Of a stretch of DNA of 64,000 nucleotides, positions 1-64,000 are shown piece by piece; position 1 is the first letter of the stretch; the number at the start of each line of letters is the position of its first letter. Origin of the DNA: an uncultured Alphaproteobacteria bacterium (GTDB lineage: Bacteria > Pseudomonadota > Alphaproteobacteria > RF32 > CAG-239). The stretch is from NCBI GenBank assembly GCA_944393215.1, contig CALXZL010000002.1, forward strand, positions 71,239 to 135,238, in the 5' to 3' direction. The position numbers were made by a program, and so were the translations under genes. The notes beneath the pieces were generated by a model that worked only from the letters and a program-made list of their open reading frames with translations, was not told the origin of the DNA and searched no databases.

Positions 1-74
1 GCTCGTTTTGAACAATCGTTTACTTCATAAATTTCTCTTTTGGCAATTTTTTGAGCCAGAATAATTGTTTCCAT
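1..74 (-). CDS. 5' end of a possible gene running off the left edge (METIILAQKIAKREIYEVNDCSKR...)
   Basis: ATG at 74 on the minus strand, open to the window edge; too short to identify. Confidence 0.35.
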   Translation of the reverse strand, partial: METIILAQKIAKREIYEVNDCSKR

Positions 75-146
75 ATATATAAATTTTAATAATTAATAAA
101 GTTAGACAAAATATATCAAAAAAAAGGTAAAAAGCAAGATTTAAAT

Positions 147-185
147 AAAAAAAAAAGACTTTTTTTATCAAAAAGTCTTTTTTTT
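147..185 (-). terminator. Intrinsic terminator (bidirectional form) after the alpha/beta hydrolase
   Basis: A-run AAAGACTTTTT / AAAAAGTCTTT T-run inverted repeat. Confidence 0.7.
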
Positions 186-201
186 GAAAAGGAGAAAAAG
201 A

Positions 202-966
202 TTATAAATCATCATCCATGTCAAGATCCTCATTTTCGGAAGAAGAATCATCGGTGAGCATCAGCGGCTCTTCATCTTGCATCTCAATTTTTTTACGACG
301 ACCGCGACGCTTTTTCTGAGGAGCCTTTTTCTTCACGGCTTCAATAATATAATTTCCGGAGATTTTGAACAAGTCGACCAAATGATTATTATACATATGA
401 TCAGCTTCTTCCAGCAAAGCAAAATCTACTTGAACATTGCGTTGTGTATTTAAGCGTTTTGCCAAAGTCGCCACACTTTGAGGAACAACAATTTCATCAG
501 CCCCGCCCTGCACAATCAAACCGGATGTGGGACAAGGAGCCAAAAAAGAAAAGTCTTTTTCATTAGCCGGAGGAGAAACGGCAATAAAATTATTGATATC
601 GGGACGACGCATCAAAAGTTGCAATCCGATCCAAGCTCCGAACGAATATCCGGCGATCCAACATTGACGAGCTTCCGGATTAACCGATTGCAACCAATCA
701 AGAGCCACGGTAGCATCAGAAAGCTCTCCGGGACCATCTTCAAATTCGCCTTGGGAACGTCCGACACTTCTAAAATTAAAACGCAAAACGGAAAAACCCA
801 ATTTTTCAAAACAGCTGAATAAAGTATAAACCACCTTATTATTCATTGTTCCGCCGTATTGAGGGTGCGGATGCAAAATCAAAGCAATGGGAGCACCTGG
901 CTTATCGCTTTGATGATAACGGCCTTCCAATCTACCAGCCAAACCGTTAAAAAGTACTTCAGTCAT
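202..966 (-). CDS. Alpha/beta hydrolase (conserved alphaproteobacterial family found next to cysE/isc genes)
   Basis: HPHPQYGGTMNN, RFNFRSVGRSQG and GYSFG nucleophile motifs; basic then acidic C-terminal tail. Confidence 0.9.
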   Translation of the reverse strand: MTEVLFNGLAGRLEGRYHQSDKPGAPIALILHPHPQYGGTMNNKVVYTLFSCFEKLGFSVLRFNFRSVGRSQGEFEDGPGELSDATVALDWLQSVNPEARQCWIAGYSFGAWIGLQLLMRRPDINNFIAVSPPANEKDFSFLAPCPTSGLIVQGGADEIVVPQSVATLAKRLNTQRNVQVDFALLEEADHMYNNHLVDLFKISGNYIIEAVKKKAPQKKRRGRRKKIEMQDEEPLMLTDDSSSENEDLDMDDDL

Positions 967-1061
967 ATAAATTCTCTTCTTAACTTAAAATTTAACACTT
1001 TATCATATATATACCCATAAAGATATATAAATTATTAATTTTTTGAGGAATTTAGCACAAA

Positions 1062-1739
1062 ATGATTGAAAAATACAAGTTAATTTTAAAAGACATAGAT
1101 GCGGTAATAGCAAGAGATCCGGCAACGAGCAACCGAACTGTAGCGATTCTGTGCTCTTCCGGACTACATGCGATATTATTTTATCGCATTAATCACTATT
1201 TATGGAAGAAAAATTTCAAGCTCACGGCACGAATATTTTCACAATTTGCCCGATTTTTGACTGGAATCGAAATTCATCCCGGAGCCAAAATCGGCGAAGG
1301 ATTTTTCATCGACCACGGCATGGGGGTTGTGATAGGAGAAACGGCAGAAATCGGCAACAACGTCACCATGTATCATGACGTCACATTGGGAGGCACAACC
1401 GTTTTTAATGAAAAAGGCAAAGTGATGACCAAGCGTCACCCGACCATAGGCAATAATGTAATCATCGGCTCCGGAGCACAAATTTTAGGTCCGATTACCA
1501 TTGGCAACAATGTCAAAGTCGGTTCCAATGCCGTAGTTTTAAAAGACGTTTCCGCCAACATGACTGTTGTTGGTGTTCCCGCGCATCATAGCCAACAAAA
1601 CAAAGATGAGAAAAAACGCTTTGAAGCATATGGTGTTACGGCAGAAATAAAAGATCCGGTATCGGAAAAAATAGAAAAGTTAAACGAAGAAATTATCAAA
1701 TTGCAAAAAGAAATAAACGAACTCAAAAAAAATGTCTGA
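1062..1739 (+). CDS. cysE: Serine O-acetyltransferase
   Basis: [40 protein letters not shown] hexapeptide-repeat motifs. Confidence 0.95.
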
Positions 1740-2829
1740 AAATTTATTAAAAATAAATAAGCCGGCATCAAACACCAAAGTTTGCGTTGCCATGTCAGGA
1801 GGCGTTGATAGTTCTGCCGCCGCCATTTTGTTGCAACAGCAAGGGTATGAAGTATTCGGACTAACCATGGATTTGTTGCAACCGCCTTATGCGCCGACAC
1901 AATCATCAATTCAAGATGCCGGAAAAGTTGCCGAACATTTAGGGATTGAGCATCATTTCATTGATTATAAAAATGCGTTTTATGAGCAGGTTATACGCTA
2001 TTTTACCAATGCTTACAAAACAGGCTTAACCCCTTCTCCGTGCATTATGTGCAATCGGCACATCAAACTTGGATTATTGGCAGACAAAGCTCGAGAATAT
2101 GGTGCAGATATTCTGGTAACCGGACATTATGCCGACATAAGAGCAACACCAAACGGGGTTGAGTTGCATAAGGGAACTGATCTAAAGAAAGATCAAAGTT
2201 ATTTTTTATTTGATATTGAAAAACGCAATTTAGAAATGTTGCGTTGCCCTTTGGCAAATTTTACCAAAGAACAAACCCGCGAACTGGTAGAAAAAGCCGG
2301 TTTAGAAATATATAAAAAATCCGACAGTCAGGACATTTGTTTTGTCAGTAACGGCAAATATGCTGATTTAATCAAAAATCTCGAACCTGATTTTAAAAAT
2401 GAATCAGGAGATATTGTTACCACCGACGGCAAAGTCATCGGTACCCATAAAGGATTGATAAATTATACGGTTGGACAAAGACGCGGGCTTGGTATCGGCG
2501 GCGATATCGGAATTTTATATGTACTGAAACTGGATGTAAAAAATAATCGCCTGATTGTCGGACATGAAGATGAGTTAAAACAAAAGAAGGTCTTAATCAA
2601 AGAAGTTAATTGGCTGGATGAAACTCCGCCGCAAAACGGAGAATATACGGTCAAACTTCGCTCCCGACAAAAAGAAGTCCCGGCAGAAATTATATTTTTA
2701 GAAAACAATATGGCAAAAGTCAATTTGTTAAACGATTTTTGTGGAGTTGCTCCCGGACAAGGCTGTTGCATTTATAACGGAAGCAGAGTAATGGGCGGCG
2801 GATTTATTTGTAAAGAAGATGATATTTAA
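1732..2829 (+). CDS. mnmA: tRNA 2-thiouridine(34) synthase
   Basis: [11 protein letters not shown]-loop, [33 protein letters not shown]. Confidence 0.96.
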
Positions 2830-2895
2830 TCAAATTGTAACTATTCATCTGCTAAAAAATGAGGTATAGTAGAAGTATATGGCAGGAGAAGATTC

Positions 2896-3495
2896 ATGAA
2901 AAATTCTATCGGCATATCAGTCTTTATAGGTATTATATTCATGGCAGGCGCCGCCTCTGCGCAACTTCCGACCAACCCATGGGCGCCCAACCCCAACGAT
3001 GGTTATTTTGGGGATAATGTTGCTAATACCGATATTACCCATGCACCTGTTTATGACAATACGGAAAATGGCGGAGAAATTTTGCCGGTAGATCCTTGGG
3101 CAAGAGCCCGAGATAAGAGCGGAATCAAAACCTGGCGCGGTAGCGGTCAACACGGTAAATTAAATTATATTGGCGAAGCCACAACTTATACCGACGCTCA
3201 AGGACAAGAAATGATTGCCCCCGAAGTCAACCGCCACAATATGATTACCGCCTTGGAACATTTACGTAAAATGGGCTATAAAATTCCAGACAGCTACGAC
3301 GCCAAAATCAAAACCATGCCTCAAGATTATGCAAAAAAATTACGCATTGCCTATGATGAAGTCATGCAGGCAGATGTCAAAGATGATCCGCTGAGAGGTA
3401 TGACCAACGGCATCATAGAAGTTTTCGAACGCGGGACCGGATTAGATTTGGAAAATTTGATGTTTAATTCATTGGATATTTTAGGCACTGACTAA
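2896..3495 (+). CDS. Hypothetical secreted protein
   Basis: AGGAGA RBS; signal peptide ending AASA; repeated LPxxPWA motif. Confidence 0.75.
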   Translation: MKNSIGISVFIGIIFMAGAASAQLPTNPWAPNPNDGYFGDNVANTDITHAPVYDNTENGGEILPVDPWARARDKSGIKTWRGSGQHGKLNYIGEATTYTDAQGQEMIAPEVNRHNMITALEHLRKMGYKIPDSYDAKIKTMPQDYAKKLRIAYDEVMQADVKDDPLRGMTNGIIEVFERGTGLDLENLMFNSLDILGTD

Positions 3496-3514
3496 GTACA
3501 AAAGGAGAAAATCA

Positions 3515-3913
3515 ATGTTAAAACAGCTGACAATTTTAAGTACGGCAATCTTACTGAGCACAGCAACCTTTTGCATGGCAGCCGAAACTCCTGATGTTGA
3601 AGAGGAACAACTCTCAAGCGAAATGAAAAGCAAAGAAACCATGATTGAGACCAAAGGCAAGGTTTTAAGTGATATTAACAAGCAAATATACAATAAGTCT
3701 AATGACGCCTTGATGAGAGAATATGTCAGAAACAGCAATGCCATGAAAAAGATTATGGGCAAAGAAACTAAAGAGATTGATACAAAAAATAAAAAAGCCT
3801 TAAGTGAATATATGCAAGATGACATTGGTTTGCAAAAAGAAATCATCAAAGTAGATATTCCAGACAGAGATAAAGCTAAAACTCGTCCGAGTACGGCAGA
3901 TTTATTGAAATAA
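3515..3913 (+). CDS. Hypothetical secreted protein
   Basis: AGGAGA RBS; N-terminal signal peptide; charged helical body. Confidence 0.7.
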   Translation: MLKQLTILSTAILLSTATFCMAAETPDVEEEQLSSEMKSKETMIETKGKVLSDINKQIYNKSNDALMREYVRNSNAMKKIMGKETKEIDTKNKKALSEYMQDDIGLQKEIIKVDIPDRDKAKTRPSTADLLK

Positions 3914-3935
3914 TTCAGAAAGAATAAAAGACAAA

Positions 3936-4661
3936 ATGCTCAATTACCCCGTAATAATATTAGTAGGTCCGCAATTAGCGGAAAATGTTGGTATGTCTGC
4001 CAGAGCCATGATGAACTGCGGATTGTATGAACTCAGATTAGTCAATCCGAGAGAAGATCATTTATCGGCAAAAGCTATATCCGCATCATCAAACGCAGAA
4101 GAAATTTTATATAATGCCAAAGTATATAAATCGACCAAAGAAGCTATGGCAGATTTAAACTATGTATATGCCGCCACGGCACGACACAGAGATCAGATAA
4201 AGCCCCTATATAATGCCGATACGGCGGCACAAGAAATGTCTGTATTTCTCCAAAACGGAAGCAAAATCGGCATACTGTTCGGTTGTGAAAGAACCGGACT
4301 GAATAATGCAGATGTTAGTTTATCTAATGCCATCATCAATATTCCGTTAAATCCGAAACACAGTTCTCTTAATTTATCTCAAGCAGTTTTAGTTATCGGA
4401 TACGAATTTTATAAAACCCAAATTAACAAACCGGAAGTACATCTGGAAACAAACGGTACGGAACTGGCAGAAAAAGAACGAGTAATTAAATTTTTGGAAT
4501 ATTTTGAAAATTTATTGGCAGATTGCGGCAATTATAAATTAGGCGAAAAAAGAGAAAAGATGCTCATCAATCTGCAAAACATTTTCACGCGCAATCAAAT
4601 GACGGAACAAGAGCTCAATACCTTATACGGTGCACTCAAATACATCAGCCGACAAAATTAA
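3936..4661 (+). CDS. trmJ: RNA methyltransferase, TrmJ/LasT (SPOUT) family
   Basis: PQLAENVGMSARAMMNCG, FGCERTGL and SSLNLSQAV motifs. Confidence 0.85.
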   Translation: MLNYPVIILVGPQLAENVGMSARAMMNCGLYELRLVNPREDHLSAKAISASSNAEEILYNAKVYKSTKEAMADLNYVYAATARHRDQIKPLYNADTAAQEMSVFLQNGSKIGILFGCERTGLNNADVSLSNAIINIPLNPKHSSLNLSQAVLVIGYEFYKTQINKPEVHLETNGTELAEKERVIKFLEYFENLLADCGNYKLGEKREKMLINLQNIFTRNQMTEQELNTLYGALKYISRQN

Positions 4662-4723
4662 GATAAATTTTAGGATTATTGATTATTCTGAATAAGAATT
4701 TTAATTTTATTCGGGAGAAAATA

Positions 4724-6073
4724 ATGCCTGTTGAAAACGTATCCCATGTCACTACAGCCATTTTCGGCTTAAATCCGATGATACTGTCCAGTACCATATT
4801 AATCATCAGCTACATCATATTATTCACGGAAAAACTAAATCGAGCTGTTGTTGCATTAATTGGCGCCAGCGTAATGATTTTTGCCGGAATATTAACTCAG
4901 GAAACAGCATTAAAAGGCATTGATTTTAACACATTGGCATTGTTGATTGGAATGATGACGATAGTCGGGATTTCGGAAAAATCCGGCATGTTTCAATATG
5001 TGGCTATCTGGTCAGCCAAAAAAGTACGAGCCAATCCGAGAGGAATTTTAATCGTTTTAAGTTTGGTCACCGCCGTATTTTCTGCTTTTTTAGATAATGT
5101 CACCACGGTTTTGTTAATTGTACCGGTCACATTTCAAATCACCCGAAAATTACAAATTAACCCCTACCCTTATTTAATTGCCGAAATTTTCGCCTCGAAC
5201 ATTGGCGGTACCGCAACTTTAATCGGAGATCCACCGAACATTTTGATTGGTTCGGCAATTAACTTATCATTCACCGACTTTTTATTTGAACTGACACCTA
5301 TTGTAGCATTTACAATGTTGGTACAGATTCTTATTTTTGACTTTATCTGGGGCAAAAGAATTGTTACCACGGATGAACACAAAAAATTGGTAATGAGCAT
5401 CAATGAAGTAGATAGCATTACTGATTGGAAATTGCTCAAAAAATCTTTATTTGTACTCACCGCCGTCATAATTGGTTTTATATTAGCCGAACACATACAC
5501 ATTGCCAACGGTACGATTGCCATGTTTGGAGCCGCCGTTTTGCTCTTACTCTATACTTTAGGAGAAGACCATAGTGAGAGAGAAAGAAAAGTTGAAGAAG
5601 CTTTAGGATTGGTAGACTGGACCACCATCTTTTTCTTTGCCGGTTTATTTGCCATAGTTTATGGTTTGGAAGAATCCGGTGTGCTGGAACTAATGGGACA
5701 AAAGTTTGTTGAAATGACCGAAGGCAGCATTGAAAAAGCCGCCATGTTGGTTATCTGGGTTTCGGCTTTTGTTTCAACCGCCATTGATAATATCCCCTTT
5801 GTAGCAACCATGATTCCGATGATTAAATCTATGGAAGAATCAATGGGCGGACGCGAAGCCATGATGCCGGTTTGGTGGGCATTATCATTAGGAGCTTGTT
5901 TTGGCGGTAACGGTTCCTTGATTGCAGCCTCTGCCAACGTTATTGTTGCCGGTATGGCTCAACGTGAAGGACACCCGATAAGCTTTTTGAAGTTTTTGAT
6001 CTGGTCTATTCCGACCATGCTGATATCCACCGGCATTGCCGCGATGTATCTGCATCTTAGACATTTCATGTAA
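4724..6073 (+). CDS. ArsB/NhaD-family (IT superfamily) membrane transporter, paralog 1
   Basis: SAFLDNVTTVLL, SNIGGTATLIGDPPNILI, IDNIPFVATMIP, GACFGGNG; start moved to ATG 4724 after GGGAGA. Confidence 0.9.
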   Translation: MPVENVSHVTTAIFGLNPMILSSTILIISYIILFTEKLNRAVVALIGASVMIFAGILTQETALKGIDFNTLALLIGMMTIVGISEKSGMFQYVAIWSAKKVRANPRGILIVLSLVTAVFSAFLDNVTTVLLIVPVTFQITRKLQINPYPYLIAEIFASNIGGTATLIGDPPNILIGSAINLSFTDFLFELTPIVAFTMLVQILIFDFIWGKRIVTTDEHKKLVMSINEVDSITDWKLLKKSLFVLTAVIIGFILAEHIHIANGTIAMFGAAVLLLLYTLGEDHSERERKVEEALGLVDWTTIFFFAGLFAIVYGLEESGVLELMGQKFVEMTEGSIEKAAMLVIWVSAFVSTAIDNIPFVATMIPMIKSMEESMGGREAMMPVWWALSLGACFGGNGSLIAASANVIVAGMAQREGHPISFLKFLIWSIPTMLISTGIAAMYLHLRHFM

Positions 6074-6089
6074 ACAAAATTATCACAAT

Positions 6090-6122
6090 AAAAAGAGGTT
6101 CAAAAAAATGGACCTCTTTTTT
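6090..6122 (+). terminator. Intrinsic terminator
   Basis: AAAAGAGGTTC...GGACCTCTTTTTT. Confidence 0.75.
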
Positions 6123-6208
6123 ATTATAAAAAATTAAGATTATATTAGCTTTATCGGCATATAAAATAAGAGTGAAAGAAAGATTCTAATAAATAAGGAA
6201 AGAAAAAA

Positions 6209-7552
6209 ATGTCTGATGTATCCGCAGTACCTGAATTGGTTTGGGGGTTAGATGCAAAAGTCGTGGCAATAGCCATTGTTGTTATCTCATATGTGATTCT
6301 GTTTACGGAAAAAGTAAATAGAGCCATTGTTGCCTTATTAGGCGCAACAATAATGATTTTTGCCGGAATTTTAACCCAACAAACCGCATTAAAAGGAATT
6401 GATTTTAACACATTGGCTTTACTTATCGGTATGATGTCTATTGTCAGCATTTCCGAAAAATCGGGAATGTTCCAATACGTTGCCGTATGGTCAGCCAAAA
6501 AAGTTCGAGCCAACCCACGAGGTTTGTTAGTTGTTTTGGCTTTAGTCACAGCCTTTTTCTCCGCATTTTTAGACAATGTAACAACGGTTTTGCTTGTTGC
6601 ACCGGTTACATTTCAAATTACGAGAAAACTCAACATTAATCCCTACCCTTATCTGGTTTTGGAAATTTTTGCTGCCAACATCGGTGGTACGGCAACCTTG
6701 ATTGGAGATCCTCCAAACATATTAATCGGCTCATCTTTAGGTTTATCGTTTACCGACTTTTTGTTTGAGTTAACTCCGATAGTCATTGTAACTATGTTGG
6801 TTTTAGCTTTAGGGTTTGATCTCATCTGGGGCAGAAGATTGGTTACAACGGAAGCCAATAAAGAAACCGTTATGAGCATCAATGAAAAAGATTGCATTAC
6901 AGACAAAAGCTTATTGCACAAATCTTTATTCGTTCTGTTCTGTGTTATTGCCGGTTTTATAAGTGCAGAACATTTGCATATAGCCAACGGAACAATAGCC
7001 ATTGCCGGAGCGGCTGTTTTATTGCTGCTTTATACCATTGGAGAAAGCCACGAAGAAAGAGAACAAAAGGTTGAAAATATATTAGGTTCGGTAGACTGGA
7101 CCACCATCTTTTTCTTCTCCGGTTTATTTGTTATCGTTTATGGTTTGGAAGTAACCGGCGTTTTAGCTATGATGGGAGAAAAATTCGTTGAGATGACCGA
7201 GGGCAGCATTGAAAAAGCAACTTTCTTAATTTTATGGTCTTCAGCCATTATCTCAAGTGCCATAGATAATATTCCGTTTGTAGCCACCATGATTCCGATG
7301 ATTAAATCGATGGAAGAATCGATGGGCGGACGCGAAGCCATGATGCCTGTCTGGTGGGCATTATCATTAGGAGCCTGCTTTGGCGGTAACGGTACCTTGA
7401 TCGGTGCTTCAGCCAACGTCATTGTTGCCGGTATGGCACAACGCGAAGGACACCCGATTAGTTTTATCGGCTTTTTACTCTGGTCTATTCCGACCATGTT
7501 GATAAGCGTGTTTATTGCTTCCATATTCTTGGAAATTCAATATTTCATGTAA
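6209..7552 (+). CDS. ArsB/NhaD-family membrane transporter, paralog 2
   Basis: Same motifs and long identical peptide stretches shared with paralog 1. Confidence 0.9.
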   Translation: MSDVSAVPELVWGLDAKVVAIAIVVISYVILFTEKVNRAIVALLGATIMIFAGILTQQTALKGIDFNTLALLIGMMSIVSISEKSGMFQYVAVWSAKKVRANPRGLLVVLALVTAFFSAFLDNVTTVLLVAPVTFQITRKLNINPYPYLVLEIFAANIGGTATLIGDPPNILIGSSLGLSFTDFLFELTPIVIVTMLVLALGFDLIWGRRLVTTEANKETVMSINEKDCITDKSLLHKSLFVLFCVIAGFISAEHLHIANGTIAIAGAAVLLLLYTIGESHEEREQKVENILGSVDWTTIFFFSGLFVIVYGLEVTGVLAMMGEKFVEMTEGSIEKATFLILWSSAIISSAIDNIPFVATMIPMIKSMEESMGGREAMMPVWWALSLGACFGGNGTLIGASANVIVAGMAQREGHPISFIGFLLWSIPTMLISVFIASIFLEIQYFM

Positions 7553-7564
7553 TCGGTTGCAATC

Positions 7565-7600
7565 AAAAAAAAAAGAGGTTCATTAGAACCTCTTTTTTTT
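7565..7600 (+). terminator. Intrinsic terminator
   Basis: AAAAAGAGGTTC atta GAACCTCTTTTTTT. Confidence 0.8.
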
Positions 7601-7667
7601 ATTTAACATTTTTTAAGTTTTATGATATATTGATAAGAGTGATAAACGAATTTAAGGAGATAAAGAC

Positions 7668-7844
7668 ATGTCATCACTGGGAGCTTTGAGCAATTATGTT
7701 CTGTCCATGCAACAAATGCAAATGTCTTTAATCAAGACCAATATGGAAATGCAACAACAGGTTACGGAGTTGTTAGCCGAAGCCACGGAACAAATGGCAG
7801 CCAATATGGCATCATCTGACCATATATTAGATATTTTGGTTTAG
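7668..7844 (+). CDS. 58-aa small protein resembling the YjfB (putative motility) family; not in the ORF track
   Basis: AAGGAGA RBS; MSSLGALSNYVLSMQQMQMSLIKTNMEMQQQVTELLAEATEQMAANMASSDHILDILV; Met/Gln-rich helix ending in LDIxV. Confidence 0.65.
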   Translation: MSSLGALSNYVLSMQQMQMSLIKTNMEMQQQVTELLAEATEQMAANMASSDHILDILV

Positions 7845-8161
7845 AAGGCAAACAGCATTAACACAAAAACAATGCTTAAAGCACAAGAAATTACAAACTT
7901 CACCAAAGATAAAAGAATATTTAAAGCCATACGAAAATAATCAAGCGTATAGCCGTCATCTTTATATACTTTTTTCAAAAGATAATGATATAAAAAAGCA
8001 ATGAGCAAAACCAACAAATAGAAGCTGTTTTGCTTAAAAAGCGTTTCCATAACTTCTTTATGAGGGGTAAGAGCGGTAAAGAATCCTAAAATGATACCAC
8101 TAAGAACAAACGGATCAAAAATAATACCGGTTTTAAATAGAGCCAAAATACCTTTAATCAT
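7841..8161 (-). CDS. Hypothetical membrane protein (about 3 TM segments)
   Basis: Three hydrophobic segments; operonic with upstream ORFs. Confidence 0.7.
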   Translation of the reverse strand: MIKGILALFKTGIIFDPFVLSGIILGFFTALTPHKEVMETLFKQNSFYLLVLLIAFLYHYLLKKVYKDDGYTLDYFRMALNILLSLVKFVISCALSIVFVLMLFAF

Positions 8162-8167
8162 AATAGA

Positions 8168-8386
8168 TTAAGCCTTAACGGTCAATCTCCGGCTAAAGAA
8201 TCCCGTATCGTTAGTCAAAATAGATCCGGGCCAAACACAACGGGTTGTAGAAGTTTTATAACTCGGTGTTTGATTTTTTCTCAGCGTATAAGCCACCAAA
8301 ACATGATTACCGCGAGGCATCTGACGAACAGAAGGCTTTAAATTTCTCTGCCAATCCAAATTGGCATTATCTTTATCATAAGCCAT
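8168..8386 (-). CDS. Hypothetical 72-aa protein
   Basis: GGGAG RBS upstream; fills the gap downstream of glmM. Confidence 0.6.
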   Translation of the reverse strand: MAYDKDNANLDWQRNLKPSVRQMPRGNHVLVAYTLRKNQTPSYKTSTTRCVWPGSILTNDTGFFSRRLTVKA

Positions 8387-8451
8387 AAGAGAAAACTCCC
8401 ATAATATTCACATTACAAGTTGGATTATACGCCAAGAAAGTAAACAAAAGC

Positions 8452-9801
8452 TTAAGCAACGTTATCTTGTTGAAGTTTGGTAAAAGCATTAACCAAAGTA
8501 GTGTGAATAGCTTTAACTTTTTCGGCATTTTTACCACTCACCCAAACACGAACGAGCGGCTCGGTTCCGGACGGATGAATAACCACTCTGCCCTCATCAC
8601 CGAGAATATGTTTTTGTTCCTCGATAAGATTTAAGATTTCGGGGAGTTTGACCACTTCTTTGACTTGCTCGCGAGAGTTAAAACGCAAGCTCACAAACTC
8701 AAACGGATCCATGGTAAAAATCGGAAAAATTTCGCTCATTTTTTTGTTTGCTTTTAAGAGATATTGGCAGATAAGCAAAGAAACAATGAGCGCATCACCC
8801 GATTTGCAATAATCATAAGCCACCACATGGCCGGACTCCTCGCCGCCGACGGCACCGTTAATTTCCTTCATTTTGGCAACGACATGACGTTCCCCGACCG
8901 GCGTGCTGTAATAAGGGAGTTTGAGTTCTTCTTTAACAAAGCGTTCCAAGCCTGTGTTGGAAAGCACGGTCGAAACCACGGCGCGACCGTTCAATTGCAT
9001 ATTTTGCGCAAGGAAGGCGATAATTTGCTCGGAAGCCACTTTTTCGCCTTTATCATTACAAACAATGATTCTGTCTCCGTCACCATCAACGGCAATACCT
9101 AAATCAGCTTTAACTTCTTTGACTTTTTGCATCATATTTTGCGGATACATTGAACCACAATCTTTGTTGATATTCAATCCATTAGGAGAACAAGCTAAAG
9201 TAATTGTTTCAGCACCGAGCTCTTGATAAACCGCAGGCATAATTTGAGAAAACACCCCATTGGCGCAATCTAAAACAATCTTCAAACCTTTGAGGGAGAA
9301 ACCTGCCTTCATGGTAGATTTGGCAATTTTAACATATTCATCAATAGCTTTGTGGTCATCTTTAATTTTGCCCAAGGCATCTTCGTCATAAGAAAAGTTG
9401 TTGGCTTCAATTTTAGCTTCAAGTTCTGCGGTAACCGTATCGGCAAACTTTTCACCGTCTGCGGCAATCAGTTTGATACCGTTGTCTTTATATGGGTTAT
9501 GAGAAGCGGTAATCATCACCGACATATCCACATCAAGCATGGGCGTAACGGTGGTAACAGCCGGCGTCGGGAGAACGCCCAAGCGGATGACATCAATTCC
9601 TTTAGCGGTAAATCCGGCAGAAAGAGCAGCTTCGAGCATATCTCCGGAAACGCGGGTATCTTTGCCGATTGCCACACGTTTTTTGTTTTTGCAAACGGTT
9701 TCGGCACAAGCCAAAGCCAGTTTCATGGCAAAATCTGCCGTCATCGGATAAACATTAGCCACACCGCGCACACCGTCGGTTCCGAATAATTTATTTCCCA
9801 T
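8452..9801 (-). CDS. glmM: Phosphoglucosamine mutase
   Basis: LFGTDGVRG, GKDTRVSG, ITASHNP, DGDGDR, SGTEP. Confidence 0.95.
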   Translation of the reverse strand: MGNKLFGTDGVRGVANVYPMTADFAMKLALACAETVCKNKKRVAIGKDTRVSGDMLEAALSAGFTAKGIDVIRLGVLPTPAVTTVTPMLDVDMSVMITASHNPYKDNGIKLIAADGEKFADTVTAELEAKIEANNFSYDEDALGKIKDDHKAIDEYVKIAKSTMKAGFSLKGLKIVLDCANGVFSQIMPAVYQELGAETITLACSPNGLNINKDCGSMYPQNMMQKVKEVKADLGIAVDGDGDRIIVCNDKGEKVASEQIIAFLAQNMQLNGRAVVSTVLSNTGLERFVKEELKLPYYSTPVGERHVVAKMKEINGAVGGEESGHVVAYDYCKSGDALIVSLLICQYLLKANKKMSEIFPIFTMDPFEFVSLRFNSREQVKEVVKLPEILNLIEEQKHILGDEGRVVIHPSGTEPLVRVWVSGKNAEKVKAIHTTLVNAFTKLQQDNVA

Positions 9802-9838
9802 AATTTATCTCCCAAAGTTTTAACAATGGATTTAGTAT

Positions 9839-9884
9839 AAAAAAAATGTCGTGAAGGACAAGGACTTTTTTTCGCTTCACGACA
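9839..9884 (-). terminator. Hairpin/terminator after fmt
   Basis: TGTCGTGAAG (9847-9856) / CTTCACGACA (9875-9884); A-run gives a minus-strand U tract. Confidence 0.55.
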
Positions 9885-9909
9885 CACATATTTTTGCAAA
9901 TTGTTGCAA

Positions 9910-10827
9910 TCAGGCAACCATTTCATCGGGAACAAATTGGAAGCCGCGCAAAAGCTCTTCAATCGACATGGCTTTTTTGCCCTGACGTTGAATTTTGGTG
10001 ATAAAGAGCATACCCTCACCGCAAGCAATTAAAAGGCCGCTGTCATTGGGGATAATTGTTCCGGCGGCATAACCGGAATCCGCCATAAGCGCTTCTGCCT
10101 CATGAACTTTGAAACGCTCGCCTTTATATTCAAAATAGGTGGAAGGAAACGGATTAAAGGCTCTGATTTTGCGTTCCAACACTTCGGCAGATTGAGAAAA
10201 ATCGAGGTGAGTTTCTTCTTTTTCAAGTTTTGCGGCATAACAAGTTTGAGTTTCATCTTGCTTTTGCGGTTTGATAGAAGAATAGTTGCGCAAAGCTTCC
10301 ATAATCAAATCCGCCCCGATTTGAGAAAGCGCATCATGCAGCTCACCTCCGGTCATGGTATCGGTAATTTCAACCTCGCCTTTGAGGAGCATATCACCGG
10401 TATCAAGCCCCTCGTCCATTTGCATAATCGTCACGCCGGACCTTTCATCACCGGCTTCAATCGCACGCTGAATCGGAGCAGCACCGCGCCAACGCGGCAA
10501 TAAAGAAGCATGCGTGTTCAGGCAACCGCAAGGGAAAGCCTCCAAAATTTCTTTAGGCAAAATCAGACCATAAGCAGCAACGACCGCAACATCAGCTTGA
10601 AGATTTTTAAACTTTTGTTGTTCTTCCGTATTGCGCAAAGTCTTGGGCGTGCGCACTTCAATTCCAAGCTCTTCGGCTTTAAGATGTATGGGGGTTTTGC
10701 TTTCTTTTTGCCCGCGTCCGGCTTCTTTGGGTGCGCGCGTATAAACACAAACAACCTCGTGTTCTTTGACCAAGTTTTCCAAAACCGGTACGGCAAAATC
10801 CGGCGTTCCCATAAAAACAACTTTCAT
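9910..10827 (-). CDS. fmt: Methionyl-tRNA formyltransferase
   Basis: MKVVFMGTPDFA, VVAAYGLILP, HASLLPRWRGAAPI, GLDTGD. Confidence 0.96.
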   Translation of the reverse strand: MKVVFMGTPDFAVPVLENLVKEHEVVCVYTRAPKEAGRGQKESKTPIHLKAEELGIEVRTPKTLRNTEEQQKFKNLQADVAVVAAYGLILPKEILEAFPCGCLNTHASLLPRWRGAAPIQRAIEAGDERSGVTIMQMDEGLDTGDMLLKGEVEITDTMTGGELHDALSQIGADLIMEALRNYSSIKPQKQDETQTCYAAKLEKEETHLDFSQSAEVLERKIRAFNPFPSTYFEYKGERFKVHEAEALMADSGYAAGTIIPNDSGLLIACGEGMLFITKIQRQGKKAMSIEELLRGFQFVPDEMVA

Positions 10828-10950
10828 AATCTTCAATCTCCTAATTCAATTTGCTTTATTTTAGAAATTTTCAGCAAATAAGCAAGAAGATTTGGACTTT
10901 TCCTTCACACAAAAATCTGTTATGATAAAACAGAAAAGGAAAAAAAATAA

Positions 10951-12672
10951 ATGGTCAAAGTCTTAAAAACAAATTCGGGCTTTTTTCTGGCATTCAAAGA
11001 CGATGTAACTTTGAGTGATGATGAGATAAAGCAATATAAGCAAAGCAAATATTTTGACACCAAATTATCTCAACCTTTTGAGTTTTATAAGCAGTTTGGA
11101 AAAGCCGATTATGATATAACTAAAATATTGCTAAAAGAATTATCCATAGAAAACCCTACGCAAATATCTCAAATCAATGAATTGGAAGACATCAGCGCTT
11201 TAAGAAAACAAGTGCTTGATATGGCAAGAAAAAGCGGCACACAACCGGTTATGGCGGAATATGAAATCAAAACGTCAGACCTTCCGCCGCAATTTCAAAA
11301 CATGGAGCTTTGTGTTAGGAGAACCCCTGAATTTTATTTTCCCAAATATGATGAACAAACCAAAAACGTTGTTTGTTTTAATGAATTTAATAACAAAACA
11401 AAAATAAACTCAACCAGAGCTGCATTTCATAGCAATCAAAAATATATTGAAGTTTATGACAAAGTATTTTTCTATACACCGGAAATGGCAAGCGCAATAA
11501 ACAAAGTCAAAAATTTCATCGAACAAAATAAAACACGCTTGTCCGTTGAAGAAATATTAAGACGCATTCCGGAAAAAGAACAAACAATCTACGCTTTTTA
11601 TCTCTCTCAAAAACAAGATTATTTAGATGAAAAACAAAAATATTATTCACTTTGCCATGAGTGCAAACACCTTCTGGTTGCAGAAGATTTGAGCAAAGAT
11701 AAAACAAAGGCAAATTATGTAGAGCTTTCACCTGAAAATTTTGCCAAATACAAAGAAGATGATGAAAAAGCGGCGCACCTGCAAGAAACTTATACCGGTA
11801 TCGCTAACTATTTCAAAAGTGGCGGAAAGTTAGATGTTTTTCCAAAAAAATGTGATTGGTTAGTCAAAAAAATCACACCTCTTTCACCGGAAATGCGCGC
11901 TCAAGTTTTGTGCGACCACAATTACCTTGTCAACGGCACCATCCATAATTGGAACAAACAATATGCCCCAACCTATTGGAAACAGCCAAGCGGACAAATT
12001 CCAACAATGACGCTTGATTTTGCCTATGATGCCTCAACTTCTTCTATGGAATACGGAGATGCGGAATATTTAAGACGCAGACAAAAACTTTACACACTGG
12101 ATATATACAATCCGCAAACCGGAAAATATGAGACCAAAGACTTGTCCGGATTTATCAAAATTCCAACCATTATCAGAGAAGAAAACAAAACCCAAATAAG
12201 CACTTACAATGCCGTCATAAAGAGTCGCATTAAAAAATTGACTGAGCTCGGCATCACACCGACTTTGATTAAGAGTTTGAAAGACGGCAACTATCAAGAA
12301 CCGTTCAAATCTCGCGTTAATCTTTATGATATAATGCTAAAAAAGGGAATTTCCTTTCAAACCTTAAATGACAATAAGGAAAAAGTAAACGTTTTTATGC
12401 AAAAATTTTCAACCGATAAAAGAGAAAATTGCTTACGAATTAATGTGAGCAAAGCCGGTAAAAAAGTTTTTGACTTTATTTATGATCAAGACCGCAAAGA
12501 ATATAATTGTTTTAATTATAACAACAATCAAAAATACAGCAATTTGCAAGGAACAAAATTTCCAAACTTGCCGGATTTTGTCATCAAAAGAGTACAAAGA
12601 TATGTCAACGTCGGCATGCAAAATCTGCAACAATACATCAAACAAAAATCCGGTGACGGCAAAGGAAAATAA
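10951..12672 (+). CDS. Hypothetical 573-aa protein with an HExxH motif (possible zinc metallopeptidase)
   Basis: Long ORF; HECKH at 11656-11670 followed about 30 aa later by EDDEKAAH; no signal peptide. Confidence 0.7.
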   Translation: MVKVLKTNSGFFLAFKDDVTLSDDEIKQYKQSKYFDTKLSQPFEFYKQFGKADYDITKILLKELSIENPTQISQINELEDISALRKQVLDMARKSGTQPVMAEYEIKTSDLPPQFQNMELCVRRTPEFYFPKYDEQTKNVVCFNEFNNKTKINSTRAAFHSNQKYIEVYDKVFFYTPEMASAINKVKNFIEQNKTRLSVEEILRRIPEKEQTIYAFYLSQKQDYLDEKQKYYSLCHECKHLLVAEDLSKDKTKANYVELSPENFAKYKEDDEKAAHLQETYTGIANYFKSGGKLDVFPKKCDWLVKKITPLSPEMRAQVLCDHNYLVNGTIHNWNKQYAPTYWKQPSGQIPTMTLDFAYDASTSSMEYGDAEYLRRRQKLYTLDIYNPQTGKYETKDLSGFIKIPTIIREENKTQISTYNAVIKSRIKKLTELGITPTLIKSLKDGNYQEPFKSRVNLYDIMLKKGISFQTLNDNKEKVNVFMQKFSTDKRENCLRINVSKAGKKVFDFIYDQDRKEYNCFNYNNNQKYSNLQGTKFPNLPDFVIKRVQRYVNVGMQNLQQYIKQKSGDGKGK

Positions 12673-12688
12673 ACAAAAAAAACTCATC

Positions 12689-13207
12689 TTATTGATGAGC
12701 CTTTTCTTTACGCATTTTTTCTAATTTTTTTAAGAGCATTTGCCGTTTGAGACGACTGATTCGGTCAATATAGAGAATCCCGTCCAAATGATCCAACTCG
12801 TGCTGCACGGCAATAGCTAAAAATCCTTCCGCCAAAAGCTCTTGCTCTTTGCCGTCATAATCCAGATATTTAACTTTGACCGAGGCAAAGCGTTCTACTT
12901 CCGCCCGTTGTTCGGGAACGGATAAGCAGCCCTCTTCTCCGCAAACTTTTTCTTCCGATTTCCAAATGATTTCGGGATTAACCATGTAATAGGGATTTGG
13001 TTCTTCATCATCATGGGCAATATCAATCACGACCACGCGCTGAGATACACCGACTTGCGGCGCAGCCAAACCCACACCAGCATCTGCGTACATGGTCTCT
13101 AACATATCATCCAAAAACTTGCGCATATCATCATCAACTTTTTCAACCTTCTGCGCCTTTTTCTTCAAAATCGGATGCGGATATTCATATAATTTTAAAA
13201 CAGCCAT
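12689..13207 (-). CDS. def: Peptide deformylase
   Basis: GVGLAAPQ, EGCLS and QHELDH motifs. Confidence 0.97.
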   Translation of the reverse strand: MAVLKLYEYPHPILKKKAQKVEKVDDDMRKFLDDMLETMYADAGVGLAAPQVGVSQRVVVIDIAHDDEEPNPYYMVNPEIIWKSEEKVCGEEGCLSVPEQRAEVERFASVKVKYLDYDGKEQELLAEGFLAIAVQHELDHLDGILYIDRISRLKRQMLLKKLEKMRKEKAHQ

Positions 13208-13262
13208 TTTTTTCCTTTTATTTTATTAACGGTAACCGAAACAATTTTTTACCTCTTTCCAA

Positions 13263-13428
13263 CTTGACGACACCAAATTGCTCTAGCTTCCCGCTCCCTT
13301 CACAAAAATGCAAGAAACGCGGAAGATAGAGTGATTTTAGGAGCAAGAAAAATTTTAGTGTACATAAAGGTACATGAATTTTTCTTGACGACGCCAAATC
13401 GCTCTAGCTTCCCGTTTACTGCATTTTT
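13263..13428. repeat. Palindromic MITE-like element (ERIC/RPE-like architecture) plus a partial copy of one arm
   Basis: Nested arms AAAAATGCA/TGCATTTTT, GGAAG/CTTCC, TAGAG/CTCTA, CAAGAAAAATT/AATTTTTCTTG, TGTAC/GTACA (13304-13428); 31-bp direct repeat 13263-13293 vs 13384-13414 with 2 mismatches. Confidence 0.75.
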
Positions 13429-13909
13429 AGCGTATTTCTTTGGCAATATGATCTAACAAAGCATTCACCATTTTGGGTTCATTCTTGGTAAAGAAGGCAT
13501 AAGCCAAATCAACATATTCTTTAATCAGTACATTAGCATCAACATCTTGGGTATGAGCAAGCTCATAAGCGGCACAAAGGAGCAAAGCACGCAAAGTGCC
13601 GTCAAAACGCTCAAAAGACCAACCTTCTTTAAGATAATGAGCCAAAGATTTTTCAATCTCTTCTTTATGGGTATGCACACCTTTGGTCAACTCGGTGAAA
13701 TAAGCCGTATCCATCGCGCCGACTTCGACCAATTCTTCATGATTGTTACCCTCATCTTCAATCACATAGCGACCGACTTCACCATTGACAAAATCTTTAA
13801 TCACTTCATCGACGGGCAGTTGTCCGTATTCAATCATATAAGTAGCTTGCACGGCTGCCAAACGAGCACCGGATTTCATTTTAATTTTTTCCGAAATAAA
13901 CTTAGCCAT
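13427..13909 (-). CDS. nusB: Transcription antitermination factor NusB
   Basis: ARLAAVQATY, LRALLLCAAYEL, IKEYVDLAYAFF, VNALLD. Confidence 0.9.
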   Translation of the reverse strand: MAKFISEKIKMKSGARLAAVQATYMIEYGQLPVDEVIKDFVNGEVGRYVIEDEGNNHEELVEVGAMDTAYFTELTKGVHTHKEEIEKSLAHYLKEGWSFERFDGTLRALLLCAAYELAHTQDVDANVLIKEYVDLAYAFFTKNEPKMVNALLDHIAKEIR

Positions 13910-14397
13910 TATTCATCATCTCCTTCATCTTGATGTTTGGGTTTGGCAAACTGGTCAATAGTTTCAACAAAATCTTCAAAATCCTTCACTTCACGAAAAT
14001 CTTTATACACCGAAGCAAAGCGAATATAGGCAATGTGATCAAGATTGGAAAGAGCATCCATCACATATTGTCCGATAGTGGTAGAAGGAATTTCGGCTTC
14101 ACCGGAACTCTCCAAACGCCGTTGAATTGAATTGACAATTTTTTCAACACGTTCTTGAGTTACCGGACGTTTTCTGACCGCGATTTGAATAGAGCGAGCC
14201 AATTTATCACGATCAAAAGGTGTTTTTTCACCATTTTTTTTAATAACCGTCAATTCTCTGAGTTGAATACGTTCAAAGGTCGTAAAACGAGAACCGCACT
14301 CCGGACACTCGCGTCGACGGCGAATAGCGGTATTATCATCGGCATTACGAGAATCTTTAACCTGTGTATCTTCACAACCGCAAAACGGACATTTCAT
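13909..14397 (-). CDS. nrdR: Transcriptional repressor NrdR
   Basis: MKCPFCG...DSR...[20 protein letters not shown] cone, AYIRFASVY. Confidence 0.97.
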
Positions 14398-14401
14398 AAC
14401 T

Positions 14402-15736
14402 CTAACTCCTGCCCTGTTTAATCAGAGCTTCGGTAATTTTATACAATTCGGAAGAATATCTTGCTCCTTTTATAAGGACAGTATCATTATTTTGCAAGCA
14501 CTTATTTAATAAAAATTCATCTAAACCGTCTTTATTTTCAAAATAATGCTGTTCAATGGAGGGTGGAAGCTCTGCAAGCATATCCTTCATTTCCGCACAA
14601 ACCCCGATAACCACATCCAAATGAGATTGCGCCGCAACCTTGCCGATTTCAATGTGTTGGGCTTTGGAAGTATCACCGAGTTCTGCCATTTTACCCAAGA
14701 CGGCAATTTTTCGACCTTGCGTTTTCATCTTTGCCAAAGATTGTAATGCAAGTTTCATCGCTTCCGGCTGACCGGAGTAGCTATCATCAATGAGAGTATA
14801 TGTTCCTTTGGCAAATTTGAGTTTCCATTGTTTGCCGCGTCCATCCAAAGCTCCGAAGTCTTTGATGTAAGTTGCCGCTTTTTCAACATCCAAACCCAAT
14901 TCTTTTACCACCGATAAGACACACCAAGCATTGTAGAGATAATGCTCACCTTCGGCAGCCGTTTCAAAAGCCACATCGGGGTGATTATCTTTGCCAAACT
15001 CAATCACTTTGGCACCATGTTCCGATGCCCGTTTTTCCAATATATCGGCAAAATTGGTATCTTCATTGATAAATGCCGCCCCGCCTTTTTTCAGACCTTG
15101 AAAAATTTCGGCTTTAGCTTCGGCAATGCCTTCAAAATTAGGAAAAAATTCAATATGCATCGGATAAACATTGGTCACGATCGCCATATCAGGCTTAACC
15201 CAATCGACCATTTTGGCAATTTCACCTTTGGCACTCATGCCCATTTCAATAATGGCATATTTGGCATTTAAATCCATATTACAGAGCGTATGCGGAACAC
15301 CGACAAAGTTGTTAAAGTTGCCGCTGGTGGCATAAACCGGCGCAAATTTAGATAAGATAAATTTGAGTTCTTCTTTGGTGGTAGTTTTGCCGGCACTTCC
15401 CGTCAGGCCGATAACCGTACCTTTGAACTGAGAACGCACATAAGCCCCGATTTTACCATAAGCTTCTAAAGTATCGGAAACCACAATTTGTCGCACGGCG
15501 GGAATTTCTTTGAACAATTTACTCACGACTACCGCGGCAGCACCTTTGGCAATCACGTCAGGCACGAAGTCATGACCGTCAAATTTTTCACCTTTAATGG
15601 CAATAAACAAATCGCCTTTAACAATGTGGCGACTATCGGTAGAAATATTTTCAATATCCATATCAACAACATTTGATGCCGAACAAACAATCTCGGCAAT
15701 TTTTTTGGTATTTAGTTTTAACATACTTACTCCCAT
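14402..15736 (-). CDS. murF: UDP-MurNAc-tripeptide:D-Ala-D-Ala ligase
   Basis: [46 protein letters not shown]. Confidence 0.92.
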
Positions 15737-15864
15737 ACAAAATATAATAAAAGATAAGATAATTTCCTTAAAATTTGGCTAAAAACGACTTGACAAAAAA
15801 AATAAATATGTTAACTGAAAAATTACTGAAATAACCCTATGTTTAATTTTTAAAACTTATAATT

Positions 15865-16533
15865 ATGAAAAGATTCAGTTTTATGGCATTAATTGCCACA
15901 GTTTTGTGTTTGGTCGCTTGCGGTCCGAAGGAAACAATTACGCCGTTAGAAGGCACAAGTGATTACGTAATGTACGGCAAAAGCGATGCTCCCGGCAAGT
16001 ATGGCATCAAAGACATCCAAGGTCTGACTATTACACCCAATGTGTATAGCAGCCTGACCTATGCCGCAGAACACTTCATCGGACAGCTGGACAAAAAATA
16101 TCTGTTGCTCACGCCGGAGAATAAACTGGTCTTCCAAAGTACATCCGCCATTTCATACAATGAAAAGGCACAATATTTTGAGAGCCGGACCGGAGATATT
16201 CTCAGCATCTATTTTCCGCAAGAATACGGAACAATTTCCGGTGCTTTTGAAAATTATAAATTAGATGCTAACGGCAATTTTATGTATCAGGAAAAGGGAA
16301 AATTCGGCGTTTATACCAAAGCAGGAAAATCAATTATTCCGGCACACAATGAAATGTTGTTATTGGACGGTGAACAATACATTGCACTGAATAGCAAGAA
16401 CGCCAAACAGCCGATGCTGAACGACAAGGGAAAAATTGCCAACTGGAGCCGTGTCAAAATCACAGCTTACGCCAAAGACGGCAAAGCGGTAAAAGCTCCA
16501 AGTTTGGCTCAGGTCAAAAAATTGGTAAAATAA
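15865..16533 (+). CDS. Hypothetical lipoprotein with WG-repeat-like beta motifs
   Basis: Lipobox LVAC; GKYGIKD...TPNVY and GKFGVYTKAGKSIIP segments. Confidence 0.7.
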   Translation: MKRFSFMALIATVLCLVACGPKETITPLEGTSDYVMYGKSDAPGKYGIKDIQGLTITPNVYSSLTYAAEHFIGQLDKKYLLLTPENKLVFQSTSAISYNEKAQYFESRTGDILSIYFPQEYGTISGAFENYKLDANGNFMYQEKGKFGVYTKAGKSIIPAHNEMLLLDGEQYIALNSKNAKQPMLNDKGKIANWSRVKITAYAKDGKAVKAPSLAQVKKLVK

Positions 16534-16547
16534 ACTAAAACTACTCA

Positions 16548-16586
16548 AAAAAAGTCTGTAACTCACAAAAGTTACAGACTTTTTTT
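16548..16586. terminator. Bidirectional terminator between the lipoprotein gene and glyA
   Basis: AAAAAAAGTCTGTAACT caca AAAGTTACAGACTTTTTTT. Confidence 0.85.
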
Positions 16587-16593
16587 GTGCCGA

Positions 16594-17856
16594 TTACAAA
16601 TCTTTATAAATCGGATATTGATGACAAAGCGCAATCACTTTTTCACGTATCTGCGGAATAACAATTTCCGAAGTCCCGTTAACAAGAGAATCCATCACAT
16701 CGGCAATCCAATCAGCCACTTGAATAAATTCTTTTTCTTTAAAACCGCGTGTGGTTGCCGCCGGAGAGCCGAGACGGATTCCCGAAGTTACGGTTGGTTT
16801 TTCGGGATCAAACGGAATAGCATTTTTATTGCAGGTCATATGCGCTCTTTCCAAGGCTTGAGCCACAACGTTTCCGGTTAGTTTTTTCGGACGTAAGTCA
16901 ACCAAAATCAGATGAGTATCAGTTCCGCCCGATACCAAATCGAGCCCTCGTTCCTGCAAACGTTTACCAAGAGCTTTGGCGTTTTTAATCACTTGTGCGG
17001 CATAGGCTTTAAATTCGTCGGTTAAGTCTTCTTTAAAGCAAACGGCTTTGGCAGCAATCACATGCATCAAAGGACCGCCCTGTGTTCCGGGGAAGATAGC
17101 CGAGTCAATTTTTTTGGCAATTTCGGGATTATTGGTCAAAATCATACCGCCTCGAGGACCACGAAGCGTTTTATGCGTGGTTGTTGTAACCACATCGGCA
17201 TAGGCAAGAGGATTCGGATGAACACCACCGGCAACCAGACCGGCAAAGTGAGCCATATCGACCATAAGATAAGCCCCTACCCGATTGCAAATTTCGCGAA
17301 AACGCGCAAAATCCACTTGGCGTGGATAAGCCGAACCACCGGCAATAATGAGTTTAGGTTTATTTTCGATTGCCAAACGCTCCACTTGGTCATAGTCAAT
17401 CAAACCGGTGTCTTTTTTCACACCATAAGCAACGGCATTGAGCCATTTTCCTGAGAAGGAAACTTTAGCGCCGTGAGTAAGGTGTCCGCCGGCGTCCAAA
17501 GACATCCCCATAATGGTGTCGTTGGGTTGTAGCAAAGCGACATAAACAGCTGTGTTTGCTTGAGAACCCGAGTGCGGCTGAACATTAACAAATTGGGCAT
17601 TAAAAAGTTTTTTAGCACGATCGATAGCCAAATTTTCCACCACATCAATAAATTCACAACCACCATAATAGCGTTTTGCAGAATAGCCTTCAGCATATTT
17701 ATTGGTGAGAATAGAACCTTGAGCCTCTAAAACAGCGTTAGAAACAATATTTTCAGAAGCAATAAGTTCGATTTGATCTTGTTGGCGTTTAAGCTCATTT
17801 TTAACGGCATTAAAAATATCAGGATCTTCTTGAGCTAAATTTTTTTCAAAATCCAT
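16594..17856 (-). CDS. glyA: Serine hydroxymethyltransferase
   Basis: [34 protein letters not shown]; start set at MDFEK after AGGAG. Confidence 0.97.
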
Positions 17857-17869
17857 AATAAAAAAACTC

Positions 17870-18298
17870 CTATAAATCAAGTTTATCGAGACGATTTTGA
17901 TGACGACCACCTTCATAATGTGTATTAAGGAAGATATCAATTCTTCTGATAACATCTTCGGTTTTCATGGTACGACCACCAAACACAATAACATTGGCAT
18001 TATTGTGTTTATGAGCCATTTCGGCAGAAAAATCATCATAGAGGAGAGCCGCGCGGATTCCTTTATGACGATTAGCAGCAATAGAGATTCCGATTCCTGT
18101 ACCGCAAATAAGGATTCCCAAATCGATATGACCATTCAAAATTTCGGCAGTTAATTTATTGGCAATATCGGGATAATCGCAAGATTGGGAAGAGTGAGTT
18201 CCCAAATCTTCAAGATTAATGCCTTGTTTTTGATAATAATCAATGAGGTTTTGTTTGAGTTCAAAGCCGCCATGATCAGAAGCAATAGCAATATTCAT
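17870..18298 (-). CDS. rpiB: Ribose 5-phosphate isomerase B
   Basis: [36 protein letters not shown]; start at MNIAI after GAGGAG. Confidence 0.95.
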
Positions 18299-18447
18299 AA
18301 AATTCTCCTCAAAAAAGTTCACATCAATCATAGAGCCAAGAGATAAAAAAAAGCAACAAGAATAAGCATTGTGCAAAATTAAGAGATTGATTTTTAAAGG
18401 AATAAAAAAAATAATCACAAAAAAGCAAAAAAAAATAAAAAAACTTA

Positions 18448-18476
18448 TTGACTAAAGGCGAAAAGATTGTATATAT
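18448..18476 (+). promoter_or_regulatory. Putative sigma70 promoter of the tRNA-Cys/Asn operon
   Basis: TTGACT, then 16-17 nt, then a TATATA/ATATAT box; A-tract UP element upstream. Confidence 0.55.
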
Positions 18477-18522
18477 AGTTTTCGTTGAGTGGATGAGGAA
18501 CTCAAGTTGAGGTATCCAAATT

Positions 18523-18597
18523 GGCCGGTTGGCAGAGTGGCTCATGCAGAGGACTGCAAATCCTTGTACATCGGTTCAATTCCGGTACCGGCCTCCA
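18523..18597 (+). tRNA. tRNA-Cys (GCA)
   Basis: GGCCGGT/ACCGGCC acceptor stem, GAGGA-CTGCAAA-TCCTT anticodon arm, GTTCAAT T-loop, encoded CCA. Confidence 0.95.
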
Positions 18598-18620
18598 AAA
18601 TTCAGTCAATACCGCATTAT

Positions 18621-18695
18621 TCCGGCTTAGCTCAGCGGTAGAGCAATCGGCTGTTAACCGATCGGTCGCCTGTTCGAATCAGGCAGCCGGAGCCA
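18621..18695 (+). tRNA. tRNA-Asn (GTT)
   Basis: TCCGGCT/AGCCGGA acceptor stem, ATCGG-CTGTTAA-CCGAT anticodon arm, GTTCGAAT T-loop, encoded CCA. Confidence 0.96.
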
Positions 18696-18696
18696 T

Positions 18697-18731
18697 AAAA
18701 AAAATCCCTTCCTTGTGAAGGGATTTTTTTT
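18697..18731 (+). terminator. Terminator of the tRNA operon
   Basis: AAAATCCCTTC cttgt GAAGGGATTTTTTTT. Confidence 0.85.
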
Positions 18732-18733
18732 AT

Positions 18734-19004
18734 GCTTTTGGTTGTCTGATAAGAGCGGCGACCGAGGGAGCCTGTTTGATATCAGGCTCGAGGATATAAA
18801 ACACCGTTGCTCCGGTGTTTTATACCGCAAGAGGCGTAGTTTTGTTATTGAGCTAGCAAAGTGTGAGCTTTGCTCTGCGAAATTTACAAAACAAGTGACC
18901 GACGCGCGGTTAATAAGGCACAATGCACCGCCCTGCACAAAGTGAGCATCGCGATTTCAGTGTACAGCAAGAGCGTCGGTCGAACTTTATGGCTCCGGTT
19001 GGCT
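18734..19004. repeat. tRNA-Asn-derived structured element (inverted and direct tRNA fragments plus hairpins)
   Basis: Inverted T-arm/acceptor copy 18734-18765, direct T-arm copy 18770-18787, several hairpins, inverted 3'-end copy 18986-19004. Confidence 0.7.
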
Positions 19005-19010
19005 AATATT

Positions 19011-19199
19011 TTATTTCTGTCTATAGAGATTTACAATGGAAGCAACAACAGCCAAGACAATGCGTTGCCATACCGGTAGAGGAGAAAAAAATTCAACCCC
19101 CAGCATGACCAAATTTAATGTGGCTACAAAAGCCAACATCAAAATTCGAACAACGTAATTTTTCTCAATTGAAATTGAGATAGTGAACGTCTTTTCCAT
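19011..19199 (-). CDS. Small hypothetical membrane protein (62 aa)
   Basis: ATG start, two hydrophobic segments, occupies an otherwise empty gap. Confidence 0.55.
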   Translation of the reverse strand: MEKTFTISISIEKNYVVRILMLAFVATLNLVMLGVEFFSPLPVWQRIVLAVVASIVNLYRQK

Positions 19200-19385
19200 T
19201 TTCTTTTTTTTGATTATTTAACAATAATATTTAATTGCTATAACTTATAGCACTTTTTGTCCAATGTGTCAACTAGCAAATATCATATTTCTTTCAAAAC
19301 TATTTTTTATGATTTATAGATTCGTCAAAATTTTCTTGCCAAAATTCATGATTACGTTTAACTTTGCCGATAAAAGGAGAGGATA

Positions 19386-19694
19386 ATGAAAAAATTTAAT
19401 CGCCAAATTGAAGATTTTACTTGCGAACACTGCGGTCAAAAAGTCCACGGCAACGGCTACACTAACCATTGCCCGAATTGCTTATGGAGCAAACATGTAG
19501 ACATCAACCCCGGCGACCGTGCGGCAGATTGCGGCGGATTGATGGAACCTATTGCGGTTGAAATGAAAAACGGCATTTATATCCTCACTCAAAAATGCAC
19601 AAAATGCGGACATATCCGCCGCAACAAAGTTTGCGATGAAGATAATTTTGATGCCGTTATTGCCCTTTCCAAATCTATGATAAACAAACTATAA
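19386..19694 (+). CDS. RNHCP-domain zinc-binding protein
   Basis: FTCEHCG...TNHCPNCLWSKHVD..PGDRAADCGGLMEP...CTKCG. Confidence 0.88.
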   Translation: MKKFNRQIEDFTCEHCGQKVHGNGYTNHCPNCLWSKHVDINPGDRAADCGGLMEPIAVEMKNGIYILTQKCTKCGHIRRNKVCDEDNFDAVIALSKSMINKL

Positions 19695-20519
19695 CGCCTT
19701 ACTCTTCAGATAATCATTTATATAATCACAAACAAATTGTGCCTGCTCTTTATCCGGACAATATTCCAATAAATATCCAAACAAATTATCAAGTAATTTA
19801 TGTCTGATAATAAAGTCATATGACGGCTGATAATAAATTTCAAAAACGAAACATAAAATTTGAATTAATCTATCGGAAAAAGATTTATCGTCTCCTTTTC
19901 TGACCAAATCATGATTTTGAACTGCTTGCATAACCTTATCCGAAATCGGAGCATATTTATCTTCCTCAGACAAATATTCAAAAAACAAATCTTTAAAAAT
20001 ACGCTCATCATATTTAATTAGATAAAGATTGGCAATTTTATCGGCATCTTTGACCAAACCATAGAGCTCGCGCGTTTCTTCTTTTTCTTTTCCTTTCGGC
20101 ATTTGTTGAAATTCGGCATCATTTTCCAATGCGTCGGCAAGTTCACCATGACGTTTAACGGGAAGAAGCAAACGCAAATCGGTATAGCCTAAATCTTTAA
20201 GCATATCATAGCTGAAATGTCCATGATTATAATGCTGTGAAGAATTTTGCGAAAGCATATAAATTTCTTTAAACCGCCCGATATCATGAAACAGACAAAC
20301 AAGTTTACCTAAACGCCAAAATTCTTCCCCTCGATTTTGAAAACTTTTTTCTTGCTTCAGAATCAAATTTCCGGCACCGACAACTTGCATGGAATGCTTA
20401 ATTTTTTCCTTGGCAAAACCTTCAAAAAAAGTTTTTCCTCTCACTTTTTGCAAACAATCATCAAATGCGGCATAAAGCTGTTTCTGTTCGGTAGATACAT
20501 CAATACTATGCAAATTCAT
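19689..20519 (-). CDS. HD-domain phosphohydrolase
   Basis: KIKHS, LFHDIGRF, NHG, KRH, KDADK. Confidence 0.85.
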   Translation of the reverse strand: MNLHSIDVSTEQKQLYAAFDDCLQKVRGKTFFEGFAKEKIKHSMQVVGAGNLILKQEKSFQNRGEEFWRLGKLVCLFHDIGRFKEIYMLSQNSSQHYNHGHFSYDMLKDLGYTDLRLLLPVKRHGELADALENDAEFQQMPKGKEKEETRELYGLVKDADKIANLYLIKYDERIFKDLFFEYLSEEDKYAPISDKVMQAVQNHDLVRKGDDKSFSDRLIQILCFVFEIYYQPSYDFIIRHKLLDNLFGYLLEYCPDKEQAQFVCDYINDYLKSKAL

Positions 20520-20567
20520 ACAAAAACAAAAGCCGCAATTTCTTGCGGCTTTCCTCCAATATCAAAG

Positions 20568-21848
20568 TTAAGCCGATTTCTTATCTTCGGCAGATTTTTT
20601 GCCTTCTTTACGATAAACCAACTTTGGCGCTTTTTTATCATTGATAACTTTTTCATCAATGATGATTTCCTCAACATTTTTCTTATCGGGAATATCATAC
20701 ATCAGCTCAAGCAAATTTTCTTCCATAATGGCACGCAAACCACGCGCTCCGGTTTTACGTTCAATCGCTTTTTTGGCAATAGCTTTAAGAGCGGCATCGG
20801 TAAAGGTGAGTTTAACGTCTTCCATTTTGAACAAACTGTTATATTGGCGAACAAGCGCATTCTTAGGCTCTGTTAAAACTTTAATTAACGCCTCTTCATC
20901 CAAGTCTTCCAAAGTTGCAATAATCGGCAAACGCCCGACAAATTCGGGTATCAAACCATATTTAAGCAAATCTTCGGGTTCTACATCTTGCAAAATTTCA
21001 CCGACGCGTCTTTCATCGGGACCTCTGACTTCAGCTCCGAACCCGATAGAAGATTCCTTCCCTCTTCTACCGACAATTTTTTCCAAACCGGAAAAAGCGC
21101 CACCGCAAATAAAAAGAATATTGGTGGTATCCACGTGTAAAAATTCCTGCTGCGGATGTTTACGACCACCTTGCGGCGGAACATTGGCAACCGTCCCTTC
21201 AATAATCTTCAAAAGAGCTTGTTGGACACCCTCACCGGACACATCGCGCGTAATAGACGGACCGTCAGTTTTACGGGTAATTTTATCAATTTCATCAATA
21301 TAAACAATACCGCGCTGTGCTTTTTCAATATCGTAGTTGGCAGCTTGAACAAGCTTCAAGATAATGTTTTCAACATCTTCACCGACATATCCGGCTTCGG
21401 TCAAGGTTGTGGCATCGGCAATGGCAAACGGCACATCCAAAATTTTAGCCAAAGTTTGCGCGAGCAAGGTTTTACCGCAACCGGTAGAACCGATAAGCAC
21501 AACGTTAGATTTGGCAATATCAACATCACTTGTCTTTGAATCAATATTATTCAAACGTTTATAATGGTTATAAACTGCCACGGACAAAACCTTTTTAGCC
21601 TTTTCCTGACCAATGACATATTGATCTAAAAACTCTTTAATTTTAGAGGGTGTCGGCAAGTTTTCGGCATCGATTCCGCCTTCACGTTTAGCCTCTTCAG
21701 CCATTTCATCCGCAACGATATTGATACAAACTTCAATACACTCATCACAAATATAAACACCGCGCCCAGCCACCAGTTTTTTCACTTCTGATTGGCTTTT
21801 ACCGCAGAATGAACAATGCAACTCGCCGTTATCTTTATCTTCACTCAT
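20568..21848 (-). CDS. clpX: ATP-dependent Clp protease ATP-binding subunit
   Basis: CSFCGK zinc finger, [26 protein letters not shown] loop, TGARGLR. Confidence 0.98.
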
Positions 21849-21859
21849 CTTTCTAAATC

Positions 21860-22492
21860 CTATTTTGCAACAATTTCAGTTCTGTTAGCCACAATCTGGT
21901 CAATCAAACCAAATTTGAGTGCTTCTTCGGGTGTCATAAAATTATCTCTTTCCATAGCTTTTTCCACGACGGAAAGTTTTTGACCGGTATGGTGAGAATA
22001 TAATTTATTCATGCGTTTTTTCAACTCTACCAAATTACGGGCATGAATTTCAATATCCGTTACCTGACCTTTAAAACCGGAACTCGGTTGATGAATCATA
22101 ATCATGGAGTTTGGCAAAGAAAAACGTTTACCTTTAGTACCGGCAGCAAGCAAAAAAGATCCCATGGAGCAAGCTTGACCGATACAAACCGTATTCACAT
22201 CACAAGTTATATATTGCATGGTATCATACATAGCCATACCCGAAGTCACCGAACCACCGGGAGAATTGATATACATATAAATATCTTTTTTGGGGTTTTC
22301 CGATTCCAAAAACAGAAGCTGAGCACAAACAAGTGAAGCGACTTCATCATTAACTTCGCCGGTCAGAAAGATAATTCTTTCTTTAAGCAACCGAGAAAAT
22401 ATATCAAAAGAACGTTCACCTTTAGAAGTCTGCTCAATGACCATCGGGACAAGACTGCTGTTAAATACTTTTAAGGGATTTTCATCAAACAT
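21860..22492 (-). CDS. clpP: Clp protease proteolytic subunit
   Basis: [31 protein letters not shown]. Confidence 0.98.
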
Positions 22493-22586
22493 TTTATCTT
22501 CCTTATGCCGTAAATTACAATTTTTGAAAAGAATATACCAATATCATCAATAAAAAGTAAATAAAGGCAATAAAAAAGTTAAGAAA

Positions 22587-23999
22587 TTAGAGAAAACTTT
22601 CATAAACAAGACTATTTTTTCGTAATTGCTTATTTAATTCTTCTAAACCATATTTTTCAATTAATGTTTGCTGATTTTCATCAAACAAAGAAACCCCCAA
22701 CCCAAGCTTGGATGATTTGGAAGAAATATCGGCAGCCTCTATAATGGTTGGCATAATATCCACCCCGCTAAATTTTCTTGGTCTGATATTTTTTTGATCT
22801 GCTATTAAAATATTCACAAGAGTTCTCTCTCCGGAAAAAGAAGACATTGCTTGTGCAATCTCTTTATCCATGGATAAATGATCGCCAATAATTAGTAATA
22901 TTGTATCTTTATCTAAGCCCTCTTTATAAAACCATTGAACAAAATCAGAAATCTGCTTATCCGTACATAAAACAACATCTCTCCAATCTTGGTATTTTTT
23001 TTTGCAATTTTTTTCTAAATAATTATATGGATAATGCGTATTTACTGTTTCTGCAACAATAAAAAAATGTTCTTTTTTGTCACGCAATGCAAGTATATGT
23101 CTTTTTAAAAAATCATACATAAAACTATCTGGATACCCCCATGCACCACCATATAATCTTCCAGTCATATGTTTCCGAAAATAATTAACATCATAAATAT
23201 GCTCTTGTTTTACCCCATGCTCTTTCAAAAAAACATCTTTTCCACCAAATGTCGATGAAGCTGAAGTAACAAAATAATTTTTATATTCAAGAGAATTTAA
23301 AATATCTGGTAAACAAACCAAATTGGGCAAAAAATTATAATTGCTCCCATATTGATTATAAGAGACATCCACGTCAAGAGGAACACCACACAATGCCGTT
23401 ACCATACCGGCAATTGTCCAAGCACTCCCATATATTTGATAATACTTACCCATAGAATTTTGGGTCGATGAAAGTATTTGAAAGGAATCAAATAAGACAT
23501 TATATTTATTTTCCATGGATTCTAAAAAAAACACTACAATATTTTTTGAATCTGAATTTATTGAAAAATTTTCCTCTATCGGTTCTACATAATTTTTTTC
23601 ATAAAGATCCGAATATTCAAATTGATTTTGAATGTATGCAAAGAAATCATATTTCAAACATCCCCACAAGAATATGGGTACAAACAGGAGCATGCTTCCG
23701 CACAAAAAGACATAAGTTCCAAGTTTTTTCAATAACCAATAGAGAACACCTGCTCCCACCAAAAACAAAGCAACGGAAATAGAAAAAACCGTAACATACT
23801 CACCTTTCAAAGACATAATGTCTTTGGCATATTGTACATGGAAACAAATTTGTTCAAAAGATAGACCTTCAAAAAAATATTCTAAACTAAAAATAAAAAG
23901 TAATAAGAATATTGCAAATAAATATAAAAATATGGCAGCCGCTTGAAAAAATTTTTCTTTACTGGTTTTCACTTTTTTTCTCCACAATAATACAAACAT
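22587..23999 (-). CDS. LTA-synthase/MdoB-like membrane phosphotransferase (alkaline phosphatase superfamily)
   Basis: 3 N-terminal TM segments, FFLESME, AWTIAGM...CGVPL, TVNTH, IGDH; exact start uncertain. Confidence 0.85.
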   Translation of the reverse strand: MFVLLWRKKVKTSKEKFFQAAAIFLYLFAIFLLLFIFSLEYFFEGLSFEQICFHVQYAKDIMSLKGEYVTVFSISVALFLVGAGVLYWLLKKLGTYVFLCGSMLLFVPIFLWGCLKYDFFAYIQNQFEYSDLYEKNYVEPIEENFSINSDSKNIVVFFLESMENKYNVLFDSFQILSSTQNSMGKYYQIYGSAWTIAGMVTALCGVPLDVDVSYNQYGSNYNFLPNLVCLPDILNSLEYKNYFVTSASSTFGGKDVFLKEHGVKQEHIYDVNYFRKHMTGRLYGGAWGYPDSFMYDFLKRHILALRDKKEHFFIVAETVNTHYPYNYLEKNCKKKYQDWRDVVLCTDKQISDFVQWFYKEGLDKDTILLIIGDHLSMDKEIAQAMSSFSGERTLVNILIADQKNIRPRKFSGVDIMPTIIEAADISSKSSKLGLGVSLFDENQQTLIEKYGLEELNKQLRKNSLVYESFL

Positions 24000-24657
24000 T
24001 TTTACCTAAAATAGTTCCTTGCGTCAATTTATCCAAAAAACGACTAACGGGAAAAAGAAACCGATCATAAAATTTCAAGGTTACGGGAGAAATATCACCT
24101 TGTTTATTGCCGAAACATTTGAACAAAAGCGTAATAAAAAAGCCCAAAAAATCAGCATAAACAAGTTTTTCAATTTTCCACTTATTCTTATCGGCAAACA
24201 ACTTTATTAAAGCCGCTTTAGTATAGCGCCGATAATGCCCGACTTTTTTATCCATGGAAGAATAAAGCAAGTTAAAAGCGGGAAGATACAAAAAAATTTT
24301 TCCGTTCGGCGTTAACTTTCGATAAAAAGCATCAACAACGGCAACATCATCTTTGATATGCTCCAAAACATTTAAGGAATATATATAATGGATTGTTCCG
24401 TCAGAAAATTCATCCAAAGATTTGGCACAATTTTGATGATGATAAAATTTTTGCAAATTATCGGCAGGCTCAATACAAATAACTTGATTGCCGCTGTTTT
24501 TTTCTACTTCTCGGGCAATATCCCCCTCTCCAGAACCAAAATCTACAATTTGCAAATTTGGCTGATTGATGAGGGAACAAACACTTTTAACTAAAAATTG
24601 ATTATAATTTTTAGCTAATTTCAAAACGTCTAAATTATCTTCCCCCTGATATTGCAC
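23959..24657 (-). CDS. Class I SAM-dependent methyltransferase
   Basis: VDFGSGEG, LNVLEHI, LYSSMDKKVGHYRRY. Confidence 0.88.
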   Translation of the reverse strand: MQYQGEDNLDVLKLAKNYNQFLVKSVCSLINQPNLQIVDFGSGEGDIAREVEKNSGNQVICIEPADNLQKFYHHQNCAKSLDEFSDGTIHYIYSLNVLEHIKDDVAVVDAFYRKLTPNGKIFLYLPAFNLLYSSMDKKVGHYRRYTKAALIKLFADKNKWKIEKLVYADFLGFFITLLFKCFGNKQGDISPVTLKFYDRFLFPVSRFLDKLTQGTILGKNVCIIVEKKSENQ

Positions 24658-25599
24658 TTAACGGTCTCCGACGGCAGGATAATTAAGATATGCCATACGC
24701 CGCACCTCTTTTCTGCTTTTGCTGACACTGTCCAAAATAAGACCGACCAATAAAGAAATCACGGCAAGTATCATCAACCCCATAGCCAAAAAAGCTCTGG
24801 GAAAACGCAACACTTGATGCGTTTGAAAAAAGTCTTCCACTACCGGCAAGCCAAAGCACAAAGACAAAATAAAAAAGAAAATTGTAAACAAACTAAAACA
24901 AAACAAAGGGCGTTCATCTTTAATCAGATTCACAATCATTAAAAGGATTCGCATCCCGTCCTTATAAGTCGCCAATTTGCTTTCCGAACCCAACGGTCGA
25001 GCAAAATAATCCGTTTCAATTTCTTTAAAAGGGATTCTTGAAGAAAGAGCATGGACAGTTAATTCCGTTTCAATTTCAAAACCGGCAGATTGAGCTGGAA
25101 AAGATTTAACAAACCGCTTAGAAAAAACTCTGAAACCAGAAAGCATATCAACCAAATTTTGCTTAAAAAATTTCTGAACCAATTTAGTCAACAAAATATT
25201 ACCGGTCCGATGTCCCACACGATAAGCCGCCAAATCAACCTCTTTTCTGGCACCGATAACCATATCCAAATTATTTTTCACCAATTCATCAATTAAATCG
25301 GGCGTACGTTTAATATCATATGTCTTATCCCCGTCACTCATAACATAAATATCGGCATCAATATCGGCAAACATCCGCCGAACCACATTGCCTTTACCCT
25401 GATAATATTCTGATCTGACGATTGCACCGGCTTTTCGCGCTTTTTCTGCAGTTTTATCGGTTGAATTATTATCATAGACATAAATATCGGCATCCGGCAG
25501 ATATTTTCTAAAATCGGCAACAACTCCGGCAATGGAAATTTCCTCATTATAACAAGGAATAATCACGGCAATTTTTTTATTTGGTATCATCATCTTCAT
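24658..25599 (-). CDS. GT2-family glycosyltransferase (polyprenol-phosphate glycosyltransferase-like)
   Basis: IIPCYNEE, YDNNSTD, GKGNVVRRMF, DGD, DMLSGFR, FEIETE; 2 C-terminal TM segments; start approximate. Confidence 0.9.
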   Translation of the reverse strand: MKMMIPNKKIAVIIPCYNEEISIAGVVADFRKYLPDADIYVYDNNSTDKTAEKARKAGAIVRSEYYQGKGNVVRRMFADIDADIYVMSDGDKTYDIKRTPDLIDELVKNNLDMVIGARKEVDLAAYRVGHRTGNILLTKLVQKFFKQNLVDMLSGFRVFSKRFVKSFPAQSAGFEIETELTVHALSSRIPFKEIETDYFARPLGSESKLATYKDGMRILLMIVNLIKDERPLFCFSLFTIFFFILSLCFGLPVVEDFFQTHQVLRFPRAFLAMGLMILAVISLLVGLILDSVSKSRKEVRRMAYLNYPAVGDR

Positions 25600-27289
25600 A
25601 AATCTTATATTTATCATTAACAAAAACCTGATCTGCAATTTCTTTTGGAGCACACAAAGAGAAAAAAGGCAACAAATTATTTACAAGCAAATGACAGCGC
25701 ATCCCTTTTGTGTCGGGGATGGTTGGAAAATCAATTTTCCAACTGTTTTTTTGAAACCCTGTCGCCAATAAAAGCAAAACCGGACCTTGATGATTTTTTA
25801 TAATTTGCTCCCTTTTGTTCTGCCACAAAGAATTTGTAGAAAAATAATCTTTTTCGGTAATATTATTATTTTGAGTAAAAGCATATAACTGTTGAAAGAT
25901 ATTAACACCGCGCACGGACGGATTTTTATCAGCCCAATAAGCAAACAAAGCCGATGTCGGATAATTATATGTTTTTATCAAAGCATGATCGGGTATAACA
26001 ACATTTTCAACTTTAATATATGCGTCATTTTTATTTTCAAAATTTTGCAAATTGAGATGTCTGCCCCAATTTTCAGAAAAATAAGGAGTACTAAGCAAAA
26101 TAAACAAAACAATTCCGCAAAAACTAAAATACAGCGCTTGTCCGAAAAAAGAAGACGGTTTCAGAGAAGTTAAGGCTCGGGCAATTATAAAAGCACATAA
26201 AATTTCCGGCAAAATAAAATAGCGGACAATAGAAAAGAAATACATCCAAACGGCATAACAAACCAAAAGACAAAGACTTAAGAACACCCATTTATAATCA
26301 AAATTAACTTTTTTATGTTTGATTTTAATATAAACGAGTTTAGCAATAAAATACCAAAAAATAAGATAAACAATCAAACTTCTGAAATCGGCAACAAACA
26401 TTTCGCTTCCTTCTTGCCGATATAAAGATAAAGAAATAATAATCGGCCACAAAAGAACATCAAACCAGCTCTGAGGCGTAAAATTCCGATCAAAGAAATT
26501 TCCGATAGGCAAAAAAGGAGATTCAAACACGGCGTTGGCAAAGGGGAAAAACGGATTTTGAAACTCGGTCCACATTTTCCACATCCAAAAACCCGAAAAA
26601 CACAAAAAGCCGAGCATACCGCCCAAAGCAAACCAAAACAAATTTTGCACCGGATGCTTAAGTTTTTTAGAAAAACAGAGCAAAGTCACGCCACACCCGA
26701 AGCAATAAATAACAGCGGTCAACTTCAGTCCCATGGCGGCGCCGAGCAAACATCCCGATAAAAAGAAGGAAGATTTTTTTCCGCTTTGTTTATAGAAAAT
26801 TTCATTAATTAAAATATAGAAGGCAGATAGCTGCAAAAACGCCAACATCACTTCATTACTGGAAATTCCTATTTGTAAAAATGTGGCACTTCCTGTTAAG
26901 GCAATCAAAAAACAAAGCCCAAGAGCAATTTTACCGGACAATGAATTTTTATCAAAAAACAAAAACTCAAGCCGAAAAACAACATACATCAAAGCCCCGA
27001 ACCACAATCCTTGAAGAAAAGAAATAAGCGCGGGAAAATCATTAAAATATTTAATCAGATAATAAAGAGGCACATCGGGAAGCGGATTAAAAAAACCGTT
27101 TAAGCCCGCCATTAACACATCATCATTAACGCGATGATTAACCAAAGCCCAGGCATTATAATAATGATAATTTACAAAATCCCAAATAATTTCATAACGC
27201 AAGCCACAGCTTAAGAGACCGCCGCCTAAAAGGAACAACAGACAAATAACTTTTTGATTTGTAGCTAAATTAACAATAAAATTTTTCAT
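25577..27289 (-). CDS. Multi-pass membrane protein, probable GT-C-fold glycosyltransferase
   Basis: WDFVNYHYYNAWA, FFNP, GAAMGLKLT, NPFFPFAN; about 11 TM segments; adjacent to a GT2 gene. Confidence 0.7.
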   Translation of the reverse strand: MKNFIVNLATNQKVICLLFLLGGGLLSCGLRYEIIWDFVNYHYYNAWALVNHRVNDDVLMAGLNGFFNPLPDVPLYYLIKYFNDFPALISFLQGLWFGALMYVVFRLEFLFFDKNSLSGKIALGLCFLIALTGSATFLQIGISSNEVMLAFLQLSAFYILINEIFYKQSGKKSSFFLSGCLLGAAMGLKLTAVIYCFGCGVTLLCFSKKLKHPVQNLFWFALGGMLGFLCFSGFWMWKMWTEFQNPFFPFANAVFESPFLPIGNFFDRNFTPQSWFDVLLWPIIISLSLYRQEGSEMFVADFRSLIVYLIFWYFIAKLVYIKIKHKKVNFDYKWVFLSLCLLVCYAVWMYFFSIVRYFILPEILCAFIIARALTSLKPSSFFGQALYFSFCGIVLFILLSTPYFSENWGRHLNLQNFENKNDAYIKVENVVIPDHALIKTYNYPTSALFAYWADKNPSVRGVNIFQQLYAFTQNNNITEKDYFSTNSLWQNKREQIIKNHQGPVLLLLATGFQKNSWKIDFPTIPDTKGMRCHLLVNNLLPFFSLCAPKEIADQVFVNDKYKIYEDDDTK

Positions 27290-27412
27290 TATACCCTCTT
27301 CTGCTCAACAGGATATAATTTCTTTCGTAATAAAAAAACTTTAAAAAAATTTATACACAAAATAAAAAAAAAGCCCGACCAAAAGATCGGACTTTTCAAA
27401 ATGCAGCAAAGA

Positions 27413-28819
27413 CTAAGATGCTTTTTTAGTTGTTTTCTTAGCTTTTTCTTCAGTTTCAGTTTTTTTTGCCTTGGCTGTAGATTTTTTTGCCGGTTTAGCA
27501 GCTTCATCAAAGTTGTACAAATCTTCAATAGAAACTGTTTTTTCACTGACTTTAGCTTGAGAAATGATATGATCAACAATCTTTTCCTCAAAAATCGGAG
27601 CTTTCAAATTCTCAACGGCTTGTTTATTTTTAACATAGAAATCCAAAACTGCCTTTTCTTGTCCGGGATATTTACGAGCTTCAGCCATAATAGCTTGATT
27701 AATATCATCGGGAGTAATGGTAATTTTTGCATTTTGACCGATTTCAGAGAGGAGCAAGCCGAGTTTAACTCTGCGAACGGCAATATCTTTATATTCCTTC
27801 AAAAGCTCATCTTCAGATTTTGCTTTTTCGCTTTCATCAAGTTGATTATATTTCTTAGCTTGTTCATATTGGTTGACAATAGCTTTATATTCAGCATCGA
27901 CCAAAGATTGCGGAACATCAAAAGTATAATTCTTATCCAAAATATCCAAAAGTTGTCTTTTGAGTTTCATTTTGGAAGCGGCTTCATAATCACCTTTAAT
28001 TCGTTCGGCAATAATGGCTTTGAGTTTATCCAAATTTTCTTCACCCATAGATTTAGCAAATTCGTCATTGATTTGAACTTCTTGAGGCTCACGAAGTTCT
28101 TTAATTTCGCAAGCAAAAACGGCAACTTTACCAGCCAAATCTTTAGCGTGATAATTTTCGGGGAAGGTAACATTAACATCAACCTTCTCACCGGCTTTCT
28201 TACCGATTAATTGATCTTCAAAACCGGGAATAAAAGAGTTTGAACCCAAAACCAAAGGATAGTTGCTACCTTTACCGCCTTGGAATTCAACCCCGTCAAC
28301 GGAACCGACAAAGTCAATAACGGCGGTATCACCTTTTTGAGAAGCTCTGTCGTTTTCAACTTTTTTAGTTTCTTTGCGCGCATCAGCCAAATATTTCAAA
28401 GCTTTTTCAACTTCTTCGGCAGGAACTTCAGCCATTTGTTTTTCAAGAGCAATATCTTTAATACCGTCAAAGTTGATTTCGGGCATAATTTCAACATTAA
28501 CGTCAAATTCAACATCTTCACCGTCTTTGAAAGCGGTAATTTTAACATCAGGCATCATAACCGGACGAAGATTGTTTTCTTTGATAACTTGCTGAGCGGT
28601 TTTTTGAACCAAATCTTCCAAGACCTCGGCTTTGGCAGAAGCTTCATATTTTTGTTTAATCATGGAAGCAGGAGCTTTACCGGCTCTGAAACCTGGAAGT
28701 TTAACGGATTTAGCAATAGATTTGATTTTGGCATCAACGTCTTTGGCAAAATCTGCGGCAGAGACGCTGACTTTAAAAGATTTTTTCAATCCTTCGGATT
28801 TTACTTCTTTAATATTCAT
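27413..28819 (-). CDS. tig: Trigger factor
   Basis: GFRAGKAP ribosome-binding motif, FKBP domain (IDFVG, FIPGFEDQL, TFPENY). Confidence 0.96.
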   Translation of the reverse strand: MNIKEVKSEGLKKSFKVSVSAADFAKDVDAKIKSIAKSVKLPGFRAGKAPASMIKQKYEASAKAEVLEDLVQKTAQQVIKENNLRPVMMPDVKITAFKDGEDVEFDVNVEIMPEINFDGIKDIALEKQMAEVPAEEVEKALKYLADARKETKKVENDRASQKGDTAVIDFVGSVDGVEFQGGKGSNYPLVLGSNSFIPGFEDQLIGKKAGEKVDVNVTFPENYHAKDLAGKVAVFACEIKELREPQEVQINDEFAKSMGEENLDKLKAIIAERIKGDYEAASKMKLKRQLLDILDKNYTFDVPQSLVDAEYKAIVNQYEQAKKYNQLDESEKAKSEDELLKEYKDIAVRRVKLGLLLSEIGQNAKITITPDDINQAIMAEARKYPGQEKAVLDFYVKNKQAVENLKAPIFEEKIVDHIISQAKVSEKTVSIEDLYNFDEAAKPAKKSTAKAKKTETEEKAKKTTKKAS

Positions 28820-28862
28820 CAATACTCTCTTCAATTAGGGTTAAACCATCTCACAAAAGAGA

Positions 28863-28947
28863 TGGTGCGAGCGGAGAGACTCGAACTCTCAAACCGAAAG
28901 GCACCAGATCCTAAGTCTGGCGTGTCTACCAATTTCACCACGCTCGC
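28863..28947 (-). tRNA. tRNA-Leu (TAG)
   Basis: Reverse complement GCGAGCG...CCAGA-CTTAGGA-TCTGG...long variable arm...GTTCGAG...CGCTCGC ACCA; typical position upstream of tig. Confidence 0.95.
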
Positions 28948-29096
28948 AACTACTTATTTTTGCTTGCATAGTAAAGAAAAAAAATTTTAAATCAAGACTA
29001 AATTCACAACCTGATAAAAATAATTGTAATATAAGTTAATATTCTATATGATGAGGACAAAAGCGTTTTTTTAATTATAATTTTGGGAGTAAACCG

Positions 29097-30266
29097 GTGT
29101 TTGCAAAAAATATGACCAAAAATTTATTATGCGGAGCCGCATTAATAGGACTTATCAGCGGCTGTACCAACGTTGCCCGCATGGGAGAAGACGGAAAATC
29201 TCCGACAATATGGCAATTCAATGACCAAGCGGCAGAAGATGCCAACCTGGCAACGGTAGCATATTCACAAGGAAATTTTGAAGAAGCACAAAGATTAGCC
29301 GATCGCTCTTTACAATCCAATCCTAAACTACCGCAAGCCTTGATTGTAAGTGCCATGACCGCTGAACAATTAGGTCACTACAACCGCGCGCGCCAAAATT
29401 ATGAAGACTTAATTTTATTAAATAGTGATGCCACCACCATTTTAGGCTCATCAAACGGCAAGCCGGAAAAAATGTCAACAATCGCCCAAAAACGCCTCCG
29501 AATGATAACTTTGCAGCAAAGTAAAATGGTTATAGAAGATGATAACGGCGCCAAAGTTTTCAATATTGAAGATTCCAAAGCCTTAAGACAAAGCAAATCA
29601 GCCATAGCCAAAGCCATTTTTATGGCACAAAAGAAAAAGCCGGTGGTTGAAGAACCCACAACGGAAGAGCAAATTGAGGCAGCAGAAATTTTGTTTGACG
29701 ACGGAGAACAAAACGTTATTGCACGCTTTTTAACCTTGAAAGAGCTGGCAGAAAATGATTTGGTTACACAAGAAGAGTTTTTAAATGCACGTTCGGCAAA
29801 TATCGGAGCTTTGCTGCCGTTGACCAATGGAGCTCCGGCCTTTGGTATTGATCGTGCGGTTCCCTCACCTGATTTGATTGTAGAACGCATTAATGTCCTA
29901 AAAGAAGCCACCGAAGCCAAAGCCATAACCCCGAGAGAATTTTTGGCGGAACGCAATCTGATTATAGAAACATTACTACCGCCGCATCCGCGTCAACGTG
30001 CCAAGAGACAACTTCCCACCAAAGATATAATGACGGCAGCAAAGAACTTACGTAAATTGGAAGTTTTGTATGATTTGAATTTAATCACCACCAATGAAAA
30101 AGAAAAAGAAAAAGCCGCGATTGAAAATTATTTAGGCATTAATCGCGCCGCCGCAACGGCAAAAACAACAAAGCCGGAAACAGCAAAACCAACGGAAGAG
30201 AAAAAAGCCGAAGATGAAAAATCCAAAGCCGAGCCGTTAGTTCCAATGGTTTCCAGCCCGTTTTAG
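29097..30266 (+). CDS. Lipoprotein with TPR repeats and SHOCT-like repeats
   Basis: Lipobox ISGC; TPR-like helices; three LKEL...IT.EEF-type motifs. Confidence 0.75.
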   Translation: MFAKNMTKNLLCGAALIGLISGCTNVARMGEDGKSPTIWQFNDQAAEDANLATVAYSQGNFEEAQRLADRSLQSNPKLPQALIVSAMTAEQLGHYNRARQNYEDLILLNSDATTILGSSNGKPEKMSTIAQKRLRMITLQQSKMVIEDDNGAKVFNIEDSKALRQSKSAIAKAIFMAQKKKPVVEEPTTEEQIEAAEILFDDGEQNVIARFLTLKELAENDLVTQEEFLNARSANIGALLPLTNGAPAFGIDRAVPSPDLIVERINVLKEATEAKAITPREFLAERNLIIETLLPPHPRQRAKRQLPTKDIMTAAKNLRKLEVLYDLNLITTNEKEKEKAAIENYLGINRAAATAKTTKPETAKPTEEKKAEDEKSKAEPLVPMVSSPF

Positions 30267-30282
30267 CTGTAACTTATAATTT

Positions 30283-30312
30283 AAAGAGGGTTCGGCTGAA
30301 CCCTCTTTTTTC
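30283..30312 (+). terminator. Intrinsic terminator
   Basis: AAAGAGGGTTC ggct GAACCCTCTTTTTT. Confidence 0.8.
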
Positions 30313-30384
30313 TTGCCAAAATAAGATATCTGATATAAAAGAAGCCTAATTTCAAAAATTAAAGACAATTAAATAAGGTAGAAA

Positions 30385-31971
30385 ATGAATAATACTGTAA
30401 ATAAGCGCAAAACCTTTGCCATTATTTCGCACCCGGATGCCGGTAAAACCACTTTGACCGAAAAATTGTTGCTTTTCGGCGGTGCAATTCAACAAGCCGG
30501 AGCCGTCAAAGCTCGTGGAGAAAACCGCCATGCTCACTCTGACTGGATGAAGGTGGAGCAAGAAAGAGGAATTTCGGTTGCATCATCGGTGATGAATTTT
30601 GAATATAAAGATATTACTTTTAATTTGCTTGATACCCCCGGACACGAAGACTTCTCCGAAGATACCTACCGTGTGTTAACCGCGGTTGACTCCGCCGTCA
30701 TGGTTTTGGACTCCGCTAAAGGTATTGAAACCCAAACCAAGAAGTTGTTTGAAGTTTGCCGTTTAAGAGATGTGCCGATTTTAACCTTCATCAACAAACT
30801 TGACCGCGAAGGTTTGGATCCGTTTGTTTTGCTGGATGATATTGAAAAGACCTTGGCTTTGGAAGTCACACCTGCCAGCTGGCCGATTGGTATGGGTAAA
30901 GATTTCTTAGGCTGCTACGATTTATTGAACGACCAACTGATTTTGATGAACAAAACCGGAGATAAGTCGCAAATTAATGCCACGATTGAAACCTGCAAAG
31001 GCTTGGATGACAAAAAATTAGATGAATTGTTACCGGCTCACGCGGTTGAAAAATTGCGTGAAGACGTGATGATGATTAAAGAACTCTGCCCTGAGTTTTC
31101 TCTTGAATCCTATCTGGCAGGTATTCAAACACCGGTGTTTTTCGGCAGTGCCATCAACAACTTCGGTGTCAGAGAAGTTTTGGAAGGGTTACACAATATT
31201 GCCCCGACACCGAGAGAACATCCGGCAGTAGAAAGAGAAGTTAAGCCGGAAGAAAATAAAGTTACGGGTTTTGTTTTCAAGATTCAAGCCAATATGGACC
31301 CCAAACACCGTGACCGTATTGCCTTTATGCGTATCTGTTCCGGACACTTCAAACGCGGCATGACCTTAAACCAAGTTCGCACCGGTAAAGGGATTAAAGT
31401 TCCAACCCCTGTCATGTTCTTGGCACAAGAAAGAGAATTGGCGGAAGATGCATATGCCGGCGATATTATCGGGATTCCCAACCACGGACAACTTCGCATC
31501 GGCGATACCTTAACCGAAGGCGAAAAATTGCACTTCACCGGAATTCCGAGCTTTGCGCCGGAATTGTTGAAATCGGTTCGCGCGCTTGATCCGTTGAAAT
31601 CCAAACACTTGGGCGCAGCCTTACAACAAATTGCCGAAGAAGGCGGTGCCAGCGTGTTCAAACCGGTTGTCGGCTCGGAATGGATTGTCGGCGTGGTCGG
31701 GGCTTTGCAATTTGAAGTTATGGCAGATAGAATTCGTTCAGAATTTAATTTGCCGGTTGCTTTTGAACCCACACAATATTTCACCGCCCGTTGGGTTGAT
31801 TGCAAAGATAAGCAAAAATTGAAGAAGTTTATTGATGCCAACCAAGGCTCGATGGCAACCGACCATGACGGTGCCGATGTCTTTTTGGCAAGAAACGCAT
31901 GGCACTTAAACAAAGCTCAGGAAGATTTCCCCGATGTAGAGTTCAAGAAAACCCGCGAACAAATGTTCTAA
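30385..31971 (+). CDS. prfC: Peptide chain release factor 3
   Basis: FAIISHPDAGKTTLTEK, DTPGHEDFSEDTYR, NKLD, KIQANMDPKHRDR. Confidence 0.98.
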   Translation: MNNTVNKRKTFAIISHPDAGKTTLTEKLLLFGGAIQQAGAVKARGENRHAHSDWMKVEQERGISVASSVMNFEYKDITFNLLDTPGHEDFSEDTYRVLTAVDSAVMVLDSAKGIETQTKKLFEVCRLRDVPILTFINKLDREGLDPFVLLDDIEKTLALEVTPASWPIGMGKDFLGCYDLLNDQLILMNKTGDKSQINATIETCKGLDDKKLDELLPAHAVEKLREDVMMIKELCPEFSLESYLAGIQTPVFFGSAINNFGVREVLEGLHNIAPTPREHPAVEREVKPEENKVTGFVFKIQANMDPKHRDRIAFMRICSGHFKRGMTLNQVRTGKGIKVPTPVMFLAQERELAEDAYAGDIIGIPNHGQLRIGDTLTEGEKLHFTGIPSFAPELLKSVRALDPLKSKHLGAALQQIAEEGGASVFKPVVGSEWIVGVVGALQFEVMADRIRSEFNLPVAFEPTQYFTARWVDCKDKQKLKKFIDANQGSMATDHDGADVFLARNAWHLNKAQEDFPDVEFKKTREQMF

Positions 31972-31975
31972 GATT

Positions 31976-32002
31976 AAGAGCCTCTCGTTTGAGAGGCTTT
32001 TT
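31976..32002 (+). terminator. Terminator after prfC
   Basis: AGAGCCTCTC gttt GAGAGGCTTTTT. Confidence 0.8.
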
Positions 32003-32051
32003 CATTGATATAACATCAAAAATTTGGTAGAATAGGAAGTGGAGAAAGGAT

Positions 32052-33062
32052 ATGGAAGAAGATTACTTAAAATTTTATCACATATCGCGAGATGCCTCTG
32101 AACAAACCTCTGAAAAATTTTTAGAAAGAGGCATTGTTCCTAATGCCGGAATGGGATATGGAGGGCAAGCTCAAGGCTTTTATTGTTGGACCAGTGAAGA
32201 AAGAGCAAAAAAATATTATTGTTCTCTTGTAGTCGCTGCCGATGCTGAATGGGCTATGGAAAAATTTGGCATAGATATCAGATTAAAAGATGGAAATGCC
32301 CTCGAACTCGAAACCAAAATAAAAAAATCCGATATTCAATACCCCAATTGGCAATTAGATAATGAACAGCATGCCAATCCTAAAAGAGGAAGAGATCGCT
32401 CTGTTTTCTTTGAATTTTGGGAAAGCCAAAAAGAACATTTTCAAAATAAAGAATGTAATTTTACAATTAGCCCAAATTCTGATGAAGAATATCATGTCAA
32501 AGGGCTTAATTGGAACGAAGAAAAAAAATGCCCCATTATTATATATGAGAAAGAAGGAAAACTTGTTTCAGAAGATGTAGATTCAACAAAAGCCGAATAT
32601 TCTTTCCGCACACAAGCCATAAATGATTATTTATGCATCAACGCCCCCGAATATCAAAATGACTATAACCAATTAATCTTCGGCGTTGCTGAAAACAAAC
32701 CTGAGATTGAAATAAATGGGCATAAACTTCATACCAAAGACATCCCGATTAAATATTGTTCAACCGAGCCCTTGCAAGATATCAATGTATATAAATTACA
32801 CGGAGAAATTGCCTATGATCCGGACAATCAAAAACGCTATCTTGAAGAAAGCAATGACGAATATCAATGGGGTGAGTATAGAGTTAAAATACAAGAAGAA
32901 AAACTATCTAAATATACAAATTCTAATAGCCAATATTTGGAACAGGTAAAACAAAAACTCGCAAAACATAATAACAATTATTTGAATCAAACAAGTCAAC
33001 ATCAACAAAGCACTTTAGACATAAATGATATTATCAAAAATTCCAATATCTTAAACCGATAA
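32052..33062 (+). CDS. Hypothetical protein with an ADP-ribosyltransferase-like N-terminal signature
   Basis: KFYH...ERGIVP...GGQAQGFYCWTSEERAKKY; AAAGGA RBS. Confidence 0.65.
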   Translation: MEEDYLKFYHISRDASEQTSEKFLERGIVPNAGMGYGGQAQGFYCWTSEERAKKYYCSLVVAADAEWAMEKFGIDIRLKDGNALELETKIKKSDIQYPNWQLDNEQHANPKRGRDRSVFFEFWESQKEHFQNKECNFTISPNSDEEYHVKGLNWNEEKKCPIIIYEKEGKLVSEDVDSTKAEYSFRTQAINDYLCINAPEYQNDYNQLIFGVAENKPEIEINGHKLHTKDIPIKYCSTEPLQDINVYKLHGEIAYDPDNQKRYLEESNDEYQWGEYRVKIQEEKLSKYTNSNSQYLEQVKQKLAKHNNNYLNQTSQHQQSTLDINDIIKNSNILNR

Positions 33063-35079
33063 AATCACGTATGGTTTTAATTTTTATTTTATCTTTTTCA
33101 AAATAAATGCTGGCGCCTTCGGCTTGAGATGTATCAAATTTTTTGCCGTCAATTTCTAAGCGTTTATCTTTATGAAAACGAACGCGATTTTTATAAAGGC
33201 AAGACTTTTTATCACATACTAAATCAAGCCAAGACTTATCTGTCTTTTTACCTCGATAAATTTGATAAAGCTTGCGCCGTTCTTTTTCATCAAGCTTTTT
33301 ATTAGCAGTTTTCTCGAGCCACATCTGCTTGGTAAAATTGTTGCCGCGCGCAGGCAAAATCACCAAATCTCCCTGCTCGTCTTTCACGGCAAGTAAAGAT
33401 GCCTCATTATCCACCATAACATCCGGCGTTTTGACCGTAAAAATGCTCAACACACCGACAAGAATAACCACAAAGCCCCATTTGCGCCATGGCATATTCC
33501 ACAAACAGAGCCACAATCCGCCGAGAATAATCAGCGCGAAACCCCAAGTCGGCATGGATAGGACTTGATAACCCGAGTTTGGCAAAGCAGCCACATAGGC
33601 AGTGATATTATTGATAAGCCCTATTCCCCAGCCAACCAGTTTGAGCGGAAGCACATCCAAACCTAACGGCATTAGAATAAGTGCCAAAAGCACAAAAGGC
33701 ATCACAATCAAGCCGATAATCGGTCCGGCTAAGATATTGGTTAAACTTGTGTAGAGCGCAATTTTATTGAAATGATAAACGGCAAAAGGCGTAGTTGCCA
33801 AACTGGCAATAAAATCAGCCACTAAAATACCGATGAGATATGCCCAGATGTAGCGAAAAAATTTGACCGCTTTGCCGCTGTCAGGATTTCCGCGCAAAAA
33901 GCGTTGCAAAGCTCCGGCATATTTTTCATAAAAGGCAATCAAAGCCACCACGGCAGCAAAAGACATTTGAAAACTTGCCCCGATAAGTGCTTGCGGAGAA
34001 AAGAATAAAATGAACATTGCCGCCCAAGAGATTGTGCGCATCGAAATGGCTTTGCGCCCGATAAATATGCCCAAAACCACAATCAGATTCATAATAAATG
34101 CACGCTGTGCCGGAACTTGTGCACCTGAGATAAACAGATAAAATATGCTGATGAGGATTGCCATTATCGCCGCCGGCTTTTTAGAATCATAACGCAAAGC
34201 AAGTGGTGGAATAAAAGCCATAAACAAACGAACAAAGAAGAACATCAGTCCGGCAATCATCGTCATATGCAAGCCCGAGATTGAGAGAAAATGCGCCAAA
34301 CCGGAATCCCGATAATCTTGTATCACTTTGCGGCTGATAACCCCCTGCTCTCCGGCAACAATCGCCGCGGCAATCGAAGCTTCGTCAGAAGGAAGAATGG
34401 TGCGAATATGATTAATGATTTTGGCACGCAATTCATCAATATAGAAATTAAATTTTTCAGCAAAACTCGGTTGGGTTGAGCAATCAATTTCATAAACCGA
34501 ACTCATGGCAAAACCGTTGGCATCAATCTCTTCAAAATAGGCTTTGCGGTCAAACTGATAGCCGCCGATAATCACCGGTTTTCCGGCAGGCATCAAATTT
34601 GCCGCCATTTCCACGCATTGTCCGACCTTAAAGTCGCTTTTTTTCATACGTGTACTGACTTTGACCGTGCCAAAGCTCCGATTCTGTTCAAAATTTGATG
34701 TATCTTTAAGAATAAAGCGTTGAAAACCGCGATAATTATAGTCAATTTTGGTAATCATACCGCTGATATAAGTCAGTTCGGGCGATTTTATCTCTTTTGC
34801 TTTGTTAAGATAAGTAGCTTTGAGCTGAATATTGGCAAAGCCAAGTGCAATAACACCGATAATCATCAGAAAAATGAGAACTCTGATATGACGACGAAAT
34901 AAAATGGCTAAAAGAATAAGAGCTTCCAAAATTCCCAAAGTCCACCAAATGGAAAGCTCAAAAGGCATTTGAAAATAAAGCGCAATACCTAAACCAAACA
35001 GAACCGGCATCCACAAAAACCACCGATTCTGTTCTCCGACAAATTGTTCTTTTATATATAAAAAAATTTTATACATCAT
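33034..35079 (-). CDS. comEC: ComEC/Rec2 competence protein
   Basis: SGLAHFLSISGLHM, PAQRAFIM, SFQMSFAAV; many TM segments. Confidence 0.93.
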   Translation of the reverse strand: MMYKIFLYIKEQFVGEQNRWFLWMPVLFGLGIALYFQMPFELSIWWTLGILEALILLAILFRRHIRVLIFLMIIGVIALGFANIQLKATYLNKAKEIKSPELTYISGMITKIDYNYRGFQRFILKDTSNFEQNRSFGTVKVSTRMKKSDFKVGQCVEMAANLMPAGKPVIIGGYQFDRKAYFEEIDANGFAMSSVYEIDCSTQPSFAEKFNFYIDELRAKIINHIRTILPSDEASIAAAIVAGEQGVISRKVIQDYRDSGLAHFLSISGLHMTMIAGLMFFFVRLFMAFIPPLALRYDSKKPAAIMAILISIFYLFISGAQVPAQRAFIMNLIVVLGIFIGRKAISMRTISWAAMFILFFSPQALIGASFQMSFAAVVALIAFYEKYAGALQRFLRGNPDSGKAVKFFRYIWAYLIGILVADFIASLATTPFAVYHFNKIALYTSLTNILAGPIIGLIVMPFVLLALILMPLGLDVLPLKLVGWGIGLINNITAYVAALPNSGYQVLSMPTWGFALIILGGLWLCLWNMPWRKWGFVVILVGVLSIFTVKTPDVMVDNEASLLAVKDEQGDLVILPARGNNFTKQMWLEKTANKKLDEKERRKLYQIYRGKKTDKSWLDLVCDKKSCLYKNRVRFHKDKRLEIDGKKFDTSQAEGASIYFEKDKIKIKTIRDFIGLRYWNF

Positions 35080-35172
35080 GCAGACAATTTAAAATATTTT
35101 TATAACATTTGCAAAAATTTAATCTTTACTTGTGTAGAATATAGGCATCAGTTTTATAAAAGGATATATATC

Positions 35173-35592
35173 ATGAAAAAAATATTCATTATTGCCATGG
35201 CTTTGTCACTATCTTCATTTACAAACGCACATGCATCTTCAGCTCCACTAAATGAATATAATTGGCAAATGCCGAACACGAGCACACCGGCACGAGGACA
35301 AACGGTATCTGCAAGAAACATGATAGATGAATTTGGAAATCCGATTTCAGCAAATCAAGGAGGCTCTCCGTCATTACAGACATTACCAATATGCGAACAA
35401 AATTGTCCGGGCTTCAGCAGTGATATTACAGAGTGTTCTGACGGTTATCGTTTAATTTCTTGTCCTGTAACCGGTTGTTTTCAATATAACAAATGTGAAC
35501 CCATCCCTTGTGCTCCCGGATATGACACTTCTTATAAAGATTGTCCGATATATGTTCAGCCGGATAATTATTTATGCAGCAAATGCAAATAA
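35173..35592 (+). CDS. Secreted cysteine-rich hypothetical protein
   Basis: Signal peptide ending AHA; 10 Cys in the C-terminal half. Confidence 0.75.
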   Translation: MKKIFIIAMALSLSSFTNAHASSAPLNEYNWQMPNTSTPARGQTVSARNMIDEFGNPISANQGGSPSLQTLPICEQNCPGFSSDITECSDGYRLISCPVTGCFQYNKCEPIPCAPGYDTSYKDCPIYVQPDNYLCSKCK

Positions 35593-35598
35593 AAATTC

Positions 35599-35638
35599 AA
35601 AAAAAATCCGTCAGCAAATAAAGCCGACGGATTTTTTT
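35599..35638. terminator. Bidirectional terminator
   Basis: AAAAAAATCCGTC...GACGGATTTTTTT. Confidence 0.8.
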
Positions 35639-35639
35639 A

Positions 35640-35930
35640 TCAATTCCACACTTTGTTCATCAATTTGGAAGAAGCCTCTTGAATATTGTTCACAACAATA
35701 ATGTTGGGAACATGATATCGTTTGAGATACTCTTCCAGCCCACAAACGGTAACAACGGCACAAACATCCGCTGTCAGACAATTAACATCATAACAATTTG
35801 CAACAAAGCAGAGTTCATTTTGTTTAGCAGATTTAATCGCCGTCACACCTTCAATAAGATAATCTCTGTCACCGCAGAGAACAGTACCATTAATCATTTG
35901 AGCAATTTGCCCTAAACTAATTTGTTCCAT
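35640..35930 (-). CDS. Stand-alone protein resembling the LpxD N-terminal domain
   Basis: ISLGQIAQMINGTV..GD....IEGV..I.SA....LCFVAN; no hexapeptide repeats. Confidence 0.6.
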   Translation of the reverse strand: MEQISLGQIAQMINGTVLCGDRDYLIEGVTAIKSAKQNELCFVANCYDVNCLTADVCAVVTVCGLEEYLKRYHVPNIIVVNNIQEASSKLMNKVWN

Positions 35931-36160
35931 ATATATTAAGATTAAAAATGAAAATCAAATTAAAAGAAAACTGACATTTCACAATGGCAGCTTTCCAAAT
36001 GCAATGTAAAAAGATTTACTTAAATTAAAGTAACCAAAATAAATTAAAAGTACTAAAAAAAATTCGACACTCACGTGCGGAAATATATTCTAAAATTATA
36101 GTCAAAAATATAACAAAGTGAATAATGGATATACCAAAGACAAATAAAAATCAAGTAAAA

Positions 36161-37318
36161 TCACAACCCCTTATTATTTTTGATAATTTCAAAAATAATT
36201 TCAGCGGCATTTTGGCTCGGCGTTTGTTCTCCTTGCCCCAAAATTTTACGAACTTTTGCAAACCCCTCCATTTGACGATGATATAAATCTTCTTGCCGTA
36301 ATAATTCCAAAATATAATTACGAAGATTACCCTTCACACAACGTTCTTGCAAAAGTTCGGGAATAATTTCACGCCCAAGCAAGATATTTGAAAGATTAAC
36401 AAATTGAATATGCAAAAACTTCTTAGCCAGAAAAGCCGTTAAAGGAGCAACCTTATAGGCAATAATATGCGGAATATCACAAATTGCCAACTCCAAAGCC
36501 ACCGTTCCGGAAGCGGCAATGGCAGCAGACGAGGCTCTGAAAGCACCGTATCTGTCTTGTTGGATTTCCACCACCAAAACCGGAAGATTATATTTTTGAA
36601 GTTCTTGTTTGACCATATTGGCAACGGTTTTAACAGTCGGCAAAACAAAATAAAAATCTTTATCAGCATTATGAAGTTCTTGCGCCGCCTCCATAAAAAC
36701 CGGTAAAAGACGCGAAACTTCATTTTTACGAGAACCCGGAAGGATTGTGATGATTTTTTTATTTTCGGGAATATTAAATTTTTTTCGAAAAGCGCTTCCG
36801 TCAGCCGCAATTGCTTCACTCTCAATCACCGGATGTCCGACAAAACGGGCATCAAGTTTATAAGGAGTAAAATATTTAGGTTCATAAGGGAAGAGAGTCA
36901 AAAGGCAATCAATATATTTATACATGGTACGTGCGCGTTTTTTCTTCCAAGCCCAAACTTGCGGTGCCACGTAATGCACTTGCGGGATACCGAGTTTGAG
37001 TTTACGCAAGGCTTTATGGATACGAGAAGAAAAGCTCCAAGAATCTATTGTTACGACAACATCGGGCTTAACTTTTTGAATATCAGCAATAGTTTCTTTA
37101 ATATGTTTCAAAATCTTGGGAATACTGGGAATAACTTCGGTTAGCCCCATCACGGCTAAATCGGAAATATCGTAAAGAGATTTCAGACCTTCGGCTTCCA
37201 TAGTGTCACCGCCGACACCGTAAAACTCAATATTTTTATCTTTGCGGCGCATGGCACGCATCAAACGAGAACCGAGCAAATCGCCCGATGGTTCTCCGGC
37301 AATCAGATATATTTTCAT
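36161..37318 (-). CDS. lpxB: Lipid-A-disaccharide synthase
   Basis: AGEPSGDLLG, YVAPQVWAW, VGHP, LPGSR, SGTVALE, PELLQ. Confidence 0.96.
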   Translation of the reverse strand: MKIYLIAGEPSGDLLGSRLMRAMRRKDKNIEFYGVGGDTMEAEGLKSLYDISDLAVMGLTEVIPSIPKILKHIKETIADIQKVKPDVVVTIDSWSFSSRIHKALRKLKLGIPQVHYVAPQVWAWKKKRARTMYKYIDCLLTLFPYEPKYFTPYKLDARFVGHPVIESEAIAADGSAFRKKFNIPENKKIITILPGSRKNEVSRLLPVFMEAAQELHNADKDFYFVLPTVKTVANMVKQELQKYNLPVLVVEIQQDRYGAFRASSAAIAASGTVALELAICDIPHIIAYKVAPLTAFLAKKFLHIQFVNLSNILLGREIIPELLQERCVKGNLRNYILELLRQEDLYHRQMEGFAKVRKILGQGEQTPSQNAAEIIFEIIKNNKGL

Positions 37319-37321
37319 GAG

Positions 37322-38170
37322 CTATTCCTCACTCGCGTTCAAATAATCGGCAGGATCAATTCCGATTATAAATAAGCCTTCTTTGTTGGCATAATCAATC
37401 ACATTTTTTTCAGCAACAATCAAAGCATTTCCGGCATGAACAGCCACACCGCGCAGACCGGAGTTTTTGGCATTTTTAAGAGTATTGAGACCGATGGTCG
37501 GCAAGTCAATACGCATATCTTGTTGAGGTTTTCTGAGCTTGACCAAAACACCACCCTCACCTTTGCGCTTATATTCACCGCAACGCATAATGAGTTTATC
37601 TGTTCCTTCAATTCCTTCAACACCCAAAACCAAGCCTTGTTGCACGACAACCGATTGTCCGACATCAAGTCTGCCGAGTTCCAAACCAACCTCAACCCCG
37701 CGTTTAATATCGGCTTGTGCTTTTTTATCGGGTTTATGTTTGGTCAAAACCCCTGTTTTAACCAATAAATCGGGCATAACCTCATGCACACCTTTAACAT
37801 GCATACCGTCATGTTCAAACTCTTTAACCACGGCGCGCAAGATTCCGTCATCACCCAAAGATTTCATCCCGATTTTGGCAAAAAAAGCCGTCGTACGCAA
37901 ATCAGGCACCAATTCTTTAAAGCTCGGTCGTTTAATGGTACCGATCATCACCACATCCTGCACGTTTTCTTCCTTCAAACGTTTAAAACCGGATCCGGCT
38001 TGTCCCAAGCGTATCCAAGCATGAGGGATTGTGTCATTAACAAGATGTTCATCGGCATTACCATCAATCGCCAAAACAAAAAAGTCGCGATTTTGTTGTT
38101 GGCAATACTCAATCAACATCCGAGGAATATCTCCGCCGCCGGCAACGATACCGAGTTTACGTTCAAACAT
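37322..38170 (-). CDS. lpxI: UDP-2,3-diacylglucosamine diphosphatase LpxI
   Basis: LGIVAGGG, GDDGIL, DVGQSVV, EGIEGTD, KPQQDMRIDLPTIG; lies between lpxA and lpxB. Confidence 0.93.
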   Translation of the reverse strand: MFERKLGIVAGGGDIPRMLIEYCQQQNRDFFVLAIDGNADEHLVNDTIPHAWIRLGQAGSGFKRLKEENVQDVVMIGTIKRPSFKELVPDLRTTAFFAKIGMKSLGDDGILRAVVKEFEHDGMHVKGVHEVMPDLLVKTGVLTKHKPDKKAQADIKRGVEVGLELGRLDVGQSVVVQQGLVLGVEGIEGTDKLIMRCGEYKRKGEGGVLVKLRKPQQDMRIDLPTIGLNTLKNAKNSGLRGVAVHAGNALIVAEKNVIDYANKEGLFIIGIDPADYLNASEE

Positions 38171-38270
38171 AAAAACATCCTTACAATATTATAATAAAAT
38201 CAGAATAACCGGCAAAGCATACTTTTTCAAGTAAAACCATGCCGGTCATCACCGTAAAATTTGTGCAGGA

Positions 38271-39068
38271 TTAATCTGCCATCATAATTTTACGTTTTCC
38301 TTCCAAACCTTTAACAATGAAATTAATTTGTTCCATAACCATTTCATTGTCTTTAAATTTTTCTTTAGCTTGTTCCAAGCGTTCTTCAAAAGTACCTTCT
38401 TTTCCTTTGAACAAGAACATAAAAGCGCGAGAAATGGATTTTACCGTATGTTCATCAAAACCGCTGCGTTTCAAACCGACCACGTTCAAGCCGCGGAGTT
38501 TACCTCTGTCTCCGGTCACCATGCCAAACGGTATAACGTCACGATCAACACCGGACAATCCACCGACCATAGCTTTGCGCCCGATATGGCAGAATTGATG
38601 CACGGCAGAGTTTCCTCCCATAATAACGCCGTCATCCAAATGGACATGTCCGCCGATAACGGCATTATTCGTCATAATCACACCATTTCCGACCACACAA
38701 TCATGAGCAATGTGAGAGTTAATCATAAACATACAATCATCTCCGACTGTTGTGGTAAAATGCTCCTTCGGTGTTCCGGCATGCATGGTAACATTTTCTC
38801 TGATGATATTACGTTTACCGATAATAAGTTTGGCTTCCTCCTTAAATTCATTACCATGGTCTTGAGGACCAGCTCCCAAAACGGCACTGGGGAAAACGAT
38901 TGTTCCTTCACCTATTGTTGTATCCCCCATCACGGTAACACGCCCGAGAAGTTGTACGTTCTCACCGATTTTAGCACGAGAACTAATCCAACAAAGAGGA
39001 CCGATTTTTGCACTTGCAGCAATTTGAGCACCATCTTCAATAACGGCAGTTGGATGAATATTTGTCAT
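38271..39068 (-). CDS. lpxA: Acyl-ACP:UDP-GlcNAc O-acyltransferase
   Basis: IHPTAVI, PQD, IRENVT, HIAHDC, GHV, VHQF, GLNVVGLKR. Confidence 0.96.
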   Translation of the reverse strand: MTNIHPTAVIEDGAQIAASAKIGPLCWISSRAKIGENVQLLGRVTVMGDTTIGEGTIVFPSAVLGAGPQDHGNEFKEEAKLIIGKRNIIRENVTMHAGTPKEHFTTTVGDDCMFMINSHIAHDCVVGNGVIMTNNAVIGGHVHLDDGVIMGGNSAVHQFCHIGRKAMVGGLSGVDRDVIPFGMVTGDRGKLRGLNVVGLKRSGFDEHTVKSISRAFMFLFKGKEGTFEERLEQAKEKFKDNEMVMEQINFIVKGLEGKRKIMMAD

Positions 39069-39142
39069 AATTTAAACCTTTCAAAACATTAAACATATCA
39101 ATAAAATATTTTTTTATAAAATAAAAGTAAACACAAAAAAAC

Positions 39143-39721
39143 TTACAAATTATTACTATTCTTATAGACATAAACCTTCAAAGGCATACCATAAGATTTT
39201 GCATCAAAAACTTCTGACGGTGTTAAGTCTTTGAGTTCAAAAGCCGAAGAAATAATCATGGTATCGGGTTTAATCTCCTGACTAACCTTAAGAGACAACT
39301 CATTTGCAGCTTTTGTATCTAAAAAACACAACAATAAATCATAATCTTGCAATTTAGCTTTTAAGAAATTATCACAAACAACAGCAAGATTAGTCAATTT
39401 CCGAGCGCGCCATTTCAGAATTTGACAAACAAAAAAATCCCAATCATAACCAACAAATTGATGCTCGGGAAATTTCTTTGCCAGAGGCAAGAGCAAGCCT
39501 CCGGTACCACAACCCAAATCAATAACCTTAAGCGGCTTATCGGCAGTGCTTAAAAATTTTTCCGCTTCATTGAGGGCAATTTTTTTCATATTTCCGAAGG
39601 AAGGAAAAGCCGGCGGATACTTACAATTTTTGGAAATAATAACGGCATAAATAAAATAAAGCTCAAATGCAATACAAAGAACCGTTAAAACACAACCGAA
39701 CAGCAATAAAAAAATATCCAT
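39143..39721 (-). CDS. Membrane-anchored class I SAM methyltransferase
   Basis: N-terminal TM segment, PAFPS, IDLGCGTG. Confidence 0.82.
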   Translation of the reverse strand: MDIFLLLFGCVLTVLCIAFELYFIYAVIISKNCKYPPAFPSFGNMKKIALNEAEKFLSTADKPLKVIDLGCGTGGLLLPLAKKFPEHQFVGYDWDFFVCQILKWRARKLTNLAVVCDNFLKAKLQDYDLLLCFLDTKAANELSLKVSQEIKPDTMIISSAFELKDLTPSEVFDAKSYGMPLKVYVYKNSNNL

Positions 39722-39774
39722 ATTTTCCTCTCTTAAAAATATGGATATTTTATATAGATATGTTTTATAAAAGC

Positions 39775-41664
39775 TTAAAATTCAAACCGAGCATTCAAGC
39801 TTAAATCAAGCGGCATTTGCACATTTCCGCCCATAATCGTACCAACGCCGAAATAAAGCTCTTGTCCTTTGTTGGTATTAAGATTAAAACCGGCTCCCAA
39901 ACGCACAAAGTTTTCCGAACGATCTTCTTCTATTTTATAACCGGCAACCGTCACTTTATGTCCGTTATCTATTTCCGAATAAAAATCGGTACGCACAAAC
40001 ACATCTAAAGGCATATCATAAAAATCATCAATTCGTTTACCTAAAATGACACCGGCACGTGCTAACCAAGTTCCTTGATTAGCTGCATCAATCAAGGTAT
40101 CATATGAGGTGCGATAAGAAACATTATCAAAATCAAGATAGCTGATTTGTGCTTGAGGCTCAACATAATATCCGTCAGCAATTTCAAAGCGTTTTCCGCC
40201 TTCTAAAGATAAGGTATAACCGTCAACATCATAGTCACTGTCAACTTGCGCACCGAAAGGCAAATAGCTGGTGAGTTTTTGTTTATGATGATAATAAGCA
40301 GCAGCCAAATCAACATAAAACCCGTTTTGTGCAATCATTGTAGTATAAGCACCAAAGCTATAGGTATCGGCATCTCCGTCACCAGAACGGTCAAAACTTT
40401 GGTCAGAATTTGAATATCCACCATAAACACCGACAAGCCAACGATTAAAAATATTCTGAGGCAAAGCAAAATCATAGCCCATTTGCACACCGTTAACATC
40501 AACATCCGATTCGCTTGCATCATCAAAATCCAAATCAAGCTCACGGTGGATTCCTCGAACCCAAAGTCCGCCGTTTTTATTGGTATGAATTTCACCCAAT
40601 CGATTGTTTACATTTTCAAGATGAGCATACATCACCGAGTGAATAGCCGAATATGTATTTTTCGCCAAAACGGCAGTATCGCTGAGCTGCATGGTTTTTA
40701 CCAAATACCAACCGTTAGCTTGTTTTTGCAAATCATAATGGAAAGCACCGACATCAACTGCCCCGCCAACGAGATAAAAATTTTCGTCAGGTAAACCATT
40801 AATCAATTTCATATTTTCTTTAAAAACCGGAGTTGCACTATAGTCCGTCAAAGCCAAACCAACTTGCCCCGAGCCACCGTTGGTCACATTCAAAGTATCA
40901 TGCTCATCTTGTGCTACGTTGGTATTCATATAAACAACACCGTTTCCGTTGAGTGTCGTTACATTTATATTTTTAAAAGCATCGTTATAAACCGAATAAA
41001 CATCACCACCGTTCAAATCCAACTCAACAAAACTCGTATTGCCGTGTAAATATAACGAACTGCCGGCATTAACGGTTGTTATACCGGTAACATCCGCATC
41101 TCCTTCAAAAACTGTTTCTCCACCGTTTAAGGTCAAATCGTGGATAAAACCGCCGGAAAAAACATCAAACAAGCCGCCGTGCACCGTCGTGTTAAAAGCG
41201 AAAGCACTGTCTTCAACAAACATATAACCGTCATTAATCACGGTATCATCTGCTCTGCCACCGCTCAAAATTTCCATGCTGCCGCCGTTTATTTTTGCAT
41301 TAGTAACAGTCGCGGTGTTCCCGACATAAACTTTGGAAGAAGAATTAACGGCAACACCATTTGCTGAGGCTGCATTAGTCACATTCATTTGCGCACCGTT
41401 AAGAATGGTATTATCAGCAGAACTTATGCTTCCCGTCACCGTCAAGGTACCGAGTCTGCCAACCGTTGTGTTATAAGCCTTGCCGCCGTTTTGCACCGTC
41501 ATTTGACCATAAGTTCCGACGGTCGTATTAGTCACACTTCCCTCAACGGTTAAAGGATCTCCGTTACGAACACTAAGATTCGATTGCGAATCCCCCGTCG
41601 GCACATTCATAGCCATTGCCGTGCCGGACATTAAAATACAAGACAAACAAAGCAGCTTTTGCAT
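39775..41664 (-). CDS. AIDA-I-like autotransporter adhesin
   Basis: Signal peptide; GGxAxNTTV beta-helix repeats; autochaperone region; beta-barrel (GLWVRG, YYVEPQAQ) ending in F. Confidence 0.9.
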   Translation of the reverse strand: MQKLLCLSCILMSGTAMAMNVPTGDSQSNLSVRNGDPLTVEGSVTNTTVGTYGQMTVQNGGKAYNTTVGRLGTLTVTGSISSADNTILNGAQMNVTNAASANGVAVNSSSKVYVGNTATVTNAKINGGSMEILSGGRADDTVINDGYMFVEDSAFAFNTTVHGGLFDVFSGGFIHDLTLNGGETVFEGDADVTGITTVNAGSSLYLHGNTSFVELDLNGGDVYSVYNDAFKNINVTTLNGNGVVYMNTNVAQDEHDTLNVTNGGSGQVGLALTDYSATPVFKENMKLINGLPDENFYLVGGAVDVGAFHYDLQKQANGWYLVKTMQLSDTAVLAKNTYSAIHSVMYAHLENVNNRLGEIHTNKNGGLWVRGIHRELDLDFDDASESDVDVNGVQMGYDFALPQNIFNRWLVGVYGGYSNSDQSFDRSGDGDADTYSFGAYTTMIAQNGFYVDLAAAYYHHKQKLTSYLPFGAQVDSDYDVDGYTLSLEGGKRFEIADGYYVEPQAQISYLDFDNVSYRTSYDTLIDAANQGTWLARAGVILGKRIDDFYDMPLDVFVRTDFYSEIDNGHKVTVAGYKIEEDRSENFVRLGAGFNLNTNKGQELYFGVGTIMGGNVQMPLDLSLNARFEF

Positions 41665-41738
41665 TCTTTTCTCCTAAAAAATAATATAAATTAATATGAT
41701 ACTATTTTTCAATATTACAAGTTAAAATATAATAAAAA

Positions 41739-42158
41739 TTATTTTTTCTTGCGAAAAGAAAAATATTTATGCAAAAGATACGTCAATATAGTTGAGATAA
41801 TGAGATAAGCTGCCTGCCCGACCAATGGATAAAGACCAAGCACGCGCACAAATAAATTAAGCGCAAAGGCATTAAAAAAATACATCCCGATATAAACCGT
41901 CCATGCCTTAAAATATTCGGCTTTGATATTGCCATGACTTTGAAAAACATAATAACGCATGGTGATAAAAGACACATTGACGGTTATAAAATATTGTATA
42001 ATCAGCGCCGGATTGTACGGAATTTTGGCAAGTTCAAACAATGCCGCAAAAACACAATAGGCAAAAACGGTATTAAACCCGCCCACCAAAAGAAAACGGA
42101 TTTTCTGGTTTATTTTAAACCAAATACGTTCGATTTTTTTATAAAGCTCAATTATCAT
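41739..42158 (-). CDS. GtrA-family flippase
   Basis: RFLLVGGFNT, RYYVF, YLLHKYFSF; 4 TM segments. Confidence 0.88.
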   Translation of the reverse strand: MIIELYKKIERIWFKINQKIRFLLVGGFNTVFAYCVFAALFELAKIPYNPALIIQYFITVNVSFITMRYYVFQSHGNIKAEYFKAWTVYIGMYFFNAFALNLFVRVLGLYPLVGQAAYLIISTILTYLLHKYFSFRKKK

Positions 42159-42982
42159 TGAATTTCATCAGCAATTTTTTTATCAAGGAGCGTTTCCAAC
42201 TCTTTGGTACGCCATGGAGAAAGCACGTTTTCATCAAACACATTTTCCATATGCTCTTTATCCACCTCTGGCATTGCCGGATGAATGCCCACTTCCACAG
42301 CTTTATATTTTTCAGGAATTTTCAAACCTTTGAATCGATTCTTTGAAAGTTTACATGTATATAAGATGCTGTAAAAATAAGTATCCGTCGGATAATTATT
42401 CCAGAAAACAAGGGAACGCAGAACCAAATATTTAATCAAACCACCGTCATGAAGATAGCTTTTGTCGTCATTATATTTGAGGGTGTTGAAAATATCTTCA
42501 TTCATTACGCGGATTCTTGGAATTTTATATTCTTCGGCGAGTTTTTTGACCACTTTGAAAATCACCGGAATATGATGAATATGGCGGTGACTGTCAATGT
42601 GAGAAAGCTCAATTCCGAGTTTAATGGCTTTCTCAATCTGCGCTCTGGCTTCCAATTCAACTTGACGCGCCAATTCTTTGGGATGAAGTATGGAAAGTAA
42701 AAACAAATTTACAAAACCGTTTTTAAATTCTCCGTTGGCATCAGCAAGAAGTGGAATGTTTTGCGGAACGGAGAGTGCATATTGATTAGTCAAATTAAGA
42801 TGCAAGCCCACATCCAAATTAGGCATATCTTTTTTTAAATCAAGAGCTTCTTTAACGAAGTTCAAGTTAATCATAATGCTGGTAGAATTTAAAATTCCGT
42901 CATGATAAGCTTTGGCAATCGCTTGATTAACCCCTGGTGTCATGCCGAAATCATCAGCATTAAATATCTTTTTCAGAGCCAT
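42155..42982 (-). CDS. YdjC/ChbG/HpnK-family carbohydrate deacetylase (NaxD-like)
   Basis: NADDFG, GLHLNL, HIDSHRHIH, HP. Confidence 0.9.
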   Translation of the reverse strand: MALKKIFNADDFGMTPGVNQAIAKAYHDGILNSTSIMINLNFVKEALDLKKDMPNLDVGLHLNLTNQYALSVPQNIPLLADANGEFKNGFVNLFLLSILHPKELARQVELEARAQIEKAIKLGIELSHIDSHRHIHHIPVIFKVVKKLAEEYKIPRIRVMNEDIFNTLKYNDDKSYLHDGGLIKYLVLRSLVFWNNYPTDTYFYSILYTCKLSKNRFKGLKIPEKYKAVEVGIHPAMPEVDKEHMENVFDENVLSPWRTKELETLLDKKIADEIQ

Positions 42983-43943
42983 TTCGTACTACCTTTTTCA
43001 CCTCTTCCTGCGTTTCATAATCAGCCATATAAAGCGGACGCTTTTTCACTTCCATATGGATTTTGCCGATATATTCGCCAATAATACCCAAAACAATCAG
43101 CTGGACTGCCCCTAAGAAAATCATGGTAACCATAATTGTAGCATAACCGGGGGTTGGCTTGTGCAAAATAAAATGCTCCCCAATAACATACAAACCGAGC
43201 AAACCGGCAATAAATGCGGTGATTACTCCCAAATAAGTTGAAAAACGCAATGGTTTGACTGAAAATTGGATGATTGAATTAACGGCAAGTTGCAAACTTT
43301 TGCGGAAATTATATTTAGATTCGCCGGCGTGACGTTGCGGCGCCACAAAGTCCAAAACCTTCACTTTGTCATTAGGCATAATCCAGCTGAGCAAACCACG
43401 GAACAATCTGTCTTGCTCATTGAAGTTTTTCAAAAAGTCGATATATTTGCGGTCAATAAGCCGAAAATCGGGTGTTTTTTCGGGAATTTTGGTATCAGAA
43501 AGCAAATTCAAAATCTTATAAAAACTTTTGGCGCAGAATTTATAAAATGCCGAGGTGTCGACATTATCCACGCGGCGGGTTAAGACAATATCATAGCCTT
43601 CTTGCCATGCTTCCACCATTTGTTTGATGTAAAGAGGCGGATGTTGCAAATCGGCATCCATAAAAATAACAGCCTCGCTTAAAGCATAATCCATACCGGC
43701 AGTCATGGCAATTTCGTGTCCGAAATTGCGTTTGAGATGCACAATTTTAACGTGTTTGTCTTTTTTTTGCAAAGCTTGACATTTGGCATGTGTTTTATCA
43801 GAGCTACCGTCATCGACATAGATAATTTCATAAGTTTTGACACTTGTATCTTTCAAAACTTTTTTCAGTTCTTTATACAATGCCTCAACATTATCTTCTT
43901 CATTATAGGCAGAAACAACAATACTAACCGAATCTTTAGTCAT
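42960..43943 (-). CDS. GT2 undecaprenyl-phosphate glycosyltransferase (GtrB/ArnC-like)
   Basis: SAYNEE, VDDGSSD, RNFGHE, DADLQHPP, DFRL, LGIIGEYIG. Confidence 0.92.
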   Translation of the reverse strand: MTKDSVSIVVSAYNEEDNVEALYKELKKVLKDTSVKTYEIIYVDDGSSDKTHAKCQALQKKDKHVKIVHLKRNFGHEIAMTAGMDYALSEAVIFMDADLQHPPLYIKQMVEAWQEGYDIVLTRRVDNVDTSAFYKFCAKSFYKILNLLSDTKIPEKTPDFRLIDRKYIDFLKNFNEQDRLFRGLLSWIMPNDKVKVLDFVAPQRHAGESKYNFRKSLQLAVNSIIQFSVKPLRFSTYLGVITAFIAGLLGLYVIGEHFILHKPTPGYATIMVTMIFLGAVQLIVLGIIGEYIGKIHMEVKKRPLYMADYETQEEVKKVVRNGSEKDI

Positions 43944-45408
43944 AGTTCACCTCTGTTACAGGATCTAAAAAGCCATAATAAATGGTCTTGGTCTTTAGCT
44001 TACCAATTCGATTTTTAAATTCAAGCTTATATTCACTGGGCTCGCTCATATTGGGATAGATACTTTTCAAATTCATATAAGAATTTTTATTAGGAAAGAC
44101 CACCAGCGCTCCGCTTGAGAGAATATCATTTTTATCAAACCAAGGCGTATTTTCGGGTTTCATACCGGCAACCGGCTTAGGTTGAGCTTCGGCAAAAATT
44201 GATAAATTAGCAATATACCAAATCTCCCCGCCCACATATTTCAAAGGCTTGTCGGTATGAAGTTTCCAAGCATAAGACATGTCTTGAGCAAACTTTTGAT
44301 AAGGGAAATTGATTTTTTCACTCTTATTAAAGATGATAACCGAAAGTGCGGCAACAACAAACAATGTCATAGCCACATAAACGGATTTCACGGTTTTGCG
44401 GAAATTAATATCGGAAAGTTTATATGGAAAATATGCAAAAAGAACAATACCAAGCATATACAATGTTGGAAAGCCCCACATACTTTTGAGTTTGCTTCCG
44501 CTGACAAGAGCCACGGCGGCAAATAAAAATACCGGCAAGATTCCCATATAGAACAAGAATTGTTTTTTATCTTTGGTCAAATAGTTTGCTTCTTTTTCTC
44601 CGCGACGATAACTCAAATAAAAGAGCAATATTGTCATCAGAGCAAACAAAATCTGAGAACCGAGGAATTTTACCGGATAGAAGAAATGTGCCCAAATTTG
44701 AGCGCCGAGTGTTTGTGCACCGGTTCCGGTTCTTCTCATTAAATATTCAAAAGAATAAAAGTCATTTTGATAGAGCCACCAAACATGTGGAGCAATGACG
44801 ATAAGGAAAAGAACAAAAGTGATATAAGGGCCAACCTTTTTAAACTGCGCTCTTCCCTCGGGGGTAAAGAACAAATAGAGTGCCATACACAAAAGCTCGA
44901 TTCCGCCCACATATTTGTTAAGCATATTTAATCCGGCAAATAAACCCGTTAAAATCCAAGCGCTCATGGTATTTTTGTTCAAAGCTTGCAAGAAATAATA
45001 AGCGGTTAAAGGCCACAAAGCCAAAGAAACCACATTAACGTTATATTCTTGCGCGCTGAAACCATAATAGATAACACCTTCCAGAAGCATAACCGATAAA
45101 ACGGCTTTACCTTCGGATAAAAAGCATTTAGCAAGCTTAAAAATAAAGATGAAACCGATGAGGACTAAAATTTGATTAAGCAGATAAATCCCCGCCTGCC
45201 CAAAGATTTGATAAAACCACTCGGCAGGAAATCCAGACAAAGGCGGATGTTTATTAGTTCCGAGGTCACAATATCTGCCCCAAGTAATAGCCTCCACACT
45301 ATCCATAGGCAGGCTTTGGCGCATTAAGGGGACAACAAACCACAAAACAAAGTGTATTGAAAGGAATATGAGTAAATTTTTGTTACATACGTTTCTCATC
45401 GGTTGCAT
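43936..45408 (-). CDS. ArnT/PMT-like (GT39/GT83) membrane glycosyltransferase
   Basis: D..EAITWG, KHPPL, LNKY, PHVWW; many TM segments. Confidence 0.85.
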   Translation of the reverse strand: MQPMRNVCNKNLLIFLSIHFVLWFVVPLMRQSLPMDSVEAITWGRYCDLGTNKHPPLSGFPAEWFYQIFGQAGIYLLNQILVLIGFIFIFKLAKCFLSEGKAVLSVMLLEGVIYYGFSAQEYNVNVVSLALWPLTAYYFLQALNKNTMSAWILTGLFAGLNMLNKYVGGIELLCMALYLFFTPEGRAQFKKVGPYITFVLFLIVIAPHVWWLYQNDFYSFEYLMRRTGTGAQTLGAQIWAHFFYPVKFLGSQILFALMTILLFYLSYRRGEKEANYLTKDKKQFLFYMGILPVFLFAAVALVSGSKLKSMWGFPTLYMLGIVLFAYFPYKLSDINFRKTVKSVYVAMTLFVVAALSVIIFNKSEKINFPYQKFAQDMSYAWKLHTDKPLKYVGGEIWYIANLSIFAEAQPKPVAGMKPENTPWFDKNDILSSGALVVFPNKNSYMNLKSIYPNMSEPSEYKLEFKNRIGKLKTKTIYYGFLDPVTEVNYD

Positions 45409-45492
45409 CTTTCATATAAGTAAACACAATAATTTATTTGTAATATTAAGGACAAATGATGTCAAACTCAATTCATGACATTTGCATAATAA

Positions 45493-45855
45493 TTATTTCC
45501 ACCCTTTAAGCCTCTGATAAATATTAACAGATGTTTTGGCAATAAGGGCTTTGAACGTATTAAGACCGTTTTCTTGCCAAATGTTCATCAAAATATCGGT
45601 TGCTTGTTTACGGGTATAAATATCTTTGTGCTGGCACATATAATCGTGAAAACAAGCTGCCTTAATACCTTGACGCAAATCTTTGTTGGAAAAGAGCAAC
45701 GTAAATGGCGCCGGAACGGAAATACCGTCAAAGACAAAATCTTTCGGTACGGTTATGTTCTCATAAGTAAGTTCTCTTAAAGTAATATAATTAATACCAG
45801 ACACGGCAAAATCATAAATTTTATGACGAGTATATTTTCTTTTTAATCGTTCCAT
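45493..45855 (-). CDS. DUF1353-like phage protein
   Basis: ITVPKDFVFDGISVP...AACFHDYMC...TRKQAT. Confidence 0.8.
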   Translation of the reverse strand: MERLKRKYTRHKIYDFAVSGINYITLRELTYENITVPKDFVFDGISVPAPFTLLFSNKDLRQGIKAACFHDYMCQHKDIYTRKQATDILMNIWQENGLNTFKALIAKTSVNIYQRLKGWK

Positions 45856-46361
45856 GAAATATTCTCCAATTCTTCTTCAGAGGTTGCGGTTTCAATTTGA
45901 GCTTTGAGAGCGGTTGCTTTTTGGTGACAAGTATTAGACCATTCAGCCAGCGCCACACTCAAACCCATGAGTTCTTGAGCTGTTAGTTCTATTGTTGAGT
46001 TATCTTGGCAAGTCCAAGTAATGGTCGGCACATCTTCCGCCATTATTGCCGCTTGCATAGATTGCGCAGCACCTTGAATACGAATACATGAGACAATATC
46101 GCTGTCAAAAGTTTTACCCATATATTCAAATCCGCCTTGTTCGGCAGCATCTCGAGCAGCATTAATTTCGGCTCGTTTTTCTGTTTTAAGTTCATCCAGC
46201 GGCTTTTGAGGAGCGTACCCCTTCTCCCATAAAGAGCCGTCATAAGCGGTCTCGGTTTGACTTTCATCAATGGTAATTGTCCAACCGAGAGATTTAGCCA
46301 CCTGAACAAAAGGTGTGCGGTTTCCGATTCTGTGATTTTCTATTTTTTCAACGTATAACAT
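45843..46361 (-). CDS. DUF4376-like phage tail-fibre-associated protein
   Basis: KRAEINAARD...GGFEY.G..FDSD...WTCQDNSTIELT...LKAQIE.A. Confidence 0.8.
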   Translation of the reverse strand: MLYVEKIENHRIGNRTPFVQVAKSLGWTITIDESQTETAYDGSLWEKGYAPQKPLDELKTEKRAEINAARDAAEQGGFEYMGKTFDSDIVSCIRIQGAAQSMQAAIMAEDVPTITWTCQDNSTIELTAQELMGLSVALAEWSNTCHQKATALKAQIETATSEEELENISWND

Positions 46362-47941
46362 TATTCTTTGCCTCCCTCAGCATAGATAAATTTAAAACTA
46401 TTTATGGAAGAAACGCTATAGCTCAACTGAACAACATCTCCTTTTTTCACGGCGACGGAAGCCGTTAAGCTCACATTATTTTCATACCCTCGATAACAAA
46501 CATCAACCATCCCCGTATTCTGGTTAGTTAATTTAAGAAAATGGCTGGCAGAAGTCATATATCCCAACACCCAATATATTCCGGCAGCCGGCGCTGTATA
46601 AGTGTTATTATTGGCAGCAGATAAATCAATATATGTGTCCGAAGGCATCGAAAGATCTGCAATCAAATTTTTTGCCGTATGGGTAATATTAGCAAAATCA
46701 ACATCGGCTCTGTTATTTAATATTTCATTAGTAACAATAATACTTGCTTCTGCTACTGATGAATAAAGAACAACATAAGCTTTCAAAGTCACAAATTTAG
46801 ATGCCGTGGAAGCATCTGTAATAATTCCCGAATAATCCGGGTTTGGAGTAACACCAATAATATTATAATTTTTTGTGCTAGTTCCTACGTTAGCATAATG
46901 AGTTCCTACTCCCGCCCCAAAACCATTTGTGCCGGCATTCATATAAGATGCGTTAGAACCCATAAGAGTATAGTTATAAGTTCCATCAGTCAAACCGATA
47001 GATAAACCGTTACCTTTTACCGGAAGAGTAGAATTAAAATCAATAATATATTTATCGAGCAATTTAGGCACTTTAAATGTTTGAGATGAAATATCCAAAG
47101 CAAATAATTCACAATAGCCCTGAGCAGAAACCATACTATCAAAATCATCTATTGTTGTACTTTGTAATTTTTCATCTACAAGCATTTGATAAACGTCGGG
47201 AAACATTTCTTTAGTATATTCAGCGCCATTGCACCAAACCCCGCCATTAGGAGCATCCGTACGAGCTGTATATTGAATATCACCTATGTTTCCAAATGAT
47301 GCTTTAGCAGCTGCAATTTGAGCTGTTTCAGCAGCCTCAACGGCAGATTGTGCGCTGGTTTGAGCCTGTATTTCAGCCGCCTGAGCAGAAGCGGCACTAT
47401 TCTGAGCCTGCAAAGCGCAATTTTGAGCAATATCTTTAGCAGAAGAAGCCTCTACAATCAAATTATCAGGATTAATCAGAGAATTAGTCAAAGCGGAAGC
47501 TTCTTGATTCCAAACCAATGCTTTTCCTGCGGAAGGAAGGGGTAAAGAAGTACTAACACCTTCTTGCGCATAAGGAGGATAAATCATAGAGCGCCCAATT
47601 TTTTCATCTAACTGTTCCAACGTTGCCACCTGATAATCAAGTTCATGATTAATCACTTTAGCTCGGAAAGCTCCACCTTCTTGAAAATCGGAAGTTCTTT
47701 TTATTTCAAGATTCCGAATAATTGTAATTCTCGTTCCGTTAGACGGAGGTTCGGCAAAAACAACCTTACCGCCATAACTATTTTCATTAATTGTCACATT
47801 ATAACCTGAATCAGTTAGTGTTTCATCCAAATATACATCCAGATCACCGGCTTCAAAGATTTGGAAATTAAAATTAAATTCCTGCACTTCACCGTCAGCA
47901 ATATAATGTACGACAATTTTTTGTTTTGTATCCAAAACCAT
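46361..47941 (-). CDS. Phage tail fibre protein (podophage/T7-type N-terminal attachment domain)
   Basis: ADG...F.FNFQIF...DLDV, GGKVVF..PP, RTSDFQEGGAFRAKVIN.ELD; Ala-rich stalk; IGDI collar-like motif. Confidence 0.85.
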   Translation of the reverse strand: MVLDTKQKIVVHYIADGEVQEFNFNFQIFEAGDLDVYLDETLTDSGYNVTINENSYGGKVVFAEPPSNGTRITIIRNLEIKRTSDFQEGGAFRAKVINHELDYQVATLEQLDEKIGRSMIYPPYAQEGVSTSLPLPSAGKALVWNQEASALTNSLINPDNLIVEASSAKDIAQNCALQAQNSAASAQAAEIQAQTSAQSAVEAAETAQIAAAKASFGNIGDIQYTARTDAPNGGVWCNGAEYTKEMFPDVYQMLVDEKLQSTTIDDFDSMVSAQGYCELFALDISSQTFKVPKLLDKYIIDFNSTLPVKGNGLSIGLTDGTYNYTLMGSNASYMNAGTNGFGAGVGTHYANVGTSTKNYNIIGVTPNPDYSGIITDASTASKFVTLKAYVVLYSSVAEASIIVTNEILNNRADVDFANITHTAKNLIADLSMPSDTYIDLSAANNNTYTAPAAGIYWVLGYMTSASHFLKLTNQNTGMVDVCYRGYENNVSLTASVAVKKGDVVQLSYSVSSINSFKFIYAEGGKE

Positions 47942-47954
47942 AAAACAATCTCCT

Positions 47955-47984
47955 AAAAAAAAATCTCACTCAAGGGAGTGAGAT
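47955..47984 (-). terminator. Terminator whose U-tract abuts the tail-fibre RBS
   Basis: ATCTCACTC aagg GAGTGAGAT preceded by A9; AGGAG RBS at 47950-47954. Confidence 0.7.
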
Positions 47985-47994
47985 AATTTAAAAC

Positions 47995-48027
47995 AAAAAA
48001 AGAGCCTTCTAAAAAAGAAGGCTCTTT
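47995..48027 (-). terminator. Second terminator upstream of the tail-fibre gene
   Basis: AAAGAGCCTTC taaaaaa GAAGGCTCTTT preceded by an A-run. Confidence 0.7.
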
Positions 48028-48135
48028 CAAGATACACTTATTCCAAGTGATATAATCTGAATAACCTATAAAAAGACATTTGTCAAGGAATAAATTCCTA
48101 ATGTGAATAAAATAAGATTAGAAAAAAAATAATGA

Positions 48136-48164
48136 TTGACAAACGAGATAATAGATATTATTAA
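48136..48164 (+). promoter_or_regulatory. Putative sigma70 promoter of tRNA-Met
   Basis: TTGACA-17 nt-TATTAA. Confidence 0.6.
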
Positions 48165-48179
48165 AGACATGAATTTGAT

Positions 48180-48255
48180 GGCGGGTTAGCTCAGTCGGTA
48201 GAGCGGAGGAATCATAATCCTTGTGTCGTGGGTTCGAATCCCTCACCCGCTACCA
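48180..48255 (+). tRNA. tRNA-Met (CAT), elongator type
   Basis: GGCGGGT/ACCCGCT stem, GAGGA-ATCATAA-TCCTT anticodon arm, GTTCGAAT, encoded CCA; lacks the initiator C1:A72 and 3 G:C features; Ile2 not fully excluded. Confidence 0.9.
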
Positions 48256-48258
48256 ACT

Positions 48259-48286
48259 AAAAAAGACAGTGCAAACTGTCTTTTTT
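48259..48286 (+). terminator. tRNA-Met terminator (copy 1)
   Basis: AAAAAAGACAGT gcaa ACTGTCTTTTTT. Confidence 0.85.
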
Positions 48287-48302
48287 CATTTTAAAGTTCC
48301 GT

Positions 48303-48486
48303 AGGGATTTGAACCCACGAGGCGTGGGTTTGAACCGCCGAAGGAAGGCAGACGGAAGTATGCCGGTTTTGCTTTGCAAAGCAAAATCCTTCAAGGTCGG
48401 CGTTAAGAAAACTTTTTATAAAAAAGTTTTTAGCCCATCCCTCACCCGCTACCAACCTAAAAAAGACAGTGGAAACTGTCTTTTTT
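48303..48486. repeat. tRNA-Met-derived structured element ending in a duplicate of the tRNA 3' end and its terminator
   Basis: Inverted T-arm 48303-48320; direct half T-arm 48323-48334; 102-nt hairpin-rich insert; 48437-48486 repeats 48238-48286. Confidence 0.85.
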
Positions 48487-48533
48487 TATTTTATAACATT
48501 GACGAAAAAAAAATACATTATATTACCAATAAC

Positions 48534-48658
48534 AATGTCGCCGCCGTCGTGAAAACGGGACTTGGGAGCAGAGGCATAAGCCAAACTCTTATTCTGCCGA
48601 TAGTAAGGCGCATAAGTAGTATCCTTTGTGTGCACAGCAGACCGTGTCCTGCGACATT
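48534..48658 (+). ncRNA. Candidate structured ncRNA of unknown family
   Basis: Closing stem AATGTCGC/GCGACATT, several internal stems, GC-richer than flanks, TTGACG upstream. Confidence 0.5.
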
Positions 48659-48659
48659 A

Positions 48660-49532
48660 TTACAAACTTTCGGCACAAAGCAAAGCGCCTCCGATAATAC
48701 CGGCATCATTTTCAAATTCAGCCTCCCGTAATACAATCTGAGCCGCAACAATAGCCGCATTAACGTTTTTTTCCATAAGCGGATAATTAATAAAATGCGC
48801 CATAGATCCCCCTAATAACACAATATCAGGATCAAAAATACTGGCAAAGATTCGCACTCCTGTTTCCACCATATTTTGCCAACGTTCAAATACGGCAATA
48901 TCTTTATGATTATTTTCTTCCAAACCTTGAATAATATCATAACTTGTTTTGTTATCATCATTATATGCTTCTTTAGCATCCAGATTAAGGGCTGAACCGG
49001 ACATATAAACTTCCAAACAATCATAATTACCACATCCGCAGCGACGATGTTTATCTTGACGTACCGGAAAATGAGTTTCGCCGGCAGCTCCTGATTTTCC
49101 TTTTAAGAGTTTTCCGTCAACAACGATTCCCACACCGACACCGGTTCCCAAAGTAAGGAGGACCACATTATTCATATTTTTAGCATGACCGACCTTATAT
49201 TCCGCCCACACGGCAGAATTAGCATCATTTTCCACAAAAACTTTTTTCTTAGATAAAGCTTGAAAGTCAACATCACCGTAACCCTCAGGCAAATTTCCGA
49301 CCGAACCGGTAATCTTGGTATTTTGACTATCCACCGTACCGGCAGTAGATATGGCAACGGCATCAACTTCATCTTCATGCTGAGAAATAATCTTTTTCAA
49401 CAGCGCCACAATAGCTTCTGTTGTCGCCGGAGTTGAAAATTTCACTGTTTTTGAGGCGAGTTCACCGTTCTCAAACACCAAAGCGAAAGCAATTTTTGTA
49501 CCGCCGATATCAAAAGAAAGAATTTTTTTCAT
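48660..49532 (-). CDS. ROK-family sugar kinase
   Basis: DIGGTK, VENDANSA, LTLGTGVG, GETH, CGCG..DCLE. Confidence 0.92.
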   Translation of the reverse strand: MKKILSFDIGGTKIAFALVFENGELASKTVKFSTPATTEAIVALLKKIISQHEDEVDAVAISTAGTVDSQNTKITGSVGNLPEGYGDVDFQALSKKKVFVENDANSAVWAEYKVGHAKNMNNVVLLTLGTGVGVGIVVDGKLLKGKSGAAGETHFPVRQDKHRRCGCGNYDCLEVYMSGSALNLDAKEAYNDDNKTSYDIIQGLEENNHKDIAVFERWQNMVETGVRIFASIFDPDIVLLGGSMAHFINYPLMEKNVNAAIVAAQIVLREAEFENDAGIIGGALLCAESL

Positions 49533-49540
49533 TGCATCAC

Positions 49541-49819
49541 CTATTTATCATCAATAATTTCATACTCTGCATCAATAATATTATGTTTGTTACGAGAAGT
49601 TGTTTTAGCGATTCTCACATTAACTGAAGCCTCTTGCTGATTGCGGCGAATTAAAGAGACAATAAAAGAAGCCAAACCTGAAACAGCAATAATAAGCAAC
49701 AATACCGGTATTAAAATAGAAGCTAAATAAAACGCAAAGACTATCGCGAAAGCCCCTAAGGCGGACCAAAACACCAAGACCAACCAATCATTCAAATTTC
49801 TCATAAAAAAACACCTCAT
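49541..49819 (-). CDS. Small hypothetical membrane protein
   Basis: 2 TM segments and C-terminal IIDAEYEII. Confidence 0.7.
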   Translation of the reverse strand: MRCFFMRNLNDWLVLVFWSALGAFAIVFAFYLASILIPVLLLIIAVSGLASFIVSLIRRNQQEASVNVRIAKTTSRNKHNIIDAEYEIIDDK

Positions 49820-49955
49820 GCGATAGTTACAAACATATAATAAAGATAGTTATTTTTTTCCGAGCAATCAAGTAAAGAAAATTGAAAATTCATTGACAGA
49901 GGCAAAAAACGTGATAGTACCGAAATATAATTTTTATAAAGAGGAAAATAAAAAA

Positions 49956-50552
49956 ATGTTAGAAGAATTTAATTTACGCCAATTTTTAAGCGCCTTTGTT
50001 GTTTTGTTTGCAGTCATAGATGCCCCGGGTTCGATTCCTGTTATTTTAAAATTAAAACGCGGCGGCAAACAAATTCATGCCGAAAGAGCTGCAATTTTGT
50101 CATTAATCATGTTTTTAGGATTTTTTTACGTCGGAGAAGCTTTTTTAAATTTATTCAAATTAGATATTTCTTCCTTTGCGGTTGCCGGTTCTCTGATTAT
50201 TTTCATCATGGCATTGGAAATGATTTTAGATATTGACATTTTTCATGAACGTCCGGACATGCCCAAAGACGCCACCTTTATTCCGATAGTTTTTCCATTA
50301 TTTGCCGGAGCCGGTGCTCTCACGACCTTACTTTCAATTCGAGCTCAGTTTTCAGACATAAATATTATAACGGCAATCGTTGCAAATATTATTGTCATTT
50401 ACTGTGTGGTCAAAATGGCAAAGAAACTCAACGGTATCTTAGGTAACGGCGTTATCTACATGATGCAAAAATTCTTTGGCATTATCTTACTGGCAATTTC
50501 GGTCAAACTATTTACCGCCAACATAACAATTTTATTAGAAAATCTGAAATAA
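49956..50552 (+). CDS. MarC-family membrane protein
   Basis: LFAVID..G, SFAVAG, P..FPL.AG.G, FGIILLAISV; start at ATG 49956 after GAGG. Confidence 0.9.
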   Translation: MLEEFNLRQFLSAFVVLFAVIDAPGSIPVILKLKRGGKQIHAERAAILSLIMFLGFFYVGEAFLNLFKLDISSFAVAGSLIIFIMALEMILDIDIFHERPDMPKDATFIPIVFPLFAGAGALTTLLSIRAQFSDINIITAIVANIIVIYCVVKMAKKLNGILGNGVIYMMQKFFGIILLAISVKLFTANITILLENLK

Positions 50553-50588
50553 AAAAAAGCCCTCGAAAAATTCCGAGGGCTTGTTTTT
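50551..50588. terminator. Terminator between the convergent marC-like and terC-like genes
   Basis: AAGCCCTCG aaaaattc CGAGGGCTT flanked by A and T runs. Confidence 0.75.
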
Positions 50589-50605
50589 ATGATTCGAACG
50601 TAACA

Positions 50606-50724
50606 CTACCTGCGTAAGCAGGTAGATGTAGACATACCTGCCCAGCCGTTAGGCTTGCGAAGCCTTTGGGCAGGGCGAACGTAGTTCGGAACAGGTAATA
50701 CCACTTGCGTTAGCTAGTGGAAGT
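50606..50724. repeat. Palindromic element with two related terminal hairpins (REP or IS200/IS605-end-like)
   Basis: CTACCTGC gtaa GCAGGTAG (50606-50625) and CCACTTGC gtta GCTAGTGG (50701-50720) flank nested stems. Confidence 0.6.
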
Positions 50725-51687
50725 TTATTGTACCGACTTTCTGGTTTTGATTAACGATGCGGCAATTCCGATAAATAAAATCGAAAACGTTACGCAAAGC
50801 GAGTGCCAAGGCTGAATATTAACACCGCAATAAGGTAAGAAAATTTTCAACCCGATATAAATCAGAATAATCGACAAAGCCTGTTTCAAATATACAAACT
50901 TATGAACGGCAGCTTCCAACAAGAAGTATAATGCACGCAAGCCCAAAATAGCAAAGATATTGCTGGTATAAACAATAAACACATCTTGCGTAATCAAAAA
51001 GATTGCAGGAATACTGTCGAGAGCAAAAATCACATCCATGGTTTCAATAATCAAAAGAGCAAAGAACAACGGAGTGATATAGTGTTTTCCGTTTTCTTTA
51101 ACAAAGAAATGCTCGCCTCTGATTTCATGAGTAACATGGAAAAACTTGGAAAGAACGGCATAAAGTTTAGTATCTTTAAGCTCCTTTTTTTCTTCCTTTT
51201 CGGGGAGAACCATTTTGGCACCGGTATAAACAAGAAATGCCGAGAAAATATACAACACCCAGTGGAAGTTTGAGATAAGAGCTTCACCAAGAAAGATGAG
51301 TATGGCACGCATAATAAGTGCGCCTAAGATTCCCCAAAAAAGAACACGGTGTTGATACATACGCGGCACACCGAGAGATGAAAAGATGATAGACATAATA
51401 AAGATATTATCCAAAGACAAACTTTTCTCGACCAAAAATCCGGTAAAGAAAAGCATACCTTTATCAACACCCTCTTCATACATTACAAAGACACCAAACA
51501 ACAGCGCCGCCAAAATATAAATAATGCACAAGACAAGCGTATGCATAAAGTTAGGGACTTCGTTTTTTCGGTTAAAGAACAATAAATCCCACAAAAGCAA
51601 AACAATAACGGCAATACCGAAAATCACCCACAGCCAAGACTCCGGCAACACCGGATGATTAGTAAAAAAATCTTGTAATTTTTCCAT
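50725..51687 (-). CDS. TerC/Alx-family metal-homeostasis membrane protein
   Basis: EKSLSLDNIF, QHRVLFWGILGALIMR, DVIFALDSIPA, SNIFAILGLRALY. Confidence 0.93.
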   Translation of the reverse strand: MEKLQDFFTNHPVLPESWLWVIFGIAVIVLLLWDLLFFNRKNEVPNFMHTLVLCIIYILAALLFGVFVMYEEGVDKGMLFFTGFLVEKSLSLDNIFIMSIIFSSLGVPRMYQHRVLFWGILGALIMRAILIFLGEALISNFHWVLYIFSAFLVYTGAKMVLPEKEEKKELKDTKLYAVLSKFFHVTHEIRGEHFFVKENGKHYITPLFFALLIIETMDVIFALDSIPAIFLITQDVFIVYTSNIFAILGLRALYFLLEAAVHKFVYLKQALSIILIYIGLKIFLPYCGVNIQPWHSLCVTFSILFIGIAASLIKTRKSVQ

Positions 51688-51701
51688 AATATAATCCTAA
51701 A

Positions 51702-53327
51702 CTATTTTTGTTGACATGAGGCAAAAATATCATACTTAACATCATAAGCAGAAGTTTTTACCCCCATTAAACCGAGAAAAGAGTGAAATAAATTATCATG
51801 AGAAAATTCTTGAGATAATTTAGACTTCAAACAACTGCGGTTAATTTTAAAGGTTTGAGCAAATTCATCATTAAACCACACAAGCATCGGAACCTTAATT
51901 TGTTCTTCCGGTGCAATCATATAAGGAGCTGCATGGAGATAGATATTATTTTCCCCGAGAGATTCACCATGATCGGAGACATAGAGCATAAAAGTATTAT
52001 ACTTAGAGCTCAAAGTCTGAAGCTTTTGGATAAGATCAGCCAAATTTTGGCTGGTATAATAAATGGTATTATCATAGACATTGGTAATTTCTTCACGAGA
52101 ACACTTATCCAAACGCTCGGTTGCACAATTAGGCACAAATTTTTCGGCAGATTTCGGATAGCGTTTATAATAAGTCGGACCATGGCTTCCGAGCTGGTGC
52201 AAGACCACAAACATATCCCGATTTTCCAGAGACACACGTTCGGCAAAACCGTCAATAAGAATATCATCAAAGCAAGTATTTTTTTTACAAAGCATTTGAG
52301 ATTCGACGCGAGAACAAATTCCTTTACATCCGGTAACATTACCGCGCCACCATACTTTATAACCGGCACGTTGTACAACATCGAGCAAATTTTCGCTATA
52401 TTCGGATTCAGACTTATCAAAATCCTTACGTCCGTCAGCTGAAAACATACAAGGAAGAGAAACAGCAGTAGAAGTTCCGCAAGATGCAACATTTTGAAAA
52501 CTAAATAAATTTGTTTCAAAAGGCATCAGCGGTTCGTTAGTAGGTTTTTCATAACCATTTAAAGAAAAATTAGCAGCACGAGCCGTTTCACCGACCACAA
52601 AGACAAAAAGATTGGGCTTAGCATTATTATTCCAATAAGGAGACAAAGTAGCATCGGCACCAATTTTAATAAGTTCCTTAGGGCGCGATTTCAACATTTT
52701 TTTAGAAACGGAAATCACGGCACTGACATAATTAACCGGAACCAAAAGATATTTGATTGGCTTATTATTGCGCAAAAACTGCGCAGTTTCTTTATATCCT
52801 GAGGCAATAATGGCAGCAGAAACAAGAACAGCAACCAAAATAACGACCAATTTTTTAACCACCTCGCGCCCAAAGGAGGAATAACGGATCTCTGTTTTAT
52901 AAATGATCCAAGACGGTAAAACCGCCAAAAATAAAAACATCAGAAGCATGTCCCAATTAAGCAGAGCCAAAGCTTCTTGAACATCTGTTTCCAACACATT
53001 TAAGAGCATCACCTTATCAAATGCCACATGATAAACATACATAAAATAAAAAACAGAGGCATTAAGGATAGTGAAAATGATTGCCAAAGGTTTTGTCGTA
53101 TGTTTCCAAAACAACAAAGCGCAAGCCACATTCATCAACAAAAACAGAACCAAAATAAGCAAAGAAACAAAAGTTGAGCTGGGATAAATATCCCAAAGTT
53201 TTTCAAAAAAGATTTTATTATAAACAAACAACGTGAACAAAGAAAACACGGCATTAAAAACAACCGAATTTGTCTGCCAAAAAAACTTTTGAGAAAACAG
53301 GGTTGATAATTTAGAAAAAAAGCGCAT
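51702..53327 (-). CDS. eptA: Lipid A phosphoethanolamine transferase
   Basis: 5 TM segments, VVGETARA, SCGTSTAVSLPCMFS, GSHGPTYY.RYP, YDNT, SDHGESLGE, YLHAAPY. Confidence 0.92.
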   Translation of the reverse strand: MRFFSKLSTLFSQKFFWQTNSVVFNAVFSLFTLFVYNKIFFEKLWDIYPSSTFVSLLILVLFLLMNVACALLFWKHTTKPLAIIFTILNASVFYFMYVYHVAFDKVMLLNVLETDVQEALALLNWDMLLMFLFLAVLPSWIIYKTEIRYSSFGREVVKKLVVILVAVLVSAAIIASGYKETAQFLRNNKPIKYLLVPVNYVSAVISVSKKMLKSRPKELIKIGADATLSPYWNNNAKPNLFVFVVGETARAANFSLNGYEKPTNEPLMPFETNLFSFQNVASCGTSTAVSLPCMFSADGRKDFDKSESEYSENLLDVVQRAGYKVWWRGNVTGCKGICSRVESQMLCKKNTCFDDILIDGFAERVSLENRDMFVVLHQLGSHGPTYYKRYPKSAEKFVPNCATERLDKCSREEITNVYDNTIYYTSQNLADLIQKLQTLSSKYNTFMLYVSDHGESLGENNIYLHAAPYMIAPEEQIKVPMLVWFNDEFAQTFKINRSCLKSKLSQEFSHDNLFHSFLGLMGVKTSAYDVKYDIFASCQQK

Positions 53328-53469
53328 TTTTCAATCCTTAAGAAATTTATCTTTTCAAAAGATACAAGATGTGTATAATAAGTGTACAAAAACTTTTGAT
53401 TTATACACTATCTTTACTTTTTGTTTTTAGAATATTGCCAATATAAAACAAAACTTAAGGAACGCTTAA

Positions 53470-54639
53470 ATGGACAGTGGAATATGTCTTCACAATGCAA
53501 CAGTCTTGACCGGATTTTCGGTCATGGAGAATTGTGCGGTTTATATAAAAAACAATAAGATAGCAGATGTTTTCAGCGAAAAACGTTTTCTTGAAAAGAA
53601 ATTTTCCCCCAAAGTTCAAATCATCAATGTCAACGGTTCATATATTGCTCCCGGGTTAATTGACACTCACATCCATGGGATTGGAGGATTCGGAACGGAT
53701 GACGGCATGGCGGATTCGATATTAAAGATGTCGGAAATTTTACCCAAATATGGCGTAACATCATTTATTCCGACACTATATGCCGCCAAAGAAGAAGAGA
53801 TGCTCAAAAATATCAAAGCCGTGGTAAAAGCCATTGGCAAAGAAAAAGGAGCCCATATATTAGGGATGCATTTGGAGGGACCTTTCATATCCAAAGAGCG
53901 TTTGGGGGTTCAACCGGAAGATGCGGTCAGTCCGGTCAGCATAGAATTAATGGAAAAATTTTACAAAGCTGCCAAAGGACATATCATCAACATGACGGTT
54001 GCTCCGGAATTAAAAAACATGCGGAGTTTAGCCTTATGGTGCATTTCCAAAGGTATTATCCTACAAGCCGGGCACACCAACGCCACTTATGCCCAAATGG
54101 TTGAAGGCATGCAAGCAAGAATAATGCACATCACGCATTTGTTCAATGCCATGAGCCGCATGCATCATCGCGATCCAGGGGCGGTAGGAGCAGTATTTAT
54201 TCATCCGGAAATGTCGTGTGAATTTATTGCCGACGGAATTCATATTGATGCCAATCTGATAAAACTTCTGTTTCAGTTCAAACCGCTTGATAAGTTGGTA
54301 ATGGTTACCGATTCGCTCAAACCGACCAAACAACGCGCCAAAGTTTTATATGCCAACAATGAAGAAGTATATTTGAACAAATGTTTTTACAGAAAAAGCG
54401 ATGATGTGATAGCGGGTTCGGCAATGACCATGATAGACGGTGTAAAAAATTTGGTTGATTGGGGCTTAAACTTAGAACAAGCCATAAGAGTATCATCACC
54501 GAGTCCGGCAGAAATATTAAAAATTCAAAACAAAGGGTATGTTGCCCCCGGTTATGATGCCGATTTGATTATTTTTAATGAAGATTTCGGTAAAATCAAC
54601 GCCATAATAGATGGAAAACTTTATAAGGGAGAAAAGTAA
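53470..54639 (+). CDS. nagA: N-acetylglucosamine-6-phosphate deacetylase
   Basis: [42 protein letters not shown]. Confidence 0.95.
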
Positions 54640-55436
54640 TGCGAGTCATCATCAAAAAAAGCTACGACGAATGTGCCAAATGGACAGCCAATTATATTGC
54701 AGATAAAATAAAACGCTTTCGCCCAACGGCAGACAAGCCCTTTGTTTTGGGTTTGCCGACAGGTTCAACTCCTTTGGGTGTATATAAAGAACTGATTGAA
54801 ATATTCAAAAAAGGCAAAGTTTCCTTTGCCAATGTAATCACGTTTAATATGGATGAATATATCGGGCTTGATGCCAAACATCCGCAAAGCTATCACTATT
54901 TTATGTGGGAAAATTTCTTTTCACACATTGATATCAAAAAAGCCAATGTTCACATTTTGGATGGTATGACCAAAAACTATGCCAAAGAATGTCAAGATTA
55001 TGAAGATGCCATCAAAAGCTATGGCAAAATTCATCTATTTTTAGGCGGTGTCGGCTCAGACGGACATATTGCCTTCAATGAACCCGGTTCATCATTAAGC
55101 TCACGCACACGTATCAAAACCCTGACACAAGAAACCATTAAAGCCAATTCCCGCTTTTTTGAAAATGACATCAACAAAGTCCCCGGCACGGCATTAACGG
55201 TAGGTATCGGAACAATCATGGATGCGGAAGAAGTCTTAATCATGGCAACAGGCTCCAACAAAGCCCGAGCTTTACATCATGCCATTGAGGGCAGCATCAA
55301 TCACATGTGGCCGGTCAGCATTGTACAAATGCATCAACACGGAATTATTGTCTGTGATGATGACGCCACCAGCGAGCTGAAAGCTGATACGGTCAAATAT
55401 TTCAAAGAGATTGAAGGCTCCAAAATGAGAAAATAG
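54639..55436 (+). CDS. nagB: Glucosamine-6-phosphate deaminase
   Basis: [38 protein letters not shown]. Confidence 0.96.
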
Positions 55437-55457
55437 TTTTGAATATAAGACAAAAAG

Positions 55458-55488
55458 AAAAAGCTCTCGATTTCGAGAGCTTTTTTTA
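55458..55488. terminator. Bidirectional terminator
   Basis: AAAAAGCTCTCG attt CGAGAGCTTTTTTTT. Confidence 0.85.
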
Positions 55489-55496
55489 TAAAACGC

Positions 55497-56327
55497 TTAT
55501 TTCAACCAATATTCAATGGTAGAAACAACTCTGACTTTCTTCTCAATTTGCGAAGCTTCGGAAACACCGGCTGTTTGCTCGGAGGGCAAAATTGAAAAGA
55601 CGCCTTGATTGGCATATTTAATCTTACCGACGGTAGAATTTGAGCTTTTGGCAAATTCTTGTGCCGAAGCTTCAGCATTTTTGGTCGCTTCTTCAAGCAT
55701 TTTGGGTTTAATGTCATTAAGTTTGGTAAACACATAAGAAACCGGTGTGCCGTATTGATTTTCAAAAACAATGCCCTGAGCAATCAAATCTCCGGTTTTA
55801 CCTAAACTATTTGCCACCAAATCCACCTTTTGCGAACGAACGGTAATGGTTTGATTCAAAATGTAGCGAGATGTTGCCGCCCCTTCATTACGGTAAGGAT
55901 TAGCCATCAAGTCGTTGGTGTTGATTGATTCAACAATGATTTCTTCATCGCTAAAGCCTTGTTGTTTTAAGAAGGAAACAATGGTCTGTGCTTTTTGCGC
56001 AATTTCTTGTTGTGCAATCGACAAATCATTGTTGGTAACCACAAATTTCAAATCCCAAACTGCCAAATCGGCACGTACCGGCATTTCCGACAAACCTTTA
56101 ACCGTCACAAAGTTTGCGTTCAGTTTGGTTTGATAGTAATAATACCCGGGAAAAAAGCCACCGGCGCACAAACCGGCCCCGATAAGCAAAGCCGAAAAAA
56201 CGCGAGAAAAACCTTTACCGCCGCATTTGCATTTTTTTCCGCAAGAACATCCGCAAGTGCAAGGTTTGCCTTCATTACATCCGCAAGTGCAGTCCGGACC
56301 GCAAGAACAAGTCTTTTTATCTTCCAT
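55497..56327 (-). CDS. SIMPL (DUF541) protein with a Cys-rich metallothionein-like N-terminus
   Basis: VTVKGLSE..V.ADLA.W, LN.IKP.ML.EAT, A.QGVF.I, KKVRVVSTI; N-terminal CSCGPDCTCGC...CTCGCSCGKKCKC. Confidence 0.88.
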   Translation of the reverse strand: MEDKKTCSCGPDCTCGCNEGKPCTCGCSCGKKCKCGGKGFSRVFSALLIGAGLCAGGFFPGYYYYQTKLNANFVTVKGLSEMPVRADLAVWDLKFVVTNNDLSIAQQEIAQKAQTIVSFLKQQGFSDEEIIVESINTNDLMANPYRNEGAATSRYILNQTITVRSQKVDLVANSLGKTGDLIAQGIVFENQYGTPVSYVFTKLNDIKPKMLEEATKNAEASAQEFAKSSNSTVGKIKYANQGVFSILPSEQTAGVSEASQIEKKVRVVSTIEYWLK

Positions 56328-56338
56328 AATTTTCTCCT

Positions 56339-57649
56339 TTAATTTTTAGCAATTTGACCGATACAATAATATTCAAACCCGTTTTTAACTGCTTCTTCCT
56401 GATTGATAATATTACGCAGATCCACAATACAAGGGCTCAAGACTTCATGTTTTAATTTAGAAAAATCAATATTTCTGAAATCTTCCCACTCGGTTAAAAC
56501 GGCAATCACTTCGGCATCTTTGCAAGCTTGATAAATGTCGGTAGCATAATCCACATTTTCAATCAGAAGTTTGCGTGCATTATCAAGGGCTTTAGGATCA
56601 TAAACACAAATATTTCGATTAATTTTAAGCATATCGCGCACAATATCCATGGCAGGAGATTCACGGCAATCATCCGTGCCGCCTTTGAAAGCCAAACCCA
56701 AAACGGCAACCCGTCCCTTGGCTCTATCGGAAAGATGAGATAAAATACGTTCTGCCATTTCGGCTTTACGTTCATCATTTTTGGCAATGGTTGTTTCAAT
56801 CAAATGCAAATGAACACCAAATTTTTTAGCCATTTGCGCCATGGCATTGGTATCTTTGGGAAAACAAGAGCCACCGTATCCGGGACCGGGATTCAAAAAT
56901 TTCTTGCCGATACGGGAATCCAAACCCATACCTTGTGCCACTTCTTTAATATCGGCACCCGATTTTTCGCAGAAATTTGCCATTTCATTAATATAATGAA
57001 TTTTCATGGCAAGAAAGGCATTAGAGGCATATTTGATTGTTTCGGAAGAGCGACGTTTCACAAACAAAAATTGTGTTTTGTTTTCAAAGGGTTGATAAAG
57101 TTTTTTCATAACTTCGCGGGCTTTATCGCTGTTAGCCCCGACCACAATTCTGTCCGGATTAAAGAAGTCATGAATAGCAAAACCTTCCCGTAAAAACTCG
57201 GGCAAAGAAATCACATCAAAATCAGCGGTTGGGTTGACTTTGCGGATAATGGCTTCCACATCGTCACCGGTACCGACCGGAACGGTAGACTTAACCGCCA
57301 CCACGGTATAACCGTCAAGATATTCCGCCAATTCATAAGCGGCAGCATGAATATATTGCATATCGGCTTCTTTGGTAAAAGGATGCGGCGGCGTACCGAC
57401 GGCAATCATAACAATATCGGCAGACGCAACAGCTTCCTTCATTTGGGTGGTAAATTTGATACGTCCGGCATGGACGTTTTTTTCAAAAAGTTCGGCAAGA
57501 CCGTCTTCAAAAATGGTCAATTTTCCGGAAGATAAAGCTGAAACTTTATTTTCATCTTTATCAACGCAAACAACATCATTTCCAAGTTCGGCAAGACCGA
57601 CACCGGTCGGAAGCCCAACATACCCTGTTCCGATAATAGCAATTTTCAT
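56339..57649 (-). CDS. ugd: UDP-glucose 6-dehydrogenase
   Basis: IGTGYVGL, AVGTP, KSTVPVG, PEFLREG, GYGGSCFPKD, DCRESP. Confidence 0.93.
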   Translation of the reverse strand: MKIAIIGTGYVGLPTGVGLAELGNDVVCVDKDENKVSALSSGKLTIFEDGLAELFEKNVHAGRIKFTTQMKEAVASADIVMIAVGTPPHPFTKEADMQYIHAAAYELAEYLDGYTVVAVKSTVPVGTGDDVEAIIRKVNPTADFDVISLPEFLREGFAIHDFFNPDRIVVGANSDKAREVMKKLYQPFENKTQFLFVKRRSSETIKYASNAFLAMKIHYINEMANFCEKSGADIKEVAQGMGLDSRIGKKFLNPGPGYGGSCFPKDTNAMAQMAKKFGVHLHLIETTIAKNDERKAEMAERILSHLSDRAKGRVAVLGLAFKGGTDDCRESPAMDIVRDMLKINRNICVYDPKALDNARKLLIENVDYATDIYQACKDAEVIAVLTEWEDFRNIDFSKLKHEVLSPCIVDLRNIINQEEAVKNGFEYYCIGQIAKN

Positions 57650-57708
57650 GATATTTCCTTTCTGCAATTTTTTTACACTATAGCAAAGAGGATACGGATT
57701 ACCACCAT

Positions 57709-59295
57709 TTAAGATAACATTTCCACCAGTTTTTCGGCACATTTGAGCCCGTCAACAGCGGCAGACATAATTCCGCCGGCATAACCGGCACCTTCACCGC
57801 AAGGAAACAAGCCTTTAATCGAGCTTTGCAAGGTTTCATCTCGATAAATGCGGATCGGAGAAGAACTACGGCTTTCCACACCGGTCATCACGGCGTCATA
57901 AGTGGCAAAGCCGTGCAGTTTTTTATCCATATCCACAATCGCCAAGCGCATGGTTTCAAGGATGTAGGGAGGCAAAACGGAAGCCATGTTTCCGAAAGTT
58001 ACCCCGGGGGTATAGCTAGGTTTGACCGAGCCTGCTTGTTTGGAATCTTTGTTTTTCAAGAAATCACCGACCAGTTGCGCCGGAGCATGATAGTTGCGTC
58101 CTCCGGCAACAAAGGCTTTTTCCTCGAGCTCACGTTGCCAATACATACCTTGCAGTGGATGAGAGCCTCCGAAATCTTGCGGTGTAACCCCGACCAAAAG
58201 CGCGGCATTGGCATTTTCTTTATTGCGGGCATGCACGCTCATCCCGTTAGTCACAACCCTATTCTTCTCGGAAGCTGCGGCAATCACTTCGCCACCGGGA
58301 CACATACAGAAGGTAAAGGCGGAACGACCGTTGGAAGCATGATAAGCCATTTTATAATCAGCGGCGCCAAGCTTAGAAGAAAATTTTCCGTATTGTGAAG
58401 CATTTATAAGATTTTGTTCATGTTCTACACGAACTCCGACCGCAAATGGTTTAGGCTCAATCACAAAGCCTAAGCGATAAAGCATTTCAAAAGTATCACG
58501 CGCACTGTGCCCAATCGCCAAGATAACGGAATCTGTGGCTTGCCCGTAAATATTGCCTTTACCGTCTCGAATTTTCAGTGCCGTAATTTGCTGATTTTTA
58601 ATAATAATATCTTCAAGTTTGTTTTCAAAACGATATTCTCCGCCCAAACTCTCAATTTTGTGGCGGATATTTTGCACCACACGCGCCAAAATATCGGTTC
58701 CGACATGAGGTTTGGCAAGATAAAGAATCTCCTCGGGAGCACCGGCAGAAACCAGCTCTTGCAACACCTTGGCAGTATATTTATCTTTTTTGATACCGCT
58801 CATCAGCTTGCCGTCAGAAAAAGTACCGGCGCCGCCTTCCCCAAATTGGACGTTAGATTCCGGATTAAGCTCACCTCCATGCCAAAAAGCCTGCACATCT
58901 TGTTGACGTTCCGGCACCGGACGACCGCGCTCAAAAATAATCGGTTTTAGTCCGGCTTCGGCCAGCGCAATTCCGGCAAGCATTCCGGCAGGTCCGCTCC
59001 CGATAATCACCGGTCGGAGGGGTGATTTTGCTTTGGGTAGAGCATATTTTTCCGTCTCTTCTATAGCAAATATATCTTTGTTATTACAAGAAGATAAAAA
59101 GCTTTGTTCATCTTTTACTTCAACATCAAAACCATAAACATAATGCACATCAGACTTGCGTCTGGCATCTATGGCTTGTTTGATGATTTTAAAAGACAAC
59201 CATGTCCCCGAATAACCGATTTCTTTTTTAACATATTCGGGCAAATCGGACAAAGAAACCGACAACGGCACTTTGATATTATTGATTCTGAGCAT
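57709..59295 (-). CDS. FAD/NAD-dependent oxidoreductase (COG2509-like)
   Basis: IGSGPAG, NVQFGEGGAGTFSDGKL, FCMCPGG, GEGAGYAGGIMSAAVDG. Confidence 0.9.
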   Translation of the reverse strand: MLRINNIKVPLSVSLSDLPEYVKKEIGYSGTWLSFKIIKQAIDARRKSDVHYVYGFDVEVKDEQSFLSSCNNKDIFAIEETEKYALPKAKSPLRPVIIGSGPAGMLAGIALAEAGLKPIIFERGRPVPERQQDVQAFWHGGELNPESNVQFGEGGAGTFSDGKLMSGIKKDKYTAKVLQELVSAGAPEEILYLAKPHVGTDILARVVQNIRHKIESLGGEYRFENKLEDIIIKNQQITALKIRDGKGNIYGQATDSVILAIGHSARDTFEMLYRLGFVIEPKPFAVGVRVEHEQNLINASQYGKFSSKLGAADYKMAYHASNGRSAFTFCMCPGGEVIAAASEKNRVVTNGMSVHARNKENANAALLVGVTPQDFGGSHPLQGMYWQRELEEKAFVAGGRNYHAPAQLVGDFLKNKDSKQAGSVKPSYTPGVTFGNMASVLPPYILETMRLAIVDMDKKLHGFATYDAVMTGVESRSSSPIRIYRDETLQSSIKGLFPCGEGAGYAGGIMSAAVDGLKCAEKLVEMLS

Positions 59296-59387
59296 GGATA
59301 TATCCTTCTTATGAAAAATTTTATCCGAATATAATCCAATTTTATCGGATATGCCACAAAAAAAAGGCAATAGTTAAAACTATTGCC

Positions 59388-59729
59388 TTAACCGAGCAGC
59401 AGTACAATTAAAAAGATAAGTGCGCTCACGCCCGTCATACCCAGAAAGAACTTCCAACTGGTAAAAGTTTTCCAAGTGAGGTAAATTCCGGCGACCAAAC
59501 AAAAAATACCGCCGCCCCATTCTAGAATAATTCCCAATATTTTAGGAAAAATCCACATCCATGAATCCTGAGAACACATCAGAATGGCATAAATTGACAA
59601 TCCAATAAGCGCCGGAACCCACAGATAATTGCATCTTAATGCACCGAGAGCAACTCCGATAAGCTGCAAATAAAAGGCGAGCATAAAGATGCAATAAATC
59701 AAACATAAAATGACACTAAATATTGCCAT
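59388..59729 (-). CDS. Small hydrophobic membrane protein (113 aa from ATG 59729; 146 aa if started at 59828)
   Basis: About 4 TM segments; terminator at 59359-59388; start ambiguous. Confidence 0.65.
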   Translation of the reverse strand: MAIFSVILCLIYCIFMLAFYLQLIGVALGALRCNYLWVPALIGLSIYAILMCSQDSWMWIFPKILGIILEWGGGIFCLVAGIYLTWKTFTSWKFFLGMTGVSALIFLIVLLLG

Positions 59730-59750
59730 ATTTTTTTGATTTAAAGCGCA

Positions 59751-59834
59751 GTATTGAGGCTGTTCGATAAAAAAATTATCTACCTGTTGCCACACGTGGC
59801 AAAATACCGCATGAAAAATAGCCTCCATAATAAT
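59751..59834 (-). repeat. Conserved leader, copy A
   Basis: 57-nt core 59751-59807 identical to 60132-60187 except A7 vs A6; shared GCCTCCATAATAAT beyond a variable spacer. Confidence 0.9.
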
Positions 59835-59850
59835 TTTTAGTCACAAAGAT

Positions 59851-59879
59851 ATTATAGCATAAAAAAAGAGCCCAAACAA
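59851..59879 (-). promoter_or_regulatory. Putative sigma70 promoter A
   Basis: TTGTTT-17 nt-TATAAT with extended TG. Confidence 0.65.
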
Positions 59880-59888
59880 GGCTCTTTT

Positions 59889-60110
59889 CTAGAAGATACA
59901 GCGGCACACAAGCCAAATAACAATAACAAAAATAAGAACAATACTCCAGCCCAGACCGAGGATGCTGAATATAACCCCCAGCCCTATGCATAACCAATAT
60001 CCAAGAAATGCTAATATGGAAATACAGATTAAGCATAGCCAAAGTTTCCAAAAAACGATCAGCAGAATAAGAGAAATAACCACTGCCGCTAAAATTTCAA
60101 ACCAGCCCAT
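59889..60110 (-). CDS. Very hydrophobic 73-aa membrane protein
   Basis: Almost entirely apolar, about 3 TM segments; followed by a terminator at 59861-59888. Confidence 0.6.
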   Translation of the reverse strand: MGWFEILAAVVISLILLIVFWKLWLCLICISILAFLGYWLCIGLGVIFSILGLGWSIVLIFVIVIWLVCRCIF

Positions 60111-60131
60111 AAGCCAAATTTTTTTAAATAA

Positions 60132-60213
60132 GTATTGAGGCTGTTCGATAAAAAATTATCTACCTGTTGCCACACGTGGCAAAATACAACAAAACAATCG
60201 CCTCCATAATAAT
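60132..60213 (-). repeat. Conserved leader, copy B
   Basis: Direct repeat of 59751-59834. Confidence 0.9.
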
Positions 60214-60228
60214 CATTAATCAGGAGGC

Positions 60229-60257
60229 ATTATAGAAAAAAGGCAAAAATTGGGCAA
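60229..60257 (-). promoter_or_regulatory. Putative sigma70 promoter B
   Basis: TTGCCC-17 nt-TATAAT. Confidence 0.65.
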
Positions 60258-60318
60258 GAAGGAAAATAAAACGCACATAACTTAATATTTTCCGTATTAG
60301 GATGCCATAAAAAGAAAT

Positions 60319-60639
60319 TTAGATTTGCATATTAAATATAGACTGATAAGCCTTTATTGCCGAATCACGAAAGGCAACAACCGTATCCAAAGCCACTTCG
60401 GCATTAGAAACGGCAAGAGCCACATCTTGCACGCTGGCTTTTCCTTGAATCCCGGCAATTGTGACTTGTTCGGCTTGATTCCCCAAATTTTGAGCTTCTT
60501 CGATTTTAGATTTAACCATATCGGAAAAAGAAGAACCTGTCGCTTGTACCGGCGTAGTTTCTTTGGCAGGAGTTTGCGCCCCTATTCTGCTGAGAGCGGC
60601 TTGATAAGCATTGAGAGCACTAGAAATATTACTAATCAC
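60319..60639 (-). CDS. fliE: Flagellar hook-basal body protein FliE
   Basis: SFSDMV, DV.LAV..AE..L....RD.AI.AYQ.I.NMQI; follows flgC. Confidence 0.9.
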   Translation of the reverse strand: MISNISSALNAYQAALSRIGAQTPAKETTPVQATGSSFSDMVKSKIEEAQNLGNQAEQVTIAGIQGKASVQDVALAVSNAEVALDTVVAFRDSAIKAYQSIFNMQI

Positions 60640-60654
60640 GATTATAACTCCTTA

Positions 60655-61065
60655 TCACTTCAAAATATCCAAAACTTTAGAATTCATATCACGCGCTGTC
60701 TGCACCATGGTAAGATTTGCTTCATAGGCACGTTGCGCTTCCTTCATATCCATCATCTCAACCAGCGTATTAACATTAGGCATGGACACATAACCTTGAG
60801 CATCGGCAGCCGGATGATTGGGGGCATATTTCTTAATAAACGGCGACTGATCTTGAATAACCTTGTCCACCTTAACCATTTCGGCACCGGTTTTTTTATC
60901 AATATAATTTTTAAAGGTAACAACCTGACGACGATACGGATCTTCTCCTTCGCGAATACCGACCGATTCGGCATTAGCCATGTTTTCGGAAATGATGCGC
61001 AATCTCTCGCTTTGAGCCTTCATACCGGAAATGGCAATATCGGAAGTAACAGACAAATCACTCAT
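60655..61065 (-). CDS. flgC: Flagellar basal-body rod protein FlgC
   Basis: SGMKAQSERLRIISENMANAES, PYRRQ, HPAAD..GYV.MPNVN..EM. Confidence 0.96.
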   Translation of the reverse strand: MSDLSVTSDIAISGMKAQSERLRIISENMANAESVGIREGEDPYRRQVVTFKNYIDKKTGAEMVKVDKVIQDQSPFIKKYAPNHPAADAQGYVSMPNVNTLVEMMDMKEAQRAYEANLTMVQTARDMNSKVLDILK

Positions 61066-61079
61066 AAAATATCGCTCCG

Positions 61080-61505
61080 TTAAATATTAATCTTGGTGTT
61101 GGCATTCTTAATCATATTCTGATAAGAATTATAAATTGTAATCATACGGTTATACTCACCGCTGGCTTTATTTGCCTGATTAAGCTGATCTTCAATAATC
61201 ACGCCGTTTCCATCAATTGTGAGAGGAGAAGTCGGTTTGGGCGTATAGACCACAAATTCTCCGTCTTCCGTTTTGGTAACGGCATCATCATGAGTAAGAT
61301 GCTTGGCATTGGTTGTCACCATTTCAAGTTTTGGAGTTTGCACCTCTGCCAAAGCATTTTTAAAATCGGGTTCAGCCACTTCTTTGGGTAAATATTTCGG
61401 CGTTGTTGAATTGGCAATATTCTCTGCGGCAACACGCTCTTTTGCCGCTTGATAGCGCATATTCTTTTTAATCAAATCAACAACATGCAGATTATTTAAA
61501 TCCAT
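61080..61505 (-). CDS. flgB: Flagellar basal-body rod protein FlgB
   Basis: AENIANSTTPKY.PKE, T...H, DGNGV. Confidence 0.88.
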   Translation of the reverse strand: MDLNNLHVVDLIKKNMRYQAAKERVAAENIANSTTPKYLPKEVAEPDFKNALAEVQTPKLEMVTTNAKHLTHDDAVTKTEDGEFVVYTPKPTSPLTIDGNGVIIEDQLNQANKASGEYNRMITIYNSYQNMIKNANTKINI

Positions 61506-61550
61506 CTTATTCCCCAAACATTACAATTTTGTATCCCACACAAAACTTAA

Positions 61551-61566
61551 TGCAAAAACCGTGCCT
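61551..61566 (-). promoter_or_regulatory. Sigma54 (-24/-12) promoter of flgBC-fliE
   Basis: Minus strand aGGCACggtttTTGCa with exact GG-N10-GC spacing, 46 nt before the flgB ATG. Confidence 0.8.
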
Positions 61567-61638
61567 TAATTAAAGTTCTTGCCAACTTTTCCCCAAAAGT
61601 TTATACTTTTACAAGAACCTCAAGAAAAGGCAACGCTT

Positions 61639-61962
61639 ATGTCTGAAAAAGATATTAAAGAAAGATTAACAAATAGCAATCAAGAAAACAGCTTGTCCAC
61701 AGATTATGCTGTTGCCTTAGGCTATGAACCGGAAAAAGACAAAGCCCCGAAAGTTTTGGCAAAAGGACAAGGACAAATTGCCAAAAAAATAATTCAAATT
61801 GCCATTGATGAAGGTATTGAAATCCGAAAAGATGCCGATTTATTGCAAATTTTAAAAGCCGTAGATATTGATAGTGAAATTCCAATAGAGGCTTTCTCGG
61901 CAGTGGCAGAAATCATCTCCTACATATACCAACAAAACGGCAAAGAAATTAAGAGAGATTAA
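61639..61962 (+). CDS. FlhB C-terminal-domain-like protein (EscU/YscU/HrcU family, FlhX-type)
   Basis: AVALGY....APKVLAKGQG.IA..II..A...I.I....L...L...D.EIP...AVAEI. Confidence 0.88.
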   Translation: MSEKDIKERLTNSNQENSLSTDYAVALGYEPEKDKAPKVLAKGQGQIAKKIIQIAIDEGIEIRKDADLLQILKAVDIDSEIPIEAFSAVAEIISYIYQQNGKEIKRD

Positions 61963-63182
61963 GCCAATTTTTCCATCACACAAATAAAAAACCCGTCCGT
62001 ACCGGTTGTCAGCGGAGAAAGACGTAAATATTTTTCCGAATGATACGGATATGGTGCCTCAATTTTGCCTTCCCAAAGTTTTTTAATATTCACGGGCTGC
62101 ATGGTCGGATTATTTTGTAAAAACGCAGCAATTATTTCCTCATTTTCTTCATTTAAAATAGAACAGGTAATATAAATAATGCGCCCGCCCACTTTGGTCT
62201 TTTCAAAAGCCGTTTGCAAAATGTCAATTTGAATACGATTAAGTTTGTCGACCATATTCTGATTAAGTCTGAATTTGGCATCGGGAGAACGCCGCCATGT
62301 ACCGGTTCCCGAACAAGGAGCATCCACAACAAAACGGTCAAAATTATTATCAGAAGTTGCCACAAAATCCATCAGCTCAATATTGCTGATATGCAAGCGT
62401 TCCATACGCGGTTTAATTGCCATAAGGCGCTTTTTTTCAATATCATGCGCCATAATATGCCCTTTATTTTGCAAAATATAAGCCATTGCCAAACTTTTAC
62501 CGCCGGCACCGCAGCAATAATCGATAATTTTGTGTTCGGGCTTAACATCACATAAAATCGCGGCAATTTGCGAAGCTTCGTCCTGAACTTCAATTTCACC
62601 TTCTCGATAAGCGATGCAATTTCCGAGCGGAATACGTCGTAAAGAACGAATTCCATAAGGAGAATATGGTGTCGGCAACACTTCAAAACCTTCGGCTTTA
62701 AGTTTTTCCAAAACCCCTTCCCGATTTTTGACATTGATACGAAAATCAGCTTCTGCCGGTTCATTTAAAGATTTAAGTAAGCGCACATCTTGCACTTTTT
62801 TATAAAGCCATTCGGGGGTTTCGGCTTCAACAAACGGCGGATAAACCTCTTCATTATCCTTCTTGAGCCAATCTTTTTCTTCCGATGTCAGAGCAGAAGG
62901 ACAATATTGCAAACCGCTGAAAATCTCCTCAACATTTTCGCCTTTTTGTTTGAGATACGTCAGTAAAATTTTGCGATATTCTTTAGAGCGTGCATCAAAT
63001 TCCAACTTCATCCGATTGCGAATAATCAACCAAACGGTATCGGTTATAAAACGTCTGTCTTTAGAACCTATATATTTTTTAGATTTAAGATACGCCTCAA
63101 TAATTCCGTCCGCCGGTTTAAGATCTTTGAAAATTTCGCTGATGAGTTCCAAAACCGCTTGATAGCGCGCACCGAGCTGCAT
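61959..63182 (-). CDS. RsmB/NOP-family RNA cytosine methyltransferase
   Basis: GSKDRR, QDEASQ, DYCCGAGGK, VDAPCSGTGTWRR.PD, YITCS...ENE, DGFF. Confidence 0.93.
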   Translation of the reverse strand: MQLGARYQAVLELISEIFKDLKPADGIIEAYLKSKKYIGSKDRRFITDTVWLIIRNRMKLEFDARSKEYRKILLTYLKQKGENVEEIFSGLQYCPSALTSEEKDWLKKDNEEVYPPFVEAETPEWLYKKVQDVRLLKSLNEPAEADFRINVKNREGVLEKLKAEGFEVLPTPYSPYGIRSLRRIPLGNCIAYREGEIEVQDEASQIAAILCDVKPEHKIIDYCCGAGGKSLAMAYILQNKGHIMAHDIEKKRLMAIKPRMERLHISNIELMDFVATSDNNFDRFVVDAPCSGTGTWRRSPDAKFRLNQNMVDKLNRIQIDILQTAFEKTKVGGRIIYITCSILNEENEEIIAAFLQNNPTMQPVNIKKLWEGKIEAPYPYHSEKYLRLSPLTTGTDGFFICVMEKLA

Positions 63183-63389
63183 TTATCTGTCTTCCCAAAG
63201 TTCAAAACGCGGTTTACCGTTGGGAAGCGTATCTTCAAACATCGCCAAAGGACGCGCCCAAATTTGGTTTTTGTTTTTAACATTGCAATAAATAACCAAT
63301 TCTTCTTTGGTCTCGGTATGCGTCGCCACTTCCAAAACCATATAGAGATTGCCTTTATAATGCTTATAAATCTGTCCGCGATGTACCAT
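63183..63389 (-). CDS. DUF1653-family protein
   Basis: YKHYKG..Y.V..VA.HTET.E.LV.Y...W.RP..MF...RF. Confidence 0.9.
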   Translation of the reverse strand: MVHRGQIYKHYKGNLYMVLEVATHTETKEELVIYCNVKNKNQIWARPLAMFEDTLPNGKPRFELWEDR

Positions 63390-63394
63390 AATTA

Positions 63395-64000
63395 TCACTC
63401 CTTTGCATCTTTTTTGAAACCGATAGCCACCAAATATTCCTCAGGTGAGCCCTGACGACTGGCATCCGGTTTGGCATGAGCCACTTTTCTGAAACGCTTT
63501 TTAATATCATTAAGCAGAGCAGATTCTGCACCGCCTTTAAATACTTTGGCAATAAATATACCGTTTTCTGCCAAAACCTCTTTGGCAAATTCATAAGCAA
63601 TTTCCACCAATGCAATCGTGCGTAAATGGTCTGTTTGTTGGTGCCCGGTCGTGTTGGCTGCCATATCGCTCATCACGATATCAGCCTCGCCGTTCAATAG
63701 TTCTTTGAGTTTATCGGCGGCTTCAGGCTCAGTAAAATCTTGGCAAATAAGGGTTGCACCGTTAATCGGTTCGGCTTCCAAAATATCAATACCGACAACT
63801 TTTCCTGTTCCCTTATTACGTTCTACTGCCACTTGTGTCCACCCGCCGGGCGCACAACCTAAATCGACAATGGTTTTGCCTTTACCCAAGAAATGAAATT
63901 TTTCATCAAGCTGAATCAGCTTAAATGCAGCACGAGAACGATAGCCCAAACGCTTAGATTCGGCAACATATGGATCATTAAGTTGACGTGCCAACCACCG
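63395..64000 (-). CDS. rlmE: 23S rRNA Um2552 methyltransferase (5' end truncated by the window edge)
   Basis: RQLNDPYV, GYRSRAAFKL, VDLGCAPGGW, SDMA, KP.ASR..S.E.Y. Confidence 0.95.
   Translation of the reverse strand, partial: RWLARQLNDPYVAESKRLGYRSRAAFKLIQLDEKFHFLGKGKTIVDLGCAPGGWTQVAVERNKGTGKVVGIDILEAEPINGATLICQDFTEPEAADKLKELLNGEADIVMSDMAANTTGHQQTDHLRTIALVEIAYEFAKEVLAENGIFIAKVFKGGAESALLNDIKKRFRKVAHAKPDASRQGSPEEYLVAIGFKKDAKE

Follow-up and report, generated by a model that had tools for sequence, protein, structure and literature searches.

The stretch of DNA analysed here (64,000 nucleotides, "the window") carries, directly behind a tRNA-Asn and a tRNA-Met gene, short GC-rich inserts bounded by pieces of the preceding tRNA, and the question is whether these represent an undescribed system in which a mechanism acting in trans copies or recognises the T-loop, as a first-pass annotation had proposed. 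We find that the two sites are members of a conserved family of small non-coding elements located behind many tRNA genes; a recurrent family with locally templated ends stands, while the undescribed system and the trans-acting copying are not supported. Judged by sequence, the build of the elements is that of the long-known E. coli "tRNA-linked repeats" (TLRs), and no new kind of system is involved. The best explanation, to which we give an even chance, is a joint one, namely TLR-type elements that arose by cis-templated palindrome extension and tandem duplication around conserved read-through RNA modules.

Architecture of the two elements

A unit of the family consists of an inverted copy of the tRNA 3' half, a short direct T-arm piece, a shared GC-rich core, a direct 3' copy (the last 10-22 nt of the tRNA), and a copy of the trailer and terminator. 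Units may be arranged in tandem, and the core family is found behind many different tRNAs in either orientation. The features at tRNA-Asn are:

18621..18695, + strand: tRNA-Asn(GTT), source of the local copies (ARAGORN; Rfam tRNA, 68.5 bits)
18694..18734, + strand: intrinsic terminator T1 of tRNA-Asn, 18-pair hairpin and T run
18735..18765, + strand: left module, in register with T1, degenerate inverted copy covering about positions 76 to 42 of tRNA-Asn
18770..18787, + strand: direct T-arm copy GCCTGTTTGATATCAGGC, T-loop TTCGA>TTTGA
18795..18824, + strand: 12-bp perfect hairpin, part of the shared core
18810..18928, - strand: Family-A core, reversed relative to tRNA-Asn (nhmmer, C2 90166-90048)
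18929..18985, + strand: second repeat module (GGCACAATGC..AGCATCGCG..) (BLAST)
18986..19007, - strand: inverted copy of the tRNA-Asn 3' end and first trailer bases, 22 nt, 86% complementary to 18678-18699

T1 forms the centre of a long quasi-palindrome (antidiagonal analysis, offset -1), the arms of which, 18678-18711 and 18717-18750, are 82% complementary over 34 nt, and 18757-18765 is the exact reverse complement of 18662-18670. The mismatches in the left module are mostly C>T changes, which keep G.U pairing in RNA of the tRNA sense, and the module is kept in congeners, where it follows the C/T difference of the tRNA in its variable loop. The Family-A core of this site is common to 12 other places in the genome and to many gut Alphaproteobacteria, and the second repeat module also occurs away from tRNAs in the same genome, outside the window. 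Five of the six parts annotated at tRNA-Asn were recovered; the sixth, a direct copy of the tRNA 3' end, is in fact inverted here. Since two congeners (G010 and G006) hold a canonical direct copy, GCCGGAGCCA, with a terminator at this place, the 3'-end copy of the present genome is a rearranged variant.

At tRNA-Met the features are:

48180..48255, + strand: tRNA-Met(CAT) (ARAGORN, Rfam tRNA)
48259..48286, + strand: terminator T1 of tRNA-Met, 12-bp hairpin with A run and T run
48303..48320, + strand: inverted T-arm copy, reverse complement of tRNA positions 64-47 (17/18)
48323..48334, + strand: left part of the direct T-arm, CGTGGGTTTGAA, about tRNA 48-59, TTCGA>TTTGA
48335..48436, + strand: Met-type structured core with three hairpins, 92-95% identity in five congeners
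48437..48454, + strand: direct copy of the last 18 nt of tRNA-Met (18/18)
48459..48486, + strand: duplicate terminator T2, a repeat of T1

Here every annotated part was borne out, and the change of TTCGA to TTTGA is present in the direct T-arm copies of both sites. The inverted T-arm copy, which is complementary to 48226-48243, lies in register with T1 (offset +1) and forms with CGTGGGTTTGAA a 12-bp hairpin that includes two G.U pairs. The direct copy co-varies with the acceptor stem of the tRNA in congeners: the acceptor of this genome differs from that of five congeners, and the copy tracks it.

Recurrence, register and conservation

All tRNA flanks of the 1.72-Mb genome were aligned with the tRNAs, a check suggested by the annotation, calling copies at a score of at least 24. 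Copies of the own tRNA, direct and inverted taken together, were found at 13 of 39 downstream flanks, far above chance, and at upstream flanks in 2/42 (direct) and 0/42 (inverted) cases. Direct copies are present at eight of the 39 downstream flanks, with the own tRNA at the top of all 43 in each of the eight, and inverted copies at nine, the own tRNA being strictly best in seven. The earlier statement that the tRNA-like parts match the local tRNA and not each other is confirmed by this scoring of each flank against all tRNAs.

The inverted copies are placed with respect to the terminator. In this genome 12 of the 13 tRNAs with an exact inverted run of at least 8 nt have it within 4 nt of the terminator antidiagonal, against 1/18 of those with shorter runs; in other genomes 14/29 lie within 4 nt and 27/29 within 8, against 0/8 of the shorter runs within 4, these thresholds (run of at least 8, within 4 nt) having been chosen after the data were seen.

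A search with nhmmer gave 13 matches to the Family-A core in this genome, in both orientations, and the core motif was found in more than 115 stretches, nearly all from metagenome-assembled genomes of gut or rumen Alphaproteobacteria. In the loci fetched, the core lies downstream of 38 of 45 tRNAs, and the direct copy is best matched by the own tRNA in 24 of these 38 core-bearing loci. Between species, the Met-type element is 92-95% identical, compared with 73-90% for the flanking coding sequence, and the Ser-type element 90-100%, compared with 66-85% for its flanks; exchange between species could be an alternative source of this conservation. Compensatory changes were seen in 8 of 54 predicted pairs, and consensus folding of Family A is weak (-5 kcal/mol). 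The inserts matched none of the Rfam families, RtT among them, with hits accepted up to E <= 10, and no promoter-like site was found inside either element.

Gain and loss of units can be followed among congeners at tRNA-Ser(GGA): in G012 the tRNA and terminator are followed by the flank with no extra unit, in G006 the same flank comes after one added unit ending in CTATCCGCCA, trailer and terminator, and in G009 the module is reduced to its first 12 nt. At tRNA-Met the number of units varies among congeners, and two terminator alleles have been homogenised in different directions in different species. Both tRNA-Met and tRNA-Asn show concerted evolution of the tRNA and its copies.

Relation to E. 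coli TLRs and other known systems

According to PMC8144298, the first description of TLRs is that of Egan & Landy (1978) and their catalogue that of Rudd (1999), and over the last 18-19 nt a TLR matches the 3' end of the adjoining gene exactly; the same source places RrA/B/F between dual terminators and describes them as produced by read-through. The E. coli group comprises the 178-bp repeats of tyrT/tyrV, with RttR (rtT RNA), the repeats of the lys operon, and rrA/rrB/rrF behind 5S rRNA. At lysQ, the tRNA and terminator are followed by GATTCGAACCTGC (inverted), GCAGGTTTGA (direct, TTCGA>TTTGA), a core, an 18-nt 3' copy and a duplicate terminator, the inverted copy being in register with the terminator by hand count, and the tyrT/tyrV repeats have positions 77-56 copied in inverted form, together with a direct copy of 19 nt. 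This identical order of parts speaks against an undescribed system. RttR is annotated as an RNA of 171 nt that begins 7 nt behind tyrV and has its end at the CCA of the direct copy. Among 50 E. coli tRNA genes examined, eight have a direct copy, five of these also with an inverted copy (score of at least 24).

Like TLRs, the present elements stand directly 3' of a tRNA gene (in TLRs a tRNA or rRNA gene) in one to several tandem units, with an inverted T-arm copy, a direct T piece carrying TTCGA>TTTGA, a GC-rich hairpin core and, as in lysQ, a duplicated terminator. They differ in that their cores have no detectable sequence relation to those of E. coli, in that tRNAs of at least 15 anticodons share a single core family, which occurs in both orientations, and in their host, an uncultured gut alphaproteobacterial lineage. 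Moreover, unlike in tyrT, the first terminator here always separates the tRNA from the element. What is new is the register of the inverted copy with the terminator hairpin, by which tRNA 3' half, terminator and inverted copy make one long quasi-palindrome; the direct repeat of about 50-60 nt, formed by direct 3' copy and terminator, that bounds one unit, with filled and empty sites among congeners; the co-variation of the copies with the local tRNA; the sharing of cores by tRNAs of so many anticodons in gut Alphaproteobacteria; and the conservation of the cores above their flanks.

As in island att duplications and integrase-less cis-mobilisable remnants (CIMEs), foreign DNA lies between direct repeats of the 3' part of the tRNA, the left one belonging to the intact tRNA, but the present elements have no integrase, possess an inverted copy, take the terminator into the repeat, and hold an insert of only 100-200 nt with one core at many tRNA species. 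REP/BIME sequences with RAYT and the palindrome-associated elements derived from IS200/IS605 are likewise small, hairpin-rich, mosaic and non-coding intergenic repeats beside terminators; here, unlike in REP/BIME, the ends are copies of the neighbouring gene and not fixed hairpins, and the elements do not co-occur with a Y1 transposase. Copies ordered forward - inverted - forward and joined at short inverted repeats, as described in PMC11790251 and PMC7202029, offer an analogy of mechanism only, in which the junctions would here be the terminator hairpin and the T-arm; the present copies are bacterial, involve no origin and measure tens of bases, not kilobases. An analogy may also be drawn with the sRNAs that stem from 3' external transcribed spacers and dual terminators (3'ETS-leuZ, RrA/B/F), which in PMC8144298 are RNAs from stable-RNA operons made by read-through or processing.

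Origin of the tRNA-derived ends and maintenance of the cores

We propose that the adjoining gene serves in cis as the template for the tRNA-derived parts, with no enzyme reading T-loops in trans. As the geometry suggests, a strand or template switch at the quasi-palindrome would carry the palindrome of the terminator hairpin on into the tRNA 3' half, and a second turn at the T-arm would give forward - inverted - forward copies, a miniature inverted triplication. Such a cis switch explains why the inverted copy is in register with the terminator palindrome, and nothing was found that points to a T-loop-copying enzyme. The in-register rule cannot be universal, because in the E. coli tyrT repeats no terminator separates the inverted copy from the tRNA. 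Unequal crossing-over or gene conversion at the direct repeat of tRNA 3' end and terminator would then account for the gain and loss of units and for their homogenisation with the tRNA. Cores probably move from one tRNA flank to another through the near-universal palindromic T-loop motif GGTTCGAA, by recombination or by a template switch, and this would explain both the junctions in or beside the T-loop and the two orientations of the core. They may be kept as structured RNA, transcribed by read-through past the first terminator, with a 3' end that could be cut tRNA-like at the repeated CCA end, by analogy with E. coli RttR and RrA/B/F.

Selection on such RNA might by itself hold the tRNA-matching parts, each tRNA having evolved its own rather than being templated, with the inverted copy pairing in read-through transcripts with the tRNA 3' half or the downstream 3' copy, and the long duplex serving as fail-safe terminator, processing site or decoy. 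In the predicted read-through folds the tRNA 3' half pairs with the inverted copy (Asn, -80.5 kcal/mol, z -9.7; Met, -56.0 kcal/mol, z -5.5), the mismatches at tRNA-Asn are six of G.U type and none of A.C type, and the change of TTCGAA to TTTGAA in both arms of the Met hairpin retains G.U pairs in six species. The left module persists without a core in G008 as well as behind Val(TAC), Pro(GGG) and Ser(CGA), and the conservation of the elements above their flanks is also as expected. Nevertheless, we consider this reading unlikely: that one genome acquired at least 13 such adaptations independently is implausible unless a templating step was involved, and the acceptor-complement part of the inverted copy has decayed at tRNA-Met and E. 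coli lysQ with the spacing retained. Selection at the RNA level is also not proven by the whole-arm alignments, because their overall excess of G.U-type over A.C-type mismatches is only modest (33 vs 19). RNA contigs reached no further than the tRNA and 38 nt of the element in a relative.

Alternatively, the core could be an active non-autonomous mobile element (MITE- or PATE-like) inserted into the T-loops of tRNA 3' copies by a trans enzyme, a HUH Y1 transposase or unknown recombinase recognising the T-arm hairpin, with repair duplicating a target of about 50-100 nt. This would fit the position of the core exactly between T-loop positions 58 and 59/60 in the E. coli Lys and Tyr TLRs and in Met and Leu(CAG) of this genome, its two orientations, expected of the palindromic TTCGAA, its spread behind so many anticodons, and the multi-copy IS200-type Y1 transposase of this genome. 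We nonetheless hold it to be improbable, given that the direct-copy boundary is spread over tRNA positions 51-65 and not fixed at a single site, that copies at different loci are 77-93% identical and never the same, that the tRNA-matching ends are local rather than conserved terminal repeats, and that the IS ends have no BLAST similarity to the cores. Among 41 genomes, core and IS200-type HUH transposase do not co-occur (both in 7, core only in 9, transposase only in 9, neither in 16), and of the nine genomes with the core alone, six have a completeness of 99-100%; the HUH/REP-type process suggested earlier is thus not supported, and neither is the suggested RNA-mediated process, as no RVT_1 reverse transcriptase was found in the genome. 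Decayed nested attL/attR scars or CIMEs of tyrosine-integrase islands are far less credible. They would yield a direct repeat of the tRNA 3' end, and the genome has tRNA-integrated islands, marked by an orphan 3' fragment of tRNA-Gly near 70.8 kb on C1, and ten PF00589 matches, but an inverted copy in register with the terminator is no att feature, the duplication includes the whole terminator, one core family behind so many anticodons does not suit site-specific integrases, and the units are tandem and conserved across species. The annotation was right that no integrase or transposase is adjacent and that this is not an ordinary att duplication (PF00589, 0/10, and PF01797, 0/1 matches on the window's contig), though its decoy att site is not supported either, no integrase accompanying the sites; the neighbours are housekeeping genes (near the two sites glyA, rpiB, clpX, ROK, MarC and TerC). 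An artefact of the metagenome assembly, to which the presence of several copies at contig ends might point, has a negligible probability, as an independent 2507-nt DNA contig from another study spans 48226-48900 with six differences and two gaps, these elements recur at orthologous sites in 5-6 other genomes, and the same build is present in the finished genome of E. coli K-12.

Anatomy of the elements downstream of tRNA genes

The tRNA genes of the window, as placed by ARAGORN and Rfam, and the parts that follow tRNA-Asn and tRNA-Met are as follows.

tRNA genes of the window and parts of the Asn and Met sites (window coordinates)
18523-18695: tRNA-Cys and tRNA-Asn
18694-18734: terminator, Asn site
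18735-18765: degenerate inverted copy of the entire tRNA 3' half, Asn site
18770-18787: direct T-arm copy with TTTGA, Asn site
18986-19007: tRNA 3'-end copy in inverted orientation, Asn site
28863-28947, minus strand: tRNA-Leu(TAG)
48180-48255: tRNA-Met(CAT)
48259-48286: terminator, Met site
48303-48320: inverted T-arm copy, 18 nt (17/18), Met site
48323-48334: direct T-arm piece, TTCGA changed to TTTGA, Met site
between the direct T-arm piece and the direct 3' copy: hairpin-rich insert, Met site
48437-48454: direct copy of the tRNA's terminal 18 nt (18/18), Met site
48459-48486: second terminator copy, Met site

Behind tRNA-Met, the order that the first-pass annotation had proposed (terminator, inverted and direct T-arm copies, insert, copy of the tRNA 3' end) proved exact at every part. 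At the Asn site the proposed terminator, inverted copy and direct T-arm copy are likewise present, but the 3'-end copy at 18986-19007, which had been taken as direct, is inverted. At this locus, unlike the source genome, two congeners (G010 and G006) carry a canonical direct copy (10 nt) followed by a terminator, and the inverted copy of the source genome is thus a rearranged variant.

Every tRNA of the source genome (1.72 Mb in 27 contigs, 38% G+C, 43 tRNA genes) was aligned, on both strands, with the 450 nt on either side of it, with the flanks of all other tRNAs as control, and flanks with an own-tRNA score of at least 24 were considered positive. Downstream, direct copies were found in 8/39 flanks, with the own tRNA as best match in 8/8, and inverted copies in 9/39, with the own tRNA strictly best in seven, giving 13/39 positive flanks when the two are united, against 2/42 (direct) and 0/42 (inverted) in the upstream control flanks. 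The pattern therefore recurs, with specificity for both the 3' side and the local tRNA, in agreement with the earlier observation that the tRNA-like parts match the neighbouring tRNA and not each other. Neither flank of tRNA-Leu(TAG), the fourth tRNA of the window, holds a copy of it (scores 14–16), which makes this gene a negative control within the window. Upstream matches to the own tRNA are confined in this genome to tRNA-Thr(TGT) (contig C3:109706-109781), with a long direct partial self-copy (score 80), and tRNA-Val(GAC) (contig C23:12020), with a shorter one (score 40), and may represent decayed duplicates of these tRNAs or scars left by islands.

The direct 3' copy is exact at Met (18/18), Leu(CAG) (19/19), Lys(CTT) (16/16), Asp (14/14) and Glu(CTC) (12/12), and inexact at His (21/22) and Arg(CCG) (17/19). 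The His locus of the source genome has one full and one truncated unit, more than one unit or module is present at Arg(CCG), Lys(CTT), Leu(CAG) and a tRNA-Gly fragment, and the part with the inverted copy stands alone, with no core, at Val-TAC, Pro-GGG and Ser-CGA. The inverted copy and the 3' copy do not always pair in a closing stem, which has 6–8 bp at Met and His but is reduced to an overlap of ~2 nt at Leu(CAG). Behind tRNA-Ser(GGA), congener G012 shows a site without a unit (tRNA, terminator, flank), and G006 has the same flank preceded by one additional unit, which ends with the tRNA's terminal 10 nt, trailer and terminator; in G009 the module is reduced to its first 12 nt. As the Ser(GGA) element is also found in the most distant congeners, loss between the ~52-nt direct repeats is likelier than gain.

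Several core copies lie at contig ends of the source genome. An assembly artefact is nevertheless ruled out by a DNA contig of 2507 nt, obtained in another study, that covers 48226-48900, and by orthologous sites in other genomes, which hold the same elements. A possible joined form in run X5, linking 48001 to 48477 with 13 other letters, was set aside as uninterpretable; the table of joints holds none.

Relation to E. coli tRNA-linked repeats and register with the terminator

In E. coli K-12, the parts behind lysQ are its terminator, an inverted T-arm without mismatch (GATTCGAACCTGC), a direct T-arm in which TTCGA has become TTTGA (GCAGGTTTGA), a GC-rich core, the 18-nt tRNA 3' end and a second terminator copy, and the 178-bp repeats of tyrT/tyrV contain an inverted copy of tRNA positions 77-56 in addition to the known 19-nt direct copy. 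Among 50 tRNA genes examined, from 86 found in E. coli, a direct copy is present in 8/50 and is accompanied by an inverted copy in 5/8 (score at least 24); the other three Lys units have an inverted match of 9/10. Since lysQ and tyrT/tyrV share the architecture described here, the elements of the source genome belong to the known, poorly understood kind of tRNA-linked repeats (TLRs), with which they also share the position directly downstream of a tRNA on the same strand, a unit 3' end formed by the last ~18–19 nt of the upstream RNA gene, and the occurrence as one to several tandem units per locus. According to the passages of PMC8144298 cited here, E. coli TLRs have been known since 1978, their origin has no accepted account, and 22 of them occur at ten loci, each with 18–19 bp identical to the upstream tRNA or rRNA 3' end. 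The family recognised in the first-pass annotation is thus real, conserved and wider than was then seen, whereas its description as an undescribed system has to be given up, this architecture being already known from E. coli. The inserts themselves differ, as RtT, the Rfam family of the E. coli tyrT repeat, gave no covariance-model match to those of the window even at E ≤ 10, and no other Rfam family fits them (whole window at the gathering score; E ≤ 10 in 18400-19200 and 48100-48600). In the literature collection searched, nothing matched non-autonomous tRNA-downstream elements with an inverted T-arm repeat.

The position of the inverted copy is not free, as it shares its antidiagonal with the terminator stem, so that the tRNA 3' half, the terminator and the inverted copy form a single long quasi-palindrome. 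With thresholds chosen post hoc, the data having already been seen, the inverted copy lies within 4 nt of this register in 12/13 tRNAs of the source genome with an exact inverted run of at least 8 (the exception has a poor terminator call), compared with 1/18 for shorter runs, where 9 further tRNAs have no terminator call. In other genomes, under the same thresholds, 14/29 are within 4 nt and 27/29 within 8 nt, and among shorter runs 0/8 are within 4 nt. For E. coli, a hand count puts lysQ in register, and tyrT has no terminator at the corresponding place.

Past the inverted copy come a tight turn, the direct T-arm piece, the core and the remaining tRNA 3' end, an order by which the core interrupts the T-loop of an incomplete tRNA copy at Met, Leu(CAG), and E. 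coli Lys and Tyr. A single insertion nucleotide (58/59) holds for E. coli Lys and for Met and Leu(CAG) of the source genome, but elsewhere the boundary is variable, the direct copy starting at tRNA positions 51 to 65; this count leaves out rows starting at position 47, which stem from complete tRNA genes nearby, and the numbering of long-arm tRNAs in it is unreliable. The register, the junctions and the unit structure are new anatomical points relative to TLRs as described in the cited part of PMC8144298.

Shared cores and concerted evolution

The main shared core, family A, has 13 copies in the source genome (BLAST and iterated nhmmer), which stand in one orientation behind His, Arg(CCG), Lys(CTT) and an orphan tRNA-Gly 3' fragment, and in the opposite one behind Asn, Val(GAC), Leu(CAG) and a tRNA-Pro(CGG)-like fragment. 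Another core is common to Met and Ser(GGA), and Leu(CAG) carries a three-module mosaic. An 18-nt motif of family A was found in at least 115 stretches in a scan with one genome per species. Among the matches listed, the hosts are nearly all uncultured gut or rumen Alphaproteobacteria, a tRNA lies within 400 nt at 42/80 fetched loci, the motif is downstream of 38/45 tRNAs in these loci, with at least 15 anticodons represented, and the own tRNA is the best match to the direct copy in 24/38.

At the Pro-like locus (C3:196950-197350) a family-A unit is flanked by two 3' fragments that match the tRNA-Pro(CGG) tail exactly, although the intact gene is on another contig (C2:226495); in other metagenome-assembled genomes the same unit follows the intact gene. 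A second repeat module (..GCACAAAG..AGCATCGCGG..CAGTCAA..GATCAAGC..) is present at window positions 18929-18985 and also in tandem in plain intergenic DNA (C9:25800-26200 and C2:161900-162300, both outside the window), and its occurrence away from tRNAs indicates that the genome has a wider set of mosaic intergenic repeats. In a more distant congener (G004) a different core type is found at tRNA-Met, in 2.x tandem units, and at tRNA-Ser-GGA, where the inverted copy fits this genome's own, different T-stem. Cores thus turn over at a fixed site.

The copies change together with their tRNA. Five congeners depart from the source genome in the acceptor stem of tRNA-Met, with matching differences in the downstream direct copy, and the Asn inverted copy tracks a C/T difference in the variable loop of tRNA-Asn. 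In G012 and G009 the two Met terminators are different alleles; the source genome, G005 and G006 have both homogenised to one allele, whereas in G010 and G001 both are of the other. Unit number also varies, with two full Met units in G005 and a variable number of His units.

Between species, Met-type elements are 92–95% identical, compared with 73–90% for flanking coding and 74–82% for upstream intergenic sequence, and Ser-type elements 90–100%, compared with 66–85% for their flanks. The elements of the gut lineage are thus probably under purifying selection. The Ser-GGA elements of G005 and the source genome are 98.3% identical, with 66% in the upstream flank, a likeness that may be greater than constraint by itself would produce and may reflect exchange of elements between species. 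Variation sits in hairpin loops, with compensatory changes at 8/54 predicted pairs, and the predicted fold of the Met element has z = -3.7 in the tRNA sense and z = -2.8 for the complementary strand. The family-A consensus fold is weak (-5 kcal/mol, 15 pairs).

Possible origin, mobility and function

Several known classes of mobile DNA could be considered for these elements. Retrons or other elements dependent on reverse transcriptase, including models with tRNA-primed cDNA, were rejected, as RVT_1 (PF00078) has 0 matches in the source genome, which is 100% complete by marker genes. A decoy att site had also been proposed, but 0/10 integrase hits (PF00589) of the source genome lie on C2, the contig of the window, the neighbours of the elements are housekeeping genes, and the inverted copy is present, all of which argue against an integrase att site or a CIME. 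An origin from IS200/IS605 or as a REP/RAYT repeat would be in line with the IS200-type HUH transposase found in several copies in the source genome. However, across 41 genomes the core and the Y1 transposase (PF01797) occur independently (both in 7, core only in 9, transposase only in 9, neither in 16), so that 9/16 core genomes lack PF01797 and 9/16 PF01797 genomes lack the core, absence from a draft not being proof, and the IS ends have no similarity to the cores.

A classical MITE is disfavoured, because the inverted ends reproduce the local tRNA and so differ from one site to the next, and the duplication is of ~50–60 nt. As to a fixed target tetra- or pentanucleotide with fixed subterminal hairpins, as in IS200/IS605-derived elements, junctions follow TTCGA/TTTGA at some loci, but the first position of the direct copy varies from 51 to 65. 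Copies at different loci of the source genome are 77–93% identical, with identity only among tandem units, and their comparison gave no sign of recent transposition. Taken together, the evidence favours templating in cis over the enzyme copying the T-loop in trans that had been put forward in the first-pass annotation.

For such cis templating we propose that a nascent strand would turn at the terminator hairpin and copy the tRNA 3' half backwards, and that a second turn at the T-arm would give the series of forward, inverted and forward copies, after which the long direct repeat could drive gain, loss and homogenisation of units. In yeast, on a larger scale, template switching at short inverted repeats gives the same forward-inverted-forward order, as stated in the cited part of PMC11790251. 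Cores might then pass between tRNA flanks via the shared palindromic T-loop motif, which would explain both the two orientations and the T-loop junctions. In this concrete, testable model of origin, the terminator and the T-arm would be the places where the palindrome is extended and an inverted triplication arises.

Regarding function, tRNA-linked TLRs have no known one in the cited part of PMC8144298, where RrA/B/F are made by read-through between dual terminators. The annotated E. coli RttR begins 7 nt past tyrV and finishes at the CCA of the direct copy. By analogy, the elements are probably read-through RNAs with the copied tRNA tail as 3' processing signal. In a read-through transcript the inverted copy is predicted to form a long duplex with the 3' half of the tRNA, at -80.5 kcal/mol (z -9.7) for Asn and -56.0 kcal/mol (z -5.5) for Met, and no promoter-like sites were found inside the Asn or Met element. 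The excess of G.U over A.C mismatches (33 vs 19 over 451 aligned columns) is too weak overall to prove selection at the RNA level, Asn alone being striking (6 vs 0). Metatranscriptome contigs from two runs cover only the tRNA and 48332-48369 (one run, 38 nt, from a relative, with 3 differences) and are silent on expression.

A broader reading, which we regard as rather improbable, would make TLR-type elements of Enterobacteria and gut Alphaproteobacteria one widespread and mechanistically distinct tRNA-templated class, seeded and moved by a T-loop-specific process, with cores that are read-through RNAs hijacking tRNA 3' processing via the copied tail and an anti-tRNA arm that senses or controls read-through. 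The process in question would be either template switching through T-loop microhomology, at tRNA genes with their high transcription, or a hypothetical nuclease or recombinase specific for the T-arm.

With TLR anatomy present in a gut lineage that is distant from E. coli and has a small genome, what was a curiosity of one species becomes a general property of tRNA loci in bacteria. In practice, these elements mimic att sites and tRNA fragments and break assemblies, and should be recognised by island finders and annotators.

The IS200-type element of the source genome encodes a 166-aa Y1/HUH transposase (PF01797, E 8e-33), with a full copy at C7:~330-900, and is present in several collapsed copies, four contig ends overlapping by 77 nt. 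A solitary 59-nt copy of the IS hairpin end plus terminator lies between the MarC and TerC genes at window positions 50580-50638 (C2:121818-121876). ARAGORN also placed a tmRNA with the tag ANDNNVAPVAMAA at C2:69452-69781, ~1.5 kb before the window start, marked by an asterisk that we take to denote the permuted two-piece form.

Follow-up and report, generated by a model that had tools for sequence, protein, structure and literature searches.

A probable tRNA-linked repeat of the Escherichia coli tyrT kind behind tRNA-Met in an uncultured gut alphaproteobacterium

The interval 48287-48493 of the window (the whole stretch of 64,000 nucleotides that was analysed) is probably a single unit of the type of tRNA-linked repeat (TLR) known from E. 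coli tyrT. It would specify a structured RNA (about 155 nt, plus strand), which would be co-transcribed with tRNA-Met and lies between two terminators. This reading is carried by the anatomy of the unit, by the linkage of its multiple copies to tRNA genes, by the match of its T-arm pieces to the local tRNA, by RNA-type conservation on the plus strand, and by a layout which is identical to that of RtT from E. coli. We infer transcription and processing of the unit RNA, as well as any role that it may have in the cell. The unit is one member of a multi-copy family and neither a private event nor a one-off scar. As judged from sequence, both the lineage and the module are new, the kind itself being already known from E. 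coli.

Anatomy and distribution of the units

The unit begins 44 nt past tRNA-Met on the plus strand (Table 1). The tRNA has the T-arm GTGGG-TTCGAAT-CCCTC, in which U50 and U64 are mismatched, and it has a G1.U72 pair; a non-canonical pair is marked by Rfam. Its last 18 nt, ATCCCTCACCCGCTACCA, are the same in both tail copies (48238-48255 and 48437-48454, 18/18). All features listed in a preliminary description of this DNA were recovered at the positions given. The description had claimed that the tRNA tail and the terminator are duplicated with one indel and one substitution. This was confirmed, with one extra substitution past 48286, so that beyond the 18 nt the two repeat copies differ by one inserted base, one substitution in the terminator loop and this further one. 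The repeat finder reports the direct repeats as 48238-48264 / 48437-48463 and 48257-48293 / 48457-48493, at a spacing of 199-200 nt.

Between the two repeat copies, an antisense copy of the tRNA 3′ half mirrors tRNA-Met about the loop of terminator T1, with a spacing of 21 versus 22 nt on either side of T1. While its acceptor part (48287-48302) is decayed, its T-arm part matches in 17 of 18 positions, and the inverted repeat 48226-48243 / 48303-48320 that had been noticed before was recovered by the repeat finder (18 nt, 94% complementary). Two or three loop bases separate this T-arm part, AGGGATTTGAACCCACGA, from CGTGGGTTTGAA, the restart of the T-arm; its previously reported position was found to be correct, with a match of 11/12 to 48227-48238 of the tRNA. 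The nested stems CGCCGA/TCGGCG, GAAGGA/TCCTTC and GGCA/TGCC described earlier are all paired in the minimum-energy fold, and the 20-bp palindrome was found to be perfect. The earlier term, an insert in the T-loop, is accurate: in the partial T-arm copy, the module separates tRNA position 58 from position 59. No integrase or recombination gene is present within the unit, and the sole overlapping mechanical ORF codes for 54 aa on the minus strand.

Table 1. Features of the tRNA-Met locus, given in window coordinates.
Feature	Position	Strand	Basis and remarks
Promoter-like TTGACA-17 nt-TATTAA	48136..48164	+	By eye; upstream of tRNA-Met; presumed source of read-through
tRNA-Met(CAT), CCA encoded	48180..48255	+	ARAGORN; Rfam tRNA, 64.3 bits
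Direct-repeat copy 1: tRNA nucleotides 59-76, terminator T1 and 7 nt	48238..48293	+	Repeat finder
Terminator hairpin T1: A-tract, 12-bp stem, T-tract; symmetric	48259..48286	+	Repeat finder
Degenerate antisense copy of the tRNA 3′ half	48287..48320	+	Repeat finder (inverted repeat)
AGGGATTTGAACCCACGA, reverse complement of the tRNA-Met T-arm, 17/18	48303-48320	+	Ends the antisense stretch
Hairpin H0: antisense T-stem/T-loop paired with sense T-stem 5′ strand and T-loop (nucleotides 49-58); two G.U pairs	48309..48333	+	Fold, covariation, RNAalifold
CGTGGGTTTGAA, sense T-stem 5′ strand and T-loop to position 58	48323-48334	+	By eye; 11/12 against tRNA 48227-48238
Module M, 102 nt, hairpin-rich	48335..48436	+	Repeat finder, fold
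Closing stems of module M	48336-48345 / 48387-48402	+	Fold
Hairpin P2: GGCA-G-AC-GGAA-GU-A-UGCC, GNRA tetraloop at 48354-48357; most conserved element	48347..48364	+	
Hairpin P3, perfect palindrome	48367-48386	+	Repeat finder
A/U tail hairpin of module M	48408-48430 (arms 48408-48417 / 48421-48430)	+	Repeat finder
Direct-repeat copy 2: exact tRNA nucleotides 59-76 (48437-48454), terminator T2 (48459-48486) and 7 nt	48437..48493	+	Repeat finder; T2 scored terminator-like

Two of the signals are missed by simple scans. The terminator scan lists T2 and omits T1 because the T-tail of T1 is one T shorter, and the promoter-like hexamers upstream of tRNA-Met, which are identical in relatives, escape the simple promoter scan because the last base of the second hexamer is an A. 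The scan detected no promoter-like site between T1 and the module either, and a promoter of the unit's own in this region was thus dismissed. T1 looks like a competent terminator, and read-through is assumed. Metatranscriptome contigs (X18) cover 48174-48255 only, with 1-7 differences, and possibly represent the tRNA of another organism.

The arrangement is also found in independent data. Logan contigs from three other studies (X2, X4 and X9, which are bird-gut or unlabelled metagenomes) carry the duplication, one contig from X4 spanning 48226-48750, and six other species of the genus have a matching unit behind the same tRNA-Met and before the same ROK-like gene. We conclude from these contigs and species that the arrangement is real DNA and not an assembly slip. 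A comparison of the insert with relatives, as had been proposed, revealed that its first half recurs in other genera with 76-86% identity, each time near a tRNA gene.

For a systematic count, a covariance model (R1) was built from 22 aligned copies; it comprises the conserved front part only, i.e. hairpins H0 and P2. In the genome of the window (referred to as G000; other G-numbers denote genomes of relatives) R1 finds four copies at three loci, behind tRNA-Met, tRNA-Ser(GGA) and, twice, tRNA-Leu(CAG). They are located 44-53 nt, or one unit further, behind their tRNA. R1 matches all 13 genomes of the genus (4-13 copies per genome) and 143 of 151 sampled genomes of the taxonomic family, representing 23 of 23 genera, with 1-20 copies per genome at E <= 1e-6. 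Outside this family, it matches one of 149 genomes in an even sample of the class.

Linkage to tRNA genes is a general property of these copies. Among the 52 full-length R1 hits in the fetched loci, 47 have a same-strand tRNA gene upstream. In 37 cases it is 20-58 nt away, whereas 10 hits at 197-686 nt are second units or units behind another module. Of the five hits without such a tRNA gene, three lie close to a contig end (160 nt or less). An exact 18-nt tail copy is present in 24 of the 47 units, and 32 of the 47 show no more than three mismatches in it. A single genome, G112, has 19 of its 21 R1 hits behind 19 different tRNA genes, and the units of the family, taking the fetched loci and G112 together, are found behind tRNA genes of at least 24 anticodon types. 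G005 has two full units and a partial one at one locus, compared to one unit in the window. In G255 there is a unit without any tRNA gene within 14 kb, which lies beside fragments that by eye resemble pieces of a serine recombinase.

When modules of any type are considered, TLR-like features occur at 8 of the 43 tRNA genes of G000. A permuted tmRNA gene is also present in this genome.

A common layout and an RNA-type module

All units follow the same order of pieces. If the tRNA is written as ..a L b c CCA (a, 5′ strand of the T-stem; L, T-loop to A58; b, 3′ strand of the T-stem; c, 3′ strand of the acceptor), it is followed by a terminator, the antisense copy c′ b′ L′ a′, 3-6 nt, a L, the module, b c CCA and a terminator. 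The antisense copy spans the whole 3′ half of the tRNA, and its mirror symmetry about the terminator loop is seen at other loci as well. Its T-arm part is 86% identical to the local tRNA versus 57% for the acceptor part (37 units). The sense T-stem piece is identical to that of the local tRNA in 30 of 37 units, and these matches extend over 12 different T-stem sequences. The module is always positioned between tRNA nucleotides 58 and 59, and this junction is common to two unrelated modules in one genome and to the units of E. coli.

As the TLR-like tRNA genes of G000 bear at least two unrelated modules, and as a third module type occurs behind tRNA-Met in G004, the layout evidently outlives its cargo. 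The mirror-image T-arm, the 58/59 junction and the tail copy, together with the flanking terminators in this family, stay constant across unrelated modules and thus probably hold the mechanism.

Within the module, several lines of evidence point to conservation as an RNA on the strand of the tRNA. The plus strand folds with -54.5 kcal/mol (z = -4.0; none of 200 shuffles is as stable), compared to -51.3 kcal/mol (z = -2.6) for the minus strand. The P2 loop is a GNRA tetraloop in 42 of 52 copies (GGAA in 18, GGGA in 12, GCAA in 4, GAGA in 3, GUAA and GAAA in 2 each, GCGA in 1), and several of the remaining copies keep the GNRA loop while their AC/GU pairs are changed to GC/GC. In an alignment of 80 distinct sequences, which is fitted to the model, all six pairs of P2 show two-sided changes with 97.2% of the cells paired; the corresponding value for H0 is 93.4%, although covariation of this stem is partly trivial because both of its arms copy one tRNA. 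RNAalifold recovers H0 and P2 unaided from an independent MAFFT alignment of 18 full-length units. The stem P1, which closes P2 and P3, covaries too, being GAAGGA/UCCUUC here, GAAAGA/UCUUUC in G005, G009, G010 and G012, and GGCAA/UUGCC or others elsewhere. GNRA loops are well-established RNA elements, and it is equally established that G.U pairs become A.C mismatches on the opposite strand. The central pairs of H0 are U.G in 18 and G.U in 17 of 22 copies, the other copies having C-G and G-C. The minus strand would have A.C mismatches in place of the U.G and G.U pairs, which points to an RNA of the plus strand.

No known RNA family was recognised in the module by Rfam, either in the window (E <= 10), in the related loci (E <= 1), in others at gathering thresholds or in the second module type. 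There is also no match to a ribozyme, intron, tmRNA or Y-RNA-like family beyond T-arm fragments. Two tRNA-like readings of the structure were considered and rejected. One is a tRNA-like minihelix, in which the antisense acceptor pairs with the tail copy as an acceptor stem; the acceptor part is the decayed one (57% vs 86%), and shuffled sequences form a closing stem of almost the same length. Pairing of the antisense T-stem strand with the tail copy in a closing helix does occur in the fold of this unit and in the Rfam consensus of RtT, but in a crude test with 36 units its mean longest run is 5.2 pairs compared to 4.6 in shuffles. The other is a tRNA-like gene on the minus strand, where several copies have no T-stem and where G.U would be turned into A.C.

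The preliminary description had offered two readings, a minimal mobile element and a tRNA-like RNA which can be processed at its 3′ end. We consider the latter to be the better one. It comes near to the reading favoured here with respect to RNA-type conservation on the tRNA strand and to the layout of E. coli TLRs, while mimicry of a tRNA end finds little support. The mobile element is a minority view.

Relation to the repeats of E. coli and to other systems

According to the available part of PMC8144298, TLRs were first described in E. coli in 1978, and 22 of them are located at ten loci of strain K-12. They are defined there (citing Egan & Landy 1978 and Rudd 1999) by an 18-19-nt identity to the 3′ end of the upstream gene, and they occur behind a tRNA or rRNA gene in operon orientation, with between one and five units at each locus and several such loci in a genome (PMC8144298). 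This portion of the paper lists 19 TLRs in tRNA operons as having no known function, and it describes three rrn-linked TLRs which lie between terminators T1 and T2, are reached by T1 read-through, undergo processing and, in vitro, bind Hfq and CsrA (PMC8144298). In the same portion, transcription together with the upstream RNA and subsequent processing are given as demonstrated for rtT and RrA/B/F (PMC8144298). The accessible text of another study reports that the tyrT-rttR region has raised coverage; it ascribes such an increase, which it sees for RNA genes at large, to RNA/DNA hybrids and not to circles (10.1101/2024.07.17.603846).

The unit in the window shares the defining properties of TLRs, i.e. 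a downstream position on the same strand, an 18/18 tail, the numbers of units and loci, and the inner layout of the E. coli units. This inner layout was analysed at the tyrT-tyrV locus of K-12, which contains four RtT units (Rfam RF00391; 133-138 bits). In each of the four, an antisense T-arm (14/17) is followed twenty bases on by a sense T-stem and T-loop (9/10), then by a module (about 68 nt) and a perfect copy of the last 18 nt of tRNA-Tyr. Thus, the 178-bp tyrT repeats (RtT, rttR) resemble the units described here in their same-strand position behind a tRNA gene, in the 18-nt tail identity, in the tandem arrangement, in the presence of several loci and in the inner layout with its 58/59 junction. 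Some of the module tails (GCGAAGUA or GCAGAGUA, each followed by AUCC) resemble those of E. coli (GCUGAGUA, followed by AUCC). However, the core of the module differs, with a GNRA-capped P2 in the units described here, and there is no detectable similarity of sequence or profile. The RtT model RF00391 (gathering score 45 bits) gave no row on the window at E <= 10 and none on seven related loci at E <= 1, and R1 in turn has no match at the E. coli tyrT/tyrV locus. Since neither model finds the sequences of the other, we claim likeness of kind with the TLRs and do not claim homology; the link rests on layout. Compared to the E. coli TLRs, the units described here are flanked by intrinsic terminators, reach a far higher density (as many as 21 hits in one genome of 1.5 Mb) and belong to uncultured gut Alphaproteobacteria.

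A similar succession of a stable-RNA gene, a first terminator, an RNA with an 18-nt tail copy and a second terminator is described in the available part of PMC8144298 for the sRNAs RrA/RrB/RrF at rrnA/B/D of E. coli. These sRNAs differ in being linked to 5S rRNA instead of tRNA and in binding Hfq and CsrA through GGA motifs (PMC8144298, same part). Within the literature available to us, searches found no paper describing units of the TLR type outside Enterobacteria.

Other small or integrated elements share only some of these features. Integration sites of islands in tRNA genes have reportedly been sorted into sublocation classes, and the cis-mobilisable elements (CIMEs) of streptococcal ICEs are a further case of elements that are mobilised in cis. 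With tRNA-integrated islands and such cis-mobilisable elements, the units have in common a direct repeat of the tRNA 3′ end from the T-loop on, a tRNA that is regenerated, and accretion in tandem, in which the newest element lies next to the tRNA. Unlike islands, the unit measures only about 200 bp, is free of genes, has no intact core site at its junction and carries a cargo with RNA-type conservation. REP/REPIN elements with RAYT and palindromic miniature elements derived from IS200/IS605 are likewise small, hairpin-rich, multi-copy and non-coding. In contrast to these, our units are strictly linked to tRNA 3′ ends and copy the local tRNA, and a Y1 transposase is found in only 39 of 101 genomes of the taxonomic family.

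Gain and loss of units and alternative explanations

A comparison of the tRNA-Arg(CCG) locus in two species illustrates how units are arranged. In G000, the tRNA is followed by one unit and then by a partial one, both with another, unrelated type of module (M2). In G001, an extra unit of R1 type is located between the tRNA body and the M2 unit that is also present in G000. This extra unit starts at nucleotide 59, brings its own, different terminator and is then followed by a tail copy with C-to-T decay; this displaced copy, ATCTTTCC against ATCCCCCC, is decayed in G001 compared with G000. The last element of the G001 array before the shared flank is a third terminator. The comparison, in which either gain of the block in G001 or its loss in G000 would account for the difference, implies that units are blocks bounded by tail copies and that the tail which is kept intact is invariably the copy attached to the tRNA. 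Tandem arrays stop at arbitrary positions within the following unit, which fits unequal crossing-over between repeats, and in G012 and G009 copy 1 and copy 2 have terminators of mixed types, as would result from exchange between units. In G112, no two copies exceed 78% identity, so that the family is old in its places, with no recent burst.

According to the explanation that we favour, transcription would begin at the tRNA promoter and pass through T1 to yield the RNA. The RNA would start with H0, formed from the antisense and sense copies of the T-stem and T-loop of the local tRNA, which leads into a junction bearing the GNRA-capped P2 and the variable P3, and it would end in an exact copy of the last 18 nt of the tRNA including CCA. 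Its 3′ end would be set in a sequence context that matches that of the tRNA. On the DNA level, a block may start at tRNA position 59 and bring its own terminator, and blocks may stack beside the tRNA, where recombination between the tail repeats would duplicate or remove them while the tRNA stays intact.

The mobile element proposed in the preliminary description stands in so far as blocks are gained or lost between species and are stacked in tandem; it falls short with respect to an empty site, a circle junction and a linked enzyme, none of which was found, and to the age of the copies within a genome. In its most explicit form, the unit is a miniature integrative element (attP-only or a cis-mobilisable cassette), which enters the T-loop at 58/59 by means of a recombinase acting in trans and carries a replacement tail and terminator, the hairpins being protein-binding or DNA-structure sites. 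We regard this as unlikely, even though several observations are in its favour. Units start exactly at nucleotide 59 with their own terminator, the newer unit adjoins the tRNA with a decayed displaced tail behind it (G001 vs G000), tandem arrays and mixed terminators (G012, G009) occur, and the 9.2-kb island which G115 carries between tRNA and unit shows the usual accretion pattern at a tRNA site. Moreover, G000 has 10 tyrosine-recombinase and 8 serine-recombinase matches, some of them beside tRNA genes, but no link to the units was found. The core site of a tyrosine recombinase is a 6-8-bp overlap between two arms, which here would be the T-stem arms. However, the module splits the T-loop half from the tail copy, and the junction has no intact core site. 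Neither an empty site nor a circle joint was found in the contigs from the three DNA studies (X2, X4 and X9), which drop rare variants; one X4 contig joins 48001 to 48477 (13 other letters, sides of about 19 nt) and was taken as a chance match to a terminator. A search for an empty site at the tRNA-Met locus led to distant relatives of the adjoining ROK-like gene, which have no tRNA-Met beside it. The low identity of the G112 copies argues against recent spread, and the array ends are arbitrary, as after unequal crossing-over. GNRA and G.U conservation suggests RNA and not DNA sites, and two unrelated modules have one layout in the same genome. A more radical reading, which we hold to be still less probable, is a self-templating cassette of an undescribed kind, whose RNA or single-stranded DNA folds so as to rebuild the T-arm duplex, with the module bulging out between 58 and 59, guides insertion to this point and regenerates the tail. 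The T-arm pieces that match the local tRNA (30/37 exact, 12 T-stem types), the junction shared by two unrelated modules and E. coli, and the antisense copy mirroring the tRNA about the terminator loop would be explained thereby. On the other hand, a local match may also arise by gene conversion with a tRNA gene which is only 50-200 nt away, and there is no sign of recent movement. Such a cassette also lacks a linked enzyme. G000, which is 100% complete by marker genes, has 0 matches each to RVT_1 (PF00078) and IS110 DEDD (PF01548), and Y1_Tnp is present in 39 of 101 genomes versus units in 143 of 151, with G004, G012 and G023 having 6-11 units and no Y1_Tnp. All three were rejected as linked enzymes, which speaks against classing the units as retroelement-derived repeats, as IS110-type elements with a bridge RNA, or as REPINs or miniature elements of the IS200/IS605 type.

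A decaying scar, consisting of attL and attR after the body of a large integrase-bearing island has been deleted, is by far the least credible explanation. The direct repeat of the tRNA 3′ end would be expected from it, and regions downstream of tRNA genes are variable in the genus. But the same small unit with the same module occurs at tRNA-Met in seven species, the module is structurally constrained, and related units lie behind at least 24 anticodon types, with no large relative or other unit carrying cargo inside among the loci examined (fetched loci, G112). The preliminary description had envisaged that relatives might expose the duplication as the remnant of such an island; the one in G115 adjoins the unit and is not inside it.

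If the view is broadened, the TLR units from E. coli to gut Alphaproteobacteria may form one widespread class, which colonises tRNA genes at the 58/59 junction without a dedicated recombinase. A folded copy of the local T-arm, made of the antisense and sense pieces with the module bulging out at the junction, would direct insertion and rebuild the tail, and the structured RNA would ride on transcription and 3′ maturation of the tRNA. We offer this as speculation with a rather small chance of being correct.

In summary, the detailed layout of TLRs exists in a distant, uncultured lineage, in most of its genomes and at up to about twenty tRNA genes per genome, with a core that shows RNA-type covariation. 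An old puzzle, which dates back to 1978, thereby gains a comparative handle. For annotators, it follows that short repeats of tRNA tails are not always the scars of integrated islands.

A second module type and the tRNA pairing

The source genome (G000) contains a second module, M2, of about 190 nt on contigs outside the window, which is unrelated to the module of the window unit, the tRNA-linked repeat behind tRNA-Met. M2 units occur in tandem and follow the layout of the window unit, with a terminator, the antisense T-arm, the sense T-stem and T-loop, the module and the tRNA tail from nucleotide 59. An Rfam search with M2 gave no match.

Loci of M2 units in the source genome (each is one of loci L115-L117)
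Associated tRNA	Contig	Positions
tRNA-His	C4	49340-49415
tRNA-Arg (CCG)	C1	46150-46226
tRNA-Lys (CTT)	C21	13726-13801

In the Rfam alignments, nucleotides 1 and 72 of tRNA-Met(CAT) (window 48180-48255) form a G1.U72 pair, and its T-stem contains a U50-U64 mismatch. The T-arm of tRNA-Arg(CCG) of the same genome is identical, mismatch included.

Units and their surroundings in relatives

In G004 (locus L022), the unit known from the window is replaced 3′ of tRNA-Met by a third module type, whose units, about 215 bp long and arranged in tandem, are each closed by the 14-nt tRNA tail CTCTCTCGCTACCA. In G003 (L016), a "solo" state is found, where tRNA-Met is followed by a terminator and a spacer; the antisense T-arm then begins with AGGGATTTGAACC but breaks off into unrelated DNA, and the neighbouring gene differs too. 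This is a unit truncated within hairpin H0, the pairing of antisense T-arm and sense T-stem/T-loop.

In G115 (contig C2, 8.4-17.8 kb; L060), an island of about 9 kb separates tRNA-Ser(GGA) from a decayed unit. It contains a 384-aa ORF with a DGQHR motif, read by eye in the translation, which we take, again by eye, to be reminiscent of DndB-like proteins. In G147 (C137:31193-35203), three matches to R1, the covariance model of the conserved front part of the unit, are spaced by exactly 1980 bp, which suggests a larger tandem repeat with a unit inside.

Neighbourhood of the window unit

Directly past T2, the second terminator, which closes the window unit, the plus strand carries TTGACG-16 nt-TATATT (48497-48527). 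This motif, which may be a chance occurrence, is directed at the 3′ end of a minus-strand ROK-like gene (48660-49532). About 1.5 kb ahead of the window start, ARAGORN detected a permuted (two-piece) tmRNA gene (G000 C2:69452-69781), in keeping with an alphaproteobacterial origin.

Follow-up and report, generated by a model that had tools for sequence, protein, structure and literature searches.

Two tandem units in the window (the whole 64,000-nucleotide stretch of DNA analysed, from the genome G000 of an uncultured gut alphaproteobacterium) share a repeated element that is probably a transcribed, structured 5′ untranslated leader acting in cis on small orphan membrane-protein genes without a Shine-Dalgarno (SD) sequence. 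Judged from comparison with related sequences, it is best read as a new, narrowly distributed structured cis-acting leader RNA. It adds a covariation-supported, well-delimited motif that Rfam lacks, in a group, the uncultured gut Alphaproteobacteria, that has almost no experimental RNA biology, although its narrow range limits its present importance.

Two tandem units with a common leader lie downstream of fliE

As read from the sequence, the minus-strand genes flgB (61517-61080), flgC (61065-60655), and fliE (60639-60319) are followed directly by two short units in tandem on the same strand. Each consists of a promoter, a leader of approximately 85 nt, an orphan hydrophobic open reading frame (ORF) without an SD sequence, and a terminator; this anatomy had been proposed in a preliminary description of the locus and was confirmed on the minus strand, to which the coordinates below refer unless stated otherwise. 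Unit B, next to fliE, starts with the promoter TTGCCC-17-TATAAT (60257-60229; 10/12 matches in the promoter scan), and the −10 box of the relatives occupies the same position. Its leader extends from a predicted start at ~60222 to 60111, with the whole of leader copy B at 60129-60215, and precedes the 73-aa hydrophobic ORF B (60110-59889), which has no SD sequence in the 20 nt upstream of its ATG. A terminator-like hairpin (GAGCC, 7-nt loop, GGCUC, then T7, with an A-run flank; 59885-59861), identified by direct reading and absent from the scan list, closes the unit. Flanked by an A-run and, on the opposite side, by a T-run, this hairpin region (59861-59889) could terminate bidirectionally. 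Relatives share 92-96% identity over the stretch comprising the unit B terminator and the unit A promoter. The promoter of unit A is an extended −10 element, TGCTATAAT (59859-59851); no −35 element was found, hence the promoter scan did not list it. Its leader runs from a predicted start at ~59844 to 59730, with the whole of leader copy A at 59748-59835 and, in the leader alignment, an A/U-rich linker without an SD sequence (59730-59747) between helix S2 (see below) and the ATG of the 113-aa ORF A (59729-59388). The terminator scan placed the end of the unit at 59389-59364. The spacer after ORF A (59296-59387), which includes the terminator and the start region of an FAD-protein gene, is 88-97% identical in most relatives. 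In several relatives (loci L012, L015, and L021), a conserved intergenic block, TTTTTGCYGGTTTCTTATTATTACGCTCATAAAAAAG, lies between fliE and the first promoter; it is absent from G000.

Both leaders contain ATTATTATGGAGGC, followed by a variable stretch of 13 nt (A) or 12 nt (B) and then by a core of 58 nt in A (59807-59750) and 57 nt in B (60187-60131). The cores had been described as 57 nt long and identical except for one homopolymer run; the identity held, the sole difference being T7 versus T6 on the minus strand, whereas the length of 57 nt applies to B and not to A. Likewise, the spacing between core and ATG, previously given as 22 nt, is 20 nt in both units. An identity of 57 nt in copies 380 nt apart is far beyond chance, and no leader copy beyond these two was found in the 1.72-Mb genome (38% G+C). 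The earlier observation that ORFs A and B are dissimilar was borne out, with a BLASTP E value of 0.31 marking them as unrelated. The palindrome TTGCCAC-AC-GTGGCAA is present in both copies, and the upstream ATG reads as had been reported, in frame with the gene in copy A, yielding a 146-aa ORF, and into 15 codons in copy B (ATG at 60207). The cores of G000 are identical to each other, whereas the two copies of the relative G006 differ, which suggests that the leader copies were homogenised within the G000 genome.

The leader was found in a single genus

Covariance-model searches over a sample of 151 genomes, searched twice, detected 13 leader copies within one genus of uncultured gut Alphaproteobacteria, where 11 of 13 species genomes carried them: G000 and 10 of the 12 other species. 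No convincing leader copy occurred in the 22 other genera of the family represented among the 151 genomes; rows in two genomes of other genera (G065 and G114) were located inside ORFs and are not leaders, and seven rows of model R3 in other genera (E 0.48-0.98) were taken as chance. When 61 related genomes were searched at the DNA level, a further five copies came to light, spread over four species of the genus to which G000 belongs, together with two chance matches of 18-21 nt. Furthermore, a pattern scan of 185,579 species genomes returned 106 stretches, 80 of which were scored by covariance model. Seven loci were strong, all from already-known genomes and two of them overlapping on one contig, and one weak extra row (L041) reached 27.1 bits. 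A stricter pattern run on JGI metagenome contigs gave two stretches and no covariance-model hit. At least half of the window's sampled words were contained in 11 public runs, several of which are chicken-gut metagenomes. The search for further copies that the preliminary description had proposed brought the number to 13, all inside one genus and with small membrane-protein genes downstream. In G008 (L010, reverse strand, ~620-715), the 5′ UTR of the first small-gene unit resembles a decayed leader (GUAGAAGAUUUUUCU ... GCCUUAAAAC); it lacks S2, and no covariance model detects it.

Each of the 13 copies follows a promoter and ends 16-21 nt before the start codon of a small hydrophobic ORF, the ORF belonging to an array located downstream of fliE. 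This spacing is constant and places the fold just outside the ribosome footprint. In the copies inspected, the −10 box is 14-28 nt upstream of the ATTATT segment. Three types of array were distinguished: one leader followed by a 68-aa gene and then a 117-aa gene (G012 and three species with the short form of the leader described below), two leaders (G000 and G006), and a leader solely before a 111- to 115-aa gene (G003, G008, G004, and G011). As for the two leaderless species, G002 has no such small genes after fliE, and the 113-aa gene has a distant homologue in G007 that is preceded by a plain UTR of ~45 nt, indicating that the leader is dispensable for the 113-aa gene family.

The leader is conserved as a nucleotide sequence

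The leader is 85-93% identical to its counterparts in relatives, level with flgC (79-89%) and above fliE (69-84%), and the downstream coding sequences show 72-88% identity or no nucleotide match. Against G003 and G008, identity is 90-93% for the leader and 75-76% for the FAD-protein gene, and no nucleotide match is detectable for the downstream ORF. Gauged by these identities, purifying selection was shown to be stronger on the leader than on the flanking genes. The preliminary description had placed the conservation at the nucleotide level, and the relatives support this, and with it structure, over any peptide: the upstream ATG is replaced by ATA, GTA, or GTG or is missing, the T-run differs by indels of 1-4 nt, and four species lack 39 nt. 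A conserved peptide with synonymous variation was looked for in the relatives and not found, and the reading of the repeat as a new cis-regulatory RNA stands. A leader peptide or extended coding region was thus rejected, because start, frame, and amino acids are not conserved across the 1- to 4-nt indels and the 39-nt loss, and so was a recent neutral duplicate, because the leader is kept nearly unchanged across the genus (13 copies, 11 genomes). Two candidate protein-binding sites were also discarded, a CsrA site because its GGA is lost in 5 of 13 copies and a sigma-54 promoter because its spacing is off and the site is unconserved.

Compensatory changes support a fold of the sense strand

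We propose that the universal core of the leader would consist of four pieces: a single-stranded 5′ segment, AUUAUU-N-(G/A)GAGGC (in the window ATTATT, then GGAGGC at 59826-59821 in copy A and 60205-60200 in copy B); a linker of ~10 nt containing AUUAUU (L1; 59820-59811 and 60199-60191); the 8-bp helix S2, GYRGUAUU/AAUACYRC; and GCCUC (59760-59756 and 60141-60137) directly 5′ of the S2 3′ strand. S2 pairs 59810-59803 with 59755-59748 in copy A, and 60190-60183 with 60136-60129 in copy B. It is common to all 13 copies, with variants in G012 (GUGGUAUU/AAUACUAC), G004 (GCAGUGUU/GGCACUGC), and G011 (GCAACGUU/AACGUUGC). The nine long-form copies carry two hairpins in the S2 loop, P2 (A, 59802-59787; B, 60182-60167) and P3 (A, 59780-59766; B, 60160-60147), which gives a three-way junction. 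In the four short-form copies (G010, G005, G001, and G009), the S2 loop is N+GCCUC alone: the central 39 model positions, with P2, P3, the palindrome, and a promoter-like TTGCCA-16-GATAAT, are replaced by 1 nt, the flanks are kept, and GAGGC, S2, and GCCUC are retained. As P2 and P3 are wholly lost in four species, the palindrome is ruled out as the core of the element. G010 is the closest relative of G000 in the set (94% identity in the FAD-protein gene and 88% in ORF A), whereas the long-form G004 and G011 are the most distant, so the short form would most simply be a deletion. Such natural minimal (hairpin and tail) and expanded (three-way junction) forms are handy for dissecting function.

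In alignment A4 of the 13 copies, which was fitted to the covariance model, 98.1% of 265 cells were paired and 11 of 24 pairs had changed on both sides. None of 500 shuffles reached any of five covariation measures, and slid controls paired 31.7-51.4% of cells. A structure-blind MAFFT alignment still paired 96.2% of cells, with 9 of 24 pairs covarying and the S2 counts unchanged. Compensatory pairs numbered 4/8 in S2, 6/6 in P2, and 1/5 in P3; the P2 arms read AAAUCA/UGAUUU in G004 and AUUUUA/UGAAAU in G011. When all 13 copies were given to RNAalifold, exactly S2 was returned as the sole helix kept. In 14 of the 265 cells, the sense strand forms a G-U or U-G wobble that would be an A-C mismatch on the opposite strand, which indicates that the structure belongs to the mRNA strand. 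Taken together, the comparative data show S2, P2, and P3 to fold, as predicted, on the sense strand. Most of the covariation came from four divergent copies (G004, G011, G012, and G006_B), implying few independent compensatory events. The minimum free energies of copies A and B were no better than those of shuffled sequence (sense z −0.24 and +0.29, not significant); the antisense-strand z values were −1.07 and −1.44.

The three-way junction proposed from the window alone thus stood in part. Its hairpins P2 (the palindrome) and P3 are backed by compensatory changes, whereas the GAGGC/GCCUC helix that had been thought to close it is invariant and crosses the covarying S2; the covariation analysis, which had been suggested as a check, supports a sense-strand fold with S2 as the junction-closing helix. 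A triple helix of L1 with S2 was considered and rejected, as L1 is unchanged where S2 covaries, and a hammerhead-like core is absent from the leader. In the P2 loop of G012 (L012), the innermost two palindrome positions are changed symmetrically, from CGUG to UGUA; a seventh P2 pair there would leave merely a 2-nt loop.

GAGGC and GCCUC may pair as a pseudoknot or as an alternative to S2

The possible pairing of GAGGC with GCCUC, here called S1, is invariant in 13/13 copies and crosses S2. As it never varies, its constancy is no proof that S1 pairs. Changes in the AAUAC segment are compensated in S2 and not in an extension of S1. We infer that the invariant SD-like GAGGC pairs with the anti-SD-like GCCUC, either as a loop-to-tail pseudoknot or as an alternative to S2. 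The gap between GCCUC and the S2 3′ strand is 0 nt, a tight geometry for a pseudoknot. When S1-closed and S2-closed nested folds were compared in the 10 of 13 copies that could be scored (in the three left out, the projected P3 loop was too short), the two lay at most 2.2 kcal/mol apart in seven copies. These were −14.2/−14.2, −14.9/−14.2, and −16.5/−16.1 kcal/mol (S1/S2) for long forms and −8.6/−7.6, −7.6/−7.7, −9.0/−6.8, and −7.1/−7.6 kcal/mol for short forms. In copy B, three outer S2 pairs are broken and S2 is weakened; S1 is consequently favoured there by 7.2 kcal/mol (−16.6 versus −9.4).

Transcription and translation signals

RNA-library contigs from three libraries of two studies covered leader A contiguously with ORF A. 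The first (59612-59860, 1 mismatch) reaches 16 nt upstream of the predicted start, the second (59676-59826) has 0 mismatches, and the third (59424-59798, 41 mismatches, depth 46) is from a relative. These contigs agree with a leader that forms part of the ORF A message; since DNA can occur in RNA libraries, they leave strand and transcription unproven. None fell on unit B, fliE, flgC, or the FAD-protein gene, and absent cover proves nothing. The third contig ends in Illumina adapter at 59798, inside the P2 5′ strand, a position that could mark the 5′ end of an RNA or a site of processing, or could be an artefact of the library.

None of the 13 downstream ORFs had GGAG, GAGG, or AGGA within 20 nt upstream of the ATG; by comparison, 435 of 898 long ORFs of the G000 genome had an SD core upstream, against a background of 7.5%. 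The sole SD-like sequence in the UTR is (G/A)GAGG of the leader, which lies 55-95 nt from the ATG and is therefore too far away for a normal SD sequence. The leader GGAGG may instead be a remote ribosome-loading (standby) site, hidden by S1 pairing. S2, or an outside factor, ligand, or condition, would compete with S1 and in this way tune the access of ribosomes or RNases at the open, A/U-rich start. If SD-like/anti-SD-like pairing proved to control SD-less initiation remotely, the leader would bear on how ribosomes are loaded onto such messages. The leader also points to the orphan small membrane proteins as regulated, expressed genes.

Alternative explanations

A riboswitch, in which a small molecule or ion would bind the junction or pseudoknot as its aptamer and be exported or channelled by the small membrane proteins, appears unlikely. 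Invariant unpaired nucleotides beside covarying helices, a position in the 5′ UTR ahead of membrane proteins, a possible pseudoknot topology, and a peripheral domain (P2 and P3) that can be lost, as is typical of aptamers, are consistent with it. Nevertheless, no expression platform was found: no terminator or U-tract follows S2, no helix covers the ATG, and linker and ATG are unpaired in the folds. Moreover, the range is very narrow (one genus), the pocket of the short form, a hairpin with a tail, is very small, none of the proteins matches a transporter family, and the leader has no Rfam match. Still more doubtful, in our judgment, is a bistable or pseudoknotted sensor RNA in which S1 against S2 would hide or expose the remote SD-like site and so switch translation of the SD-less ORFs, with a gut-specific ligand, ion, or temperature as the cue; if true, it would act in the manner of a riboswitch while dispensing with a conventional expression platform.

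The preliminary description had also raised type I toxin-like modules or a cassette system, for which no positive support was found. The ORFs would then be toxic membrane peptides, and the leader a target of an antisense or trans-acting small RNA with a standby site. Hydrophobic ORFs without SD sequences, in tandem arrays that differ in number and kind from one species to the next, a leader more conserved than the coding sequence, and an SD-like site far upstream of the start would all suit such modules. However, the scan listed no sigma-70-like promoter on the plus strand in 59200-60400 that could drive an antisense RNA, and the wobble pairs put the structure on the sense strand. Complementarity to the leader elsewhere in the genome was limited to 14-nt chance matches, a weak test given that small-RNA pairing can be short. 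The proteins, with 52-117 aa and 2-4 helices, are larger than typical type I toxins, and the locus is syntenic and vertically kept. We therefore give this explanation little credence.

Control by a leader peptide is highly improbable. It would operate through a 10-codon upstream ORF that begins with AUG or UUG 8-10 nt after GGAGG (59781-59813 in A; 60161-60193 in B) and ends at an invariant UAG before P3, such that its translation would melt S2 and P2. This ORF is intact in all seven long forms of the close clade, but its start is absent in the four short forms (ACG) and in G004 and displaced in G011, and its codon 2 varies among R, L, Q, and W exactly where S2 covaries, indicating that the constraint is on pairing and not on the peptide.

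A DNA-level element, with the 7+7-nt palindrome as the operator of a dimeric repressor or TTGCCA-16-GATAAT as a second promoter, is largely refuted and retains almost no probability: the scan did list the promoter-like sequence in both copies, and G012 did change its innermost two palindrome positions symmetrically, but G004 and G011 keep P2 pairing while losing the arm sequence, the −35, and the −10, which excludes operator and internal promoter, and four species that retain the rest of the leader lack the region altogether. The operator reading of the preliminary description accordingly falls. The sigma-70-like sequence itself, located on the minus strand within both leaders (59775-59802; 60155-60182), has disappeared from G004 and G011, does not occur in the short forms, and is probably a chance by-product of P2 and P3.

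Relation to known RNA leaders

An Rfam 15 scan at E values up to 10 returned six rows (E 0.23-7.7), all with less than half of the gathering score. The best of these, SraG (RF00082), scored 23.3 bits (gathering score, 50; E 0.5), far below threshold, and overlaps 59787-59889; it differs in lying on the plus strand, where it is driven by the unit B terminator hairpin. Those motifs of general motif-discovery surveys that are known to us are in Rfam, and the supplementary tables of such surveys may list the leader motif.

SAM-II (RF00521), SAM-V, and preQ1-II are SD-sequestering pseudoknot riboswitches of Proteobacteria, SAM-II being also alphaproteobacterial. Like them, the leader is a compact 5′-UTR RNA with a possible H-type pseudoknot, a purine-rich SD-like strand, and a CCUC-like strand. 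Unlike in these riboswitches, it is the 5′ strand that is SD-like, at a distance of 55-95 nt from the ATG, neither an Rfam match nor an expression platform was found, and the regulated genes would be orphan membrane proteins. The toxin mRNAs of tisB/IstR-1 and zorO/OrzO have leaders in which an upstream single-stranded standby site loads ribosomes. They resemble the present units in their small hydrophobic ORFs, often in tandem, and their long, conserved, structured leaders; here, however, the searches revealed no antitoxin RNA, the region around the start is open and not buried, the proteins are larger, and the chromosomal locus is syntenic and confined to a single genus. The leader of Escherichia coli rpsA is likewise SD-less, with conserved hairpins between A/U-rich single strands just upstream of the ribosome footprint, but it shares neither sequence nor structure with the leader described here and belongs to different genes, and no autoregulatory protein is evident in the present case.

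The encoded small proteins

Searches with ORFs A and B against Pfam, NCBIfam, PHROGs, and PADLOC matched no family, and family searches with the array neighbours in relatives gave sub-threshold rows only. The best Atlas score of ORF A was 0.88, under the lead level. Its AlphaFold model has four helices (pLDDT 73.8, pTM 0.39), and Foldseek found no match to it in the PDB below E 6. ORF A belongs to an orphan family of 111-117 aa, with identities down to 25-30% and with W37, P62, and K87 invariant. A homologue search with the 113-aa protein returned 21 clusters at 64% identity or more. The same search with the 73-aa protein returned a self-match only; relatives of 68-75 aa are present in the same array. 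The protein tree, with 11 rows (G005 and G002 were omitted as having no homologue), was poorly resolved, the sole supported split being G003 with G008 and G007 standing on a long branch. In four 146-aa strain variants (P0001, P0006, P0009, and P0010), gene callers ran ORF A through the leader. Over the leader and the N-terminal half of the protein, these variants match G000 exactly, but their C-terminal half resembles other species; this mosaic pattern suggests recombination within the ORF A gene.
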